From: a virus
Taxonomy: Duplodnaviria > Caudoviricetes
IMG/VR virus record: IMGVR_UViG_3300033143_002021
Location: 1 to 50,101 of that record
Length of the DNA: 50,101 nucleotides
Direction: 5' to 3' (one strand)
This document shows, in pieces, positions 1 through 50,101 of this stretch. The translations under genes and the position numbers were made by a program. Below the pieces are notes generated by a model. It made no database searches. It was not told where the DNA came from and saw only the letters and a program-made list of their open reading frames with translations. Position 1 is the first letter of the stretch. The number at the start of each line of letters is the position of its first letter.

Positions 1-114
1 TTTGCTCGGCTACTGCTTTGTTGTAGCCATCAATAAACAATGGCATTTCATAACTAGCTTGTTCAATTTGTTCTTTGCTTAACTCTACATCTTTCAATAT
101 AGCTTTTATGGTTT
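1..114. repeat. Terminal direct repeat, left copy (identical to 49988-50101); circular or permuted assembly overlap
   Basis: Exact 114-bp match tttgctcggc...ttttatggttt at both ends. Confidence 0.97.
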
Positions 115-235
115 TGGTGATGAATTGTTTAGTTCCCCTCATTTGAGTATCAAAAGGCATAGCCTTTAAGTCATCTGTTATTTCATCAAACTCTACCTCC
201 CACTCCATCACACTATCTAGTTTGTTATTTGGCAT
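1..235 (-). CDS. Hypothetical 87-aa protein spanning the genome junction (235->1, continuing 49987->49959)
   Basis: Manual translation MPNNKLDSVMEWEVEF...DGYNKAVAEQKRKHEKYET* is open across the join. Confidence 0.75.
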   Translation of the reverse strand, partial: MPNNKLDSVMEWEVEFDEITDDLKAMPFDTQMRGTKQFITKTIKAILKDVELSKEQIEQASYEMPLFIDGYNKAVAEQ

Positions 236-393
236 TTTGTTAAATCTATTCCTGCTTGCTCTGCATAAACTAAAAGTATCATTACATTCTTTCCACACTT
301 TGGACATCTCCAATCAGCCCTACCTTTACGAATAAGGTTTTTGAAGTCATGGTCGAAAATTTTACATTCCTTCCTTTTATCCTTTGTGTTCAT
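217..393 (-). CDS. Small 58-aa putative zinc-binding protein
   Basis: Manual translation MNTKDKRKECKIFDHDF...WRCPKCGK...; ATGA overlap with the upstream gene. Confidence 0.6.
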   Translation of the reverse strand: MNTKDKRKECKIFDHDFKNLIRKGRADWRCPKCGKNVMILLVYAEQAGIDLTKCQITN

Positions 394-668
394 ATGTTTT
401 TAAGGGTTTTGAGAATTTGCTTGTGAGTTTCCTTTACAACCCCAACAACACTTCTATTTTTAATTGCTGATAGGTCAATGGATATTCCCTCTATCTCCTC
501 AACCACCTTACTTCTTTCTTCTTTGAGGGCTTCTGTTTTTAATTCTAGTAATTCCTCACACAAACTTTGTGTAGTTCCCCATCCATATTCGTCTGAAAAT
601 TCAGGAGCATGTTTTTCTATTAAGTCCCAAAGCTCCTCAACCTCCGCTTTTATGTCTTTATTTGTCAT
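390..668 (-). CDS. Hypothetical phage protein
   Basis: ORF track 390..680; ATG at 668 (MTNKDIKAEVEE) preferred. Confidence 0.7.
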   Translation of the reverse strand: MTNKDIKAEVEELWDLIEKHAPEFSDEYGWGTTQSLCEELLELKTEALKEERSKVVEEIEGISIDLSAIKNRSVVGVVKETHKQILKTLKNI

Positions 669-735
669 ATATGCAATCAACTGACTACTTCAGCTTTATG
701 TATGCAATAATTTTGTTATTCTTGGGTACTTTCAT

Positions 736-887
736 ATTTAAAGGTTCAAGTGGTGGGGACATTCTCGGAGTTCTGCATTGTCACCGAGTCCAGTTAGCAT
801 CCAAATTTAAGGTTGGTGTCACCCAAACTAACTTAAGGTTGACTAGCTTTCCTGTCCTCTCTTATCCCCACCCTTCAACTTTTAAAT
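736..887 (-). ncRNA. Candidate structured non-coding RNA (~150 nt, multibranch, closed by a ~25-bp stem)
   Basis: 736-761 and 863-887 are near-perfect inverted repeats; internal helices CTCGG/CCGAG and AGTTAG/CTAACT; lies in a gap of an otherwise tightly packed operon. Confidence 0.5.
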
Positions 888-1316
888 TTACTCACTTTCA
901 GTTTCAAAATAATCTCCTTCGTATTTTCCTGAATCATCTCCTCTTTCTTCTATGTCTAGTAAATCTTTGTTTTCGTATATGTTGCCAATAATTTCATAAT
1001 CATAATATCTCCCTAACATTCTATGTTTGGTCATTTTCATTTCGGTCATTGGTATAAATTGTCCATCTTCAAATTTAACTTCTATGTTTTCTGATTTACT
1101 AAACACATCATAATCTAGCATTATCCGACATTTGAGGATATCCCCCTCATATATCTCTTTTCCGTTTTTGTCTTTTAGACCAGTGAATTGCATAAGTTGT
1201 CCATCCTCATAATATTCTGTTAATAGTTGATGGTCTTGGTCTTGAACTGAAACGATATCAAAGTAAATCATTTCTGCTAATCCAATATCCCAGGCTCTGA
1301 ATTTAATTGTTCTCAT
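888..1316 (-). CDS. yopX: YopX-family phage protein
   Basis: Hallmark motifs MRTIKFRAWD, MQFTGLKDKNGKEIYEGDI and EIIGNIYEN. Confidence 0.92.
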   Translation of the reverse strand: MRTIKFRAWDIGLAEMIYFDIVSVQDQDHQLLTEYYEDGQLMQFTGLKDKNGKEIYEGDILKCRIMLDYDVFSKSENIEVKFEDGQFIPMTEMKMTKHRMLGRYYDYEIIGNIYENKDLLDIEERGDDSGKYEGDYFETESE

Positions 1317-2023
1317 AATTGTTTGATTAAATCCTTGTCTGTCATTTTAAGGTACTTTTCTTCAAATGGAGCATAAGCTAGATTTTTAGTCCAAGGTACT
1401 TTGGGATTAACTTCAAACTTTGGAAGGATCTGTTTTTCTTTCCAGTCTTTCATGGCTTTGTCATAGCTTTCTATTGTTTTGTTAACATCACTGGTTAATA
1501 GTCTGGTTTGGAATATATAGGTATTTACTCTCAAATCTTCGGCTGAGATGATATCTAAGGCATAGTATTCACTTTTAAGTCCCAGAGCATAGAAACAAGC
1601 CTGAAGTTTAAAGTGATAATCGACTTCTGTTTTGGTGATTCTTTTGAGTTTGGCGTTGGTTACACTTTTGACTTCATGGGGTATGTTTCCTTTCTTGAAT
1701 TGTGCTTTGTCCGATTTTAGAATAGCGTCAAGATATCCGATTGCTCCCCGATATTTAACTTCAACTTGAGTATCTACAAGGATTTTCTTCATTCTTTCAA
1801 CAAACCAATCTTCAACATCGTTTCCTCTTTTGAATTTGCCTAACAGATATGGTTCAAACTTCTTTGTAGGTATGCCAATAGACTTCATGACTTGAAATCT
1901 AAGGGGTTGATAGAGCATTGAAGCACTCAATAGACCACTTGAAGTGTGTTTGGCTTCTCTTGCTTTATTATCAGCAATTAGTTGTTTGTCGATTAAGTCT
2001 TGGTAATATGTATCAATTATCAT
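1313..2023 (-). CDS. PD-(D/E)XK (Cas4/RecB-like) exonuclease
   Basis: SAS...GYLDAI...EVKS...QACFYA motif arrangement. Confidence 0.75.
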   Translation of the reverse strand: MIIDTYYQDLIDKQLIADNKAREAKHTSSGLLSASMLYQPLRFQVMKSIGIPTKKFEPYLLGKFKRGNDVEDWFVERMKKILVDTQVEVKYRGAIGYLDAILKSDKAQFKKGNIPHEVKSVTNAKLKRITKTEVDYHFKLQACFYALGLKSEYYALDIISAEDLRVNTYIFQTRLLTSDVNKTIESYDKAMKDWKEKQILPKFEVNPKVPWTKNLAYAPFEEKYLKMTDKDLIKQL

Positions 2024-2157
2024 ATAATTTTATTACAATCGTGGCAAAATATCTCTAGTGTGTAATCTTCCCCGTCTGGCTCTTGGTGTGTGTCTAAATT
2101 AGACGATCCGCAGTAAGGGCAAATCCCGTTTTTAACTTTCTCTTGATATTCGTTCAT
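2020..2157 (-). CDS. 45-aa zinc-ribbon protein
   Basis: Manual translation MNEYQEKVKNGICPYCGS...IFCHDCNKII*; ATGA overlaps on both sides. Confidence 0.7.
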   Translation of the reverse strand: MNEYQEKVKNGICPYCGSSNLDTHQEPDGEDYTLEIFCHDCNKII

Positions 2158-2312
2158 AAATTGTCAATTCTGATGTTTTCTAACATAGTTTCCATTTTAA
2201 TTGCTTCCTCTTGAAGTTTGTCCCCATTATATGCTGACCATTTGCTTAAATCGTCAACATTGTCTTTCATTACTGTTATAAGTGTCTTGAGGTATTTCTG
2301 GTCAAATTCCAT
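2154..2312 (-). CDS. 52-aa hypothetical protein (leaderless)
   Basis: Manual translation MEFDQKYLKTLITVMK...RIDNL*; ATG lies 5 nt after a TATAAT. Confidence 0.7.
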   Translation of the reverse strand: MEFDQKYLKTLITVMKDNVDDLSKWSAYNGDKLQEEAIKMETMLENIRIDNL

Positions 2313-2317
2313 AATTC

Positions 2318-2347
2318 ATTATAAAACTAATCGTGTGCTTTTGTCAA
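2318..2347 (-). promoter_or_regulatory. Consensus sigma70 promoter TTGACA-N18-TATAAT
   Basis: Perfect hexamers on the minus strand, 5 nt before the ATG at 2312. Confidence 0.85.
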
Positions 2348-2563
2348 GTAGTGTTTTTTATATACTGCCGGTGATATTTCCCTGATACCATATAGCGTAT
2401 TGTCTTGGAACTTAATAAAGTGGCTGGCTTTTAACTTCTTGCTTTTGAGTATCTTCTTATAAGGTAATATCTCGTATAAAATCCCTCGCCACTTATATAT
2501 ACCAAATTCCACTTGATCAACTTCGTCATTTAAAAATGTTTCCAAAACCTTTTGCCTACTCAT
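2327..2563 (-). CDS. Hypothetical protein
   Basis: ORF track; ATGA-coupled to the upstream gene. Confidence 0.65.
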   Translation of the reverse strand: MSRQKVLETFLNDEVDQVEFGIYKWRGILYEILPYKKILKSKKLKASHFIKFQDNTLYGIREISPAVYKKHYLTKAHD

Positions 2564-2709
2564 TGTCTACAGTAAAAACAATCTACTTTTGTTATAAGAG
2601 TTTCTTTATCGTTCTTGATTGCTTCGATCTTGGCGTATTTGTTTTGGCAATTAGGACAAGTATCAATATATTTTATGGTTTGATTTAATTCTATTGTTTT
2701 GTATTTCAT
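2560..2709 (-). CDS. 49-aa zinc-ribbon protein
   Basis: Manual translation MKYKTIELNQTIKYIDTCPNCQ...VDCFYCRQ*; AGAAAGGA RBS. Confidence 0.7.
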   Translation of the reverse strand: MKYKTIELNQTIKYIDTCPNCQNKYAKIEAIKNDKETLITKVDCFYCRQ

Positions 2710-2770
2710 ATTTTCCTTTCTAATTCTCAATAGGGCAGATTATAGCCTTCGATAATCTACCCTGTGAAAG

Positions 2771-2944
2771 CTAGTTTGCATCTTCTCCACAATTATCACA
2801 AAACAGTTTACTTTTCTCTAAGTCAGGATCAGAAAAGTCTATCCCATTATCTGTTATTTGCCCATCTTTGCCTACTTCTACATCAACCGATTGATATACT
2901 GGACATCTCCATTTGTCATTAGACCCACAATTTTTACATTTCAT
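2771..2944 (-). CDS. 57-aa zinc-ribbon protein
   Basis: MKCKNCGS...FCDNCG; AGGAGG RBS before the ATG at 2944. Confidence 0.75.
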   Translation of the reverse strand: MKCKNCGSNDKWRCPVYQSVDVEVGKDGQITDNGIDFSDPDLEKSKLFCDNCGEDAN

Positions 2945-3006
2945 ATATTTATCCTCCTTTCTAATTCTCACCAATAGGTTCGACAACTTCAAACCCATTG
3001 TGAAAA

Positions 3007-3279
3007 CTATTTTTCAATAAGTGTGTCAATCTCGCCTTGTGCTTTCTGTATCTGAAAACGATAGTCATCTTCATCTTCTGTCATCTCATACTCGGAACAA
3101 AGTAGTTTATCAATCAATCCATGAGATTTTTTCGATAAAGTGTCTTTTTCTTCGTACTCTTTGGCAACTTCATCTATCCATACTTCAACTTGTTCTTTGT
3201 CTTGCTCATTTTGCAAACTGGTTTTGCCGTATTTGCCCGACATAAATCTTTTCAGTGCCTTGTATGTTTTGTTGTTCAT
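3007..3279 (-). CDS. Hypothetical protein
   Basis: ORF track; AAAGGAG RBS. Confidence 0.75.
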   Translation of the reverse strand: MNNKTYKALKRFMSGKYGKTSLQNEQDKEQVEVWIDEVAKEYEEKDTLSKKSHGLIDKLLCSEYEMTEDEDDYRFQIQKAQGEIDTLIEK

Positions 3280-3351
3280 ATTCTCCTTTCTAATCTCCTC
3301 AAGGCTTGGGCTGTCTGACTGGGTTTAGTACCAACCCAAGCTTTCAATAGA

Positions 3352-3825
3352 TTAAATCTTTTCTATAAATTCTTTTACAAGATCAAGCTGTGAACTGCTC
3401 AATTCTGCTGTAACTTGTAGCTTGTTAAAGTCTGGTTTGTTTTCTTTTGCCACTTCTTCTAATTTTTCTGCTAGATCGTGGAAATTAGCGTCAATCAGTG
3501 TCCATTTGCATACATCAACTATTCGGCTGTCCCATTCAAAGTAATTTGTGATCGCCATAGCTATACATTCCTCTGGTGTTGGTTTGTAGTCTGGTTCAAA
3601 TCGAAAGTTACTTAATTTAACAATCTTTGCCATCAACTTCATTATTTCCTTGTTGTTATCTTGTCTGCTTGTGTCTTTGATTTCTTTATCTGGCACAATC
3701 TCAACGGGTACAAGACAAGTTCCCGATCCCTCAACAAATTTTAATATATAATGTTGTCCGTTCTTAATAGATTTATAATCTTCTAAGTGGTTGTCCCATT
3801 CTGTCTTTGTTATTTTGTGTTTCAT
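3352..3825 (-). CDS. Hypothetical protein
   Basis: 157-aa ORF, ATGA-coupled. Confidence 0.75.
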   Translation of the reverse strand: MKHKITKTEWDNHLEDYKSIKNGQHYILKFVEGSGTCLVPVEIVPDKEIKDTSRQDNNKEIMKLMAKIVKLSNFRFEPDYKPTPEECIAMAITNYFEWDSRIVDVCKWTLIDANFHDLAEKLEEVAKENKPDFNKLQVTAELSSSQLDLVKEFIEKI

Positions 3826-4139
3826 AGACTTGTATATAGTCCTGTGTTTCGTTCTATTGATCCTCTCAATCCGTCAAAGTATATTCCCTTATCCTCAGAT
3901 ATTAGTTTGCTTTTATCTGTATATGTTTTTAAACTGAATGCGTTATACCAATATTCAATATCGTATGTGTCCATAGCATTTAACAGGATTTTGATTTTGT
4001 TTACTCTTTTTGAGTTCCTGCCGACTTTGAATATTACGCCATTTTCTAAAGCTATCATTGGTTTACCTTTTGCCCCGATCATATACAGGGCTTTTCCGCC
4101 GATCTGCTGTAAAATTGTGGTAGCTGTTGTTTTGTCCAT
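3822..4139 (-). CDS. Conserved hypothetical phage protein
   Basis: Pattern TILQQIGG...MIGAK...DTYDI...TGLYTSL recalled from other phage early proteins (unverified). Confidence 0.75.
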   Translation of the reverse strand: MDKTTATTILQQIGGKALYMIGAKGKPMIALENGVIFKVGRNSKRVNKIKILLNAMDTYDIEYWYNAFSLKTYTDKSKLISEDKGIYFDGLRGSIERNTGLYTSL

Positions 4140-4140
4140 G

Positions 4141-4410
4141 TTATATTTTCTTTGTTAAATCCTTATTAAATACTACAAAATGAATGGGTCTTTGGGTTGG
4201 TTCGCCTTTCTTGTCTGTATCGTCAACAAATGTTCTTAAATGTACTCCTTTGCCTTTGGCGTTTATTAACTTGAGGTTTGCTGTTCTAGCTTGTACGAAA
4301 GTTATCCATGAGTTTGACTTGTAGTCTTGATCGTCTTTGACTGCCATTAAAATAGCTTGGTTCATTCCTTTATAATCGTTCCCCGTAGTTTGGTTATATT
4401 GTAGTTTCAT
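4141..4410 (-). CDS. ardC: ArdC N-terminal-like ssDNA-binding / anti-restriction protein
   Basis: NQTTGNDYKGMNQAIL...YKSNSWITFVQA...KGKG matches the ArdC-N motif; ATG at 4410. Confidence 0.75.
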   Translation of the reverse strand: MKLQYNQTTGNDYKGMNQAILMAVKDDQDYKSNSWITFVQARTANLKLINAKGKGVHLRTFVDDTDKKGEPTQRPIHFVVFNKDLTKKI

Positions 4411-4411
4411 A

Positions 4412-4564
4412 TTAGTCAAGGTCAACAATGGTGTAATTTTCGTTTTCAATTAATGGAATTATGCTTGTGGGTTTGTCTGGGTTGTTGGTGTTGTTCTCTA
4501 TCCATTCGACTTCAACCACAACTCCGCCTTTAACTGTTATTTGTATCTTGTTGTTGTCTTTCAT
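4412..4564 (-). CDS. 50-aa hypothetical protein, first gene of the early arm (leaderless)
   Basis: Manual translation MKDNNKIQITVKGGVVVEV...TIVDLD*. Confidence 0.7.
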   Translation of the reverse strand: MKDNNKIQITVKGGVVVEVEWIENNTNNPDKPTSIIPLIENENYTIVDLD

Positions 4565-4571
4565 TACTCTA

Positions 4572-4599
4572 AGTATAACACACGGCGTGCTATTGTCAA
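4572..4599 (-). promoter_or_regulatory. Early sigma70 promoter TTGACA-N16-TATACT with TG extension
   Basis: Minus strand TTGACAatagcacgccgtgtgtTATACT, 7 nt before the ATG; CACG-C-CGTG palindrome in the spacer. Confidence 0.75.
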
Positions 4600-4724
4600 G
4601 TATTATTGATGACCAATTTGAGGCTAAGACCGAGCAGTTTTTGTGCTATACTTAACATATAAGAGGATATGCAAGCATTACACACAGGCACGCCAACCTC
4701 TTACACATCAAAACCTACTAACCT

Positions 4725-5156
4725 ATGAGTTTAAAAGGAATGAAACATTCAGCCCTCACTAAGTACAAGATATCCCTTGCTAATAAAAAAGATCGAGGAG
4801 AGTTACACAATAAGATTGAAGAATATATTTCTCTGTTATCAGAAAACAGTTTTCCGTCAATCGTATCAGCCTCAATTCATGCCGATATATCAGAGCAGGC
4901 GCTGTTAAACTACGAAGCAAGAACCGAGGACGCTTCAAACATTCGTGTATTACTAGATCGAATTAGAGCGAAGCAAAAAGAGTACTTAATGGTTAATGGT
5001 CTAAACAAAAAGTCATCTTCCGCCATTGTCAAACTCTTACTGACTGCACATCATGGCATTACAGAAACACCCTCAAATCTAACTCAAAACAATATCTTTT
5101 CAATATCCCCTGAGTTACTTAATGAAGCGTTGGAATTATCCCGTAAGAAGAAGTAA
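4725..5156 (+). CDS. terS: Probable terminase small subunit (P22 gp3-like) with an N-terminal NUMOD3-like motif
   Basis: GMKHSALTKYKISLANK resembles NUMOD3; IEEY...PSI...LMVNGL...IVKLLL..HG resembles gp3-type TerS; first rightward gene. Confidence 0.6.
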   Translation: MSLKGMKHSALTKYKISLANKKDRGELHNKIEEYISLLSENSFPSIVSASIHADISEQALLNYEARTEDASNIRVLLDRIRAKQKEYLMVNGLNKKSSSAIVKLLLTAHHGITETPSNLTQNNIFSISPELLNEALELSRKKK

Positions 5157-5245
5157 AAAACCCTTTCCAATTCTTGTATAAGTGTATAAGGATATAGTTT
5201 GATTAGTACCTGAAATGGTGAGTGGATAGTTCCTCGTAAAGGGTG

Positions 5246-5273
5246 AAATAGACTGTAAATAGACTGTAAATAG
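5246..5273. repeat. Tandem 11-bp repeat (AAATAGACTGT) x2.5, flanked by AAGGGT/ACCCTT
   Basis: Directly visible. Confidence 0.8.
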
Positions 5274-5296
5274 TACCCTTTCCCTTGTAGATAGCC

Positions 5297-5503
5297 TCAC
5301 TTACACTTTCCACAATCCCTTACCTTGTGCTTAAGACAATACCTTGACTGTGTTTGATTGGTGTCTGCTTGGCGGTAAGCATTCCCCCATCTGGTGTTAC
5401 TTGCTTTACTTGCTATCTCTTTACGCCTTGAGGCTGACAAGGTCTTGGCTCGTGCCTGACCGCCTCTGCTCCCTAGTTGTTTGGCAATCTCTTTTATGTC
5501 CAT
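5297..5503 (-). CDS. Small basic protein (KGG/GGxARA-type, likely nucleic-acid binding)
   Basis: LGSRGGQARAKTLSASRRKEIASKA..TRW; own leaderless promoter. Confidence 0.75.
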   Translation of the reverse strand: MDIKEIAKQLGSRGGQARAKTLSASRRKEIASKASNTRWGNAYRQADTNQTQSRYCLKHKVRDCGKCK

Positions 5504-5509
5504 GTATAT

Positions 5510-5538
5510 ATGTTAGCTTAGCGGTAAGCATTAATCAA
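5510..5538 (-). promoter_or_regulatory. Promoter TTGATT-N17-TAACAT with palindromic operator GCTTA-N4-TAAGC
   Basis: 6 nt before the ATG at 5503; operator duplicated at 5367-5383. Confidence 0.6.
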
Positions 5539-5793
5539 CCCCATCATGTTACAAGGATAATCAACTCATCAGCTCAGGGCAGGGCTGTGCAGTGAGTTGA
5601 ACGACAGGTCATGGGGGGGGTAGGGTAGGGTAGGGTGCAAATAAACCAGTTGGGAGTCTCACAAGTGTCTTTGATTAGGTAAAGGGAGGGTGTATCCACA
5701 GCTATAGACATACTCTTAAAACATCCACAGATGTAGACACCTTCTAAAAACCCATTACCTCCCCTAATGTAACTAAATGAAATTAAGTATGTC

Positions 5794-5823
5794 TTGACTT
5801 ATATAAAAGCAAGGTGTTAGTAT
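5794..5823 (+). promoter_or_regulatory. Sigma70-like promoter TTGACT-N18-TAGTAT driving glycan cluster I
   Basis: Hexamers visible; ATG 7 nt downstream at 5831. Confidence 0.55.
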
Positions 5824-5830
5824 TAAATTA

Positions 5831-5935
5831 ATGAATAAGGCTTATGGAGTTTTTTTATTAGTCTTTACTGTTTGTCTTATTTGGTATGCCGGGATTTTGA
5901 ACGTATTAGCTTTATTATTTATGGGAGATTTATGA
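5831..5935 (+). CDS. 34-aa single-pass membrane peptide
   Basis: MNKAYGVFLLVFTVCLIWYAGILNVLALLFMGDL*; leaderless; linked through a 16-aa ORF (5932-5982) to 5979. Confidence 0.5.
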   Translation: MNKAYGVFLLVFTVCLIWYAGILNVLALLFMGDL

Positions 5936-5978
5936 GAATAAGTATTCGAAGAATAAGACTGGAAAGGATATTCGAAGA

Positions 5979-6911
5979 ATGAGAATAGGATTTATAGGTA
6001 ACTTCATACCAGAATTTTCTACAGAGAATGACCGGAAATGGACTTTTCTTAGGTTAGGGCATAATGTAGTAACTTTTCAAGAGAACGAAACTTCAAAAGA
6101 CACTCTTCTTAAATGGATGCCAGACTTAGACTTACTTCTTTATAGTCACACCCACGACCCGAATTACAATATTTTAGGCTTAAAAGAAGTTTTTGAGACT
6201 TATAAGAAAAACAAGGTTCCTACCGTATCAGTTCATTTGGATAAGTGGGCTGGTTTAGAACGGGAAAAAGACGTGGGTAAAGAGGCTACTTGGTTTACAA
6301 AATATATCTTTATGGCGGATTGTTCTCCAGAAGCCGAAAAACTGTATAAAAAACATAATTTAAACTATTTTTACCTTCAACCAGGTGTCGTAGAACGGGA
6401 TTGTTATATGTCTGCTCCTGATCCAGTTCGATTCCCACATGAGATTGTATTTACTGGTTCTAAGGGCTATCACCAGGAATATCCCTTCAGACCACAACTT
6501 ATAGAGTTCCTTCAAGAGACTTACGAAGATCAATTCGGTCATTATGGAAATGATGGTATTGAGGTCGTTAGAGGACATGATTTAAACACTCTGTATGCCT
6601 CCAGTAAGATAGTAATTGGAGATTCGTGTTTTGGAACACAAGAAAACTATGTTTCTGATCGTTATTATGAGGTCCGTGGCAGGGGAGGTTTTCTTCTTAA
6701 TCCGATTGTTGGAGGAGTAGATACTATTGGTGTAGGGCATTACACCCATGATGATTTTGTCTCTTTAAAGAGCAGTATTGACTATTACCTGAAAAACAAC
6801 AACCTTCGGGAGATTAAGAGAGTAAACGGGTTTAACAAAGTTAGAGAAAGTGAAACTTATACCCACAGAGCAGTAGAGATGCTAGAAAGGATAAAAGCCT
6901 CAAAATCATGA
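5979..6911 (+). CDS. GT-B glycosyltransferase, CgeB/Glyco_trans_1_2-like
   Basis: IVFTGS..Y...R, DLNTLYASSKIVIG, SDRYYEVRGRGGFLL, HRA motifs. Confidence 0.8.
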   Translation: MRIGFIGNFIPEFSTENDRKWTFLRLGHNVVTFQENETSKDTLLKWMPDLDLLLYSHTHDPNYNILGLKEVFETYKKNKVPTVSVHLDKWAGLEREKDVGKEATWFTKYIFMADCSPEAEKLYKKHNLNYFYLQPGVVERDCYMSAPDPVRFPHEIVFTGSKGYHQEYPFRPQLIEFLQETYEDQFGHYGNDGIEVVRGHDLNTLYASSKIVIGDSCFGTQENYVSDRYYEVRGRGGFLLNPIVGGVDTIGVGHYTHDDFVSLKSSIDYYLKNNNLREIKRVNGFNKVRESETYTHRAVEMLERIKASKS

Positions 6912-7576
6912 TTAGAGAAGGAGTTAAAAGGCAAACTTGTGAAGCTGGTCATAAAAGTCATGAACGATTAGAAGTTGAGACAGATTTGGGTTTAATGACT
7001 GTTTTTAATTGGAATAAGTATAGAAGTCAACCTGGATTCTATTGTACTGGTCAAGATGATGTTTCTCGTACTTTATTCAATGAAGGAACTTGGGAAAAAG
7101 AACAAACCAAGTTAATAGGAAAAATCCTCAAAGAAGGAAACAAAAAGAACTTAGTTATTGATGTTGGTTCTCATGTTGGTTGGTATTCAAGGATGGCGAG
7201 TCAGTTTGGTTATGAGGTTGAAGCGTTTGAGGGTGATATAGAAAATGTTGAGGTTTTTAAGTTAAATGCTCCAAAGGCAAATATACACACAATATGGTTT
7301 GATAAAGATTTAGAGGGTGTTTTTGACTTAGACAAAGACGTTGAATTAATGAAAATTGATATTGAGGGTGCAGAGGAACACGTTATCAGGTATTTTGCAT
7401 CTGGTCTTAATAGAGTTAAACACTTAATAATGGAAATTAGCCCTGTGTTTAATGATTCTTACCCTGGATTGATACGAATTTTGCAAGATTTCGGATTTAA
7501 GGTTTTAGAGTTAGATGGTAAACCTTTTGACTTTAATTTTGATTTTAAACAGAGAGATTTGTATTTTAAAAGATGA
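6908..7576 (+). CDS. FkbM-family SAM methyltransferase
   Basis: VIDVGSHVGWYS, AFEG, MKIDIEGAE. Confidence 0.88.
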   Translation: MIREGVKRQTCEAGHKSHERLEVETDLGLMTVFNWNKYRSQPGFYCTGQDDVSRTLFNEGTWEKEQTKLIGKILKEGNKKNLVIDVGSHVGWYSRMASQFGYEVEAFEGDIENVEVFKLNAPKANIHTIWFDKDLEGVFDLDKDVELMKIDIEGAEEHVIRYFASGLNRVKHLIMEISPVFNDSYPGLIRILQDFGFKVLELDGKPFDFNFDFKQRDLYFKR

Positions 7577-8541
7577 AAAACACAATAATTAAGAGAGGAA
7601 ACCTTGAAATAGAGACTTTTAAAGAGAGTTCTGCTGTTCAAGTTATTTTAACTGTTAGTGGCAGTGTAATTATGCACGCCTTCTTGGAAGGTGATGCTTA
7701 TGAGTTGTGGGGAGACAAAATGGTTTATTATCCCTGGGGTATGCCTTATGAACAGAAGGTTGAACAAGTTTGTTTTAATATCCTTTTAAATCATCCTATC
7801 GCTTCTGGTTTATCCAAGGTTGAGGAAAGAATTAGTGCAGAAGATATCAGAGAAATGGTTACTGAGTTAAAAGATGACCTCTTAACTGTGCCTACTACTT
7901 ATATTATTGTGGCTGGTGGGAAATCTACTAGGTGGAAGAATTACAAGGGAATTGAAAAGCACATGATTGAGTTTGATGGTGAACCTATTATTGAAAGAAC
8001 TATTCGATTATTAAGAACTCATGGAGTTGAGGATATTGTTGTTGCATCAGATAATAGTAAGTACAAATTTAAGGGAGCAGGGTTATATAAACCCAAGTAT
8101 GACCCGAAGTATATTGATGCCAATAAATACATGGATTCCAAACCTATTTGGAACAAAGAAGGTAGAACTGTGATTCTTTTTGGGGATGTTTACTTCACTG
8201 AAAGTGCTATTTACAAGATAGTCAATGATTTTTCAAGAAGGTGGATGTTATATGGTCGTTCAGGACCAAGTAATATCGGAAAACCTTATTCTGAACCTTT
8301 TGGTATAGGTTTTTATCCCAACGAACATAAATTAATTGAGAGTGGTGCTAATAGGTCTGCCGATTTGTTTAGAAAAGAAATAGCTAATGGAACTTCACTT
8401 TGTCATTTGTATAGGTGTTTACTGGACTTCCCAGACCATTTAATCAATTCAGAACTCTTTGGTGAAAGAATGGTAATTATTGATGACTTAACAGACGATT
8501 TTGATATTCCAGAAGATTATATTAGATTTGTAAACAGATGA
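7573..8541 (+). CDS. Sugar/alcohol-phosphate nucleotidyltransferase (NTP transferase) with an unknown ~105-aa N-terminal domain
   Basis: IIVAGGKSTRW...KHMIEFDGEPIIERTIRLL; LFGDVYF; DDFDIPEDY. Confidence 0.8.
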   Translation: MKNTIIKRGNLEIETFKESSAVQVILTVSGSVIMHAFLEGDAYELWGDKMVYYPWGMPYEQKVEQVCFNILLNHPIASGLSKVEERISAEDIREMVTELKDDLLTVPTTYIIVAGGKSTRWKNYKGIEKHMIEFDGEPIIERTIRLLRTHGVEDIVVASDNSKYKFKGAGLYKPKYDPKYIDANKYMDSKPIWNKEGRTVILFGDVYFTESAIYKIVNDFSRRWMLYGRSGPSNIGKPYSEPFGIGFYPNEHKLIESGANRSADLFRKEIANGTSLCHLYRCLLDFPDHLINSELFGERMVIIDDLTDDFDIPEDYIRFVNR

Positions 8542-9224
8542 AAAACGTGAAAATTAATGGCAAGTGGGATATTTTGCTTCCTGAACACAGGGCAAACCGC
8601 AAAGAGTGGTTTTCCAAAAAGGGTTGGGAGAGAAAAAGACTGGATTCTATGTATGAAAAACTCACCAAAGATGATGTTTTGTATTATGTAGGAGTAGAGG
8701 AAGGGGAGATGCCAGCACTTTGTATGCTTTGGGGAGTTAAAAATGTGGTACTTTTTGAACCTAACAAACTCGTCTGGTCGAATGTAAGAGCCGTTTGGGA
8801 AGGAAATGACCTAGATGTACCTTTTTCCTTTGTTGGTTTTGCTAGTAACAAAGATACTAAGGGTGCAAGATTACTTGAGGGTTTTCCAGAATGTTCTAAT
8901 AAGGAAATTATTACAAATCATGGTTTTAAGGAATTGAAAGATCCTGGTGATATACCTCAAATCAGAATTGACACTGTGCAATCATTACATATCCCCCCGA
9001 CTGCTATTTCTTTGGATGTAGAAGGTTCTGAGTGGGAAGTATTAAAAGGTGCGGAACAGACTTTGAGAAAATATCATCCTAAGATTTGGCTTTCACTTCA
9101 TCCAGAGTTTCTCTTTGATCAATATGGGAAGTATTCTTACGAGGTCAGAAGGTGGATTCAAAAGATTGGTTACAAGGAAACTCTTTTGGATTATCAACAC
9201 GAAGCTCATTTTTTGTATGAATAG
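8538..9224 (+). CDS. FkbM-family methyltransferase
   Basis: YVGVEEGE, LFEPN, SLDVEGSEWEVLKGA. Confidence 0.85.
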   Translation: MKNVKINGKWDILLPEHRANRKEWFSKKGWERKRLDSMYEKLTKDDVLYYVGVEEGEMPALCMLWGVKNVVLFEPNKLVWSNVRAVWEGNDLDVPFSFVGFASNKDTKGARLLEGFPECSNKEIITNHGFKELKDPGDIPQIRIDTVQSLHIPPTAISLDVEGSEWEVLKGAEQTLRKYHPKIWLSLHPEFLFDQYGKYSYEVRRWIQKIGYKETLLDYQHEAHFLYE

Positions 9225-9759
9225 ACTAACAAAAGAAAAAAACTATTGGAACAAAGCCAGTAAAGATCCCAAAGTAGATATAAAGTATATTTCTGATATC
9301 GGCAAAGCACCCTTTTTAGACCTTCTTGGTAAGGAACTAAAAAAAGGCAAAACCCTTGAAATAGGTTGTGGAGTTGGTCGTTTAATGCAAGATGGTTATT
9401 GTGGGATAGATATTTCTGAAGGAATGTTGGAGATTGCTAAAAAGAGGAAGCCAAAGTGTCATTTTAAGTTGTCTGATGGTAGGAGTATCCCCTACAAAGA
9501 CGAAACCTTTGACAGTGTTTATTGTGTATTAGTTTTTCAACACATTCCTTTTGATGCAGTACAATTCTATATTGACGAAGCAAGCAGGGTTCTTAAAAAG
9601 GATGGTGTGTTTATTTTCCAGATGATACATGGTGACGAAGATGAACCTTTTTCTAAACATCACAGAGTCGGTAAACTGAATATCGCTAAATTCAGCAAAG
9701 ATCGTGCCTTACATGGACTTATTCACCCACAATGGACTTGGATTAAACTAACTAAATGA
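9217..9759 (+). CDS. Class I SAM-dependent methyltransferase
   Basis: LEIGCGVGRL, GIDISEGML, FDSVY..VFQH, RVLKKDG; ATG at 9217. Confidence 0.9.
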   Translation: MNRLTKEKNYWNKASKDPKVDIKYISDIGKAPFLDLLGKELKKGKTLEIGCGVGRLMQDGYCGIDISEGMLEIAKKRKPKCHFKLSDGRSIPYKDETFDSVYCVLVFQHIPFDAVQFYIDEASRVLKKDGVFIFQMIHGDEDEPFSKHHRVGKLNIAKFSKDRALHGLIHPQWTWIKLTK

Positions 9760-11285
9760 AAATAAACTATTTAACAGTAAAAGTAGGTGTTGCTCCAGAT
9801 TCCTATTGGGACCAGACTTTTATTAAAGATTTGCTTGAGGACTTACCAGAAGGCGATAGGAAGGTCTTTCTAGTCCCTGGTGCTTATCAGGGTGATGTAA
9901 TAGACAAAATTAACAAAGAACTTCAGAAACATGAAAAAGTAATGGTTTTCATAACCTCGGATGAGGAAGGTAAATTTGATTGCTCAAAACTAGAACATCC
10001 AGACATGATTCATTATTGTCAGTATGGGCATTGTGAGAACTTAATACCTCTTGGTTATACTCCACATACTAAAAAGGCTAAGTATGCTCCAAAAGTGTAT
10101 GACTGGTTTTTTGCAGGTCAGATTAATCATACCAGGCGTGAAAAGATGGGTAAGGTTTTAGAAAAACTATTGGCACGAAAAGCCACAGTTGGTTTATATG
10201 TTCCGACTGATGGATTTGCTAAGGGACTTTCTCCAGAAAGATATATTGAGGCTATGGCTGGTTCTAAGGTTGTTCTTTGTCCGTCTGGTAATGTTTCTCA
10301 TAGTAGTTTCCGTGTATATGAGGCTCTTGAGTGTGGAGCAGTACCTATTGTTGATGAGTTTAATGTTGCAGGTGAAACAGGATATTGGCAAAAGATGTTT
10401 TCTGATGCTCCATTTCCAATATTAACCTCTTATGACGAACTTCCCTATTTAATTGAAAAATACAAAGACAAAGGTCCCGAAGTTTATGCTTGGTGGATTT
10501 CCAAAAAACAAGAGATTAAAGAGAAACTTGCTATTCAATTAGGATGTCCGGTGGATGCTACAACTGCTGTAGTTGTTACTTCTCCAATTAAGTCTCACCC
10601 TGATACTGGAATGATGTGTGAGGCACTCAATAGTGTTAAACATCACCTCGATTGTAAGATAGTGATAGGGTTTGATGGGGTTAGAGATGAACAGAAAGAC
10701 TTTTCTGAAAGATATAGTGAGTATATAAATCGGATGTTGTGGATGTGTAACTTCAAATACTCAAAAACAGTTCCAGTTTTGTTTAAAAAACACAAACATC
10801 AGTCAGGAATGATGAAAAAGATAATGCCAATGATTAAAACTCCTCTTTTGTTGTTTGTTGAGCATGACACTCCTTTGGTTGTGGATGAACCGATAGACTT
10901 TCCATATTTACAGAGAACTTTACTTACAGGTCATTCCTTTCTTATAAGGTTTCATTTTGAGGCTAGTATTCCAAAAGAACATGAATATATGATAATAGGC
11001 AAGGTAGAAAACCGATTGTTAAAAACCTACCAGTGGTCACAAAGACCGCACTTGGCTAGAACAGACTTTTACACAGAAGTAATCAAGTTCTTTTCAGAGG
11101 ACAGTAATTGTTTCATAGAAGATTTGATTCATGGTAAAGTTATTGATGCCTGGATGGCTGATGAAATGAAAGGTTGGGATAAGTGGCGTATGCACATTTA
11201 TATCCCAGGAGAAAACATAAAGAGATCCTTAAACTTAGATGGGAGAGGCTCTGATTACAAATATGAAAAAGAACAAAAGTGGTAA
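9756..11285 (+). CDS. Bifunctional glycosyltransferase: exostosin/GT47-like N-terminus plus GT-A-like C-terminus
   Basis: FFAGQ...R, SKVVLCPSG....SFRVYEALECGAVPIV; C-terminal IGFDG and FVEHD. Confidence 0.72.
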   Translation: MKINYLTVKVGVAPDSYWDQTFIKDLLEDLPEGDRKVFLVPGAYQGDVIDKINKELQKHEKVMVFITSDEEGKFDCSKLEHPDMIHYCQYGHCENLIPLGYTPHTKKAKYAPKVYDWFFAGQINHTRREKMGKVLEKLLARKATVGLYVPTDGFAKGLSPERYIEAMAGSKVVLCPSGNVSHSSFRVYEALECGAVPIVDEFNVAGETGYWQKMFSDAPFPILTSYDELPYLIEKYKDKGPEVYAWWISKKQEIKEKLAIQLGCPVDATTAVVVTSPIKSHPDTGMMCEALNSVKHHLDCKIVIGFDGVRDEQKDFSERYSEYINRMLWMCNFKYSKTVPVLFKKHKHQSGMMKKIMPMIKTPLLLFVEHDTPLVVDEPIDFPYLQRTLLTGHSFLIRFHFEASIPKEHEYMIIGKVENRLLKTYQWSQRPHLARTDFYTEVIKFFSEDSNCFIEDLIHGKVIDAWMADEMKGWDKWRMHIYIPGENIKRSLNLDGRGSDYKYEKEQKW

Positions 11286-12330
11286 AATAGGTTTAATAGC
11301 TTTTGCTAATTCTTCTGGTCTTGGCGCTCAAACTAGGAGGTTGGCACAACTGATACAACCAGATAGGATTTTGGTTGTTAATTCCTCTGGGTTTTCCCAA
11401 AACAAGAAACAGAACTTTGATTGGTACAAGGATTTTGAGTTCTTTGTTTCTAACGGGTTTCCTTCAGATAAGGATGTTCTCGCTTTTATGCAGAACCTTA
11501 CACACATCTTTACTTGCGAGAATCCTTATAACTTCAACATGATTCACTGGGCTAGGCAAAAGGGAATTAAGACTTATTGTCAGTCTAACTATGAATTTTG
11601 TGAAAACCTGGGTAAACATTACCTTCCTGCTCCAGATGTATTCTTAATGCCTTCTTATTGGAAAATTAAAGAGATGGAAGAAAAGTTCGGTAAGGATTCT
11701 GTTGCTTATCTTCCCCCTCCAATAAACCCCGATGAGTTTGAGATTCCAAGGAAAATTAACATGAAAAGGAAAGGGAAGCCAAGATTCCTACATATTATTG
11801 GAACTTTGGTCACTGAGGACAGAAATGGAACCCTGGATTTACTAGAAGCTGTTAAATTGTCTAAAGAAGATTTTGAGTTGGTTATCCACACCCAACATCC
11901 ACTTCCGATGACTTACTTTTTAGATGACAAGAGAGTGAAATACAGAATAGAGGATTTTGTAAACAACTATGAGCTGTATAAGAATTTTGATGCTCTTATT
12001 TTACCCAGGAGGTTTGGTGGATTGTCTTTGACCACAAATGAAGCCCTGATGAGTGGCTTGCCGGTTTTTATGACTGATATCTCACCTAATAATAAGTTGC
12101 TTCCCAAAGACTGGCTTATTAGGTCGGAGAAGAAAGGTTCTTTCATGGCTAGAAGTAAAATTGACTTGTATTCCATTGATGTTAAAAGATTGGCAGAGAA
12201 AATTGACTGGCTGGCTTCTATTGGACCTTTAACTAAGTTGTTAAAAGAAAAGGCTTTCAAACTCGGCAAGAAGAACTTTAGTGGTGAGATATTAAGACCA
12301 AAATATGAAAAACTATTTAAACCTTTTTAA
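11263..12330 (+). CDS. GT4-family glycosyltransferase
   Basis: SGLGAQTRRL, RNGT, LPRRFGGLSLTTNEALMSGLPVFMTD. Confidence 0.85.
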   Translation: MKKNKSGKIGLIAFANSSGLGAQTRRLAQLIQPDRILVVNSSGFSQNKKQNFDWYKDFEFFVSNGFPSDKDVLAFMQNLTHIFTCENPYNFNMIHWARQKGIKTYCQSNYEFCENLGKHYLPAPDVFLMPSYWKIKEMEEKFGKDSVAYLPPPINPDEFEIPRKINMKRKGKPRFLHIIGTLVTEDRNGTLDLLEAVKLSKEDFELVIHTQHPLPMTYFLDDKRVKYRIEDFVNNYELYKNFDALILPRRFGGLSLTTNEALMSGLPVFMTDISPNNKLLPKDWLIRSEKKGSFMARSKIDLYSIDVKRLAEKIDWLASIGPLTKLLKEKAFKLGKKNFSGEILRPKYEKLFKPF

Positions 12331-12511
12331 CCATAGGAAGCCCACTGTGGGTTTCAAAAACTTTGTATTTAAGAGGCAAATCGCCTTTGTAGTAGTCATC
12401 TTTAATTTCTTTGCTAAAGTAGTAAGAAATAGCCTCAATTTTGTTTCTAGGAAGAATTACTTTTCTGGTGTGAAGATACCACTTCGTTCCATTTTTAGAA
12501 GAAAAAACCAT
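12317..12511 (-). CDS. Small conserved hypothetical protein (inserted moron)
   Basis: SKNGTKWYLH...YYFSKE...LPLKYKVFETHSGLPMVKK; own TGcTATATT promoter 6 nt upstream. Confidence 0.75.
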   Translation of the reverse strand: MVFSSKNGTKWYLHTRKVILPRNKIEAISYYFSKEIKDDYYKGDLPLKYKVFETHSGLPMVKKV

Positions 12512-12540
12512 ATTTAAAATATAGCACGCAATTAGAAATT

Positions 12541-14094
12541 ATGCAAAACCTGTCTGAAGCAGAAGTCAAAAGGGTTCAAGCTACCCTGGAGGGAATGAAG
12601 GAAAAGGCTTCTGAAGATCCCATCTATTTTATTGACACTTTTTGTTATACCTTTAATCCAAAACTTCCAAAAGGACAAAGTCCTCATTTAAGATTTAAAC
12701 TATTCCCCTTTCAAAAAAGACTTGTAAGAGACATTTTAAAAAGTATCAGAGATGGTGAGGATTTGTTTATTGAAAAGTCTAGGGAGGTTGGAGCAACCTA
12801 TACGATATTGGCTACCATTCTTTGGATGTGGAGATACGAACCAGGTTCTAACGTCTTAGTTGGTTCTCGTAAAGAGGATTATGTTGACAACAGGCGTGGT
12901 GGAACAACTGGAAACAAAGAAGAATCTTTGTTTGGAAAACTTGACTATATGCTTTCCAGGCTTCCTGATTTTATGCTTCCTAAAGGTTTTGACAGAAATA
13001 GGCATTTTACTTATATGTCTTTAATCAATCCTGAAAATGGGAATGTTGTTTCCGGTGAATCTGCTAACCAAAACTTCTCAAGAGGTTCTAGGCATAGAAT
13101 GATCTTTTTAGATGAGTTTGCCTTCTGGGACCATGGAATTGCAGTTTGGGGAGCAACTGCTGATACTACTAATTGTCGAATTATTGCCACAACTCCAGGG
13201 GACAGACCTTCTAAGGCTAAAAGACTCCGTTTTGGTAAAGATGGTGAGAAAATTAAAGTTGTAACTCTTACTTACAACCAAGACCCAAGAAAAACAAAAA
13301 AGTGGTTAGAAACTCAAAGAGACAGACGTTCAAGTGAGGACTTCAATCGTGAGATCATGATTAATTGGGAAACCTCTATTACAGGTAGGGTTTATCCTGA
13401 AATGGAGAGTGCCGCTTTTGGTGAGTTCCCATTCCTTGTAAACAAACAGCTTTATTGTAGTTGGGATTTTGGTTTGGATGGTACAGCCTTGATTTTCTGG
13501 CAACAAAACCCTGCTAATGGTAAATGGCGAATTGTTGACTGTTTTGAGTCACAAGACAAGGTTATTCAGTGGTATTACCCTCTTTTTGGAAAACCGATGG
13601 ATTCTAAGTTCCAATATACCGATGATGACATAAAGGCAGTAACAGATATCGCACAATACCCTCCGGCTATTCACTTTGGAGATCCTGATGTAAACAAAAG
13701 AAGTTACTTAGTAAAAGATACAACTACTAGACAGGAACTAGAAAAGGTTGGGGTTTTTGTCCAGTCAATTCCTAAAAATGACTTTACTACTCGCAGGGAG
13801 AAAACAAAGATTGCTTTGCAAAAAGGAATTGAGGTAGATATAAGTGCCAGAACAGAGTATTTAATGGAGTGTTTAAAGTCTGCTCGTTATCCTCAAAGAG
13901 AGGAAACCTCACAGTCTACTCAACCTGTTTCATTGCCAATTCATGATTGGACATCTCATTTTAGAACCTCTATGGAGTATTTTTTCACCAACATCGACAT
14001 TTGGAGTACAAAACCCAAAGATGCTCCTAAATGGGCAGACCAAACAAAAAGTTGGCTTACTAATAGAATGAGGATGAAATCAAGAAGGGGGTGA
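12541..14094 (+). CDS. terL: Terminase large subunit
   Basis: LFPFQ adenine motif, EKSREVGAT Walker A, IFLDEFAF Walker B, ATTP, RNase H-like SWDFGLD...HDWTSH. Confidence 0.92.
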   Translation: MQNLSEAEVKRVQATLEGMKEKASEDPIYFIDTFCYTFNPKLPKGQSPHLRFKLFPFQKRLVRDILKSIRDGEDLFIEKSREVGATYTILATILWMWRYEPGSNVLVGSRKEDYVDNRRGGTTGNKEESLFGKLDYMLSRLPDFMLPKGFDRNRHFTYMSLINPENGNVVSGESANQNFSRGSRHRMIFLDEFAFWDHGIAVWGATADTTNCRIIATTPGDRPSKAKRLRFGKDGEKIKVVTLTYNQDPRKTKKWLETQRDRRSSEDFNREIMINWETSITGRVYPEMESAAFGEFPFLVNKQLYCSWDFGLDGTALIFWQQNPANGKWRIVDCFESQDKVIQWYYPLFGKPMDSKFQYTDDDIKAVTDIAQYPPAIHFGDPDVNKRSYLVKDTTTRQELEKVGVFVQSIPKNDFTTRREKTKIALQKGIEVDISARTEYLMECLKSARYPQREETSQSTQPVSLPIHDWTSHFRTSMEYFFTNIDIWSTKPKDAPKWADQTKSWLTNRMRMKSRRG

Positions 14095-14099
14095 TATGA

Positions 14100-14252
14100 A
14101 TGTTTAATGAAATGCTAATAAGAGAGCAATTTCGTGAGTTAGTAATAAACACGAAAAATATTTTAACCTATATGCAGGAGTCAAAAGAAGAAACACAAAA
14201 GTTGAAAAAGGAAATCAAGTTACTTAAAGAAATGGTTAAAAAGAAGAAATGA
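14100..14252 (+). CDS. 50-aa coiled-coil protein
   Basis: Manual translation MFNEMLIREQF...LKEMVKKKK*; GGGGTGA RBS; ATGA overlap. Confidence 0.6.
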   Translation: MFNEMLIREQFRELVINTKNILTYMQESKEETQKLKKEIKLLKEMVKKKK

Positions 14253-14908
14253 AAGCACCTAAAATAGATTGTTCTGTAATAGTTACTTGTTATCAGAAAG
14301 AAGAATATCTCAATGAGTGTCTTGAGTCTGTTAAAAGACAAACTAGACAACCAAAAGAGACTATTCTGGTTCATGATGCTTGTGATAATCCAATGGCTCA
14401 TGCCATAGCAACAACCATTATTCTTCCTGAGAATGTTGGTGTTTGTAAGGCGAGGGATATTGGGTTTAATTACTCTACTGGAAGTTTGATTCTCTTTTTA
14501 GATGCAGATGACGTTCTATCTCCTGATTACCTGGAGAAAATGGCTCTGGTGATTGCTAAAGGAGCAGATGTCGCTTATCCAGACTTGTTTGTGTGGCAAG
14601 AGGGTAATTCCTACTTATCAGTTCCTCCTAACACTATGACTAAAAAATACATTACTAGAAAATCTAAAATGCCTATACCAGTGACTTCCATGATGAAAAG
14701 AGAAGTTTATGAAAAACTTGGTGGGTTTAGGGAAATGCCTGTTTTGGAAGATTTAGACTTCTTCATAAGAGCCATGTGTAAGAATTACACAATCAAAAAG
14801 GCTCAAACCCTTTTGTGGTACAGGAGATATCCAGGAACTAGAAATTCATTAAGCATTGAAGAAAGAAAGGGGGTGTTGGCTAAGATACTTGCCCAGATAA
14901 ATGCCTAG
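14249..14908 (+). CDS. GT2-family glycosyltransferase
   Basis: SVIVTCYQ..EYLNECLESV..QT, NVGVCKARD, FLDADD, EDLDF. Confidence 0.93.
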   Translation: MKAPKIDCSVIVTCYQKEEYLNECLESVKRQTRQPKETILVHDACDNPMAHAIATTIILPENVGVCKARDIGFNYSTGSLILFLDADDVLSPDYLEKMALVIAKGADVAYPDLFVWQEGNSYLSVPPNTMTKKYITRKSKMPIPVTSMMKREVYEKLGGFREMPVLEDLDFFIRAMCKNYTIKKAQTLLWYRRYPGTRNSLSIEERKGVLAKILAQINA

Positions 14909-15227
14909 ATTAGTTTTCATACCAAAGGCATATCCAATGTCGAGTTATGACCATGCAGACGGACACGCAGAGGAGTTTTCCAGTAACAAGTTTGAAGAAA
15001 GTATGTATTCTCGTATAAACACAGAAATGTTGGTTTTAGATTTATTGGTGAAGCTAAAAGATAGACACAAGATAGTCTTTACATATCTTTTATTAAAAGA
15101 TTCTGGTTATAAAATAACACATGGAGATTGTGCCAAAACAATGTCAATATCGAGACAAGCCTATATGAAATTGGTTAAAACAGTTAGAATAAAGGCGAAG
15201 AAAATACTACAAGGGAAGGGATTGTAG
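14901..15227 (+). CDS. Sigma70 region-4-like HTH protein, probable late-gene regulator
   Basis: LKDRHKIVF...THGDCAKTMSISRQAYMKLV..VRIKAKKIL resembles a sigma4 HTH; abuts the portal promoter. Confidence 0.62.
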   Translation: MPRLVFIPKAYPMSSYDHADGHAEEFSSNKFEESMYSRINTEMLVLDLLVKLKDRHKIVFTYLLLKDSGYKITHGDCAKTMSISRQAYMKLVKTVRIKAKKILQGKGL

Positions 15228-15239
15228 GTTATACTTAAA
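15207..15239 (+). promoter_or_regulatory. Late promoter CTACAA-N17-TATACTTAAA (portal)
   Basis: Near-identical to 30594-30626. Confidence 0.75.
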
Positions 15240-15243
15240 ATAT

Positions 15244-17217
15244 ATGTCGATGCCAACTAGCAAGAAAGAAAAATATGCGGAGATTGTATATAATCGTTAT
15301 ACAAAAGCCAAAGAGTTGTGCGAAAATGTATTCTCCAGGGTAGAAGTCAATCGCAACTTGTATAAGGGTGTCCTCAACTTAGATGACACTTATGAATGGG
15401 ACTATTCGTTAGTTGACCAACAAGTCTTTCCTCTTATCAGAAACTACATAGCCAGGTCCAATCCTTCAATGACCAAAGTTAGGCTTGAGGCAAGAAAAGA
15501 GGAAGATTTTGAAAGAAGGCAAGTAAATCAGGATTTTGTTAATTGGGAAATCAATGAATTACCTCTGACTTCACTTCTTACAAGAGGTTTTTTCTCCAAC
15601 TATATTGCTGGTAAGGCTTACTACAAAACTGGCTGGAAGTATGATCCCAGAGTTGTGGTTGAAAATGATGAGTATTCCTATCAGATGCGACCTCTTATCA
15701 ATCGTGGGGATTTAGAATTTATTAGGTTTAATAATCTTTTGATTCCTAATAGAAACATCCAAGATTTACAAGAACAGCCTTACATTATCGAACTCATGCA
15801 ACTTCGTATTGGAGACATGATTAAAGACAATGAAACTTTCGGTTATGAGTATTGGGATAAGAAATTTATAGCAAAACTTAAAAAGGGTGGAGTTAGTAGT
15901 AAAGAGTTGGATTATGAAGCAGATTTCGTAAAAGACACTGACACCAAGGATAGAATGGCTTTTATGGCGGCAACTTTTCCTGCGGCACGGATGCAAACAC
16001 TTGAGGGAGATGTAATCTATATTCCCTTAATTAAACACGACAGGCAGGTTTTAAATCTAAACATGGAGAATGAATACTGGCATGGTCATTATCCTTATAT
16101 AGACATGACTGCCTTTCCTGAAGATGATGAGTTTTTCTCAATGAGTGTTGTTGATGCTGTAGGAGATACTCAAATCGCCTCTACTGAAGTTTTAAACCAG
16201 ACACTAACAAACATCCGTCAGGTAAACAACAATATGTGGATAGCCGGTACTTCGGCAGCTTCTACCCCTGATTATATGTTCCAGCAAAGACCTTCAGGGA
16301 TTATTAGAGTTCCAGGTGATCCAAACCAAATTCAACCAATAAGACCGATTGACTCTACAAGGTCAATGTTGGCGGTTGGACAGGAACTAAATACTAAGTT
16401 TGAAAGAACTGGTGGAATCTCATCACTTTATTCATCTGGTTCTGCTTCTACTAAGGCAATCAATCAAACTGCTAGAGGAGCGCAAATAATTGATGAGAAC
16501 ATAGAAACTAATGTGAAAATGATTCTCGACCTCTTTGGTGAGCAAGTGTTGAAGAAACTTGGGAATCACTTTATTGAACTTAATGCTCAATATGTATCAG
16601 AAGAACAAACTTTCGCTGTTACTGGTAAAAAGGGTGTAAGAGAACTTGTTACAATTTCTCCAGATGAAATAAGTGCAAACTTTGATGTTTACACAATGTC
16701 TGAGGAAATGATTAAACAGACTCCTGCTTCGAGGCAAGCCTCTTTACAAAATCTTATTACCCTTATAAATACGGAGGCTAGTCGGGCAGGAGTACAAGCT
16801 GATATAACACCACTAATGGAAGCCTTAATTGATTCCTACCCAGATATGGAAAATATAGACGATATTATTGTGTCACTTGATGAAAAATCTCAAAGAGATA
16901 TTGCTATGATGGAAAGAGGGCAAGAACCAGAGATACTACTTCGTGACCCACATCTTGAACTTGTAATGGCGGCTTCAATCAGATTTGAAGATTTCCAGAC
17001 CTTATATCCTCCAGAGATAATTCAGTTGTTTGAGAAATACACAGAAAAACACTTAAGGTATATTCAAGCTGAACAGGAAGCTAAGATGATGGCACAACCT
17101 CAAATGCCACAAGCCATGTCTCCAGAAGCTATGGCACAATCGGCAGGTGCAGGAACTATTCCAGAAGCTACAGGAACCGGACAGCGAAGTGGTTATAATT
17201 TAAGCCAGATCAAGTAA
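15244..17217 (+). CDS. Portal protein (P22/SU10-like)
   Basis: 657 aa after TerL; YWHGHYPYI, FFSMSVVD, NQTARGAQI, Q/M/P-rich tail. Confidence 0.85.
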   Translation: MSMPTSKKEKYAEIVYNRYTKAKELCENVFSRVEVNRNLYKGVLNLDDTYEWDYSLVDQQVFPLIRNYIARSNPSMTKVRLEARKEEDFERRQVNQDFVNWEINELPLTSLLTRGFFSNYIAGKAYYKTGWKYDPRVVVENDEYSYQMRPLINRGDLEFIRFNNLLIPNRNIQDLQEQPYIIELMQLRIGDMIKDNETFGYEYWDKKFIAKLKKGGVSSKELDYEADFVKDTDTKDRMAFMAATFPAARMQTLEGDVIYIPLIKHDRQVLNLNMENEYWHGHYPYIDMTAFPEDDEFFSMSVVDAVGDTQIASTEVLNQTLTNIRQVNNNMWIAGTSAASTPDYMFQQRPSGIIRVPGDPNQIQPIRPIDSTRSMLAVGQELNTKFERTGGISSLYSSGSASTKAINQTARGAQIIDENIETNVKMILDLFGEQVLKKLGNHFIELNAQYVSEEQTFAVTGKKGVRELVTISPDEISANFDVYTMSEEMIKQTPASRQASLQNLITLINTEASRAGVQADITPLMEALIDSYPDMENIDDIIVSLDEKSQRDIAMMERGQEPEILLRDPHLELVMAASIRFEDFQTLYPPEIIQLFEKYTEKHLRYIQAEQEAKMMAQPQMPQAMSPEAMAQSAGAGTIPEATGTGQRSGYNLSQIK

Positions 17218-17223
17218 TGTCAA

Positions 17224-18183
17224 ATGTACGAAACGATTACAAAGCTAGCAAACGAATTTATTAAAAGTATCCAGAATACTGGTGTTTTTGTTGTCAAGTC
17301 GGCTAACAAAAAAGCTGATGAATTAAAGAAGATACTCTCCTCAAACACCTTCTCGGTTATGGTTAAGAATCCTCAGAAAAAGGTTGATGTCAAAGGAACT
17401 GTTGTTGTTGGTAATCAATCTAAGCTAGAAAAGAAAATAGACAAGCTCGAAAAGGCAATCTCTAAGATAAGTGATATTCTTCCCTCCTTAAAAGAAGTTG
17501 AAATTACTAATCATAAGAGTTTCCCCAAGAGTGTAAAGGTTTCTAATTTATCCGATAAGACAAGGGTTCAGAATCTTAATGTTGTTGTAGATGCTTTAGA
17601 TGAGGTTAAAAAGGTTGTCTCCAAGTTAAAACTTGACCCTCAAATTAAGGTTTCTGCTCCTAAAATTCCTGCTCCTGTTGTCAAGATAGCAAAACAACCT
17701 GCTCCTGTTGTAAAAATACAGGAAAAAGAGGTCGATTTGTCGGCATTAAATGATTTAACAGACTTTTGGCAATCCCTCACAAAGTCTGCTAAGAAGTCTA
17801 TCTCAGTAAGACTGTCCGATGGAAAGAAGTTTTATAAGGCTATGGATAAAATGATTGAGGTTGCCACAGCTAATAATTCAAGTCACTTCCGATACTATAC
17901 TGGTGGTGAAGCAAGACCTATCGTAAACAAGAATGACGAATTACAAGTAACAGTAAATGATACATGGGAAGTTAATGACACTCAGCGAGTTTCAAATGTT
18001 TTGACCTACTTTGGGGAAGAAAGTGTTGATGAGAAATGGAGAGTTAGGAAAGTGACTAAGTCGGGAACACTTACTGCTATAAGACACGCCACTATTAAGA
18101 ATAATTCTAGTATCGAGGGTTATGATGAGGCTTGGGTTGAAAGAACATCTTTAGAATATGGATTAGTAAGGGAGGCTTTGTAA
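17224..18183 (+). CDS. Hypothetical virion-associated protein (K/V/P-rich stalk)
   Basis: 319-aa ORF with PAPVVKI repeats; [12 protein letters not shown]. Confidence 0.7.
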
Positions 18184-18184
18184 A

Positions 18185-22336
<4,152 letters not shown>

Positions 22337-22337
22337 T

Positions 22338-22658
22338 ATGCCAGCACCAATAGCATTACAAAAAGTAAGCGTAGCACCTGATAAGTATTATTCCATTAAG
22401 GGTGGTATTAAAACCGAGATAACTGAAAAAGAATACAACTCTCCAATAGTAGGAAGCGAGATACGATCTAAAGGTATAGCTTTCGACACTCCAACGGGGA
22501 AACTTTCTGATGGTCAACACGCTACTCAAGAAAATGGTTTCCACTGGGTGAAAATAGCAGGTTATGAAGTTATAAAAATAGACCCAAGCATGGTGGCGAA
22601 AAGTAAAACAACACCAGCAGGTTTAAATAAAATATTATTAGATTCGGAGGTTAAATAA
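22338..22658 (+). CDS. Hypothetical protein in the fibre operon
   Basis: ORF tightly coupled on both sides. Confidence 0.7.
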   Translation: MPAPIALQKVSVAPDKYYSIKGGIKTEITEKEYNSPIVGSEIRSKGIAFDTPTGKLSDGQHATQENGFHWVKIAGYEVIKIDPSMVAKSKTTPAGLNKILLDSEVK

Positions 22659-24265
22659 TGGCAATTTCCCTGGGTGCCACAATTAGTAATGCAGACGATA
22701 CCACTACAGCAACACTAAGTGCTAATCATACGACTGACGCAAATACAAAAGCATTAGTAGTTGTTGTTAAAGGATATGATTCATCTGATGCTGACTCGGC
22801 AATTAAGAGTTTAACTTTTAATGCTGAACCCCTTATTGAAGCCGAATATTATAGGAACACAGGAGATGGTGATGATGCTTTTGTTGCGGTATATTATCAA
22901 TTAAATCCAGCCATTACGTTATACGGTGTTGTTCTTACAATGGAAGGGTCTTGTACTGACCTTTCTTGGGATGCGGTCAATTTAGTAACTGATGCTTCTG
23001 CAGATACGATAATTTTAGACAGTACAAATGCTGGTAGTACAGGAGCAACAACTACTCATACTGTAACAGTTGACCCAGCCGAAACTGACTCAATATGTAT
23101 AGGTGGGATTGTCAACAAAGATTCCTCAGTTAATGACCTTGCGGTTACCACAGGAAATGAACTTGCAGGAAGTGAAGTTGATTTTGGACAACAGACATCT
23201 GGGTCTGCTTGGGTTCTTGAACAAACTGCTCCAACTGGTGAAGCTACAATAGTTTGGGAAAAAACAACATCAGATGACAGTTGGGCTTGTTCTGCTACTT
23301 TCTATGAACAGTTTTATCCTACTGTGGCTTTAAATACTCCTGGTGATACAGCAGAAATATCAGATACTACTCCAGATTTACTATTTACAGGAACGGATGA
23401 TGATGATGATGAAATTGAATATCAACTACAGGTAGATACTGTTGATACTTTTGATAGTGGTGGCTATAGCTATGGTAGTAACACAACAATAGACTCTTAT
23501 AGTGAATCAAATCAAAATGATTATAAAAATGGTGGAAAAGATTACCTAGATTATGTTGGACAAGCCATTCCAGCCATAAGTGGTCTTTATAGGCTCAATG
23601 ATGTCAAATTTTATTTAAATAGTTTTTATGATACTTCTGCTACGGGAAATATCTATGCCAAAATATATGCGGTTACGGGAACTCCTGGAACTGATGGTAA
23701 AGCAACAGGGTCTGTTTTGGCAACTTCGGATGCCATAGATGCAAATACACTTACAGATTCGTATACATTGATTACGTTTACTTTTTCTGGGGCTCAACAA
23801 ATTAATATCGGAGATAATATTGCTTATGCAATAATGTTAGATTTTTCTGGTGTTACTGGTGATTCCACGCTTGGTCCAATTCTGGTTGGTACAGACTCGT
23901 CTTCTCCTGAACATAGTGGAAATTTGTTCGATGGAATACAAATTAGTAATTTGTACCCAGATGCAGGAGAGGATGCTTGTTTTTATATTAATGGTGAACC
24001 AATGACTAGTGTCCCCCTCCTCGACAAACTCTCAGAAACCCCAGATGACACCTTTTCAGGTACAGGTGATCCCCATCCTTGGGCTTCAGACAACCAAATA
24101 ACCTATACAGTTCAAGGAGCAGATGAATTAACCGCACCAGATACTTATTACTGGAGAGTAAGAGGAAAAGACCCTGGTGGAAGTGATACTTTTGGAGATT
24201 GGAGTGATACATATAGTTTTGATTTGACGACTGGTGTAACTAGAAGGGTATTTATTACAACTTAA
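22658..24265 (+). CDS. Acidic T/D-rich beta-sandwich virion surface protein with Fn3/Ig-like elements
   Basis: DTTPDLLFTGTD...YQLQVDT..TFDS; TYYWRVRGKD...GDWS. Confidence 0.65.
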   Translation: MAISLGATISNADDTTTATLSANHTTDANTKALVVVVKGYDSSDADSAIKSLTFNAEPLIEAEYYRNTGDGDDAFVAVYYQLNPAITLYGVVLTMEGSCTDLSWDAVNLVTDASADTIILDSTNAGSTGATTTHTVTVDPAETDSICIGGIVNKDSSVNDLAVTTGNELAGSEVDFGQQTSGSAWVLEQTAPTGEATIVWEKTTSDDSWACSATFYEQFYPTVALNTPGDTAEISDTTPDLLFTGTDDDDDEIEYQLQVDTVDTFDSGGYSYGSNTTIDSYSESNQNDYKNGGKDYLDYVGQAIPAISGLYRLNDVKFYLNSFYDTSATGNIYAKIYAVTGTPGTDGKATGSVLATSDAIDANTLTDSYTLITFTFSGAQQINIGDNIAYAIMLDFSGVTGDSTLGPILVGTDSSSPEHSGNLFDGIQISNLYPDAGEDACFYINGEPMTSVPLLDKLSETPDDTFSGTGDPHPWASDNQITYTVQGADELTAPDTYYWRVRGKDPGGSDTFGDWSDTYSFDLTTGVTRRVFITT

Positions 24266-24267
24266 TT

Positions 24268-25023
24268 ATGGCAAACTTTAGTATAGAAGATTTTGAAGAT
24301 AATGGTTACAACGATTTAACCAATTCTGGGGTAAATGCTGTAACAGATACTCCCTTTGCTGGTAGTGATTATGCAGCAGATTTTGATGGTAGTAGTTATT
24401 TAAAAATAGATGATGGTGACCAGACAGGATTAGATTTAGGAGCGACATTTACCTTAGAAGCTTGGGTAAGTCCTGCAACATTACCTGTAGATACTACTTA
24501 CTTTACAATTATTGCTAAAGAGAATCCGAATGTTACAGCCCAAAGGGGTTTGCATTGGACAATATTTAATCGTGGTGCTGGAGTGATAGTAGAAGCCTTG
24601 ATATCAGATGGTGACAATCATTATGATTATTACCAATGGGATGTAGATGCAATTCTATCTGAAGATACCTGGACACATCTAGCTCTTACTTGTGAAACTT
24701 CTCAGCCATCTGCTACTACATTTGAGTTGTTTTCAGATGGTTCAAGTTTAGGAAATGGGTCAGCACTTATTTCTAATAATGTTTCATTAAACAATAACAC
24801 TGAGGCATTTATAATTGGTGCTAGGAATAGTAACTCTGGGATTACAGATTTTTATGATGGGATTATGGATGGAGTTAGGGTTTGGAATGACATTAGAACA
24901 GAATCAGAAATAGACGACAACAAAGGAATCAAACTTACAGGCAGTGAAGATGGTTTGGTTGCGTATTATCCATTTGAATCAGAAACTTATACTTCAATTC
25001 TTCCTGCATTTAAAAGATCATAA
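24268..25023 (+). CDS. LamG/concanavalin A-like lectin domain protein
   Basis: FDGSSY, FTLEAWV, WTHLALT, IGA, YDGIMDGVRVWN..RTESEI, LVAYYPF. Confidence 0.88.
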   Translation: MANFSIEDFEDNGYNDLTNSGVNAVTDTPFAGSDYAADFDGSSYLKIDDGDQTGLDLGATFTLEAWVSPATLPVDTTYFTIIAKENPNVTAQRGLHWTIFNRGAGVIVEALISDGDNHYDYYQWDVDAILSEDTWTHLALTCETSQPSATTFELFSDGSSLGNGSALISNNVSLNNNTEAFIIGARNSNSGITDFYDGIMDGVRVWNDIRTESEIDDNKGIKLTGSEDGLVAYYPFESETYTSILPAFKRS

Positions 25024-25052
25024 TTGACACATATCTAACGATTTGCTATATT
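25024..25052 (+). promoter_or_regulatory. Sigma70 promoter TTGACA-N17-TATATT (glycan cluster II), leaderless
   Basis: ATG 5 nt downstream at 25058; near-identical to 44637-44665. Confidence 0.8.
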
Positions 25053-25057
25053 GATAT

Positions 25058-25639
25058 ATGACCTGGAAAAAGGCTCAGGCTTGGGAAGAAAATTGGTGGG
25101 GAAATTGTGTAAATACCTTCAACGAAGAAAAGAAACAACTGATATATGCTCAAAGGATGGGATTGAAAACCTCACCCAATCCTAAAACTCCATACAGATT
25201 TGATTTAAAAGGTAAGTCTATTTTAGATATTGGTTCGGGACCATGTTCTCTTTTGCTTAAGTGTGAGAATTTCAAACAAAGTTATGCTATTGATCCTTTA
25301 ATGAATAAATATCCTGAATGGGTTAGAGAAAGATATAATAGTATTGGGCTTGTTTGTAATGATGAGAAAGGTGAGGATGTGGATGATTACCCTAAAGTTG
25401 ATGAAGTTTGGATTTATAATGTTTTAGAACACGTTGATAGTCCTAAAAAGGTTATTGAAAATGCCAAAAAGGTTGGAAAGATAATTCGTCTTTTTGAGTG
25501 GATAAATACCAAAAAGAACCCAGGACACCCCCATTCTTTAAAAGAAAAGAAGTTAGACAAGTGGTTGGGTGGAACAGGTAAGACAGAAGATATGAGTTCA
25601 AATGGTTTGTTTGGAACTGCCTACTATGGAATTTTCTAA
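25058..25639 (+). CDS. Class I SAM-dependent methyltransferase
   Basis: ILDIGSGP, AIDPL, YNVLEHV. Confidence 0.87.
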   Translation: MTWKKAQAWEENWWGNCVNTFNEEKKQLIYAQRMGLKTSPNPKTPYRFDLKGKSILDIGSGPCSLLLKCENFKQSYAIDPLMNKYPEWVRERYNSIGLVCNDEKGEDVDDYPKVDEVWIYNVLEHVDSPKKVIENAKKVGKIIRLFEWINTKKNPGHPHSLKEKKLDKWLGGTGKTEDMSSNGLFGTAYYGIF

Positions 25640-25640
25640 A

Positions 25641-26129
25641 ATGACAAACACAAGTCCAAAGACTTTTGTCGTATTAGGTTCTAAACGTGGTGGAACTTCT
25701 TTTGTGGCTCAAGCATTAGGAAGTGCAGGAGTAAAGTTTGACGTTTGTGGTAATGGACACAATGAAGATTTAGACTTTGTTCAGTTAAATGACAAGATTT
25801 TAAAGTTTGCTGGTGGGGATTGGAACAATATCCCAAGTGATGAAAAAATAGCCCATGCAGTTGATCATTATAAACACCAAGTAAAGACCTTGTTGAAACG
25901 AAAGAAAATCCAAATGTGGGGTTGGAAAGACCCACGACAGTCTGCAACCATTAAACACTTTTTACCTTACTTGGAAGATGATGTTTACTTGGTTTGTGTA
26001 TTCAGGAAAAAGGAACTTGTTGCTCAAAGTATCAAAACAATATGGGGAAAACCTTTAGCGAAAGGTCGAAAGATTGTAGACAGTTACTATGAGAGGCTAA
26101 TTGATGCCATAAAGGAGTTTACAAAATGA
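25641..26129 (+). CDS. PAPS-dependent sulfotransferase
   Basis: VVLGSKRGGTS (5'-PSB loop), WGWKDPR, VCVFR....VAQS. Confidence 0.82.
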   Translation: MTNTSPKTFVVLGSKRGGTSFVAQALGSAGVKFDVCGNGHNEDLDFVQLNDKILKFAGGDWNNIPSDEKIAHAVDHYKHQVKTLLKRKKIQMWGWKDPRQSATIKHFLPYLEDDVYLVCVFRKKELVAQSIKTIWGKPLAKGRKIVDSYYERLIDAIKEFTK

Positions 26130-27268
26130 GATTTCACTATATTGCCATGCCTCACCTTCCGGTAACTAAGGAATATATTTCTTGTGCTTTTACACAAAAG
26201 ATTCACAAGCTAACACGAATGTTGCTGGATAAAGGTCACAAGGTCTTTTTGTATGGGGTTGACCATACAGACATTAAACACAAGAACCTGGAATTTATAC
26301 CTACAGTAAATTTGGAGGACATAAGAAAAGAGTGGGGGGATGGTGATAACAGGTTTGAATTAGGATATGACTGGAAGAATGGAGATTTTAGACACGATTT
26401 GAATAAAAAGAAAACCGAGTGTCATTTTAAATTCAGACAACGGGCAGTTAAGGAAATCAGGAAACGAAAGAAAGATGATGATTTCCTTCTTTTAAGTCAG
26501 GGATATTACCATAAAAATATAGCTGATGATGTTAAGTTGTTTTTGACTTGTGAACCTGGTATTGGATATCGTGGAAGTTATGCAAAATTTAGAGCCTTTG
26601 AGAGTGCCTATATTCAAAACTTCACTTATGGCTCAGAACACCCAAGACAGTCAATCAACGGCAACTATTACGATAGGGTGATTCCAAACTACTTTGACTT
26701 AGATGATTTCAAGTTTAGCAACAAGCCCGACAATTACCTCTTTTATATAGGAAGAATGATTAAAAGGAAGGGTTTAGCGACAGCCTTAATGGTTGCTCAA
26801 CATCTTGATAAGAAACTCATATTAGCTGGTCAAGATTCTGGTGATTGGAGAAAAATTGGAGTTGAATACAAGAAAGCTGAATTTATCGGAACTGTGGGAG
26901 TTGATGAGCGGAAGAAACTCTTGTCTAAAGCCATGGTTACGTTTCTACCGACACTTTACCTTGAACCCTTTGGTGGGACATCAGTTGAGTCCATGCTAAG
27001 CGGTACTCCTGCTATAACAACAAACTTTGGTGTATTTCCTGAAACTATTAGAAATGGAGTTGGTGGATATAGGTGTGATACTTTAAACGACTTTGTTGTG
27101 AATACCAGGAAAGCCTTTCAACTAGACAGAAAGAAAGTGAGAAGATATGCTGTTAGTAGATACTCAATGGAAGCGGTGAATGAGTTGTACGAAAAGTGGT
27201 GGAAGGACTTATACCAAGTATATTTAAGTACAAAAAGTGATGTTAAAGGTTGGCATTTGATAAAATGA
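26126..27268 (+). CDS. GT4-family glycosyltransferase
   Basis: VIPNYFD, YIGRMIKRKG, PTLYLEPFGGTSVESMLSGTPAITTNFG. Confidence 0.9.
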   Translation: MRFHYIAMPHLPVTKEYISCAFTQKIHKLTRMLLDKGHKVFLYGVDHTDIKHKNLEFIPTVNLEDIRKEWGDGDNRFELGYDWKNGDFRHDLNKKKTECHFKFRQRAVKEIRKRKKDDDFLLLSQGYYHKNIADDVKLFLTCEPGIGYRGSYAKFRAFESAYIQNFTYGSEHPRQSINGNYYDRVIPNYFDLDDFKFSNKPDNYLFYIGRMIKRKGLATALMVAQHLDKKLILAGQDSGDWRKIGVEYKKAEFIGTVGVDERKKLLSKAMVTFLPTLYLEPFGGTSVESMLSGTPAITTNFGVFPETIRNGVGGYRCDTLNDFVVNTRKAFQLDRKKVRRYAVSRYSMEAVNELYEKWWKDLYQVYLSTKSDVKGWHLIK

Positions 27269-27663
27269 TAAAAAGAGTTAGGGATAAAATTCAGAACTAT
27301 AAACCTCAAGGTAAAGTTTCTGCTGATGACTGGGCTGATATTGAAAACCGGTTTAAGCGAGCCAAAAGATTCTTTTCAGATGAAAACCCTATATATATTA
27401 TTCTTCAAGAGAGTTTAAAAACAGCAGAGGATATGATTCTTGAGAACAGGATTCGTGAAGTTAGAGAAATTTCCACAATAGCTAAGGGATTCAGAAAGAT
27501 CTTTATAACACCAAAAAAGATTCAGGATGACGAATTGGTTGGTCAAATTAAGTTTATTCGTGGTTTGTTATTAGAAATTCAATCGTGGATAGATAGGCAT
27601 AATGAGATTGAACAAAAAGAGGCAGAGGATAAGGTTATAATCGAAAGAGATGAAAAAAAGTGA
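27265..27663 (+). CDS. Hypothetical protein
   Basis: ORF; ATGA overlap at 27265. Confidence 0.7.
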   Translation: MIKRVRDKIQNYKPQGKVSADDWADIENRFKRAKRFFSDENPIYIILQESLKTAEDMILENRIREVREISTIAKGFRKIFITPKKIQDDELVGQIKFIRGLLLEIQSWIDRHNEIEQKEAEDKVIIERDEKK

Positions 27664-27967
27664 TTTTCCTCATAAGTTAGGCAAGTGGATAACAAAAGAG
27701 ATTCCTGTTGAAAAGATTGATATTGATCCAGAAACAGGTGTGGCTTCTAAGGCAACCCATATAGAAAAGTTAAAGGTTAAATATATGGATGTTCCTAGAA
27801 AGAAACACAGGTGCAAAGAAGGAGAGCATATCTTCCGTGTATTAGACAAATCAAGGTATATCTTTGGTTGTAAAAGGTGTCAATATTCTCGCCAAGTTTA
27901 CCCTGGTGTATATAGATTAACCTCAAAAGGACACTTGATTCATGTTGAGACAAACAAGCGTATTTAG
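27650..27967 (+). CDS. Hypothetical zinc-finger protein
   Basis: C-x4-H ... CxxC. Confidence 0.65.
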   Translation: MKKSDFPHKLGKWITKEIPVEKIDIDPETGVASKATHIEKLKVKYMDVPRKKHRCKEGEHIFRVLDKSRYIFGCKRCQYSRQVYPGVYRLTSKGHLIHVETNKRI

Positions 27968-27980
27968 TAGCTTCACAGGT

Positions 27981-28013
27981 TTACACTTCAAATAAATTAC
28001 ATATAAACTTAAA
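27981..28013 (+). promoter_or_regulatory. Late promoter TTACAC-N17-TAAACTTAAA (scaffold/capsid)
   Basis: Matches the late consensus. Confidence 0.65.
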
Positions 28014-28107
28014 TTAAGTCAGAAAGGTTATCCCTTTCAGGCAAAACTTCGGGGTGCGAGCCTCGTTAAAAACATCGTTAGGTTATGCAGGAAAGGTGGT
28101 GATAATT

Positions 28108-29007
28108 ATGACGGATAATGATACATCTGATAGAGAGTTCGGTGAAGAAACCGAAGTCGAGTCAGATGACGTACTAGAATCTGATAAGGAAGAACTTGAG
28201 GATAATCAGGAAGAAGAAACCAAAGAGCCTGAAGAAACTAAAGAAGTTGAACCGGAAGAAAAATCCGAGGATGCTGAAGAAACCAAGTCAGAAACAAAGC
28301 TAACAGAGAAGGGAACAAAACTTGATCCCAACCCTCAATCAGCAGTACATCAACAACTAGCAAACGAAAAAGCCAAAAGTCAGCAGTATGAGAAAGTCTT
28401 GAGGAATCCTCAATTGCTTTCCCAATACATGAAAACCCAGTTTAAGGGAACTCCTGAAAAGGAACAACCAAAAACTGAGGCAAAAGAATATAAGGCTGAT
28501 GATTTTGAGAAACTTAGTGATGTCGCCAACGTGGTGAACACACTTCAGAAGAACTTTGCCGATAAGACAAAGTCATCTGAAGAAAAAATCACTGAACTAA
28601 AAAATACCATTTCTACAATAGTAGGACAGGGACAAAGGCAACAAGTTGCTAGCAATATAGAACGGGACATTGGAACTATCTCCAAACTTCCTGAATTTGA
28701 CTCTAAAAGTCCTGATTATGTAAAAGGACTACAAGAACAAATAACAAAGAGGTTTAAGGAGTTAGATTTTGACGAAAATACAAAACTTTTTAGAGGACAG
28801 CACTCTATTGCTCAGATAGCGAAAGACGCTATTAGTAATATCAATTTGGGCAAGAAGGCAGGTTCTTTAAAGACACAGACTATAGTTAAAAACAAGTCTG
28901 CTGGAAAAGTCAAAGTTAGCCCGAAAGTTGATGAAGATACTGGTGATAAAGAACTTTCTCCAGGGGAATCAATCGCCAAGGGTATTAAAAAACTTAGACT
29001 TAGGTGA
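28108..29007 (+). CDS. Capsid scaffolding protein
   Basis: Very acidic N-terminus, coiled coil, basic C-terminus; immediately upstream of the capsid gene; AGGTGGTGA RBS. Confidence 0.75.
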   Translation: MTDNDTSDREFGEETEVESDDVLESDKEELEDNQEEETKEPEETKEVEPEEKSEDAEETKSETKLTEKGTKLDPNPQSAVHQQLANEKAKSQQYEKVLRNPQLLSQYMKTQFKGTPEKEQPKTEAKEYKADDFEKLSDVANVVNTLQKNFADKTKSSEEKITELKNTISTIVGQGQRQQVASNIERDIGTISKLPEFDSKSPDYVKGLQEQITKRFKELDFDENTKLFRGQHSIAQIAKDAISNINLGKKAGSLKTQTIVKNKSAGKVKVSPKVDEDTGDKELSPGESIAKGIKKLRLR

Positions 29008-29108
29008 TTTCTATTGGAGGAAGAAAAATGAATATAACTAAATTGCCATTCAAAGAACAAAGTGACTTTATTGCACTCTTTGAATAGGAAGAATTGGGGT
29101 GACTAAAT

Positions 29109-30260
29109 ATGGGTGTTAATTACGGACAAGGTTCGACTCTAACCGCTACAGACAAGGAACTATATCTTAATATCGAAAAAGAGATTAAGAAATATCCGAC
29201 TCCAAGAATTGAGTTGGTTAAGAGAATCGGAACTTTTAAACAAGCAGTTAAATCTCACAAAGTTGAGTGGTCGTTGCGTGACAACAGGGCAGTTACAGCA
29301 GTTGTAGCAGAAGGTACTACGGATAGTGGTGCAGTTATTACTGTAGATACTCCTGGTGTGTTTAACGTGGATGACTTAATGGAAACCGCCTCTGGCGAGC
29401 AACTTAAAGTTGTTGGTGTTATTGGTGGTGTTCAGATTCAGTTTAGTAGATGGGCTGGTGATGCGGCTGAAATCGCAGGTGCTAGCACAGTAAAGCGAAT
29501 TGGTATGGTTACCGCACAAGGTAAAGATGCTGATACGATGATTACGACTGGTTACGAAGATCTTTATAACTACACTTCCATTTTGGAAGATGTTGTAGAT
29601 CTTTCTGGTACAGAAAACGAAGCTCTCATTAGAGGGAAAGAGGATTCTGGTCAACTAATCGCCAGAAAACAGCGAGAATTGGCTGAGGTTTTGCAATCTC
29701 AACTCGTTCTTGGTATTCGTGCCAAAGATGATGCTACCAAGACAACTTCAATGGGAGGTATAAAGTATATGATAGATACTTATGCTTCTGGAAATGTTGT
29801 TGACTTTGGTGGATCAGCAACTTGGTCTGCTACTGGAGATGATGGTCCTATGGGCAAATTGGACAACGCGCTTGATCTATTGAGTGCGAAGGTTTTTGAT
29901 AAACCAACTCTTTATGTAGGTGGTGGATTTATGCGAAAATTCAAATACTTGTTCTCAGATTTGATTAGAACAAATCAAAAGAACGACACAAGAGGTATTG
30001 GAAAAGTAGGTACATATCTTTCACATTTGTACGGCAAAATTGATGTTGTCTTAATTCAGGAAAGAACTGGATGGATGGATGACTTGGTTTTGGCTGTTGA
30101 CGAAAGTGATATTGGCTACAAACCTGAGAGAAATCGAGGGTGGCATACATATCCGCTTGCCAGACTAGGAGATTCGTTCAGATGGCAGGTGTTAGGTGAA
30201 TACACATTTAAAATGGGTAATCCAAACGCACACTGTTATATGCACAATTTGGGAGTCTAG
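29109..30260 (+). CDS. Major capsid protein (SU10/DUF5309-like, HK97 fold) with an inserted domain
   Basis: SHKVEW, YNYTSILEDVVDLSGT, SMGGI, LARLGDS....VLGEYTF...NPNAH. Confidence 0.88.
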   Translation: MGVNYGQGSTLTATDKELYLNIEKEIKKYPTPRIELVKRIGTFKQAVKSHKVEWSLRDNRAVTAVVAEGTTDSGAVITVDTPGVFNVDDLMETASGEQLKVVGVIGGVQIQFSRWAGDAAEIAGASTVKRIGMVTAQGKDADTMITTGYEDLYNYTSILEDVVDLSGTENEALIRGKEDSGQLIARKQRELAEVLQSQLVLGIRAKDDATKTTSMGGIKYMIDTYASGNVVDFGGSATWSATGDDGPMGKLDNALDLLSAKVFDKPTLYVGGGFMRKFKYLFSDLIRTNQKNDTRGIGKVGTYLSHLYGKIDVVLIQERTGWMDDLVLAVDESDIGYKPERNRGWHTYPLARLGDSFRWQVLGEYTFKMGNPNAHCYMHNLGV

Positions 30261-30280
30261 TTAAACACTAGTTCCAGCAC

Positions 30281-30304
30281 AGAGCCTCTTTCGAGAGGTT
30301 CTTT
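30281..30304 (+). terminator. Hairpin after the capsid gene (AGAGCCTCT-TTCG-AGAGGTTCT)
   Basis: 9-bp stem with a TTCG loop; only a short U tract. Confidence 0.6.
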
Positions 30305-30316
30305 GCGTGGGGGGGG

Positions 30317-30349
30317 TTACATTCTGTGTGTAATCAATACATACTTAAA
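30317..30349 (+). promoter_or_regulatory. Late promoter TTACAT-N17-CATACTTAAA
   Basis: Matches the late consensus. Confidence 0.65.
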
Positions 30350-30370
30350 ATAGGATTGAGGTGATTATTT

Positions 30371-30538
30371 ATGGCTACAAAAACAGCTACAGCAAGGACA
30401 GTTTTCGTATTAGGTAGAGAAGTTGACGGAAACAGAGAGGCTTATGTCGTAGAAAGTGCAGAGGAATATTCTGTTGATATAGGAACTATGGTGACTTACA
30501 CAGATCAAACAGCTAGTTTCCCATACGCAATTACCTAA
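30371..30538 (+). CDS. 55-aa probable capsid decoration/cement protein
   Basis: Manual translation MATKTATARTVFVLGREVDG...FPYAIT*; GAGGTGA RBS; own promoter and terminator. Confidence 0.7.
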   Translation: MATKTATARTVFVLGREVDGNREAYVVESAEEYSVDIGTMVTYTDQTASFPYAIT

Positions 30539-30556
30539 TAATAGGTTGACGGACAG

Positions 30557-30592
30557 AAAAGAGGAGGGTGATGTAAATTACCCTCTCTTTTT
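30557..30592 (+). terminator. Rho-independent terminator
   Basis: AAAAGAGGAGGGTGAT...ATTACCCTCTCTTTTT. Confidence 0.75.
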
Positions 30593-30593
30593 A

Positions 30594-30626
30594 TTACAAG
30601 GAAAGTGGTTCTAGGTTATACTTAAA
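30594..30626 (+). promoter_or_regulatory. Late promoter TTACAA-N17-TATACTTAAA
   Basis: Consensus copy upstream of 30632. Confidence 0.78.
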
Positions 30627-30631
30627 TTAAG

Positions 30632-31345
30632 ATGGCTTTGACAAACACGACCCAGTTTATAGGCACTGTAGGAGAAGTTATGACCTATATGGCTAATTTC
30701 GCTGGTGGTACAGTCCCAAATGTAGATTCAGATGAATACGCACAATGGCTTTCTTACATCCAAACAAAATATGAGGAGGCTTCTAAGAGGGGATTTTGGA
30801 GAAGGCTATTAACCAAAGACGAATTAACTCTTACTGTAGGTGACACTGAAGTTTACTTGCCAGTTAGATTCCAAAGGTCAAATTCTCTTTATGTATTAGT
30901 ACATGGTGAGGTTGATTTAGCAGATCCAGACAGAGTTCCTGATGACCAAGAAATCTATGTTGAAATGGAGAATGATCCTACTCATGAGAATTTTGGTAGA
31001 TGGAAAGTGTCTTTTAAGGAAGCAATAGAAACTACAGAAGATTGTCTTTTGTGGTATTTTGCTACACCACCTAAACCTTCAGCTTCAGCAGATAAGATAC
31101 TTTTACCAGGAGATATGCTTGCTTATGGTGCTTTGAGTGAATACTACAGAACAGCTAATTTACCTGGTTCACAAGACGATGCAAGAGTAGAATACGAAAA
31201 TCGTTTTAATGGGTATCTTGCTATGGAGCAAGTACCAGGAAGGCATGAACTCTTGAAGTTTGTCAGTAACCCAAGAAGCCTTGATAAACTTAGGGTTGCG
31301 AGAGACAGATACGCAGTAAGAACTGATAGATCAGCTAGAATATGA
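30632..31345 (+). CDS. Head-tail adaptor / tail tubular protein A-like
   Basis: Position and size; W...L, WYFATP, LAYGALSEYY pattern. Confidence 0.65.
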   Translation: MALTNTTQFIGTVGEVMTYMANFAGGTVPNVDSDEYAQWLSYIQTKYEEASKRGFWRRLLTKDELTLTVGDTEVYLPVRFQRSNSLYVLVHGEVDLADPDRVPDDQEIYVEMENDPTHENFGRWKVSFKEAIETTEDCLLWYFATPPKPSASADKILLPGDMLAYGALSEYYRTANLPGSQDDARVEYENRFNGYLAMEQVPGRHELLKFVSNPRSLDKLRVARDRYAVRTDRSARI

Positions 31346-31346
31346 T

Positions 31347-33431
31347 ATGTTTAGGTATCCTGAAAAACGTAGTAATCCCAAAATCAAAAGAACTGGAAGT
31401 CAGGGTTTTCCTGATGGATGGAACAGTCTCCCCGATCCTGCTTCACTAAAAGACACTGAGTTATCAGAACTTATAAATGGTATTTATCTTCAATATGGAA
31501 CAATAACCAAAAGACAAGGAACTCAACTTGTAGGCGAAGCCATGGATGGCACAGACAATATTGTAAATGCAAAATCCTTTTATGATATTGACGGAAGTGA
31601 CTATGTTTTGAGAATTAACGATTTGGGTAAAATTGAAGTGTATAGTTTTTCGTTGGAAACATGGTCACTTTTAACAGCCAATGTTCCAGAGGGTTATACA
31701 GACACTGATCCTGAGTTTGCAGATGATTCTCCGATTTTTACTCCTGGTGATTTTATTAACATGGTTCAAATAAGAGATACTATTTACTTTGCTGGACCAA
31801 ACGACAGAATGGTTACTTTTGATGGTACTGATTGGGGAATTTTTGTAACCTTAGATGATCCTGATACTTATCCCACAGTTGCTAAAACAGGCAGTGGTTC
31901 TGGAACTCGCACCTACTACTATAGATATGCTTGGTTGAACGAAACAGGTATTACTCTTGCTACTCCAGCAAAAACAGATGAGGCAGAGGGTGAGGGATGG
32001 TTTGGAAGTATGCCTGAAATTGATGGTGGGACTTATTTAACCTTAACACTTCCTGAAGCTCCTTCTGATGCTACTAGGGTAATGATATTTAGAGGAGATA
32101 CTGCTGAGAATGAATTTTTCTTGGCTGCTCTTGACGCTTCTGAGACAACTTATGTTGATAAAGACATAAATCCTTTAGGACAGTCTGGAGTTGATTATAT
32201 GTTTACTGTACCATCTGCAAACAGCACAGAAGGTTATCACTTTTACTTATTAGATACTTATCAAAATATGCTTGTGGGTACAACCACAGAACTTGGGAAA
32301 GATGTCATTGTTTGGTCAGGTGAGCAGGAGATTGTTGAAACTATGGATAACAGTCTTTCTTTTACACTTCCAGATGGTTCAGGTTTTGATGGATTTCAAA
32401 AAGGAGATGGGCAGGATATTAACGCACTTAAATCCTTTTCAGTAGCCAATGATGATGGGCTTGCAGTGTTTAAAGATTCAAGAGTAGGTTTAATGAAAGG
32501 TGATCCCGTTGGTGGTTTTAATATTCAAAATGTCAATGTTATCCGTGGAACAATGTCTCCATTATCTCCTCATATTGCCGGTAATGATATTAGGTTCTAT
32601 TCAGACGAAGGTGTTGCCACTTTAGGACATGAAGAAAACTATGGAACTATTCTTAGGTATTCAGTTTTGTCTCTAAAGGCTGATTCTGTTACTAGAAGGG
32701 TTACAACCGCCAATTTACCCAATGTCTGTAGTGGTTATTACAAGAATTTGTCTTTGTTTGGTATTTCTACAGGAGAGGCAGGAACAGGGAATACCTCAAT
32801 TCTTGTATATGACGAAAGATATAACACCTGGAGTCACTGGACAGGACTTCACCCTTCTGTTTTCTTTACAGCAAAACACCCAACCACTGATGTAGAAAAC
32901 TTGTATTTTGGTGTATCAGATGCAAGTTCTGATTATGGTGGGAATGTAGTCAAAATGTTTACCGGAAGAAAAGACTATGCAACATCTACTGGTACTGGAG
33001 AAAAGATAACTCTTTCTATTACCACAAAACAATATGATGCCAAACTTTCCGACCAATTTAAGAAATTCGACAAGGCAGTTTTGGTATTTGGTTCTCTAAC
33101 AGGTAATGGAACTACAGTTCAAGCCATAGGTACTGGAGCAAGTGGAATTGAAACTTTCCCAAGATATCGAGTATCAACAGATCCCGTCTTATCTGGTTTT
33201 GGTAATGACGAATGGGGAGATCAAGAAATAGGAATGATGCAAGAGCCTGAAACTGGAGAAACTCTTTTGATTAAGTATATTAACTTGAGGCAAAAAGACT
33301 TGTTTTGGACAAAAATCAACCTACAAAACGATGGAGAGTCTGATGAAATGACATTTAGAGGAGTGTTTTTCTATTACACCTTGAGTGATAGACAACTACC
33401 AGGAAAAGCAAGACTTACAGCTTTAGCTTAA
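31347..33431 (+). CDS. Tail nozzle / tubular protein B (P22 gp10-like)
   Basis: GFPDGWN, GTITKRQG, beta-propeller-like body, LVYDERYNTWSHW. Confidence 0.7.
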   Translation: MFRYPEKRSNPKIKRTGSQGFPDGWNSLPDPASLKDTELSELINGIYLQYGTITKRQGTQLVGEAMDGTDNIVNAKSFYDIDGSDYVLRINDLGKIEVYSFSLETWSLLTANVPEGYTDTDPEFADDSPIFTPGDFINMVQIRDTIYFAGPNDRMVTFDGTDWGIFVTLDDPDTYPTVAKTGSGSGTRTYYYRYAWLNETGITLATPAKTDEAEGEGWFGSMPEIDGGTYLTLTLPEAPSDATRVMIFRGDTAENEFFLAALDASETTYVDKDINPLGQSGVDYMFTVPSANSTEGYHFYLLDTYQNMLVGTTTELGKDVIVWSGEQEIVETMDNSLSFTLPDGSGFDGFQKGDGQDINALKSFSVANDDGLAVFKDSRVGLMKGDPVGGFNIQNVNVIRGTMSPLSPHIAGNDIRFYSDEGVATLGHEENYGTILRYSVLSLKADSVTRRVTTANLPNVCSGYYKNLSLFGISTGEAGTGNTSILVYDERYNTWSHWTGLHPSVFFTAKHPTTDVENLYFGVSDASSDYGGNVVKMFTGRKDYATSTGTGEKITLSITTKQYDAKLSDQFKKFDKAVLVFGSLTGNGTTVQAIGTGASGIETFPRYRVSTDPVLSGFGNDEWGDQEIGMMQEPETGETLLIKYINLRQKDLFWTKINLQNDGESDEMTFRGVFFYYTLSDRQLPGKARLTALA

Positions 33432-33433
33432 AG

Positions 33434-33466
33434 TTACAAGTATTAAAGATATAAGTTATACTTAAA
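33434..33466 (+). promoter_or_regulatory. Late promoter TTACAA-N17-TATACTTAAA (ejection genes)
   Basis: Consensus copy. Confidence 0.75.
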
Positions 33467-33634
33467 TTAGGAAAAGATATCTTTCTTTAAAATACTTTTT
33501 CTTAATAGATAAATACCTATTATCCAGATACAAAGGATGAGGTATTTACTTGAAGGATATTGTTCGCTGAATGGAATTGTCATCATAATCATTGTGTAAA
33601 TTCCACCGACAATTAGAAAGACAAGTTTTTTCAT
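33467..33634 (-). CDS. 55-aa two-TM membrane protein (antisense moron; candidate superinfection exclusion)
   Basis: MKKLVFLIVGGIYTMIMMTIPF...YLILCIWIIGIYLLRK; TGtTATAAT 6 nt upstream of the ATG. Confidence 0.65.
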   Translation of the reverse strand: MKKLVFLIVGGIYTMIMMTIPFSEQYPSSKYLILCIWIIGIYLLRKSILKKDIFS

Positions 33635-33653
33635 CAAGAAATTATAACATACT

Positions 33654-34682
33654 ATGAGTTGGTTCACAGATCTTTTAGCAAAAACAGGTACAGCTATAAA
33701 CACAGTGGGACAAGGTGTTATAGAACCTCTAAAATCAAACCCCGTTGTTGGTCCTGCTTTAACAGCTACTTTTCCAGAAAAAGGTGTTTCTGAGTGGCTA
33801 GAGGCTTTTTACCCAACTGAGGTTAGTGCTTCTACTGGAGAGACACTTCCTGCTACAGAAGAAGGTTCTTATACATTTTCTGATTATCCTACTGGTATTC
33901 CTACTTCAGATACTTTAGGAACTACAGCCCCTCCAACAGGTGATGACAGTGGAATGGATGCAGAGCAATCCGCTATTCTTCAATGGTTGGTTGACATGGA
34001 AGCTGCACAGCTAGAGGGGGGTTTACTTCGAAATAAAGGACAAGACACTTTTGATAACTTAATGAATTATGCCAATGACTTTAGTACAAGGGCAAAAGAC
34101 TTATTCACAAACTCTGGACAGGAAATAACAAATACCTTTAGTGGTATAGCTGGTGATACAGCAAGACTTGGACAGTCTGCAAGGACAAGGGCGGCAAACG
34201 CAGCAAGAGCCGGTGGATATGGTGATTCCTCAAGGCTTGGACTAATGAATCAGGTAACAGGAAGCCTTGCTGGTAGGCAGGGACAAAATATGGCAAGAAG
34301 GGGAGAAAATGAGATGGCTAATCTTTCAGACTATAATGCGAAAGAAGCTACAGCCGAAACACAAAGACTTGGTGCAACTAATAGTTTAAATACGATGAAT
34401 GACTACGCAACAGATCTTGAAAGGCTTGGAATGAAAGATGCTACAGTAGACTTTGCTTCACTTTTAACTGGAATTAGAGATTCTAACTCTATGTTAGCTG
34501 GAATGAACCCATTAAACCCAAATGCACTTTCTTCTTTTGCGGTAGATTCTGGTGGAATACCAACAACACTTAATGCTTTAAATGATAGTCTTGCAACACC
34601 AACTTCTACTGACCTTACAAGCACTGCTTCAAATCTTGCTTTGAATCCTGCGAGTATTTTAGACTTACTTAGAAAACAATAA
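33654..34682 (+). CDS. Internal virion / DNA ejection protein
   Basis: A/G/T-rich helical protein, AARAGGYGDSSR, typical podoviral position. Confidence 0.6.
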   Translation: MSWFTDLLAKTGTAINTVGQGVIEPLKSNPVVGPALTATFPEKGVSEWLEAFYPTEVSASTGETLPATEEGSYTFSDYPTGIPTSDTLGTTAPPTGDDSGMDAEQSAILQWLVDMEAAQLEGGLLRNKGQDTFDNLMNYANDFSTRAKDLFTNSGQEITNTFSGIAGDTARLGQSARTRAANAARAGGYGDSSRLGLMNQVTGSLAGRQGQNMARRGENEMANLSDYNAKEATAETQRLGATNSLNTMNDYATDLERLGMKDATVDFASLLTGIRDSNSMLAGMNPLNPNALSSFAVDSGGIPTTLNALNDSLATPTSTDLTSTASNLALNPASILDLLRKQ

Positions 34683-34691
34683 TAAAATGAA

Positions 34692-37600
34692 ATGGTATTA
34701 TTCGACCGACTTAAAGAAAAAGCTCTCCTAAAGATAGGGCAAGTTGCCTCTAACCCCACATTGAATAAAGTTGCTGATTATGCTCAGGCTGGCAGACAGC
34801 GTGTAGCAGAATCAGATCCAAGAAGCTATTGGATGCCAGCAGCTATGCAAAATATAAAAACTGGAATAAAGCCAGTAGATTATCTTGCTAATCGTTTTGG
34901 TAATTACATAGAGAATACTTATGTAAAAGGTGCTAAGGATATCCCAGATGCTTTTAGGCAGACTTTTACTCCTACTGACGGAAAAATAACTTCAAAGAAT
35001 TTGTGGGGTGCTGGTAGATTGGGCTTAGATGCTCTTTTGGCGGTTCCTGATCCAACTGATCTTTTAATTGCTCCATATGAATACCTCAAAGGAGTAAATA
35101 AAGCAAAACTTGAAGGGAAAGAGGGGTGGGATGTAACAGGTGAGGGAGTAAAAGCAGCAACATATGAAAAACCGGTTGGGTTAGGAGAGTCTGTAACAAC
35201 TGAGCCTGGACTTACACAAAGTTTATTCAATGTAGCAGAATTACCTCTTTTACTTGCTGGTGGAGTTTTAAGAAACAAACAGGCAGGTAAAACTCTTGAA
35301 AAAATAGATGTACCCAAAGCTGATGACTTTCTTAAAAGAACCAAGGACCTGTTTAGTAAAGAAGTAGTTGATGAGTCTGTTCAAGGTATAAGACCAGGAG
35401 TGGAAAACTTAACAACTAAACTGAAAAGATCTTCTTTTGATTCCGCAAGGCTACTAGATGATCTCCATGAGTGGTTTAGTCGTGGTTCTAAGAGTTTTGA
35501 TACTGAAAAATTTACTCCTGCTATGGTTCGCTATGTTGATACGCTTGGCGATAAAAAGGTTAAGGAAATCTTTGATAAATATGCTAACGCAACTAAAGTT
35601 GCTCCTGATAGCAAAACAAAGATGTGGAAAGAACTTAGAGATGCAGTAGAAGGTAGAAGGGGTAGGCTGGGGGACATTGTCAACAAAGAACAAGGTTTGG
35701 AGGAACCCGTAGGGAGGCTTGAACAGCTTGTCGATTGGGGAGACAATTCTAGTAATGCAAGGTCCAAGGAGATGAGTAAGGAAGAATTAGAATCTCTTGT
35801 TGGAATGGGTGATGAGGTTGTTGGTGTAACAAATAAACAATCCTCTTTAAAAAGTGGAGATGAATCTGTTGAGGCGGTTGTCAAAAAGACAGAGGATCTC
35901 ATCAACAAACCCAGACTAGAACCCACTATCGAGTCTTTTGCTACATCACATCCTCCTAAAGACACTGTTTCTGGTGAAAGTGCAGTTAGAGCATATAAAA
36001 ATATGCAAGCACACGGAGAGGCTTTGATAGATAAACAAGCACAAAGGATTAGAGATGCTGGCTTGACTGATGATGAGTTTTTTAAATACTTAGACAATCC
36101 TGAATCTGCTCCTAGCAATATTAAACCTCTCATAGAAAAACACAAAGAATTGATGGATGTTTCTCATCCGCTTAGAGAAAACCCTTCACTTGGGAAAATA
36201 GAAAACTACGTTCCTCGTATGAAATCCTCTGCATTAAATGAAATTCCCGAATTAAGGCGGTTGGGTCAAGATTCTTGGGTTAGTAGTTTTACAGCAGATT
36301 TGGGTTCATCTAAAAAGAGAACTGGTGCATTAACAGATTATTCTACTGATTACAGCAAGGTAATGAAGAACTATATGGATCAAGTAGCTTTTGATAAATA
36401 TGGGAGACAAGCTGGCTATGATCCAAAAACAGCTGAATTTGTTAAAAAGGTTGAAAAACATCTTGTACCAGATAAGGATGGTTTGTATTCCAAGCCAGGT
36501 GATGACTTTAGTTATGTTAAAGCATCCTCTGAAAAGGTGGGCAATATAGAAAAACCCACAATGAACATTGAGGCAAGAAGGTCTGATACTTTTGACGAAG
36601 TTACTAATAAAATCACTGCTGAGCATGGAGACAATTCTTTGACTTTTGCCATGAGAGAAGTTCGAGATATGGGGAACAGATCTGAGGGTACTCTTAAAAG
36701 GATAAAAGATTTACCTATCAATGAGCAAATTGAGATATTGGTAGAAAGGTTAACTCATGTAGGACAAAAAATGGATCTTCGTGACAATCTAAACAAACTT
36801 GCCATGGCAGATGGTAATAAAAAACAACTTTCAGATCCAACTCTCTTGGGTTTGTTAAGAGCCGAAGAAAACTACAGAGTAGAGGCTCTTGTTAATGAAA
36901 TTGGAAAGTATAAATTTAACAAAAAAACCACCAAGTATCTTGATATAGAAATTGACAAGTTGGTTAAAAAGACAAGGTATAAACAGACTCTTTTAGACAG
37001 GGCGGTAAACTTCGCTACTGGTACTTTTTATAGAGCGCAAATTTGGGGTAACTTGTCTACAGGATTAAAGCAAAAAGGTGAAAGTACCAGAGTTCCTGTT
37101 CGGTATAATTCTGTTGACATTAAGAGTGGAATAAAGCAAAAGAGAATAGACAAGAAAAATGGAATAGACATCCTTGATAAATATGATGCTGGAAGTGTGG
37201 AAGTAAATGTGTCTAAACAACTTGGCATACCACAAAAGGAGAGTGTTCTTTCTAAAGTTGACGAGACTGCTGGAAAAGTTGGAAACTTTTTTGTGGAGAC
37301 TGGTGAGAATAGTAAAAACAGAGACTTTTTATATGCTGCAGAGGCAGAAGGAAAAAGAGTAGGGCTGGAGGGAGAGGAACTATATACTTTTGTCCGAAGT
37401 GAATTGTTTGCTAATGGGTTTATTCTTCATCAATTTAATACACCACAAATGTTGGATAATCCACTAATTAGACTTGCTTTGCAGTATCAGCAATATAACG
37501 TAAAGTTGATTAACAGGTCACTTGCCATGGTAGATGCAGGTCAAAAAGGAGATGCGGCAAAAATGATTGGTTCACAGGTTTTTGCGGCAGCTTTAATTGC

Positions 37601-38792
37601 AGGAGTAACTGGCAAATCAGTAGAGGGTGCTATTGAACAACTAATGCCTGGTGTTGGTCCAGGGATAAGTTTCCCAATTCAAATAGGAGAATTGCTTAAA
37701 GAAAATTATGAAAATGAAAATGTTGACAACAGTGGAAGAATTAATAAAGCCCTTACAAGGAATTTAGTACCTTTTGGTAATCAAACACTCAAGACAACTG
37801 GTGCTTTGGATATTTTAGGTCAAGGATATTCTGAGTCTGCCAAAGGAAATATCAATTATCCTGTAGGAGACCTAAACCCACTTCAAGAAGCACAAGCTAT
37901 TTTCTTTGGTAGTAGTTCTATTCCTAATGCAAAAGAGGCAAGCAAGATGTGGGATGCAAGAGATAAAGGTACAAGTGACGTATATCCTACCCTTACTGGA
38001 AAACAGTCTGCGGTGTTTAAAGAGACACCAGAGGATGAACAAGAGGCATATTATGATAAACAGATAGCAAAACAGTCTATAACAGCTAAGAAGCTCGCTA
38101 ATCCAGAAAAGAGAGGACTTTCTGATTGGTTCAAAAAAGAGGAAACATCTAATGAAAGTAAAATCAAAGATTTGCATTTTGCCAAGGGTGACGCAACCTC
38201 AAGTGATGCCGGTGTTCGTGCAAGTGCCTTTAGTACCTTAAAGACAGTTTTTGAAGATCCTGAACTTCCTGATGAGTATAAGCAAAAGGTTTTTGAGGCA
38301 TCAGGTGTTACCGAAAATGAGTTTGAGTATTACAAGATGGCTTCTATGAACACACTAGATAAACGAAAAGGCTTGATTGAGTTTGTTAGTGGAGAGTTTG
38401 AGGACAGAGATGAACTTGTAACGGGACTGGCTTTGATGAAAAGAACTGTTGCTAATAATGCAGTGGGTGGGACTACTGACTATAACTACTTATATGACAT
38501 GGGGTATATCACTAAAGACGAAAAGAATCTTTTATACAATATCAGGTTTGATGAGTCTACTGGAAAGTTCTACATGGACAGAGACTATAAGAGTGGTGGG
38601 GGAATCTCTGCTACACAACAAAGGTCGATGATAAACAAGGCAAATGAGATAATTAAATCCCGTGTTTCAAGAAAAACTAGAAAGCCTACTAAGTTGTCGG
38701 AGATATTTAAAACACCGGAACATATTTCTGCTTTAGACTTACAACCGAAAAGAGGAACAAAATCTGATACTAAATGGTTCAAGTCTTACTAA
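34692..38792 (+). CDS. Large internal virion / DNA ejection protein
   Basis: 1366 aa, helical, ENYVPR motif; typical podoviral position. Confidence 0.62.
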   Translation: MVLFDRLKEKALLKIGQVASNPTLNKVADYAQAGRQRVAESDPRSYWMPAAMQNIKTGIKPVDYLANRFGNYIENTYVKGAKDIPDAFRQTFTPTDGKITSKNLWGAGRLGLDALLAVPDPTDLLIAPYEYLKGVNKAKLEGKEGWDVTGEGVKAATYEKPVGLGESVTTEPGLTQSLFNVAELPLLLAGGVLRNKQAGKTLEKIDVPKADDFLKRTKDLFSKEVVDESVQGIRPGVENLTTKLKRSSFDSARLLDDLHEWFSRGSKSFDTEKFTPAMVRYVDTLGDKKVKEIFDKYANATKVAPDSKTKMWKELRDAVEGRRGRLGDIVNKEQGLEEPVGRLEQLVDWGDNSSNARSKEMSKEELESLVGMGDEVVGVTNKQSSLKSGDESVEAVVKKTEDLINKPRLEPTIESFATSHPPKDTVSGESAVRAYKNMQAHGEALIDKQAQRIRDAGLTDDEFFKYLDNPESAPSNIKPLIEKHKELMDVSHPLRENPSLGKIENYVPRMKSSALNEIPELRRLGQDSWVSSFTADLGSSKKRTGALTDYSTDYSKVMKNYMDQVAFDKYGRQAGYDPKTAEFVKKVEKHLVPDKDGLYSKPGDDFSYVKASSEKVGNIEKPTMNIEARRSDTFDEVTNKITAEHGDNSLTFAMREVRDMGNRSEGTLKRIKDLPINEQIEILVERLTHVGQKMDLRDNLNKLAMADGNKKQLSDPTLLGLLRAEENYRVEALVNEIGKYKFNKKTTKYLDIEIDKLVKKTRYKQTLLDRAVNFATGTFYRAQIWGNLSTGLKQKGESTRVPVRYNSVDIKSGIKQKRIDKKNGIDILDKYDAGSVEVNVSKQLGIPQKESVLSKVDETAGKVGNFFVETGENSKNRDFLYAAEAEGKRVGLEGEELYTFVRSELFANGFILHQFNTPQMLDNPLIRLALQYQQYNVKLINRSLAMVDAGQKGDAAKMIGSQVFAAALIAGVTGKSVEGAIEQLMPGVGPGISFPIQIGELLKENYENENVDNSGRINKALTRNLVPFGNQTLKTTGALDILGQGYSESAKGNINYPVGDLNPLQEAQAIFFGSSSIPNAKEASKMWDARDKGTSDVYPTLTGKQSAVFKETPEDEQEAYYDKQIAKQSITAKKLANPEKRGLSDWFKKEETSNESKIKDLHFAKGDATSSDAGVRASAFSTLKTVFEDPELPDEYKQKVFEASGVTENEFEYYKMASMNTLDKRKGLIEFVSGEFEDRDELVTGLALMKRTVANNAVGGTTDYNYLYDMGYITKDEKNLLYNIRFDESTGKFYMDRDYKSGGGISATQQRSMINKANEIIKSRVSRKTRKPTKLSEIFKTPEHISALDLQPKRGTKSDTKWFKSY

Positions 38793-38809
38793 ATTACGAT
38801 ATACTTAAA
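38777..38809 (+). promoter_or_regulatory. Late promoter GTTCAA-N17-TATACTTAAA, leaderless
   Basis: ATG 6 nt after the -10 hexamer. Confidence 0.65.
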
Positions 38810-38811
38810 AT

Positions 38812-39726
38812 ATGACGATATATCTCGCCAATGATACCTATTCTGCTTCCCTTCGTTCAACCTGGATATATGATCCAGCAGATGCAGATATTGATACAGA
38901 TGCAATTCCAACAAATACTCCAACTATTCTTACTGTGGGGTGGGGAACTGATTACGAAACAGTTTTCTATGTAACATCTACTTCTGGAGATAGTCCTTCG
39001 AATTACGCTTTAACTGGAGTTACACGATTAAAAGGATATGAAGGAAACTTGGCTGAAGGTCTTGCTATTAATTGTCTTAATCACGAAGAATACTTTAATC
39101 AGTGGGGAACTTCTATAACAGCCCTTGAAGAAATGCTTGATGGAACTGATGCAGATGGAATTTCTCCTGCTGATGTTCACCTTCCAACTGGAGGACAAAT
39201 TGATGTTAATGAAGTTGACCCCTGGAGAACTATATCAATCTTTGGAGGTTTGCAACCTTGTACCACTTCCCCTTGTGGAGATAAGGAAATAATTGAGGCA
39301 GGAACTAATGACATTGATTACCATGTACTAGACTTTGATGCTTCCTCAGATGAGAGAGCTTTTATAAACTTTCAAATGCCTGATTCGTGGGATGGTGGAG
39401 TAATTCAGTTTAGATATTCTTGGACAAATGCTGGTGGGGGATCAGCAGAAACAGTTACCTTTGAACTTTCAGGAAGGTCTTTTGCAGACAGTGATGCTAT
39501 AGATCAAGCAGTAGGAACTGCGATTGAGGTTGAAGATACCTGGTTAGCACAAGGAGATGAACACCTTTCAGCATGGAGTGGAGATGTTACTTTGGCAGGT
39601 GGTCCGGCGGCAGGTGAGTGGGTACACTTTGAGGTTATGCGTGATATTTCAGAAGATGACCTTACAGGAGATGCTAGATTAAAAGATGTTCAAATACGAT
39701 ATAAACAAGATCAATACTCAGACTAA
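38812..39726 (+). CDS. Tail fibre/spike-associated structural protein
   Basis: Acidic; TGVTR N-terminal anchor-like part; LDFD...FQMPDSWDGG beta-sandwich. Confidence 0.55.
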   Translation: MTIYLANDTYSASLRSTWIYDPADADIDTDAIPTNTPTILTVGWGTDYETVFYVTSTSGDSPSNYALTGVTRLKGYEGNLAEGLAINCLNHEEYFNQWGTSITALEEMLDGTDADGISPADVHLPTGGQIDVNEVDPWRTISIFGGLQPCTTSPCGDKEIIEAGTNDIDYHVLDFDASSDERAFINFQMPDSWDGGVIQFRYSWTNAGGGSAETVTFELSGRSFADSDAIDQAVGTAIEVEDTWLAQGDEHLSAWSGDVTLAGGPAAGEWVHFEVMRDISEDDLTGDARLKDVQIRYKQDQYSD

Positions 39727-40430
39727 TGACAAAGCTAACAGATACCAGTTTAGATGGTAATGGAAATTTATTGGCACACTATGAATTTGATAGTGGTGCA
39801 TTAGTAACCGATTCTTCAGGTAACAGTAGAACATTAACTAATAACAACACAGTAGGTGAAACTGCTAGTGGTAAGTATGGATATGGAGCAGACTTTGGAG
39901 ATCCTAATACGGATAAAGATTTCTCTAGGGCTGAAGATATATGGGCTAATGGTGCTGCAAGTTTTGTTTGTTGGGCAAAAAGAACAAATATTACTGACAC
40001 AATGGGTTTTATGCTTTTGAATGATGCCGCGACAATGAAGCAACTTTATTTATATGTAACATCAGCTAATTTAGCTGCGGCAATTTATAGAGTTGGTGAG
40101 GGTTACGATACTGTCACTACAGCAACACCTCCAGATACCAAATGGCATCATTACGCTTTAACATTAACTACGGGTGCAGGTGGAACAATGCTTACTTATT
40201 TAGATGGTGTTCAACTGGGAACTAAAGTTGTCACAAACTCAAGTGGTTCTGTTGGACAGGCAGACCAATACAAAGTAGGAATAGACGCTGGAAATAGAAT
40301 GGAGGGGTTAATGGATGATGTTGCTTTCTTTAATGATGTTTTAACACCTGCTGAAATTAAGGAATTAGCTTATGTCCCTATAGGTGGTAATCCGATGTTT
40401 TTTAGTTCAGGAGGTTTAGCAGTATCATGA
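39726..40430 (+). CDS. LamG/concanavalin A-like lectin domain protein
   Basis: LLAHYEFD...DSSGN, WHHYALT, YLDGV, GLMDDVAFFNDVLTPAEI. Confidence 0.9.
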   Translation: MTKLTDTSLDGNGNLLAHYEFDSGALVTDSSGNSRTLTNNNTVGETASGKYGYGADFGDPNTDKDFSRAEDIWANGAASFVCWAKRTNITDTMGFMLLNDAATMKQLYLYVTSANLAAAIYRVGEGYDTVTTATPPDTKWHHYALTLTTGAGGTMLTYLDGVQLGTKVVTNSSGSVGQADQYKVGIDAGNRMEGLMDDVAFFNDVLTPAEIKELAYVPIGGNPMFFSSGGLAVS

Positions 40431-40663
40431 CAAGTAATGTTTCACAAAAAGACATTTATGAGGCTATTCAAGACTTTCGAAAAGAAGTTACTCATATGTT
40501 TGATAAACAGTCAAAAAGATTTGATGATAGATATGATAAAGTACAAGAACAAGTTGACAAGAACACTAATTGGAAAAACAAAGCAATAGGACAAGCAACA
40601 GTAATTTTTACAATAATAGGAATTGGAGTCAATTGGATTTGGGAAGCATTCTCAAGTAAATGA
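40427..40663 (+). CDS. Holin/antiholin-like protein (coiled coil plus C-terminal TM)
   Basis: AIGQATVIFTIIGIGVNWIW; precedes the endolysin. Confidence 0.55.
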   Translation: MTSNVSQKDIYEAIQDFRKEVTHMFDKQSKRFDDRYDKVQEQVDKNTNWKNKAIGQATVIFTIIGIGVNWIWEAFSSK

Positions 40664-41517
40664 AAGATAAACTAAATCAGTTTGTTGATAACACAATAGG
40701 TCAGTTTGTTGAAGTTTCCTATAAAGCTGCAATTTATCAGTGTTTTGACTTGGCTTATGCTTGGATATTCTCTCTAGGAATACCAAAAGCTACTATTCAA
40801 AATGGATCAGCATTTGAAATCTACACTAAAGCTGATAACTACACTAGAGAATACTTCGAGGTAATTCCCAATAAGTTAAAAACTATTCCACAAGGAGGAG
40901 ACTTGGTGGTTTGGAGCAACAAATACGGGAAATATGGTCATGTAGCTATTGTAATAGAAGCTACTCAGACCAGAATGAAAGTCTTTGAGCAAAATAATCC
41001 TTTAGGAACCAATGCACACATTCAAGAGAGAACTTATACCAACGTACTAGGTTTTCTGAGACCCAAGAATGTAGTAGTTCCAAAAGTACCACAATGGTTG
41101 AGTACACTATTGCAAGAACGTGGTTTGACGATAGATAATGAAGGAGACATAAGGGCTTTGTTTGATAGGGCAAAAAAATATGATGATGAAGTTTCAGGTC
41201 TACGGGAGCAAGTTAAAAGTGCGAATGAAGAATTGGCGAATAAGGCGTTGGAATTGTCTATTACTGTGGAGAAACTTGGAAAAGAGGAAAGAAAAGCTAA
41301 TGAACTACAAGAACAACTTAATAAAACAAGAGGTGAACGAGATAAGGCAGTTTGGGAAAATGACAAAACAAAGATTATGGTTGAAACACTTGAAGAAGGT
41401 CTATCTGCGTATGAAACGCAAGTTAGCGACCTTAAAATGGCTCTAAAGGAGTCTAAAGAGAAGTCTGTAGAGGGATTAAGTAGATGGGACTTGTTCAAGT
41501 TCTTAGTTAGGTGGTGA
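40660..41517 (+). CDS. CHAP-domain endolysin with a long C-terminal coiled coil
   Basis: YQCFDLA, PQGGDLVVW, YGHVAIV, FEQN, GFLRP. Confidence 0.9.
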   Translation: MKDKLNQFVDNTIGQFVEVSYKAAIYQCFDLAYAWIFSLGIPKATIQNGSAFEIYTKADNYTREYFEVIPNKLKTIPQGGDLVVWSNKYGKYGHVAIVIEATQTRMKVFEQNNPLGTNAHIQERTYTNVLGFLRPKNVVVPKVPQWLSTLLQERGLTIDNEGDIRALFDRAKKYDDEVSGLREQVKSANEELANKALELSITVEKLGKEERKANELQEQLNKTRGERDKAVWENDKTKIMVETLEEGLSAYETQVSDLKMALKESKEKSVEGLSRWDLFKFLVRW

Positions 41518-41522
41518 TGATT

Positions 41523-41705
41523 ATGAGATTAACAAAAACACAAAAAGAGAAATTTTATAAAAACTTGCTAAAGTTTACTGCTCCTATTTTAGTAATATTT
41601 TTCGGACAATTAGCAACAGGTGTTGATTGGAAGGCAGCAGGTTTTGTGGCATTGTACGCTTTTTACGCAGCCACTTCGGATTTGTTCAGTAAAGTGAAGA
41701 AGTAA
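41523..41705 (+). CDS. Holin-like two-TM protein
   Basis: Two hydrophobic segments, basic termini, follows the endolysin. Confidence 0.6.
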   Translation: MRLTKTQKEKFYKNLLKFTAPILVIFFGQLATGVDWKAAGFVALYAFYAATSDLFSKVKK

Positions 41706-41938
41706 TGAACCCCATCGAGAGAAGTAAGACAAACTTGGGTGCTAAATTCATTCGAGTTACTTGTACTGATGAGAAATGTAAGTCTAGTCGTGAACCAGAC
41801 AAGATACTCTATGACGCACACAATGGTTATGAGAATAGTGGAGGAGTAAATATATCAGGTAGCCAAAGACGAGAGGCTGAAAATGTAGCCCAAAAACACA
41901 ACCAAAACCACAGAATTAGAATCGTTGAAGGAGAGTAA
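41705..41938 (+). CDS. Hypothetical protein (C-x4-C...H-x3-H)
   Basis: ORF coupled by TAATG. Confidence 0.6.
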   Translation: MNPIERSKTNLGAKFIRVTCTDEKCKSSREPDKILYDAHNGYENSGGVNISGSQRREAENVAQKHNQNHRIRIVEGE

Positions 41939-42442
41939 CTACAATAACACGATCTTCTCGTTAGTAAATCTTCCGGTCTTTTTCCCCGTAAAAGAAACAT
42001 ACAAACATCTTGGTATGTAATCATTACACTCTTTTACCCATCTTGTTGGTGGACAATGCCATTTAAAGTTGGGATTAAGTCTTTCTCTGTTTGGCAAGGC
42101 TTCCGGTGAAAGAAACTTATATTTGTTTAAAGTAATGGCTCTTTTGAGGCTTGAAACAAAGGTTGTCGATATAAGTACATTCTTCAAGTACAAGATTCCT
42201 TTGTGTCCGTTGTTTTTGGCGTATTCTTCAAAGAAGTCTATTGAAGTTCTTTGGCTGTAATCTCCAACTTCAGTCAAGATAACTGACTTACTAGTTCCAT
42301 ACTTTTTGGCGATTTCTAGTCCTTCTCTATTTTCAGTTGTATCTATGATGTAGATGTCATCTCTTTCTGCTATCTGTGGTTGCACCAGAGCCATTGTAAG
42401 GGCAAGTAAGTCGTTTTTTGTATATCTTATGGCAATTAGCAT
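41939..42442 (-). CDS. Degenerate GT-A-fold (GT2-like) protein
   Basis: LTMALVQPQ...DDIYIIDTT...AKNNGHKGILYL resembles a GT2 N-terminus; no DxD motif. Confidence 0.45.
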   Translation of the reverse strand: MLIAIRYTKNDLLALTMALVQPQIAERDDIYIIDTTENREGLEIAKKYGTSKSVILTEVGDYSQRTSIDFFEEYAKNNGHKGILYLKNVLISTTFVSSLKRAITLNKYKFLSPEALPNRERLNPNFKWHCPPTRWVKECNDYIPRCLYVSFTGKKTGRFTNEKIVLL

Positions 42443-42461
42443 AGTTGAGGCTTCTAATTAG

Positions 42462-42526
42462 GCGTATGCCAACCAGACTTGAAAAGCAACCAAATCGGGT
42501 TACAGATGGTTCAGGTTCGCATACGC
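42462..42526 (-). ncRNA. Candidate small structured RNA or leader
   Basis: GCGTATGC/GCATACGC closing stem; 5' end coincides with the predicted +1 of the leftward promoter. Confidence 0.4.
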
Positions 42527-42532
42527 TGTCTA

Positions 42533-42590
42533 ATAATTGCATGGCGTTAGATATTTGTCAATTGACAGAGATATCTGGAGGTGTCATATT
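42533..42590. promoter_or_regulatory. Back-to-back promoters sharing the palindrome TGTCAATTGACA
   Basis: Rightward TTGACA-N17-CATATT; leftward TTGACA-N17-AATTAT. Confidence 0.7.
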
Positions 42591-42678
42591 TAATTATGTC
42601 TGCTCAAATCATTCCCTTGTCAACAACCCTTTCGTCACTTCAAGAGTGGGCATAACGGAGGGGTTGTTGTTTATAAAC

Positions 42679-43296
42679 ATGACTAAAATAAAATATCAGT
42701 TAAGATTTCTACAAATCCCAAAACATATATATCAGGATAGAAGATTAAGTAAAACAGCGATGCTTGTTTATGGTTTTGTCCATACATATACAGCAAAAAA
42801 CTTCTTTTTTAGCAATAAAGCTTTGGCAAAACAATTCTGTTGTGGAGAGCAATCTATACAAAGAGCAGTATCTCAATTAAGAAAATATAAGTATATTAAT
42901 GTAAGGCTAGAAGTTAAAGACAATGGTGGAAAAATGCGGTATATACGGGATAATTTCCCAATAGTCAAAAGTGATTGGTCGGAAACGTCAAAAGTGATTG
43001 GTCGGGATGAGGCTGACGAACAGTCAAAAGTGATTGGTCGTAATGAGGCTACCACCGAGGGGGGGAATGGTAATAAGGAATGTAAATATATTAAAGGGGA
43101 AAAAAGTTCTAATAAGACAAAAACTTCCAAAACTCCAAAGGCTGTTGGTAAAACTAAAATGGGTACTTTATTGAAAAATAGACTAAACAGGCAAGCCAAC
43201 AAAGGTGGGGGATTAAATCAGGGATATTCTCAACCACAAAGAAAGACTTTTAAGAAATATGAGAGAACTGTGGCTGATGGAAGGGGGGTGTATTGA
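42679..43296 (+). CDS. Replication initiator (lambda O/DnaD-like winged HTH)
   Basis: FLQIPKHIYQDRRLSKTAMLVYG...SNKALAKQF..GEQSIQRAVSQL..YKYI; internal iterons; upstream of the helicase. Confidence 0.85.
   Translation: MTKIKYQLRFLQIPKHIYQDRRLSKTAMLVYGFVHTYTAKNFFFSNKALAKQFCCGEQSIQRAVSQLRKYKYINVRLEVKDNGGKMRYIRDNFPIVKSDWSETSKVIGRDEADEQSKVIGRNEATTEGGNGNKECKYIKGEKSSNKTKTSKTPKAVGKTKMGTLLKNRLNRQANKGGGLNQGYSQPQRKTFKKYERTVADGRGVY
42964..43040 (+). repeat. Origin iterons: 3 x GTCAAAAGTGATTGGTCG (42964, 42987, 43023)
   Basis: Three exact 18-bp repeats inside the initiator gene, followed by A-rich DNA. Confidence 0.88.
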
Positions 43297-43608
43297 ATGA
43301 AACCTGAAATAGAAATTTTTGAATGGGTAATTGTTATGAATAAGGGTGAGGAGATCATTTTAACAGAAAATCAATATGAGTTTTATGCCGAGGATCGAAA
43401 GAGAAATCAAGTTATCTTCGATGGTTTTGAGTTCAATCCTGCCTTTGTAGTTCAGGCATACAAAAGACCTGCTGATGAGATTGTAAGAATGTATAGGTGT
43501 CCTGACTGTAATGGTGGAACTATGGTGGCTAAAGGAGACAAGGCTATTATGTGTCCTCTTTGTAAAGGTACTGGTGCTGATTTAAAACTGCTAGGGTATG
43601 TCGAGTAG
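43297..43608 (+). CDS. Zinc-finger protein (CPDCNGG...CPLCKGTG), possible helicase loader
   Basis: DnaJ-type CxxCxGxG motifs; lies between the initiator and helicase. Confidence 0.6.
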   Translation: MKPEIEIFEWVIVMNKGEEIILTENQYEFYAEDRKRNQVIFDGFEFNPAFVVQAYKRPADEIVRMYRCPDCNGGTMVAKGDKAIMCPLCKGTGADLKLLGYVE

Positions 43609-44389
43609 ATTTTCAGAAACATTTAAAAGAATAGAAGAAAACAAGAAGAACCTTGAGTTGCTTCCGACTGGCTTCAAAATGATTGATGCGTATATTGATG
43701 GTGGCTTTTTAAGGAAAGAACTTGTTGTACTTGGTGGTTCTACTGCTTCAGGAAAATCCCTTGTAGGTGGAGAAATGTTCTACAACATAGCTTCTAAAGG
43801 GTTTCATTCTGCTTATTTCTCACTTGAGATTAGTAATGAGATGTTAGTTTCTAGGCTAATTGGTGGTAAGTCTCAAATCAAACCCTCAAAGATATTGATT
43901 GTGGAATTAGAAGGTGAGGAAAAGAAGAAAGTTCTTGATACCAAAGCAAGGTTGTCTGTATATGAAGAATTTATGACCTTTTATGACGATCTTTACAGAT
44001 TGGACCAGATTGAAAAAGAAATCCGAGTAAACAAATATGAGTTTGTTGTAGTAGATTTTATCCAAAACGTCATGGCTAATAAGAGAGATGAGTACGAAAG
44101 AATGTCTTTTGTGGCTCTTTCACTTCAGAAGTTAGCCAAAGAGATGAACTGTTGTATTTTAACCCTTTCTCAGCTTTCTAATACGATGGCTAGGGAGAAG
44201 AAAACAGACATTGTTGAGTATAAGGGTTCTGGTTCTATTGGAATGGTTGCGGATTTAGGCTTCTTTATTGAGAAAACAGATGCTCCTGGTACTTTTCGTA
44301 TCAGATTAAGGAAGAATAGGCGTGGAGTGTCCGGTGAAGTTTTTGGGTTTATGATACAAACTCCTGGTGGCGGTTTAACTGAAGTATGA
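43598..44389 (+). CDS. dnaB: DnaB-like replicative helicase (C-terminal ATPase domain only)
   Basis: PTGF..ID, GGSTASGKS, FSLE, VVDFIQ, LSQL, KGSGSI..VAD, KNRRG. Confidence 0.88.
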   Translation: MSSRFSETFKRIEENKKNLELLPTGFKMIDAYIDGGFLRKELVVLGGSTASGKSLVGGEMFYNIASKGFHSAYFSLEISNEMLVSRLIGGKSQIKPSKILIVELEGEEKKKVLDTKARLSVYEEFMTFYDDLYRLDQIEKEIRVNKYEFVVVDFIQNVMANKRDEYERMSFVALSLQKLAKEMNCCILTLSQLSNTMAREKKTDIVEYKGSGSIGMVADLGFFIEKTDAPGTFRIRLRKNRRGVSGEVFGFMIQTPGGGLTEV

Positions 44390-44640
44390 GAGAAATCAAA
44401 GTCATCGGTGGACTTATAAAAAGACTTACGGATTTGTGCGATGAACATTCGGATATTTTCTTTGACCAATTTCCTCATGTAATGGGTTCTGATAACAAAC
44501 CAATAAGTGATGATGAGGCGGATATCAAAAGAAAACAGTGTCGTTTAGAGATGTCTGCAACTATCGGAATAATTAACTCATTGTTTGTTGAAATATGTGG
44601 TGAAAACAAACCTGAAAAGCAAACATTGTTTGACTCTTGA
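44386..44640 (+). CDS. Hypothetical protein
   Basis: ATGA-coupled ORF. Confidence 0.65.
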   Translation: MREIKVIGGLIKRLTDLCDEHSDIFFDQFPHVMGSDNKPISDDEADIKRKQCRLEMSATIGIINSLFVEICGENKPEKQTLFDS

Positions 44641-44665
44641 CACAAACCTGACGATTTGTTATATT
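44637..44665 (+). promoter_or_regulatory. Sigma70 promoter TTGACA-N17-TATATT, leaderless
   Basis: ATG 5 nt downstream at 44671. Confidence 0.8.
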
Positions 44666-44670
44666 AAGTA

Positions 44671-45321
44671 ATGAGAACCTTGCCAATTGGAGAGAAACTA
44701 CCTTCTATGGGAGACTTCTATTTCTCAGTTAAAGAAAAGGGCGATTCAATAACCTTCAGAATTGGACAAGACCCTGTTTACGAAGGCAAACACTTTGCTC
44801 AAGTAGATGGTAAATGGATTGTTACCGAGTGTCCCCGAATCAATAACCCTGAAGAACAGGAAGAATGTGAGGATTGTAATAAATACTTTAGGTTGATGGG
44901 TGAGTCTAAAAAATTAAAGGAAGTTGACAAAACAAAGTCTCAAGAACTAGCAGAGGAAGCTAGACAATATAGTGCTTCAATTCAGTTTTACTTCCCTGTG
45001 CTTAATAGAGATGAAAAGAAATTCCAGGTACTAAGAACTACAATGGGAGTTAAAAACAAACTTGACGATGCCAAGATCGCTGGTATTAAGACCATGAATG
45101 TTGATTGGGTTCTCACGAATACCGGAAAGACTGGTCGTGATAGGTATTCTTTTGAGAGAAAAGACAGTGCTGATGTTAAAAAGTTTGATGCTAAGGAAAA
45201 GGAAGAATACAAAAAAGCCAAAGATTATGATATGTCTGAAATCTCAAGCAACTTCACCAACAGAGAAGATGAATCCACAGATAAATTAGTTGAGTCTGCT
45301 GAAACGATTTTTGACAAATGA
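44671..45321 (+). CDS. ssb: T4 gp32-like single-stranded DNA-binding protein
   Basis: KHF...CP...CEDC zinc site, FYFPVLNR, TG...RYS, acidic tail. Confidence 0.7.
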   Translation: MRTLPIGEKLPSMGDFYFSVKEKGDSITFRIGQDPVYEGKHFAQVDGKWIVTECPRINNPEEQEECEDCNKYFRLMGESKKLKEVDKTKSQELAEEARQYSASIQFYFPVLNRDEKKFQVLRTTMGVKNKLDDAKIAGIKTMNVDWVLTNTGKTGRDRYSFERKDSADVKKFDAKEKEEYKKAKDYDMSEISSNFTNREDESTDKLVESAETIFDK

Positions 45322-45467
45322 AAGTAAAAGAGATTATAGCTTCCGGTGGCAACTTCTTGTTAGTAGATACTAATGGAAATACTTATGTCATGCAAAAGGT
45401 TTTTGACGAAGGGGCTGAAAGTTTAGCATGGGTGGAAATTAAAGTTGAAAAACCTACAAAAAAATGA
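45318..45467 (+). CDS. 49-aa hypothetical protein
   Basis: Manual translation MKVKEIIASGGNFLLVDTNG...KPTKK*; fills the gap exactly. Confidence 0.6.
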   Translation: MKVKEIIASGGNFLLVDTNGNTYVMQKVFDEGAESLAWVEIKVEKPTKK

Positions 45468-45468
45468 A

Positions 45469-46053
45469 ATGGACCTCGCCAAATATAAGCCACAAGTAAA
45501 ACTTAGTAAGAACTTCACTATTGATAAGAACCTACCTGCAAATGAAAAAGCCTTCCAGGTGTTTGAGAAACTTAAACTCGCCAGACTGTATCAGGATGCC
45601 TTGTTTCTTGTTATTGGAAAATTCCTTAAAATAACCAGGGATGAGAAGCTATACAAATTTTGGGACTTTGACAACTTCGAGGGATTTTTGGCTTGTGAGG
45701 AGTTTTCTTTCTCAAGAGAAAAAGCCTATATGTGTATCAGGGTGTTTGAGTTCTACTCAGAGAAACTCAAGTTAAGTGAGCAACAGATTCAAAAGATTGG
45801 TATTACCAAACTCTCATTGATGTTACCTCTTATTAAGGATATCAAGGATGAGGATGCAATCTTAAAAAAGATAGATGACATGGAGGGTATGAGGTACTCT
45901 GATTTTGTCAGGCAAGTAAAAACTGAAAGGAACATTAAAGGTAAGCCGGAGGTTTACTGGAATGAAGAAACTGAAAAGTTTATAGTTAGTTTCTATGAAG
46001 ATACGACAACTTTACGATCACTTGGTAAATATGAAGAAAAAGAAGATAAGTAA
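45469..46053 (+). CDS. Hypothetical helical DNA-binding protein (DUF3102-like)
   Basis: IGKFLK.RDEKLY....FDNFEGF...FSREKAY..IRVFE...IGITKL. Confidence 0.6.
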   Translation: MDLAKYKPQVKLSKNFTIDKNLPANEKAFQVFEKLKLARLYQDALFLVIGKFLKITRDEKLYKFWDFDNFEGFLACEEFSFSREKAYMCIRVFEFYSEKLKLSEQQIQKIGITKLSLMLPLIKDIKDEDAILKKIDDMEGMRYSDFVRQVKTERNIKGKPEVYWNEETEKFIVSFYEDTTTLRSLGKYEEKEDK

Positions 46054-46864
46054 AGACCTTAAAGAATTTCTTGGTCATGTTGAAGAACAGTTTGGGAAAG
46101 AGGCTTTGGTCATTCCCGAATTAGGGATTACTATTCCCAATGACAAGATTGAAGTTATTTCTACCGGATCACACGCAATAGACACTGCTTTGGGTATTGG
46201 AGGACTTCCCAGAGGTCGAGTTGTTGAGATCCTTGGGAGTGAGGCTTCAGGTAAGACTACACTTGCTCTTTCTGTTATTGGTGAGGCACAAAAGAAAGGC
46301 TTAATGTGTGCTTATATAGATACAGAACAGGCTATCGAGAGAAACAGGACTCAAGATATTGGTGTCAACTTCGATGGTTTGGCTATTTCACAACCCAGTA
46401 ATGCAGAGGAGGCTTTGGACATATTAGAACTTATGGTTGTATCTGGTGCTTTTGGTGTTGTTGTTTTGGATTCAGTCGCTGCACTTGTGCCAAAGGCTGA
46501 AATTGAGGGTGGTATGAGTGATTCGACTATTGGTTTACAAGCTAGATTAATGGGTAAGATTCTAAGAAAGATAACTTCCCCTGTAAGCAAGAACAAAGTC
46601 TTGGTTGTTTTCGTTAATCAGTTGAGACAAAAGATTGGTGGGTACTTCCCAATGATGGTTACTTCAGGTGGTAACGCTTTAAAATATTATGCTTCGGTTC
46701 GTATAGACATGAGGAAAACAGGAATGACAAAGACAAAGATACCCTTGTCAGAACACAAGATAACGATTAAGAAGAACAAATTGGCTATCCCCATGCAGGT
46801 TGTTAAGGTTAGACTCGGTAAACACGGGCTAATGGACATAGAACCGAAAATTAAGGATGAATAA
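46031..46864 (+). CDS. recA: RecA recombinase (lacks the C-terminal domain)
   Basis: ISTGS..IDTALGIGGLPRGRVVEI.G.EASGKTTL, DSVAALVPKAEIEG, GLQARLM, GGNALKYYASVR. Confidence 0.95.
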   Translation: MKKKKISKDLKEFLGHVEEQFGKEALVIPELGITIPNDKIEVISTGSHAIDTALGIGGLPRGRVVEILGSEASGKTTLALSVIGEAQKKGLMCAYIDTEQAIERNRTQDIGVNFDGLAISQPSNAEEALDILELMVVSGAFGVVVLDSVAALVPKAEIEGGMSDSTIGLQARLMGKILRKITSPVSKNKVLVVFVNQLRQKIGGYFPMMVTSGGNALKYYASVRIDMRKTGMTKTKIPLSEHKITIKKNKLAIPMQVVKVRLGKHGLMDIEPKIKDE

Positions 46865-47289
46865 TGAAAAGAAAAAAGAAATCTCCACTTACTTTAGCAA
46901 AAGATAAGGCTTGGAAGGCATTTAGTATCTACATAAGAACCAAAGGATCTATTGGAAATTTGAATACTTGTATTACTTGTAGGAGAATGAAACCAATTAG
47001 TGCTATAGGGGGATTACAAGCCGGTCATTTTGTTCCCGGTAGAACTAATGCAACTTTATTTGACGAAAGAGGAGTTTACCCTCAGTGTTATGGTTGTAAT
47101 GTAGGCAAGAAAAGCAATCCTATTAAGTTTTATAAGTTCATGTTAAAAACTCATGGTCAAAAGGTAATTGATGAATTGGATAGACTCTCAGGAACTACAG
47201 TTAAATATACAGTTCAGGATTACTTGAAAATCGAAAAGAAATACAAAAGGAAGCTAGTCAAATTGACACTTAATCAGACACTGTGTTAA
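46864..47289 (+). CDS. ninG: NinG/Rap-like recombination endonuclease
   Basis: FSIYIR...CITC...QAGHF......FDE....QCYGCN. Confidence 0.85.
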   Translation: MKRKKKSPLTLAKDKAWKAFSIYIRTKGSIGNLNTCITCRRMKPISAIGGLQAGHFVPGRTNATLFDERGVYPQCYGCNVGKKSNPIKFYKFMLKTHGQKVIDELDRLSGTTVKYTVQDYLKIEKKYKRKLVKLTLNQTLC

Positions 47290-47297
47290 ACTCAAGT

Positions 47298-47483
47298 ATG
47301 GGCGATAAAAAACCAGTACCAGAAGCAGTTAGAAAATACTTCTCTGATATGGGAAAAAAGAGTGGTAATGCTTTGAAGGTCATGTCTAAAGAAAAGTATG
47401 GTGATGAAAGTGAATACTTCAGGAGAATCGCGGCGAAACGCAAAAGATTTGGCAGACTTCCGAAAGATAAGGCTTCAAAGTAG
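47298..47483 (+). CDS. Small basic KGG-like protein
   Basis: VRKYFSDMGKKSG...YFRRIAAK; own promoter TTGACA(47263)-N18-TAAACT, 5 nt before the ATG. Confidence 0.7.
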   Translation: MGDKKPVPEAVRKYFSDMGKKSGNALKVMSKEKYGDESEYFRRIAAKRKRFGRLPKDKASK

Positions 47484-47497
47484 GATATACTTAAAGT

Positions 47498-48178
47498 ATG
47501 AACTTTCAGGACCTTGTAAGAACCTTCAAGGGTGAACTTCTTTCTCCAACTGGTGATAATCCCAAGGTTGGGTTTATGAACTTATTGTTTGGTAATAAAG
47601 ATCAAGGAAATACCAATATTCAAAGAAGTCAAGGTGATATAGATGCTTCATTTAGAGAAAAAGGATTGATTAAATTAACAGATCCCAAAACTGGTGAAGA
47701 ATCTTGGTCAAGTCCCGAATCTGCAAAAGGTAACTATTCTCAAGGTTGGGATAATGACACGCCAAGTCCTGGAGTAACTCCACCCCCAGATAAATCAGCA
47801 CTTCCTTATTATCAAGATATAAATAAAGCTACTCAAGAAAATGAATTACCAGAACAAGTCTTGTATAGGATGTTGCGTAATGAATCTATAAATTTCAATC
47901 CTGATGTTATTAGTGGAGCAATTAGTTCTCCAAAAGGAGCGCAAGGTATAGCACAGTTTATGCCAGACACTTCTGCATGGCTTGGAATTGACCCATTAAA
48001 TCCACAAGAGGCGATAGCTGGTAGTGGTAAGTATCTTGCTGATCAGTTAAAGACTTTTGGGGATATTGAGACAGCTTTGGCGGCGTATAATGCCGGTCCA
48101 GGAAATGTTAGGAAATATGGTGGAGTGCCTCCCTTTGATGAAACTGAAAAGTATATCGCTGATATTTTAGGATTTTAG
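47498..48178 (+). CDS. Lytic transglycosylase (SLT)
   Basis: NES.NFNP...SPKGAQGIAQFMP.T, ALAAYNAGPGNV, ETEKY; TATACTTAAA 6 nt before the ATG. Confidence 0.92.
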   Translation: MNFQDLVRTFKGELLSPTGDNPKVGFMNLLFGNKDQGNTNIQRSQGDIDASFREKGLIKLTDPKTGEESWSSPESAKGNYSQGWDNDTPSPGVTPPPDKSALPYYQDINKATQENELPEQVLYRMLRNESINFNPDVISGAISSPKGAQGIAQFMPDTSAWLGIDPLNPQEAIAGSGKYLADQLKTFGDIETALAAYNAGPGNVRKYGGVPPFDETEKYIADILGF

Positions 48179-49374
48179 CTAGTGTCTTTTAACTGATACT
48201 CAAACAGCTTTGCTAAATGGAAACCTTTAGGTCTTGAATCTGTTGTTACATTCCATTTGTTCTCTAGCTTTACAATCTCCATACTCTCAAGAGTTCCAAG
48301 ACTTTTGATGTTATCTACTAGATCATATACGAAACAGGTCTTTTTGTTTTTAGATAGCCTTGTTCCTCTCCCCAAAACTTGACTCCATAGGCGAAGGCTT
48401 CTGGTCGGTCTTAATGAAACAATACAATCTATGTCCGGTACATCAAACCCGATTGAAAAGATATTCACTCCATATAAGATATTGCATTTTCCACTCCTGA
48501 AGTTAGATATAATTTCCTCTCTCTTTTTCTTGGTAGTCTTTGAGGTAACAACTTCTGATTTGTTTGTCATTTTAGACAATACTTCTGCTTGATTGACTGA
48601 TGAGCAGAAAATGAGTTTCTTCTTATGAGGTACTCTCACAATCAAGTCTCTGAAGGATGTGTAATTCTTACATATTCGATTCTCAAAATCTTCTAAGTCA
48701 AACTCTGATTTTGTTTTGTTGGTTTTCAGGTCTTGATGTTTAACTACAGAAACATCCTTGTATGTTAAAGGTACTAAATACTTTTGTTCAACCAATTCAT
48801 TTACATTTACAACATAGATAATTCTGTCCCAAAACTTTGGGTAGTACCTTGAGATGATTTTAGTTGTTGTAATTGCTTTCTGCATCCACTGAAGGTGTCC
48901 CCATCTTTCGTACATTACATCTTGCCTGAAGGGTGTTGCGGTTAAACCAATAACTTTAGGATTGCCGATAGCTTTGAAGAACTTGTTATACATTCCTTTG
49001 GCTTTCTTTGGGTTTACTAGGTCACACTCATCAATTATGGCTACTTCATAGTGAGTAAACAGTTCCGGGTGTTTATGAGCTGATTGTATTGTAGCGATGG
49101 TGAATTTCTTGATAGTCTTTTCGTTCATTGAAGCCGAGAATACTCCGATCTCTTTTCTTTTGACAACCTTTGAGAGTTTATCTAAGTCTTGCTCTAAAAG
49201 TTCCTTTGATGGTACTAGTATAAGTATTGGTTTTTTGTGTTGATCTGCAAAACCGGCAATTACATGGGTCTTGCCGGAGCCTTGTGCCATACTAACCACG
49301 GAGTTTCCTGGCAAAGATAATGACCATAACATTTTGTCTATGGCTTCTTGTTGGTATTCACGAAGATCTTGCAT
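48175..49374 (-). CDS. SF2 DExD/H helicase (UvsW/YejH-like)
   Basis: LREYQ, GSGKT, DECD, TATP, GFDVP, QVLGRGTR. Confidence 0.92.
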   Translation of the reverse strand: MQDLREYQQEAIDKMLWSLSLPGNSVVSMAQGSGKTHVIAGFADQHKKPILILVPSKELLEQDLDKLSKVVKRKEIGVFSASMNEKTIKKFTIATIQSAHKHPELFTHYEVAIIDECDLVNPKKAKGMYNKFFKAIGNPKVIGLTATPFRQDVMYERWGHLQWMQKAITTTKIISRYYPKFWDRIIYVVNVNELVEQKYLVPLTYKDVSVVKHQDLKTNKTKSEFDLEDFENRICKNYTSFRDLIVRVPHKKKLIFCSSVNQAEVLSKMTNKSEVVTSKTTKKKREEIISNFRSGKCNILYGVNIFSIGFDVPDIDCIVSLRPTRSLRLWSQVLGRGTRLSKNKKTCFVYDLVDNIKSLGTLESMEIVKLENKWNVTTDSRPKGFHLAKLFEYQLKDTS

Positions 49375-49449
49375 AAAAAAACACCCCTTCTACCCCCCAC
49401 CCTCCCTTAAAATGCCTCGGCAGTTACAAACAACTGCGTACTCGGGGTT

Positions 49450-49599
49450 TTATCCTCCAGCCCGTGCAGTTGGTGTGTCGTTGTGAGTCGTGCTAGCATT
49501 GTCAACATTACTTTCTTCAGCTTTCGCTGGGCTTGCAAAGCCAACTAATATTATTAGTAAAAGCGTGATAAATAAAAACAACCTTTTTAGTCTACTCAC
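49450..49599 (-). CDS. 49-aa secreted pre-peptide (Sec signal plus 22-aa mature part)
   Basis: Manual translation MSRLKRLFLFITLLLIILVGFASPAKA|EESNVDNASTTHNDTPTARAGG*; GTG start with strong AGGGAGGT RBS. Confidence 0.7.
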   Translation of the reverse strand: MSRLKRLFLFITLLLIILVGFASPAKAEESNVDNASTTHNDTPTARAGG

Positions 49600-49634
49600 G
49601 TTGTAACCACCTCCCTTCTAGTTTTTAATATAAT

Positions 49635-49766
49635 TTAAGAGTCTAGTATCTTTGTAATAACTAAATAAAAGTGTGCAGGTAGTTGTGTTTCCCACTGATG
49701 TACTAGATCACTTATAGCTCTTAACTTAGCTTTATTCTTTGTTCCGTTTTTAAACTTCTTCTTCAT
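49635..49766 (-). CDS. 43-aa hypothetical protein
   Basis: Manual translation MKKKFKNGTKNK...ITKILDS*; ATGA-coupled. Confidence 0.5.
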   Translation of the reverse strand: MKKKFKNGTKNKAKLRAISDLVHQWETQLPAHFYLVITKILDS

Positions 49767-49978
49767 ACTCTCGGTGTTGACCAAAACTTAATCCACTTTT
49801 GTATTTTCTTCTTACGGACATATTCTCTAAAACCCAATCTCCACATCAACCTATCAAAGTAGTTTAGTTTGGCTATGGTTACAATAACTCTTTTGTCCAT
49901 AAACTTGTCTGTAAACCACAAAGCGTTCTTTCTTCTTATTAGTTTGAATTTGTTAGGGTCAAGTTTCATACTTCTCAT
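49763..49978 (-). CDS. Hypothetical basic protein
   Basis: ORF track; fits the minus-strand operon. Confidence 0.6.
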   Translation of the reverse strand: MRSMKLDPNKFKLIRRKNALWFTDKFMDKRVIVTIAKLNYFDRLMWRLGFREYVRKKKIQKWIKFWSTPRV

Positions 49979-49987
49979 GCTTCCTCT

Positions 49988-50101
49988 TTTGCTCGGCTAC
50001 TGCTTTGTTGTAGCCATCAATAAACAATGGCATTTCATAACTAGCTTGTTCAATTTGTTCTTTGCTTAACTCTACATCTTTCAATATAGCTTTTATGGTT
50101 T
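49988..50101. repeat. Terminal direct repeat, right copy
   Basis: Identical to 1-114. Confidence 0.97.

Follow-up and report, generated by a model that had tools for sequence, protein, structure and literature searches.

A pair of enzyme genes, one for a class I methyltransferase (MTb) and one for a GT4-type glycosyltransferase (GT4b), recurs beside Thr-rich collagen-like genes in viral genomes that otherwise have few proteins in common. Comparison of these sequences indicates that the pair belongs to a mobile, widespread gene module (module B) that travels with Thr-rich collagen fibers. The window, meaning the whole stretch of DNA that was analyzed, is the complete genome (50,101 bp) of an uncultured virus that resembles podophages and whose head genes are of the SU10 type. 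A preliminary description had assigned all 11 of its glycan enzymes to a single toolkit serving one collagen. Based on approximately 250 fetched loci used for comparison, we instead consider it somewhat probable that the genome carries three separable glycan-related units. From gene linkage, module B would be dedicated to cytoplasmic O-glycosylation of the phage's own fiber, and the other two units, block A and a core GT2 glycosyltransferase, would serve other acceptors.

All genes described herein between 4725 and 30260 lie on the + strand, and Pfam matches were scored against curated cut-offs, with TIGR01444 and NCBIfam also searched. Most head landmarks were confirmed by family matches, including the large terminase (terL, 12541..14094; PF03237, 36.7 bits), the SU10-type portal (15244..17217; PF23899, 105 bits), and the SU10-type major capsid protein (MCP, 29109..30260; PF17236, 95.2 bits). 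The gene at 4725..5156 probably encodes the small terminase (terS), as its match to GP3_package (E 2e-6, 28.4 bits) falls slightly below the cut-off of 29.4 and its homologs lie 5′ of the enzyme block in relatives. The scaffold (28054..29007) is assigned by position only. It is an acidic protein whose gene is kept 5′ of the MCP gene, and it returned no match in a family search. Ten of the 11 enzymes exceed the Pfam cut-offs and the other is recognized by a sulfotransferase fold match; together they occupy approximately 9.4 kb, or 19% of the genome, by the sum of their coordinates. Cassette genes abut or overlap one another, and no terminator-like site was found on the + strand from 4000 to 19000. 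A gene at 41939, formerly regarded as a degenerate glycosyltransferase, was dropped from the set: it has no family or PDB match, and its homologs in three other genomes (G008, G012, and G004) lie among or beside replication-gene homologs.

The fiber genes begin 3′ of the portal gene, after a conserved 319-aa protein (17224..18183) that has homologs in most relatives and no match in family and PDB searches. The collagen-like fiber of 1383 aa (18185..22336; Pfam Collagen, 258 bits) carries two CBM5/12-like stretches (CBM_5_12, 35.2 bits) as well as one internal and one C-terminal globular domain. Its 278 G-X-Y triplets (in runs of at least four) have Thr at Y in 146 cases (53%), and the protein has no proline, with 266 acidic vs 35 basic residues. 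Among related phages, collagens encoded 3′ of the 319-aa protein have one N-terminal domain in common, and those encoded 3′ of a 118/119-aa protein have another. Next comes a 106-aa protein (22338..22658), placed in the fiber cassette by position only and returning no match in a family search. It is followed by a 535-aa Thr/Asp-rich, strongly acidic protein (22658..24265; 81 acidic vs 18 basic residues), which has partial homologs in the equivalent slot at L078/79, L126, and L143. The last of these genes encodes a LamG/concanavalin-like protein (24268..25023; PF13385, 70.9 bits) that also matches PHROG virion structural proteins. Thus, the collagen, the Thr/Asp-rich protein, and the LamG protein are all present where they had been proposed.

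Module B (18185..27268) comprises these fiber genes and, immediately 3′ of them, MTb (25058..25639; PF08241, Methyltransf_11, a weak 23.5 bits vs 21.2), a small protein that we call p175 (25602..26129), and GT4b (26126..27268; PF00534, Glycos_transf_1, 61 bits). Two small conserved head-module genes (27250..27967; 137 and 105 aa), whose homologs lie immediately 5′ of the scaffold gene in relatives, close the variable slot. The same MTb-p175-GT4b order is found 3′ of a 1498-aa collagen in L132 and 3′ of a contig-cut 519-aa collagen in L131. Although p175 has no Pfam or NCBIfam match, its alignment-based structural model (pLDDT 94) places sulfotransferases in the top four matches (Z 10.2-8.4), with kinases at 8.1 or below. 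Its language-model neighbors are Sulfotransfer_3 clusters (score 0.94-0.95), and a Foldseek search gave no match at E ≤0.001. The Atlas record of p175 begins at residue 9. Three of the top four structural matches are tyrosylprotein sulfotransferases (Z 10.2, 9.9, and 9.1). Support for the earlier suggestion of a sulfated coat comes from this fold match, by which p175 is a putative sulfotransferase, and its closest counterparts act on protein rather than on glycans.

The association between the module B enzymes and collagens was assessed from both directions. Viral loci carrying a GT4b homolog of at least 40% identity number 42 and represent 31 genomic backgrounds, any two of which have fewer than three other proteins in common; gene calling recovered the GT4b reading frame at 39 of these loci. 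A collagen-like gene (at least 20 triplets, within 8 kb) is present at 29 of the 42 loci, or 23 of the 31 backgrounds, compared with 0 of 24 control loci found via an unrelated GT2. Likewise, an MTb homolog resides no more than three genes from GT4b in 37 of 39 loci. Among the 13 loci that lack a collagen of this length, seven have less than 3.5 kb of readable sequence upstream, whereas at least four (L110, L139, L142, and L144) show none even though no less than 4 kb can be read upstream. The 35 distinct collagens near the module have a median Thr fraction at Y of 0.45, with 32 at 0.30 or above, vs 0.00-0.16 for three collagens that have readable downstream sequence and no such enzyme.

Sampling from the fiber side gave 66 distinct fibers with a common N-terminal motif, 37 of them with at least 4 kb readable downstream. 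A homolog of GT4b or of a GT2 enzyme with TPR repeats (GT2-TPR) occurs within six genes downstream of all four Thr-rich collagens and of none of the 33 other fibers (Fisher p = 1.5e-5), in a comparison with only four positives, one being a clade relative of the window. Glycosyltransferases were recognized in this comparison solely by homology to 30 reference enzymes, so other glycosyltransferase families beside the "other fibers" would be missed. One GT2-TPR example is G008, where a Thr-rich collagen is followed by the GT2-TPR enzyme, a PIG-L-like protein, a DUF6625 protein, an epimerase, and an O-methyltransferase, and this alternative enzyme was also found in L201. A GT-A domain combined with TPR repeats is also described for Clostridioides difficile SgtA, whose gene adjoins bclA3 and which adds O-GlcNAc to Thr residues in the GPT collagen region of BclA3 (PMC7157674).

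Cultured phages carry the module as well. In Synechococcus phage ACG-2014f_Syn7803C7, a 929-aa protein annotated as "collagen triple helix repeat protein," in which Thr makes up 45% of Y positions, is followed by a 140-aa protein, an MTb homolog, and a GT4b homolog, and this group adjoins baseplate and tail-fiber genes. MTb and gp017 of Synechococcus phage ACG-2014f share 41.6% identity, and Synechococcus phage S-CAM7 has two Thr-rich collagens immediately 5′ of its GT4b homolog. The collagen-glycosyltransferase linkage could come from joint transfer as one cassette rather than from the pairing of an enzyme with its substrate. Nevertheless, the wide distribution of the Thr-rich-collagen module suggests that many phages may sugar-coat their own fibers.

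From the gene content, protein families, synteny, and statistical linkage observed here, we infer the acceptor and chemistry, as well as the timing and where the fiber sits on the particle, and it seems reasonable to propose the following. GT4b would most likely transfer sugars from host nucleotide sugars onto the collagen fiber in the cytoplasm, with Thr at Y of the G-X-T triplets as the obvious sites. Perhaps MTb then caps the fiber sugars with methyl groups and p175 adds sulfate to glycan or protein, and the completed glycoprotein fiber would be incorporated into the virion. The abutting or overlapping genes, the absence of a terminator-like site from 4000 to 19000, the lack of membrane-helix-type segments in the enzymes, and Pfam scans negative for flippases, polymerases, priming glycosyltransferases, and integrases agree with late genes whose products act in the cytoplasm. 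The first reading of this genome recognized neither nucleotide-sugar epimerases nor dehydratases, and in agreement with it no SDR epimerase/dehydratase was found within the window. Supply of donors by the host fits this genome, but its relatives encode a pyruvyl transferase and a cytidylyltransferase-like protein as well as epimerases/dehydratases. The idea that the phage builds a glycan coat on its own fibers agrees with the linkage of the module B enzymes to Thr-rich collagens and does not hold for the toolkit as a whole.

Block A, located between terS and terL, begins with a CgeB-like glycosyltransferase (5979..6911; Glyco_trans_1_2, PF13524, 37.9 bits vs a cut-off of 25) that also opens the block where it recurs in other phages. 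CgeB has been described as a putative glycosyltransferase whose target is CgeA, a protein of the spore crust, at Thr112 (PMC13577073). Then follow FkbM-family methyltransferase 1 (6908..7576; PF05050, 26.7 bits vs 22.7; TIGR01444, 42.1 bits), a MobA-like nucleotidyltransferase with an N-terminal extension (7573..8541; NTP_transf_3, PF12804, 37.6 bits vs 27, matching at residues 111-164 only, the first ~50 profile positions), and FkbM-family methyltransferase 2 (8538..9224; PF05050, 36.3 bits vs 22.7; TIGR01444, 40.3 bits). The class I SAM methyltransferase (9115..9759; PF08241, Methyltransf_11, 68.3 bits) probably starts at an ATG near 9217, as read from the translation. A two-domain glycosyltransferase (9756..11285) has an N-terminal RXYLT1_C/exostosin-like domain (PF24785, 41.1 bits vs 27; the GT47 model PF03016 reaches 22.2 bits, under its cut-off of 33.4) and a C-terminal half that matches GT2-family (GT-A) structural models (TM 0.61-0.67). 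The GT4-type enzyme GT4a (11239..12330; PF13692, Glyco_trans_1_4, 34 bits vs 27) closes the block not only in relatives but also in phages that are more distant. Sequence comparison points to a conserved set of five genes (CgeB-like glycosyltransferase, FkbM, class I methyltransferase, two-domain glycosyltransferase, and GT4), and the make-up of the block (CgeB-like, FkbM, GT47-like/GT-A fusion, and GT4 genes) varies among relatives. Both FkbM proteins pass the TIGR01444 model as well, and FkbM 2 is kept in the block in L004, L034, L059, L076, and L249-L254. The additions in this genome are a second FkbM and the nucleotidyltransferase. Neither FkbM 1 nor the nucleotidyltransferase has a homolog among 18 loci from a portal scan, and a 30% identical homolog of FkbM 1 is present in L080/L081.

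Block A occurs independently of collagen. The seven terS-terL enzymes and the core GT2 are found in relatives with a readable slot and no collagen (G002, G004, L034, L078/79, L080/81, L074/75, and L069), at some of which, such as L069 and L080/81, any Thr/Ser-rich cassette is lacking too, and in G015 the portal gene is directly followed by scaffold-side genes. Conversely, collagen-bearing relatives (G012/13, L073, and L071/72) can be without the block A and core GT2 enzymes. The expected co-occurrence of G-X-T collagens with the glycan enzymes is strong for the genes at 25058, 25602, and 26126, and the single 11-enzyme toolkit does not hold, since relatives carry block A and the core GT2 independently of the collagen, an outcome that the preliminary description had named as counting against it. 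Perhaps block A assembles or lengthens a methylated oligosaccharide whose acceptor is not specifically the collagen and is probably some other protein of the virion.

This independence would also be expected if the enzymes instead modify the host surface, acting at the cytoplasmic face on precursors of envelope glycopolymers such as O-antigen, teichoic acid, or capsule. The altered surface of the infected cell might exclude other phages or prevent progeny from sticking to debris, and the proximity to fibers would arise only from sharing hypervariable host-interaction islands. Soluble glycosyltransferases are able to use lipid-linked precursors, as exemplified by the prophage-encoded teichoic-acid glycosyltransferase TarP, and the pyruvyl transferase and cytidylyltransferase-like protein of relatives are polysaccharide-type enzymes. 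Fiber-adjacent glycosyltransferases in host-recognition clusters of marine myophages have been interpreted in print as modifiers of host O-chains (PMC7029224) or of the host cell wall or DNA (PMC12801897). However, we regard this explanation as unlikely. No integrase was found in Pfam scans of the window, which makes long-term lysogen conversion unlikely, and these scans also revealed no flippase, polymerase, or priming glycosyltransferase. Moreover, hydrophobic segments of the membrane-helix type are absent from the enzymes. Host-surface modification also leaves unexplained both the preference of GT4b and MTb for Thr-rich collagens over other fibers, with Thr-poor collagens lacking them, and the TPR-bearing enzyme 3′ of the G008 collagen.

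The core GT2 (14249..14908; PF00535, Glycos_transf_2, 89.3 bits) occupies the terL-portal gap in 17 of 18 portal-defined relatives, whether collagen is present or absent; the 18th contig begins approximately 200 bases 5′ of its portal match, leaving no room for this gene. Across 11 sequences, residues D43, D85, D87-D88, and E167-D168 do not vary. A 108-aa partner (14901..15227), with homologs in 18 of 18 relatives and no match in a family search, may be a helix-turn-helix protein as judged by eye only. Acceptors are not readable from glycosyltransferase family, and among the solved structures closest to the core GT2 are enzymes of protein-glycan synthesis as well as polysaccharide enzymes. As a clade-wide enzyme, it would be expected to act on a target common to every member. 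This distribution, and the position of block A 5′ of probable packaging genes in other genomic backgrounds, would suit a scheme in which all the enzymes, including those of module B, modify the capsid or some other core protein of the virion and the collagen is neighboring cargo. Mycobacteriophages offer a precedent, with glycans located on capsid and tail-tube C-termini (PMC12619734). Even so, we find this scheme rather improbable. The MTb-GT4b pair accompanies collagen genes across most of the otherwise dissimilar backgrounds, and in cyanomyophages it resides in the baseplate/tail-fiber region, distant from head genes. Also, MCP length is near-constant (382-390 aa) across relatives with and without the enzymes and thus gives no sign of an acceptor tail that varies.

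A further alternative is that the fiber-linked enzymes of module B do not act as protein glycosyltransferases. MTb might methylate the fiber protein itself, and GT4b might make a small glycoconjugate or be a non-catalytic assembly factor. Solved structures nearest GT4b include tetrahydrobiopterin glucosyltransferases, which use small-molecule acceptors, the class I methyltransferase match of MTb is weak, and a phage tail protein is reported to be methylated in a host-dependent manner (PMC13445384). We nonetheless view these functions as quite doubtful, given that the specific tie to Thr-rich collagens and the GT2-TPR alternative in G008 and L201 suggest protein-directed sugar transfer. Finally, multi-glycosyltransferase DNA glycosylation is known in phages (Pyle et al. 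2024, cited in PMC12619734), but glycosylation of modified bases in phage DNA is highly improbable here, as searches of the entire genome at E ≤1 found no hydroxymethylase of the thymidylate-synthase fold, Pfam scans found no DNA polymerase, and the FkbM methyltransferases, pyruvyl transferase, and epimerases are instead suited to glycan building.

The preliminary description proposed that 11 glycan enzymes of the window form a toolkit for coating the phage's own fibers, a G-X-T collagen among them. Across related phages, co-occurrence with such collagens holds for two of these enzymes, the glycosyltransferase (GT) GT4b encoded at 26126 and the methyltransferase MTb encoded at 25058, but not for the slot A enzymes (5979-12330) or for the core GT2 (14249-14908). 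The enzyme assignments themselves are largely sound. Ten of the 11 proteins exceed Pfam curated cut-offs at their respective positions, and only the proposed sulfotransferase has no HMM match. The 11 genes are all encoded on the + strand in the interval bounded by terS and the scaffold gene, and together they occupy ~9.4 kb, or 19% of the genome. The GT genes thus sit within or next to the operon of virion structural genes, as is characteristic of virion glycosylation of the mycobacteriophage type. None of the enzymes carries a membrane-helix-like hydrophobic stretch, the top value (1.66, for the nucleotidyltransferase) lying at the threshold of 1.6.

The core GT2 scores 89.3 bits against PF00535 (cut-off 23.3), and the 11 clade sequences compared all retain D43, D85, D87-D88, and E167-D168. 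By this conservation of the DxD motif and the catalytic acidic residues, the protein is predicted to be a GT2 (GT-A) glycosyltransferase. Two enzymes are of the GT4 (GT-B) type, namely GT4b (61 bits versus 26.4 for PF00534) and the protein encoded at 11239-12330 (34 bits versus 27 for PF13692). The CgeB-like GT reaches 37.9 bits against PF13524 (cut-off 25), and both FkbM proteins exceed the PF05050 and TIGR01444 cut-offs. The protein encoded at 9756-11285, which had been called a GT47/GT-A fusion, retains only the second half of that name. It scores 22.2 bits against PF03016, where 33.4 are needed, whereas its C-terminal half has a GT-A fold (TM 0.61-0.67 to GT2 clusters). The N-terminal half matches RXYLT1_C (41.1 bits versus 27), and this part may work in a manner resembling the C-terminal half of GT-B enzymes. 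PDB sequence/profile searches with this two-domain GT and with the CgeB-like GT returned nothing useful. As originally noted, the window encodes no recognizable epimerase or dehydratase. The 167-aa ORF at 41939-42442 (- strand) has no family or PDB match that would justify its earlier designation as a degenerate GT; its homologs in G008, G012, G004, and L069 have readable neighbors that place them among or beside replication-gene homologs.

Relatives were collected by a portal scan, which yielded 18 viral loci (55-77% identity) plus one 48-kb contig in a MAG, and by a scan with a GT2 alignment, from which 80 loci were kept, many on contigs already found. For most relatives only a contig fragment is available, ORF calling was mechanical, and the counts from the slot A map were made by eye. 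Two relatives, G008 (97%) and G012 (93%), are near-complete. The clade has a fixed gene order of terL, GT2, a 108-aa protein (14901-15227 in the window), and portal. A GT2 homolog is present in 17 of the 18 portal loci, the 18th contig beginning too near the portal gene to hold one, and the 108-aa protein is present in all 18. This core is flanked by two variable regions, of which slot A extends from terS to terL, and slot B extends from the portal gene (and the 319-aa protein p319 that follows it) to two small genes ahead of the scaffold gene.

In several members, slot A holds a block composed of a CgeB-like GT, FkbM, sometimes a methyltransferase, the two-domain GT, and a GT4, and this block also occurs in more distant phages ahead of different packaging-sized genes. 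Other slot A contents include an epimerase/dehydratase (G007 and L080), a pyruvyl transferase (G009), a double GT2 with a TOD1/MUCI70-like protein (G008), and extra GT2s (L074). The barest layout is that of L069, which has neither the slot A block nor a fiber cassette but carries a cytidylyltransferase-like gene (L069:9573-10007; CTP_transf_like, 67.9 bits) just 5′ of the core GT2. Slot B is empty in G015, L069, and L080/81, and elsewhere carries collagens or proteins rich in Thr/Ser, which enzymes may or may not accompany. In G012, the core GT2 is the sole glycan enzyme among the scanned proteins, and yet short collagen-like proteins are present.

Among records in which both slots are readable, a collagen is found in slot B of five of the 11 that are enzyme-rich (the window, G007, L076, G003, and G008) and is missing from the other six (G002, G004, L034, L078/79, L080/81, and L074/75). 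Three of the four enzyme-poor records also have one (G012/13, where it is short, L073, and L071/72), with L069 as the exception. These counts indicate that the slot A enzymes and the core GT2 are not tied to collagen. Relatives carry them independently of it, an outcome that the preliminary description had itself named as contrary to its proposal, and we therefore reject the view of all 11 enzymes as one set acting on the fiber.

Within the clade, the MTb-GT4b pair has been seen solely after fiber genes. In four records (the window, G007, L076, and G006) a collagen gene lies upstream of the pair, and in the contig-cut L126 a gene for a Thr/Ser-rich protein does. A scan with GT4b gave 57 loci, 42 of which have at least 40% identity. 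The GT4b frame was called in 39 of these 42, and at 37 of the 39 an MTb homolog lies no more than three genes away. A collagen-like gene (at least 20 triplets, within 8-kb flanks) is present at 29 of the 42 GT4b loci, corresponding to 23 of 31 backgrounds when loci are grouped by shared non-module proteins, as against 0 of 24 control loci of other phages reached via GT2. Furthermore, the window's order of MTb, p175 (the sulfotransferase-fold protein encoded at 25602), and GT4b is repeated after a collagen in L132 (1498 aa) and L131 (519 aa, contig-cut). The median fraction of Thr at Y is 0.45 for the 35 distinct collagens near the module, and 32 of the 35 have at least 0.30, compared with 0.00-0.16 for enzyme-free collagens whose downstream region is readable (L071, L072, and the tail-region collagen of G008). 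At L110, a locus without collagen, the MTb homolog lies within a 987-aa ORF directly before the GT4b homolog, and this ORF may represent a methyltransferase fused to another fiber-type protein.

Because the GT4b scan is blind to Thr-rich collagens that have no GT, the test was restarted from the fiber side. The N-terminal 70-residue domain of the collagen (18185-18400; CBM5/12-like) is conserved in six clade collagens, with the consensus GGLNxRGEY...GDVV...GSSYVA...TGN.PT..TYW, and is very common in phage fiber proteins (at least 473 confirmed matches). Among the matches listed, it occupies N-terminal or internal positions in fibers of many kinds. We kept 80 of the at least 473 matches, representing 66 distinct proteins, 37 of which have at least 4 kb of readable downstream sequence. 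A Thr-rich collagen was defined as having at least 40 triplets and Thr at Y of at least 0.35, and GTs were recognized by homology to 30 reference enzymes. Among the matches listed, a homolog of GT4b or of a GT2+TPR enzyme lies within six genes downstream of all four Thr-rich collagens and of none of the 33 other fibers (Fisher p=1.5e-5, with one of the four positives being a clade relative). Collagen-like fibers among these listed matches with Thr at Y of 0.04-0.33 have no linked GT (0 of 3).

The GT2+TPR enzyme follows a Thr-rich collagen in G008 (L022:2194-3657), where a PIG-L-like deacetylase comes next, and, by homology, in L201. This family has 607 homologs, many on phage-sized contigs of 36-60 kb, and 5 of 120 among the matches listed are fused to a PIG-L-type deacetylase. 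Such fusions suggest that an N-acetyl sugar is transferred and then de-N-acetylated. The collagen gene of G008 spans the ends of its linear record (406 aa at the end, L024; 324 aa at the start, L022), which shows that this contig represents a complete genome in circularly permuted form.

The window's collagen (18185-22336) is indeed of the G-X-T type, with Thr at Y in 146 of its 278 triplets (53%). The X position is mostly Asp, Glu, or Val, and the protein is proline-free, has 266 acidic versus 35 basic residues, and includes two CBM5/12-like stretches. A sequence search of its internal globular domain against PDB chains gave no match, and a sequence/profile search of the p319 family against PDB gave nothing useful. 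The N-terminus of the collagen co-varies with the preceding gene, one type being found after p319 (17224-18183 in the window) and another after a 118/119-aa protein (L009:12036-12395 and L072:13106-13462). Perhaps this upstream gene encodes an anchor or chaperone of the fiber.

Homologs of the module are also present in cultured phages. Full-length GT4b homologs that are 33-35% identical occur in 54 GenBank phage records, 51 of which are Synechococcus myophages, and MTb homologs that are 41.6% identical occur in 45 GenBank phage records. In ACG-2014f_Syn7803C7 (NC_047712.1), the gene order is baseplate hub, hypothetical protein, 'collagen triple helix repeat protein', 140-aa protein, MTb homolog, GT, 2OG-Fe(II) oxygenase, and tail fiber. 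Its collagen has 929 aa and 132 triplets, with 45% Thr at Y. In S-CAM7 (NC_031927.1), two collagens, one of 216 triplets (34% Thr) and one of 50 (52% Thr), lie directly 5′ of the GT. Such cultured carriers therefore open the hypothesis to laboratory tests. Both phages also have, downstream of the collagen-linked GT, a gene for a 2OG-Fe(II) oxygenase, which comes directly next in ACG-2014f (L243, 11413-12006) and one gene further in S-CAM7 (L242, 10978-11574). Collagen prolyl hydroxylases are of the 2OG-Fe(II) oxygenase class, and the ACG-2014f and S-CAM7 collagens contain proline, unlike that of the window.

The tentative sulfotransferase assignment of p175 comes from structure rather than from sequence profiles. 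The protein has no Pfam match up to E=1 to sulfotransferase HMMs (Sulfotransfer_1 and Sulfotransfer_3) and no NCBIfam match, none of its 35 homologs has a precomputed Pfam domain, and a sequence/profile search of the family against PDB gave nothing useful. A single-sequence fold was poor (pLDDT 56.9), with an uninformative Foldseek list, but a good model (pLDDT 94) was built from an alignment of 34 of the 35 unnamed homologs. When this model was compared with 48,161 chains, the four best structural matches were sulfotransferases, three of them tyrosylprotein sulfotransferases. VIA-align gave Z values of 10.2 for TPST1 (rmsd 3.0, 136 aligned), 9.9 for tick TPST, 9.1 for TPST2, and 8.4 for an olefin-synthase sulfotransferase, against 8.1 for the best kinase. 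Foldseek with the good model returned nothing at E ≤0.001 and a mixture of kinases and sulfotransferases. Language-model neighbors are Sulfotransfer_3 clusters (0.94-0.95). The stretches KRGGTS and KDPRQ are conserved in the family and presumably resemble two PAPS-binding motifs.

Gene families, gene order, and linkage statistics are direct observations, and from them it seems reasonable to speculate about the chemistry. GT4b would place a sugar on the fiber, most simply on Thr of G-X-T, MTb would then methylate that sugar, and p175 would add sulfate to the glycan or to protein. Acidic Tyr peptides are the substrates of the best fold matches of p175, and the proteins of the cassette are strongly acidic. 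All three steps would take place in the cytoplasm during late gene expression. In vent-worm cuticle collagen, glycosylated Thr at Y reportedly stabilizes the collagen helix. We propose, tentatively and with rather less than even confidence, that these genes constitute a mobile, self-glycosylating collagen-fiber module that is widespread in very different tailed phages, from 50-kb podophage-like genomes to 200-kb cyanomyophages. Its parts would be a methyltransferase and a GT4 linked to a Thr-rich collagen, to which a sulfotransferase-fold enzyme is sometimes added; in other cases a GT-A+TPR set would take their place. Thr-Y sugars would replace hydroxyproline in stabilizing proline-free triple helices, producing a methylated and perhaps sulfated nap, which in this clade would be diversified by O-antigen-like swapping of the second enzyme block. 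For that block (block A, in slot A) and the core GT2, the acceptor is predicted to be cytoplasmic and not collagen specifically; the most economical guess is another virion protein.

It is possible that the enzymes, above all those of block A, instead modify the host surface. GT genes of environmental phages are usually read as modifiers of the host or of DNA. For marine T4-like myophages in particular, host modification is the published reading, the available parts of two reports interpreting their GTs as modifiers of host O-chains (PMC7029224) and of host cell walls or DNA (PMC12801897). The specificity for Thr-rich collagens is left unexplained by modification of the host surface, and the portions of the marine-myophage papers available draw no tie between the GT-methyltransferase pair and such collagens. 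Modification of phage DNA is unlikely, and we reject it for the window because a search of the complete genome with PF00303, the thymidylate-synthase-fold hydroxymethylase profile, gave no match at E values up to 1. A non-glycosylating role of MTb and GT4b is a conceivable but improbable alternative. Lysogenic conversion is rejected because neither an integrase (Pfam scans of ORFs of at least 80 aa) nor a membrane-helix-like stretch in the enzymes, as Gtr-type serotype conversion would involve, was found in the window.

Several known systems bear on the proposed self-glycosylation of the fiber. Glycosylation of spore-surface proteins takes place within the mother cell. BclA3/SgtA of Clostridioides difficile and BclA of Bacillus anthracis share with the window a G-X-T-rich collagen-like region and an adjacent GT gene. 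According to the available text of PMC7157674, SgtA, which has a GT-A domain and TPR and is encoded beside bclA3, transfers O-GlcNAc onto Thr of the GPT collagen region. SgtA is resembled by the GT2+TPR enzyme located after a Thr-rich collagen in G008 and, by homology, in L201. However, the window's system is viral and has no spore layer, its fiber-linked GT is a GT4 (GT-B) rather than a GT-A+TPR protein, and its collagen has acidic residues or Val at most X positions and no proline, unlike the GPT spore collagens. The fiber is also much longer than BclA-type proteins and is interrupted by globular and CBM5/12-like parts. The spore crust of Bacillus subtilis offers a likeness in its CgeB-type GT-B enzyme (Pfam Glyco_trans_1_2), CgeB being a protein that we take to belong to PF13524; in the phage relative L078, DUF3880 accompanies Glyco_trans_1_2. 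The part of PMC13577073 available describes CgeB as the putative O-GT for Thr112 of the crust protein CgeA, with further GTs thought to lengthen the chain. The phage CgeB-like GT is likened to it by family only, and sits in block A rather than being tied to collagen. Together, the SgtA and CgeB precedents make the proposed fiber chemistry plausible.

Other parallels are found among viruses. Glycosylation of mycobacteriophage virions, reportedly the subject of a 2023 study by Freeman et al. in Cell Host Microbe, is similar in that the genes for phage GTs and methyltransferases lie in the virion structural operon or adjoin it. As far as the available text of PMC12619734 and PMC11256854 describes, the glycans are attached in the cytoplasm to the phages' own structural proteins. 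The acceptors there are capsid and tail-tube C-termini, whereas the linked partner in the window is a collagen fiber. Mycobacteriophage hosts are Actinobacteria, and the window has far more enzymes (11), including the sulfotransferase-fold protein. Giant viruses such as Mimivirus and its relatives resemble the window in having virus-encoded, lineage-specific glycan clusters, which there decorate the fibrils on the viral surface, and genes for collagen-like proteins occur as well (see also PMC9614988). They differ in that they infect eukaryotes, have genomes of hundreds of kb, and encode full nucleotide-sugar pathways, in contrast to a 50-kb phage without an epimerase or dehydratase. The host-recognition clusters of marine T4-like myophages, as described in the accessible portions of PMC7029224 and PMC1079782, likewise have GTs among tail-fiber genes, including those for collagen-repeat proteins, and the fiber-linked module described here is present in the cyanomyophages ACG-2014f and S-CAM7.

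To our knowledge, phage-encoded virion glycosylation has been shown only for some actinobacteriophages, the mycobacteriophage case being already established (as stated in the available part of PMC12619734). Our literature search yielded no report tying a methyltransferase-GT4 pair to Thr-rich phage collagens, nor any description of this SU10-like clade. The linkage, which holds in most backgrounds (23 of 31) and in isolated Synechococcus phages, provides a concrete substrate hypothesis that can be tested in cultured model phages. If it is correct, the annotation of a large class of phage 'auxiliary' genes would change, and marine-phage GTs now read as modifiers of host surfaces or DNA would be partly virion-directed. 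It would also offer a new view of how bacterial-type collagens are stabilized without proline or hydroxyproline, and phage adsorption, stability, and recognition would depend on one more factor, an exchangeable layer of glycans.

In IMG/VR the window is a complete virus record, bounded by direct terminal repeats with an exact repeat of 114 bp. Its portal (PF23899, 105 bits versus cut-off 30) and major capsid protein (MCP; PF17236, 95 bits versus 24) are of the SU10 type, and the SU10-type adaptor PF24175 scores slightly below its cut-off (24.6 bits versus 27). By these matches, the head module is predicted to be SU10-like (Kuravirus-type). Other genes encode a DnaB-like helicase, RecA, NinG, a second helicase, YopX, an ArdC-N domain, a CHAP protein, and an SLT transglycosylase. 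No tRNA was found in the window, and Pfam scans of its ORFs of at least 80 aa revealed no integrase. Of 10 unassigned window proteins searched against PHROGs, the LamG protein alone matched. Promoter-like sites are not enriched over shuffles (43 versus 40.0 ± 6.7), and terminator-like sites are rarer than chance, with zero on the + strand (4000-19000 for the + strand enzyme region).

A nucleotide search with terL-portal against 50,697 phage records gave zero matches, and protein searches found the nearest cultured phages to be distant, with identities of at most 25% for MCP and at most 34% for terL. Because only such distant matches exist, the host cannot be named, although peptidoglycan-directed domains point to a bacterial one. 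L034, a phage-sized contig of 48,387 bp in a MAG labeled Candidatus Heimdallarchaeota, has a portal 54% identical to that of the window and a layout of CgeB-like/FkbM/two-domain GT/GT4 block, terL, GT2, and portal. Because the clade encodes CHAP, SLT, and Amidase_3 domains, its placement there looks like a binning artefact and not a sign of an archaeal host.

Another lineage (L082, L084, L093, L095, and L097) has a GT2 of 25-35% identity followed by ORFs of ~75, 160, 396-453, and 580 aa, an arrangement that looks like small genes, terL, and portal. Pfam Terminase_6N matched none of four records of this lineage, and a terL profile matched one locus (E 6e-7). Among the closer relatives, the terL of L016 (1165-3747) has 860 aa, of which only 323 residues aligned, suggesting an insertion or intein. 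The portal gene of L080 (8041-10065) is split into two ORFs, and HNH endonuclease genes lie after the portal gene in L003 (7994-8623 and 10134-10697). All three suggest that mobile elements have moved through the head genes of these relatives.

Follow-up and report, generated by a model that had tools for sequence, protein, structure and literature searches.

The viral DNA analysed here (IMGVR_UViG_3300033143_002021; 50,101 bp, referred to below as the window) carries near its right end a 49-aa ORF on the minus strand with the layout MSRLKR-LFLFITLLLIILVGF-ASPAKA/EESNVDNASTTHNDTPTARAGG, where the slash marks a predicted signal peptidase cut. The question raised by this locus is whether the ORF is a genuine gene for a secreted peptide and, if so, what such a peptide might do in a phage that encodes no recognisable partner for it. 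An earlier note on the same DNA described a secreted pre-peptide of arbitrium/Phr-like architecture with a GTG start, n- and h-regions, an A-K-A site and a polar 22-mer; all of these elements are present, and they are located on the minus strand. The pre-peptide reading is well supported by the strongest Shine-Dalgarno (SD) site of the genome, a unique pass of a strict signal-peptide filter, a codon score in the coding range and a homologue, each of which is considered below (coordinates in Table 1).

Table 1. Features of the 49-aa ORF, its surroundings and the main gene blocks of the window.
Feature	Position	Strand	Remarks
SF2 helicase (ResIII + Helicase_C)	48175-49374	-	399 aa, downstream of the ORF; PHROG 16 6e-78, ResIII 3e-24, Helicase_C 7e-17
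Hairpin GCAGTT-GTTTGT-AACTGC	49420-49437	-	in the 75-nt spacer before the helicase
49-aa ORF	49450-49599, including stop	-	GTG start, 49 aa
Stop codon TAA	49450-49452	-	at the residue where the homologue P0001 also ends
Last ten codons, NDTPTARAGG	49453-49482	-	10/10 identical in the only homologue; candidate active part
Predicted mature 22-mer EESNVDNASTTHNDTPTARAGG	49453-49518	-	coding region; placed by tblastn
GTG and 27-codon Sec-type signal peptide	49519-49599	-	MSRLKR / LFLFITLLLIILVGF / ASPAKA; predicted SPase I cut after Ala27
Shine-Dalgarno site AAGGGAGGTGG	49617-49607	-	6-10 nt from the GTG; strongest in the genome
Weak promoter-like element TTACAA - 19 nt - TATATT	49627-49657	-	upstream of the SD; off-spacing; function doubtful
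Upstream gene	49763-49978	-	71 aa; no families found
Leftward block		-	ArdC-N-like, YopX, Cas4-like exonuclease, zinc-ribbon proteins, 49-aa ORF, SF2 helicase (PHROGs and Pfam)
Rightward genes, packaging and virion		+	gp3-like small terminase, TerL, SU10-type portal, adaptor, major capsid (PHROGs and Pfam)
Rightward genes, fibre and lysis		+	1,383-aa collagen-like fibre; CHAP endolysin with holin-like proteins on either side
Rightward genes, replication and others		+	replication initiator, DnaB-like helicase, RecA, NinG/Rap, SLT transglycosylase
Glycosyl-/methyl-/nucleotidyl-transferase cluster	5,979-12,330	+	PHROGs and Pfam

The IMG/VR record of the window is classed as having direct terminal repeats and as 100% complete, that is, as a whole virus. 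Bases 1-114 are identical to bases 49988-50101 (the first versus the last 114), and the map is therefore effectively circular with a length of ~49,987 bp. Owing to the same identical ends, a minus-strand gene running from ~313 down to 49959 can be read as one gene cut by the record boundary and split over the record ends. Minus-strand genes extend from ~4,449 down past position 1 and on from 50,101, ending at 48,175, and nearly all the others are on the plus strand.

In scans of 50 proteins with PHROGs and 40 with Pfam, which took in a minority of the ORFs shorter than 70 aa, no integrase, CI/Cro-type repressor, TPR or HTH-receptor family was found, which bears out the earlier statement that no AimR/Rap-type TPR protein, integrase or CI repressor is recognisable. 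Given the absence of integrase, repressor and TPR matches, the phage, with its genome of ~50 kb, is apparently virulent. The host can be assigned with moderate confidence to low-GC Gram-positive bacteria. In particular, the CHAP endolysin makes a Gram-positive host probable; its CHAP domain matches 41 phage records (29 of Arthrobacter, 10 of Staphylococcus, one of Arcanobacterium and one other), both phage matches of the capsid are Clostridium and Sporosarcina phages, YopX matches are mostly from Bacillota phages, and the GC content outside the fibre gene is 34-39%. Against this assignment, the best matches of the terminase and the helicase are phages of Gram-negative hosts or uncultured phages. 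RecA matches 11 loci, all at ~47-53% identity and distributed over many phyla, and is thus uninformative about the host.

Several properties of the ORF are those expected of a gene. Its codon-usage score (0.196 per codon) is reached by only 3 of 1,090 wrong-frame windows (0.28%; mean -0.743), so that codon usage fits a coding frame; relative to the 218 true coding windows (mean 0.385) it is at the 10th percentile. The SD site AAGGGAGGTGG, when paired with a Bacillus-type anti-SD, has a predicted energy of -23.3 to -23.5 kcal/mol and ranks first among 58 genes, a rank that it keeps even if the best alternative start is chosen for each of the other genes (runner-up -19.2, median -5.85 kcal/mol). 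It also leads the 13 start-linked sites with energies of -13 kcal/mol or lower that the two strands of the genome contain, in agreement with the earlier description of this ribosome-binding site as one of the strongest in the genome. Most genes of the phage have a weak or absent SD, as the median after best-start choice indicates, and the remaining strong sites belong to scaffold-like, capsid, decoration-like and holin-like genes; together with the top rank of AAGGGAGGTGG, this suggests high expression of the 49-aa gene. The promoter-like element upstream of the SD was not called in a consensus promoter scan, and its TTACAA -35-like hexamer also occurs in a TTACAA-N17-TATACT family of the genome (see below). 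On this evidence the 49-aa ORF is very probably a real, translated gene.

When 1,835,955,588 representative proteins were searched exhaustively with phmmer, a single match was obtained, P0001 (E = 7.5e-12, 72% identity), which is a singleton on a 569-bp ENA contig. The P0001 gene call of 64 aa corresponds to the 49-aa ORF extended from an upstream ATG through the translated SD: the extra residues beside the true start are KGGGDN, and the same frame of the window reads (stop)KGGGYN. The translated SD block is identical in 7 of 9 positions between P0001 and the window, as against 0 of 7 for the seven residues further upstream, so that conservation starts at the SD. It had been proposed that longer homologues would turn the ORF into a truncated remnant; the 64-aa protein is an over-extended call with the same stop, and this objection falls away. 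P0001 and the window differ by one in-frame codon indel (a deletion) and share the stop and the ...ARAGG end. Identity to P0001 amounts to 18/27 in the signal peptide, 6/12 in the spacer and 10/10 in the C-terminal decapeptide; the substitutions in the signal peptide are mostly conservative, and the block VGFASPA(K/R)AEES is retained. The C-terminus, whose lack of conservation would have counted against a peptide gene according to the earlier note, is thus the same in both sequences. This conservation is nevertheless statistically weak, with P = 0.02 if the last ten positions are preset and P = 0.29 if an identical run of ten or more at any position is counted, as calculated from two sequences only.

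Searches of several other kinds were carried out for the peptide. No family was found at threshold in Pfam, PHROGs or NCBIfam, and a tblastn search against 50,697 phage records (E <= 10) gave no matches. Of three candidates obtained with a two-sequence profile, P0001 alone was retained; viral contigs yielded none for three queries, namely P0001, the alignment and a degenerate pattern of the C-terminal decapeptide, and no homologue was found in genome contigs. A single-sequence search of a word-index protein collection returned no candidate either, which is a weak negative because the index also missed P0001. The best score in the ESM Atlas, 0.75, was uninformative, and the exact peptide sequence is absent from a collection of 15 billion proteins. 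Two sets of apparent matches were rejected. One is a locus on a metagenome contig (42% identity over residues 4-41) that encodes an unrelated signal peptide in a 92-aa ORF, with a C-terminus that is not shared. The other arose when 401 genomes from the phylum to which a Clostridiales MAG belongs were searched in six frames with the profile: at E <= 0.1, 167 of them had matches, all at 24 bits or less; these are read as generic signal-peptide look-alikes, most of them at the starts of long frames.

Type I signal peptides have a basic n-region, an h-region of ~7-20 residues, small residues at positions -3 and -1, and a helix breaker. The 49-aa product follows this plan, with three basic residues in the n-region MSRLKR, a 15-aa h-region, and a c-region in which Ala occupies -3 and -1 and Pro occupies -4, preceded by Gly at -8; by heuristic assessment, the n/h/c layout, the A-x-A motif and the Pro at -4 of a Sec/SPase I signal peptide are all found. 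A strict heuristic (at least two K/R and no acidic residue N-terminally, a 12-residue apolar window, and A-x-A) was passed by a single ORF when the 369 ORFs of 30 aa or longer were screened, and 30 mononucleotide shuffles, with 11,247 ORFs in total, gave no pass; when 1,643 start/stop combinations of 25 aa or longer were screened, the 49-aa ORF was again the only one to pass. AlphaFold2, run on the two-sequence alignment, predicts a helix at residues 3-21 (pLDDT 84-87), with the rest a low-confidence coil (pLDDT 55-57). Sub-threshold NCBIfam matches do not extend beyond the signal regions of secreted proteins from Gram-positive bacteria. For example, the signal region resembles those of NF041742 (WGxxGxxG small secreted proteins; E = 0.006, 17.1 bits versus a cut-off of 35) and NF053819 (EF0750 LPXTG surface protein; E = 0.003, 18.0 bits versus a cut-off of 47); membership in either family was rejected, as the resemblance is confined to the signal region, the scores are far under the cut-offs, and P0001 has no match. 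The A-K-A site seen earlier is retained in P0001 as A-R-A. The apolar stretch spans 15 uninterrupted residues, or 19 (L7-A25) if Ala, Ser and Pro are counted, compared with a guide value of ~19 or more residues, along with the lack of a usable peptidase site, for an uncleaved single-pass membrane protein. Given the textbook layout, the conserved cleavage block and a 15-residue core that is short for a stable anchor, the product is likely to be exported and cut after Ala27.

The part that would be released, EESNVDNASTTHNDTPTARAGG, contains four acidic residues, one basic residue and six Ser/Thr, and is predicted to be acidic, polar and unstructured. It is thereby unlike cationic Sec-dependent bacteriocins. 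In the phage's own six-frame translation, the 22-mer matches its own locus only, the next hit being to repeats of the collagen-like fibre at E = 0.22. The C-terminal decapeptide and nonapeptide strings had no occurrence in the literature, and the listed occurrences of the string TARAGG concern unrelated topics. A peptide of this size would be too short to fold and, by elimination, would be left with the role of a ligand, a mimic or a decoy.

The distribution of the gene was assessed through relatives of the capsid and of the downstream helicase. None of five records with a related capsid (61-67% identical), one of which is more than 90% complete, encodes the helicase or the peptide. The nearest relative, G001 (45.6 kb, 93% complete, major capsid protein 61% identical), shares the structural core and several replication genes and has no ORF that passes the strict signal-peptide filter. 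Since this relative does without both the peptide gene and the helicase, the peptide gene is, judging by gene content, accessory, patchy and dispensable for this type of phage. The closest helicase locus in IMG/VR (47% identity) was considered as a possible second instance and rejected, as its upstream region is unrelated and contains no such ORF; N-terminal fragments of the helicase with 56-65% identity occur on contigs of 1.1-1.9 kb.

The domains of the downstream helicase span residues 3-375 of the 399-aa protein, and the helicase is not a peptide receptor. It is probably co-transcribed with the 49-aa ORF, given that no terminator separates the two genes over 75 nt: no terminator-like site was called in the interval 47900-50101, and no U-run directly follows the stem of the hairpin in the spacer. 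This hairpin, to which the earlier note had drawn attention, does exist, but it is unremarkable: the spacer RNA folds with z = 0.65, and 147 of 200 shuffles fold as well, so that, with the lack of terminator calls, a terminator or regulatory structure was rejected. The G-rich block recurs in the same spacer, at 49397-49408 on the minus strand before the helicase start (AAGGGAGGGTGG, with GGGGTAGAAGGGGTG after it); only the distal part of this second copy is positioned as an SD, and the pattern shows no genome-wide enrichment (three occurrences versus 1.1 expected). At its other end, the helicase (-) converges with the SLT transglycosylase gene (+), with a 4-bp overlap at 48175-48178 and no terminator-like structure called between them.

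In arbitrium systems, aimP lies directly after the receptor gene aimR and is followed by aimX, in temperate phages and mobile elements, whereas here neither AimR/aimX nor a TPR, integrase or repressor is found and a helicase follows the peptide gene. In Rap-Phr modules, phr is next to the rap gene for a TPR phosphatase or overlaps its 3' end; in contrast, no rap-like gene was found among the scanned proteins of this genome, and there is no sequence match to Rap-Phr. Known RRNPP mature peptides comprise 4-10 residues, and the anionic, unstructured 22-mer would be unlike them unless trimmed further. The likeness to these systems is one of architecture. AimP of SPbeta/phi3T-like Bacillus phages is also a phage pre-pro-peptide and similar in length; its Sec signal and spacer precede a short, conserved C-terminus in which the final residues are small. 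Phr peptides, including that of the Rap-Phr pair of phage phi3T, are likewise small Sec-exported pro-peptides in which the active part is expected at the C-terminus. No sequence similarity to AimP was found; in function, the peptide would resemble AimP/Phr pro-peptides most closely. The AimP peptide is reported to be produced in lytic growth (PMC6458997), phage-borne Rap-Phr examples exist (PMC8027211), and R-G-A is found at positions 4-6 in 74% of clade-2 mature peptides (PMC13220667). TARAGG, at the corresponding end here, lacks R-G-A; as this motif is not universal across clades, its absence would not by itself disqualify the peptide.

These comparisons can be made more explicit with the criteria of RRNPP_detector (Bernard et al. 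2023; PMC10075063), which comprise a pro-peptide of 10-100 aa (21-50 for validated ones), a Sec/SPI signal, a receptor of 250-500 aa, TPRs, and an adjacency of -60 to 400 bp. The length of 49 aa and the Sec signal, as judged by the strict n/h/c and A-x-A heuristic, agree with this description, as does the high-confidence SD that the tool uses for unannotated peptides (PMC10075063). Instead of an adjacent receptor, the neighbours are the 399-aa SF2 helicase and the 71-aa protein, and no TPR family was detected in the 40 (Pfam) or 50 (PHROGs) proteins scanned. With only two of the five features present, the 49-aa gene is, by these sequence criteria, not a member of the arbitrium or Rap-Phr systems.

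The explanation that we favour, with a probability of about 0.4, is an accessory early gene for a Sec-exported, cleaved and diffusible peptide whose target is not encoded by the phage. The gene is located near the end of the leftward early DNA-metabolism block and, with no terminator in between, would be transcribed with the helicase that follows. Translation from the strongest SD of the genome would be very efficient, and the 49-aa product would enter the Sec pathway and be cut by SPase I after Ala-Lys-Ala27, as the canonical n/h/c organisation and the conserved cleavage region suggest. As a result of efficient translation, Sec entry and SPase I cleavage, infected cells would shed the 22-mer in large amounts as a soluble peptide, acidic and unstructured, and host exoproteases may, more speculatively, trim it toward NDTPTARAGG. 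By elimination, the peptide would act from the outside, on the host surface, on a peptide-sensing pathway or on a co-resident prophage; a target outside the phage is most likely in view of the lack of a recognisable phage-encoded partner. Such a peptide would be a one-way broadcast, a mimic or a decoy rather than a self-contained communication module. A more specific version appears unlikely, in which a lytic phage would send out a dedicated orphan peptide to broadcast or to jam, separate from the receptor-peptide cassette of the described systems, and uninfected hosts or resident prophages would read it through their own peptide sensing. The earlier note had gone as far as an orphan signalling peptide and a possible new phage communication system: the secreted pre-peptide in this proposal stands, whereas no receptor candidate or lysogeny module was recognised among the scanned proteins, the family has two known members, and G001 lacks the gene. 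A signalling role of the peptide is plausible but unsupported.

Some of the same properties could be explained if the product stayed in the membrane. Single-pass membrane regulators are frequent among characterised proteins of up to 50 aa, and an uncleaved protein with six residues inside and 22 outside might modulate a sensor kinase, a transporter or a phage receptor, or act in superinfection exclusion. The patchy distribution of an accessory gene, its position in the early block near the ArdC-like, Cas4-like nuclease, YopX and helicase genes, and the 19-residue stretch L7-A25 (with Ala, Ser and Pro counted) are all compatible with this. Moreover, MgrB-type small membrane regulators and the SPO1 host-takeover module, with its small genes and very strong SD sites, provide precedents that are similarly tiny, early and accessory, with an N-terminal hydrophobic helix and a strong SD; the 49-aa product differs from them in having a conserved signal peptidase site, a cytoplasmic part of six residues and no sequence relation. 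We regard a membrane protein as rather unlikely, because the canonical A-x-A with Pro at -4 and Gly at -8 is kept in the homologue, the uninterrupted hydrophobic core has only 15 residues, and the best conserved part is the far C-terminus, not the membrane-proximal segment. Phage-phage communication, in which progeny phage would sense the peptide with a receptor of their own that belongs to an unrecognised class outside the RRNPP family, is still less probable. This possibility draws on the RRNPP/arbitrium-like architecture (49 aa, Sec signal, spacer, conserved C-terminus ending in small residues; PMC10075063), on the very strong SD, and on ~20 phage proteins without any family. However, those of at least 250 aa sit in the virion module, which G001 keeps without the peptide, and the flanking genes, for the helicase and the 71-aa protein, offer no candidate; in addition, with no integrase or repressor found, there is no apparent choice between lysis and lysogeny for a signal to control.

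The abundance of sugar-modifying enzymes in the genome (at least five glycosyltransferase-like genes, a nucleotidyltransferase and methyltransferases) suggests another role, that of a substrate or carrier in the form of a small Ser/Thr/Asn-rich glycopeptide. The 22-mer carries six Ser/Thr and two N-x-S/T triplets; P0001 retains N-D-T and has lost the first triplet, N-A-S. The enzymes lack signal peptides by the strict filter, so that modification would have to take place before Sec export of the unfolded chain; their genes are 35-45 kb away with no genomic linkage to the ORF, and G001 has one shared glycosyltransferase (47% identity) and no peptide. This role is accordingly very unlikely. To the same low level of probability we relegate an ORF without peptide function, be it an upstream ORF or RNA element that tunes the helicase or a similarity that reflects recent common descent. 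That only two sequences are known and that the exact sequence is missing even from the 15-billion-protein collection would fit such an ORF. The pattern of change does not: conservation begins at the SD and not farther upstream, the indel is in frame, the stop is shared, and the signal-peptide substitutions are conservative. The coding-range codon score, the unique signal-peptide pass and the ordinary intergenic RNA structure also speak for a peptide product, as in the exported-peptide reading preferred here.

To our knowledge, the described phage peptide-communication systems (arbitrium and phage Rap-Phr) are all cassettes of a receptor and a pro-peptide in temperate elements. Detection tools demand adjacency of receptor and peptide (PMC10075063), so that a receptor-less pro-peptide-like gene would be invisible to them. 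The accessible part of a 2026 review of phage communication (PMC13389391) makes no mention of a receptor-less secreted peptide of a lytic phage; the viral pro-peptide tables of PMC10075063 and PMC13220667 were outside this search. If the peptide does signal, phages could send peptide signals without receiving them, and host peptide sensing or the decisions of rival temperate phages could be manipulated; cross-talk has been reported for arbitrium phages (PMC13220667; bioRxiv 10.1101/2025.10.13.681967). If it does not, the gene would encode one more small exported phage protein of a common kind; in two catalogues, small secreted or membrane proteins account for 15.3% and 30% of the families, respectively (PMC11364881). 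With an uncultured host and a family of two members, the present practical value of the gene is that of a candidate for heterologous testing.

Several other features of the genome were observed in the course of the analysis. The promoter-like family TTACAA-N17-TATACTTAAA occurs on the plus strand at 15229, 30616, 33456, 38799 and 47485, with weaker copies at 28003 and 30339; there are nine motif matches versus 2.5 expected, and none of 100 shuffles reaches nine. The genes that start at 15244, 30632, 38812 and 47498 begin 6-9 nt past the TATACT hexamer, which suggests leaderless or near-leaderless late mRNAs and, if so, would explain the scarcity of SDs in most genes. A near-consensus early promoter (TTGACA-16 nt-TATACT, with TGT of an extended -10 in front of the latter hexamer) is located at 4572-4599 on the minus strand, where the leftward block and the packaging genes diverge. 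Sugar-modifying genes are unusually numerous (at least five glycosyltransferase-like genes, one nucleotidyltransferase and three methyltransferases at 5979-12330, 14249-14908 and 26126-27268), and the main cluster (5979-12330), which separates the small from the large terminase gene, has no counterparts in G001. The collagen-like fibre gene (18185-22336, 1,383 aa) has a GC content of 47-51%, compared with ~36% for the genome, and a strong G-over-C skew. Finally, two small plus-strand ORFs that fall below the usual cut-off but have very strong SD sites are probably real genes, namely a 50-aa ORF after TerL (14100-14252; SD -19.0 kcal/mol) and a 55-aa ORF after the capsid gene (30371-30538; SD -16.6 kcal/mol), the product of which could be a head decoration protein.
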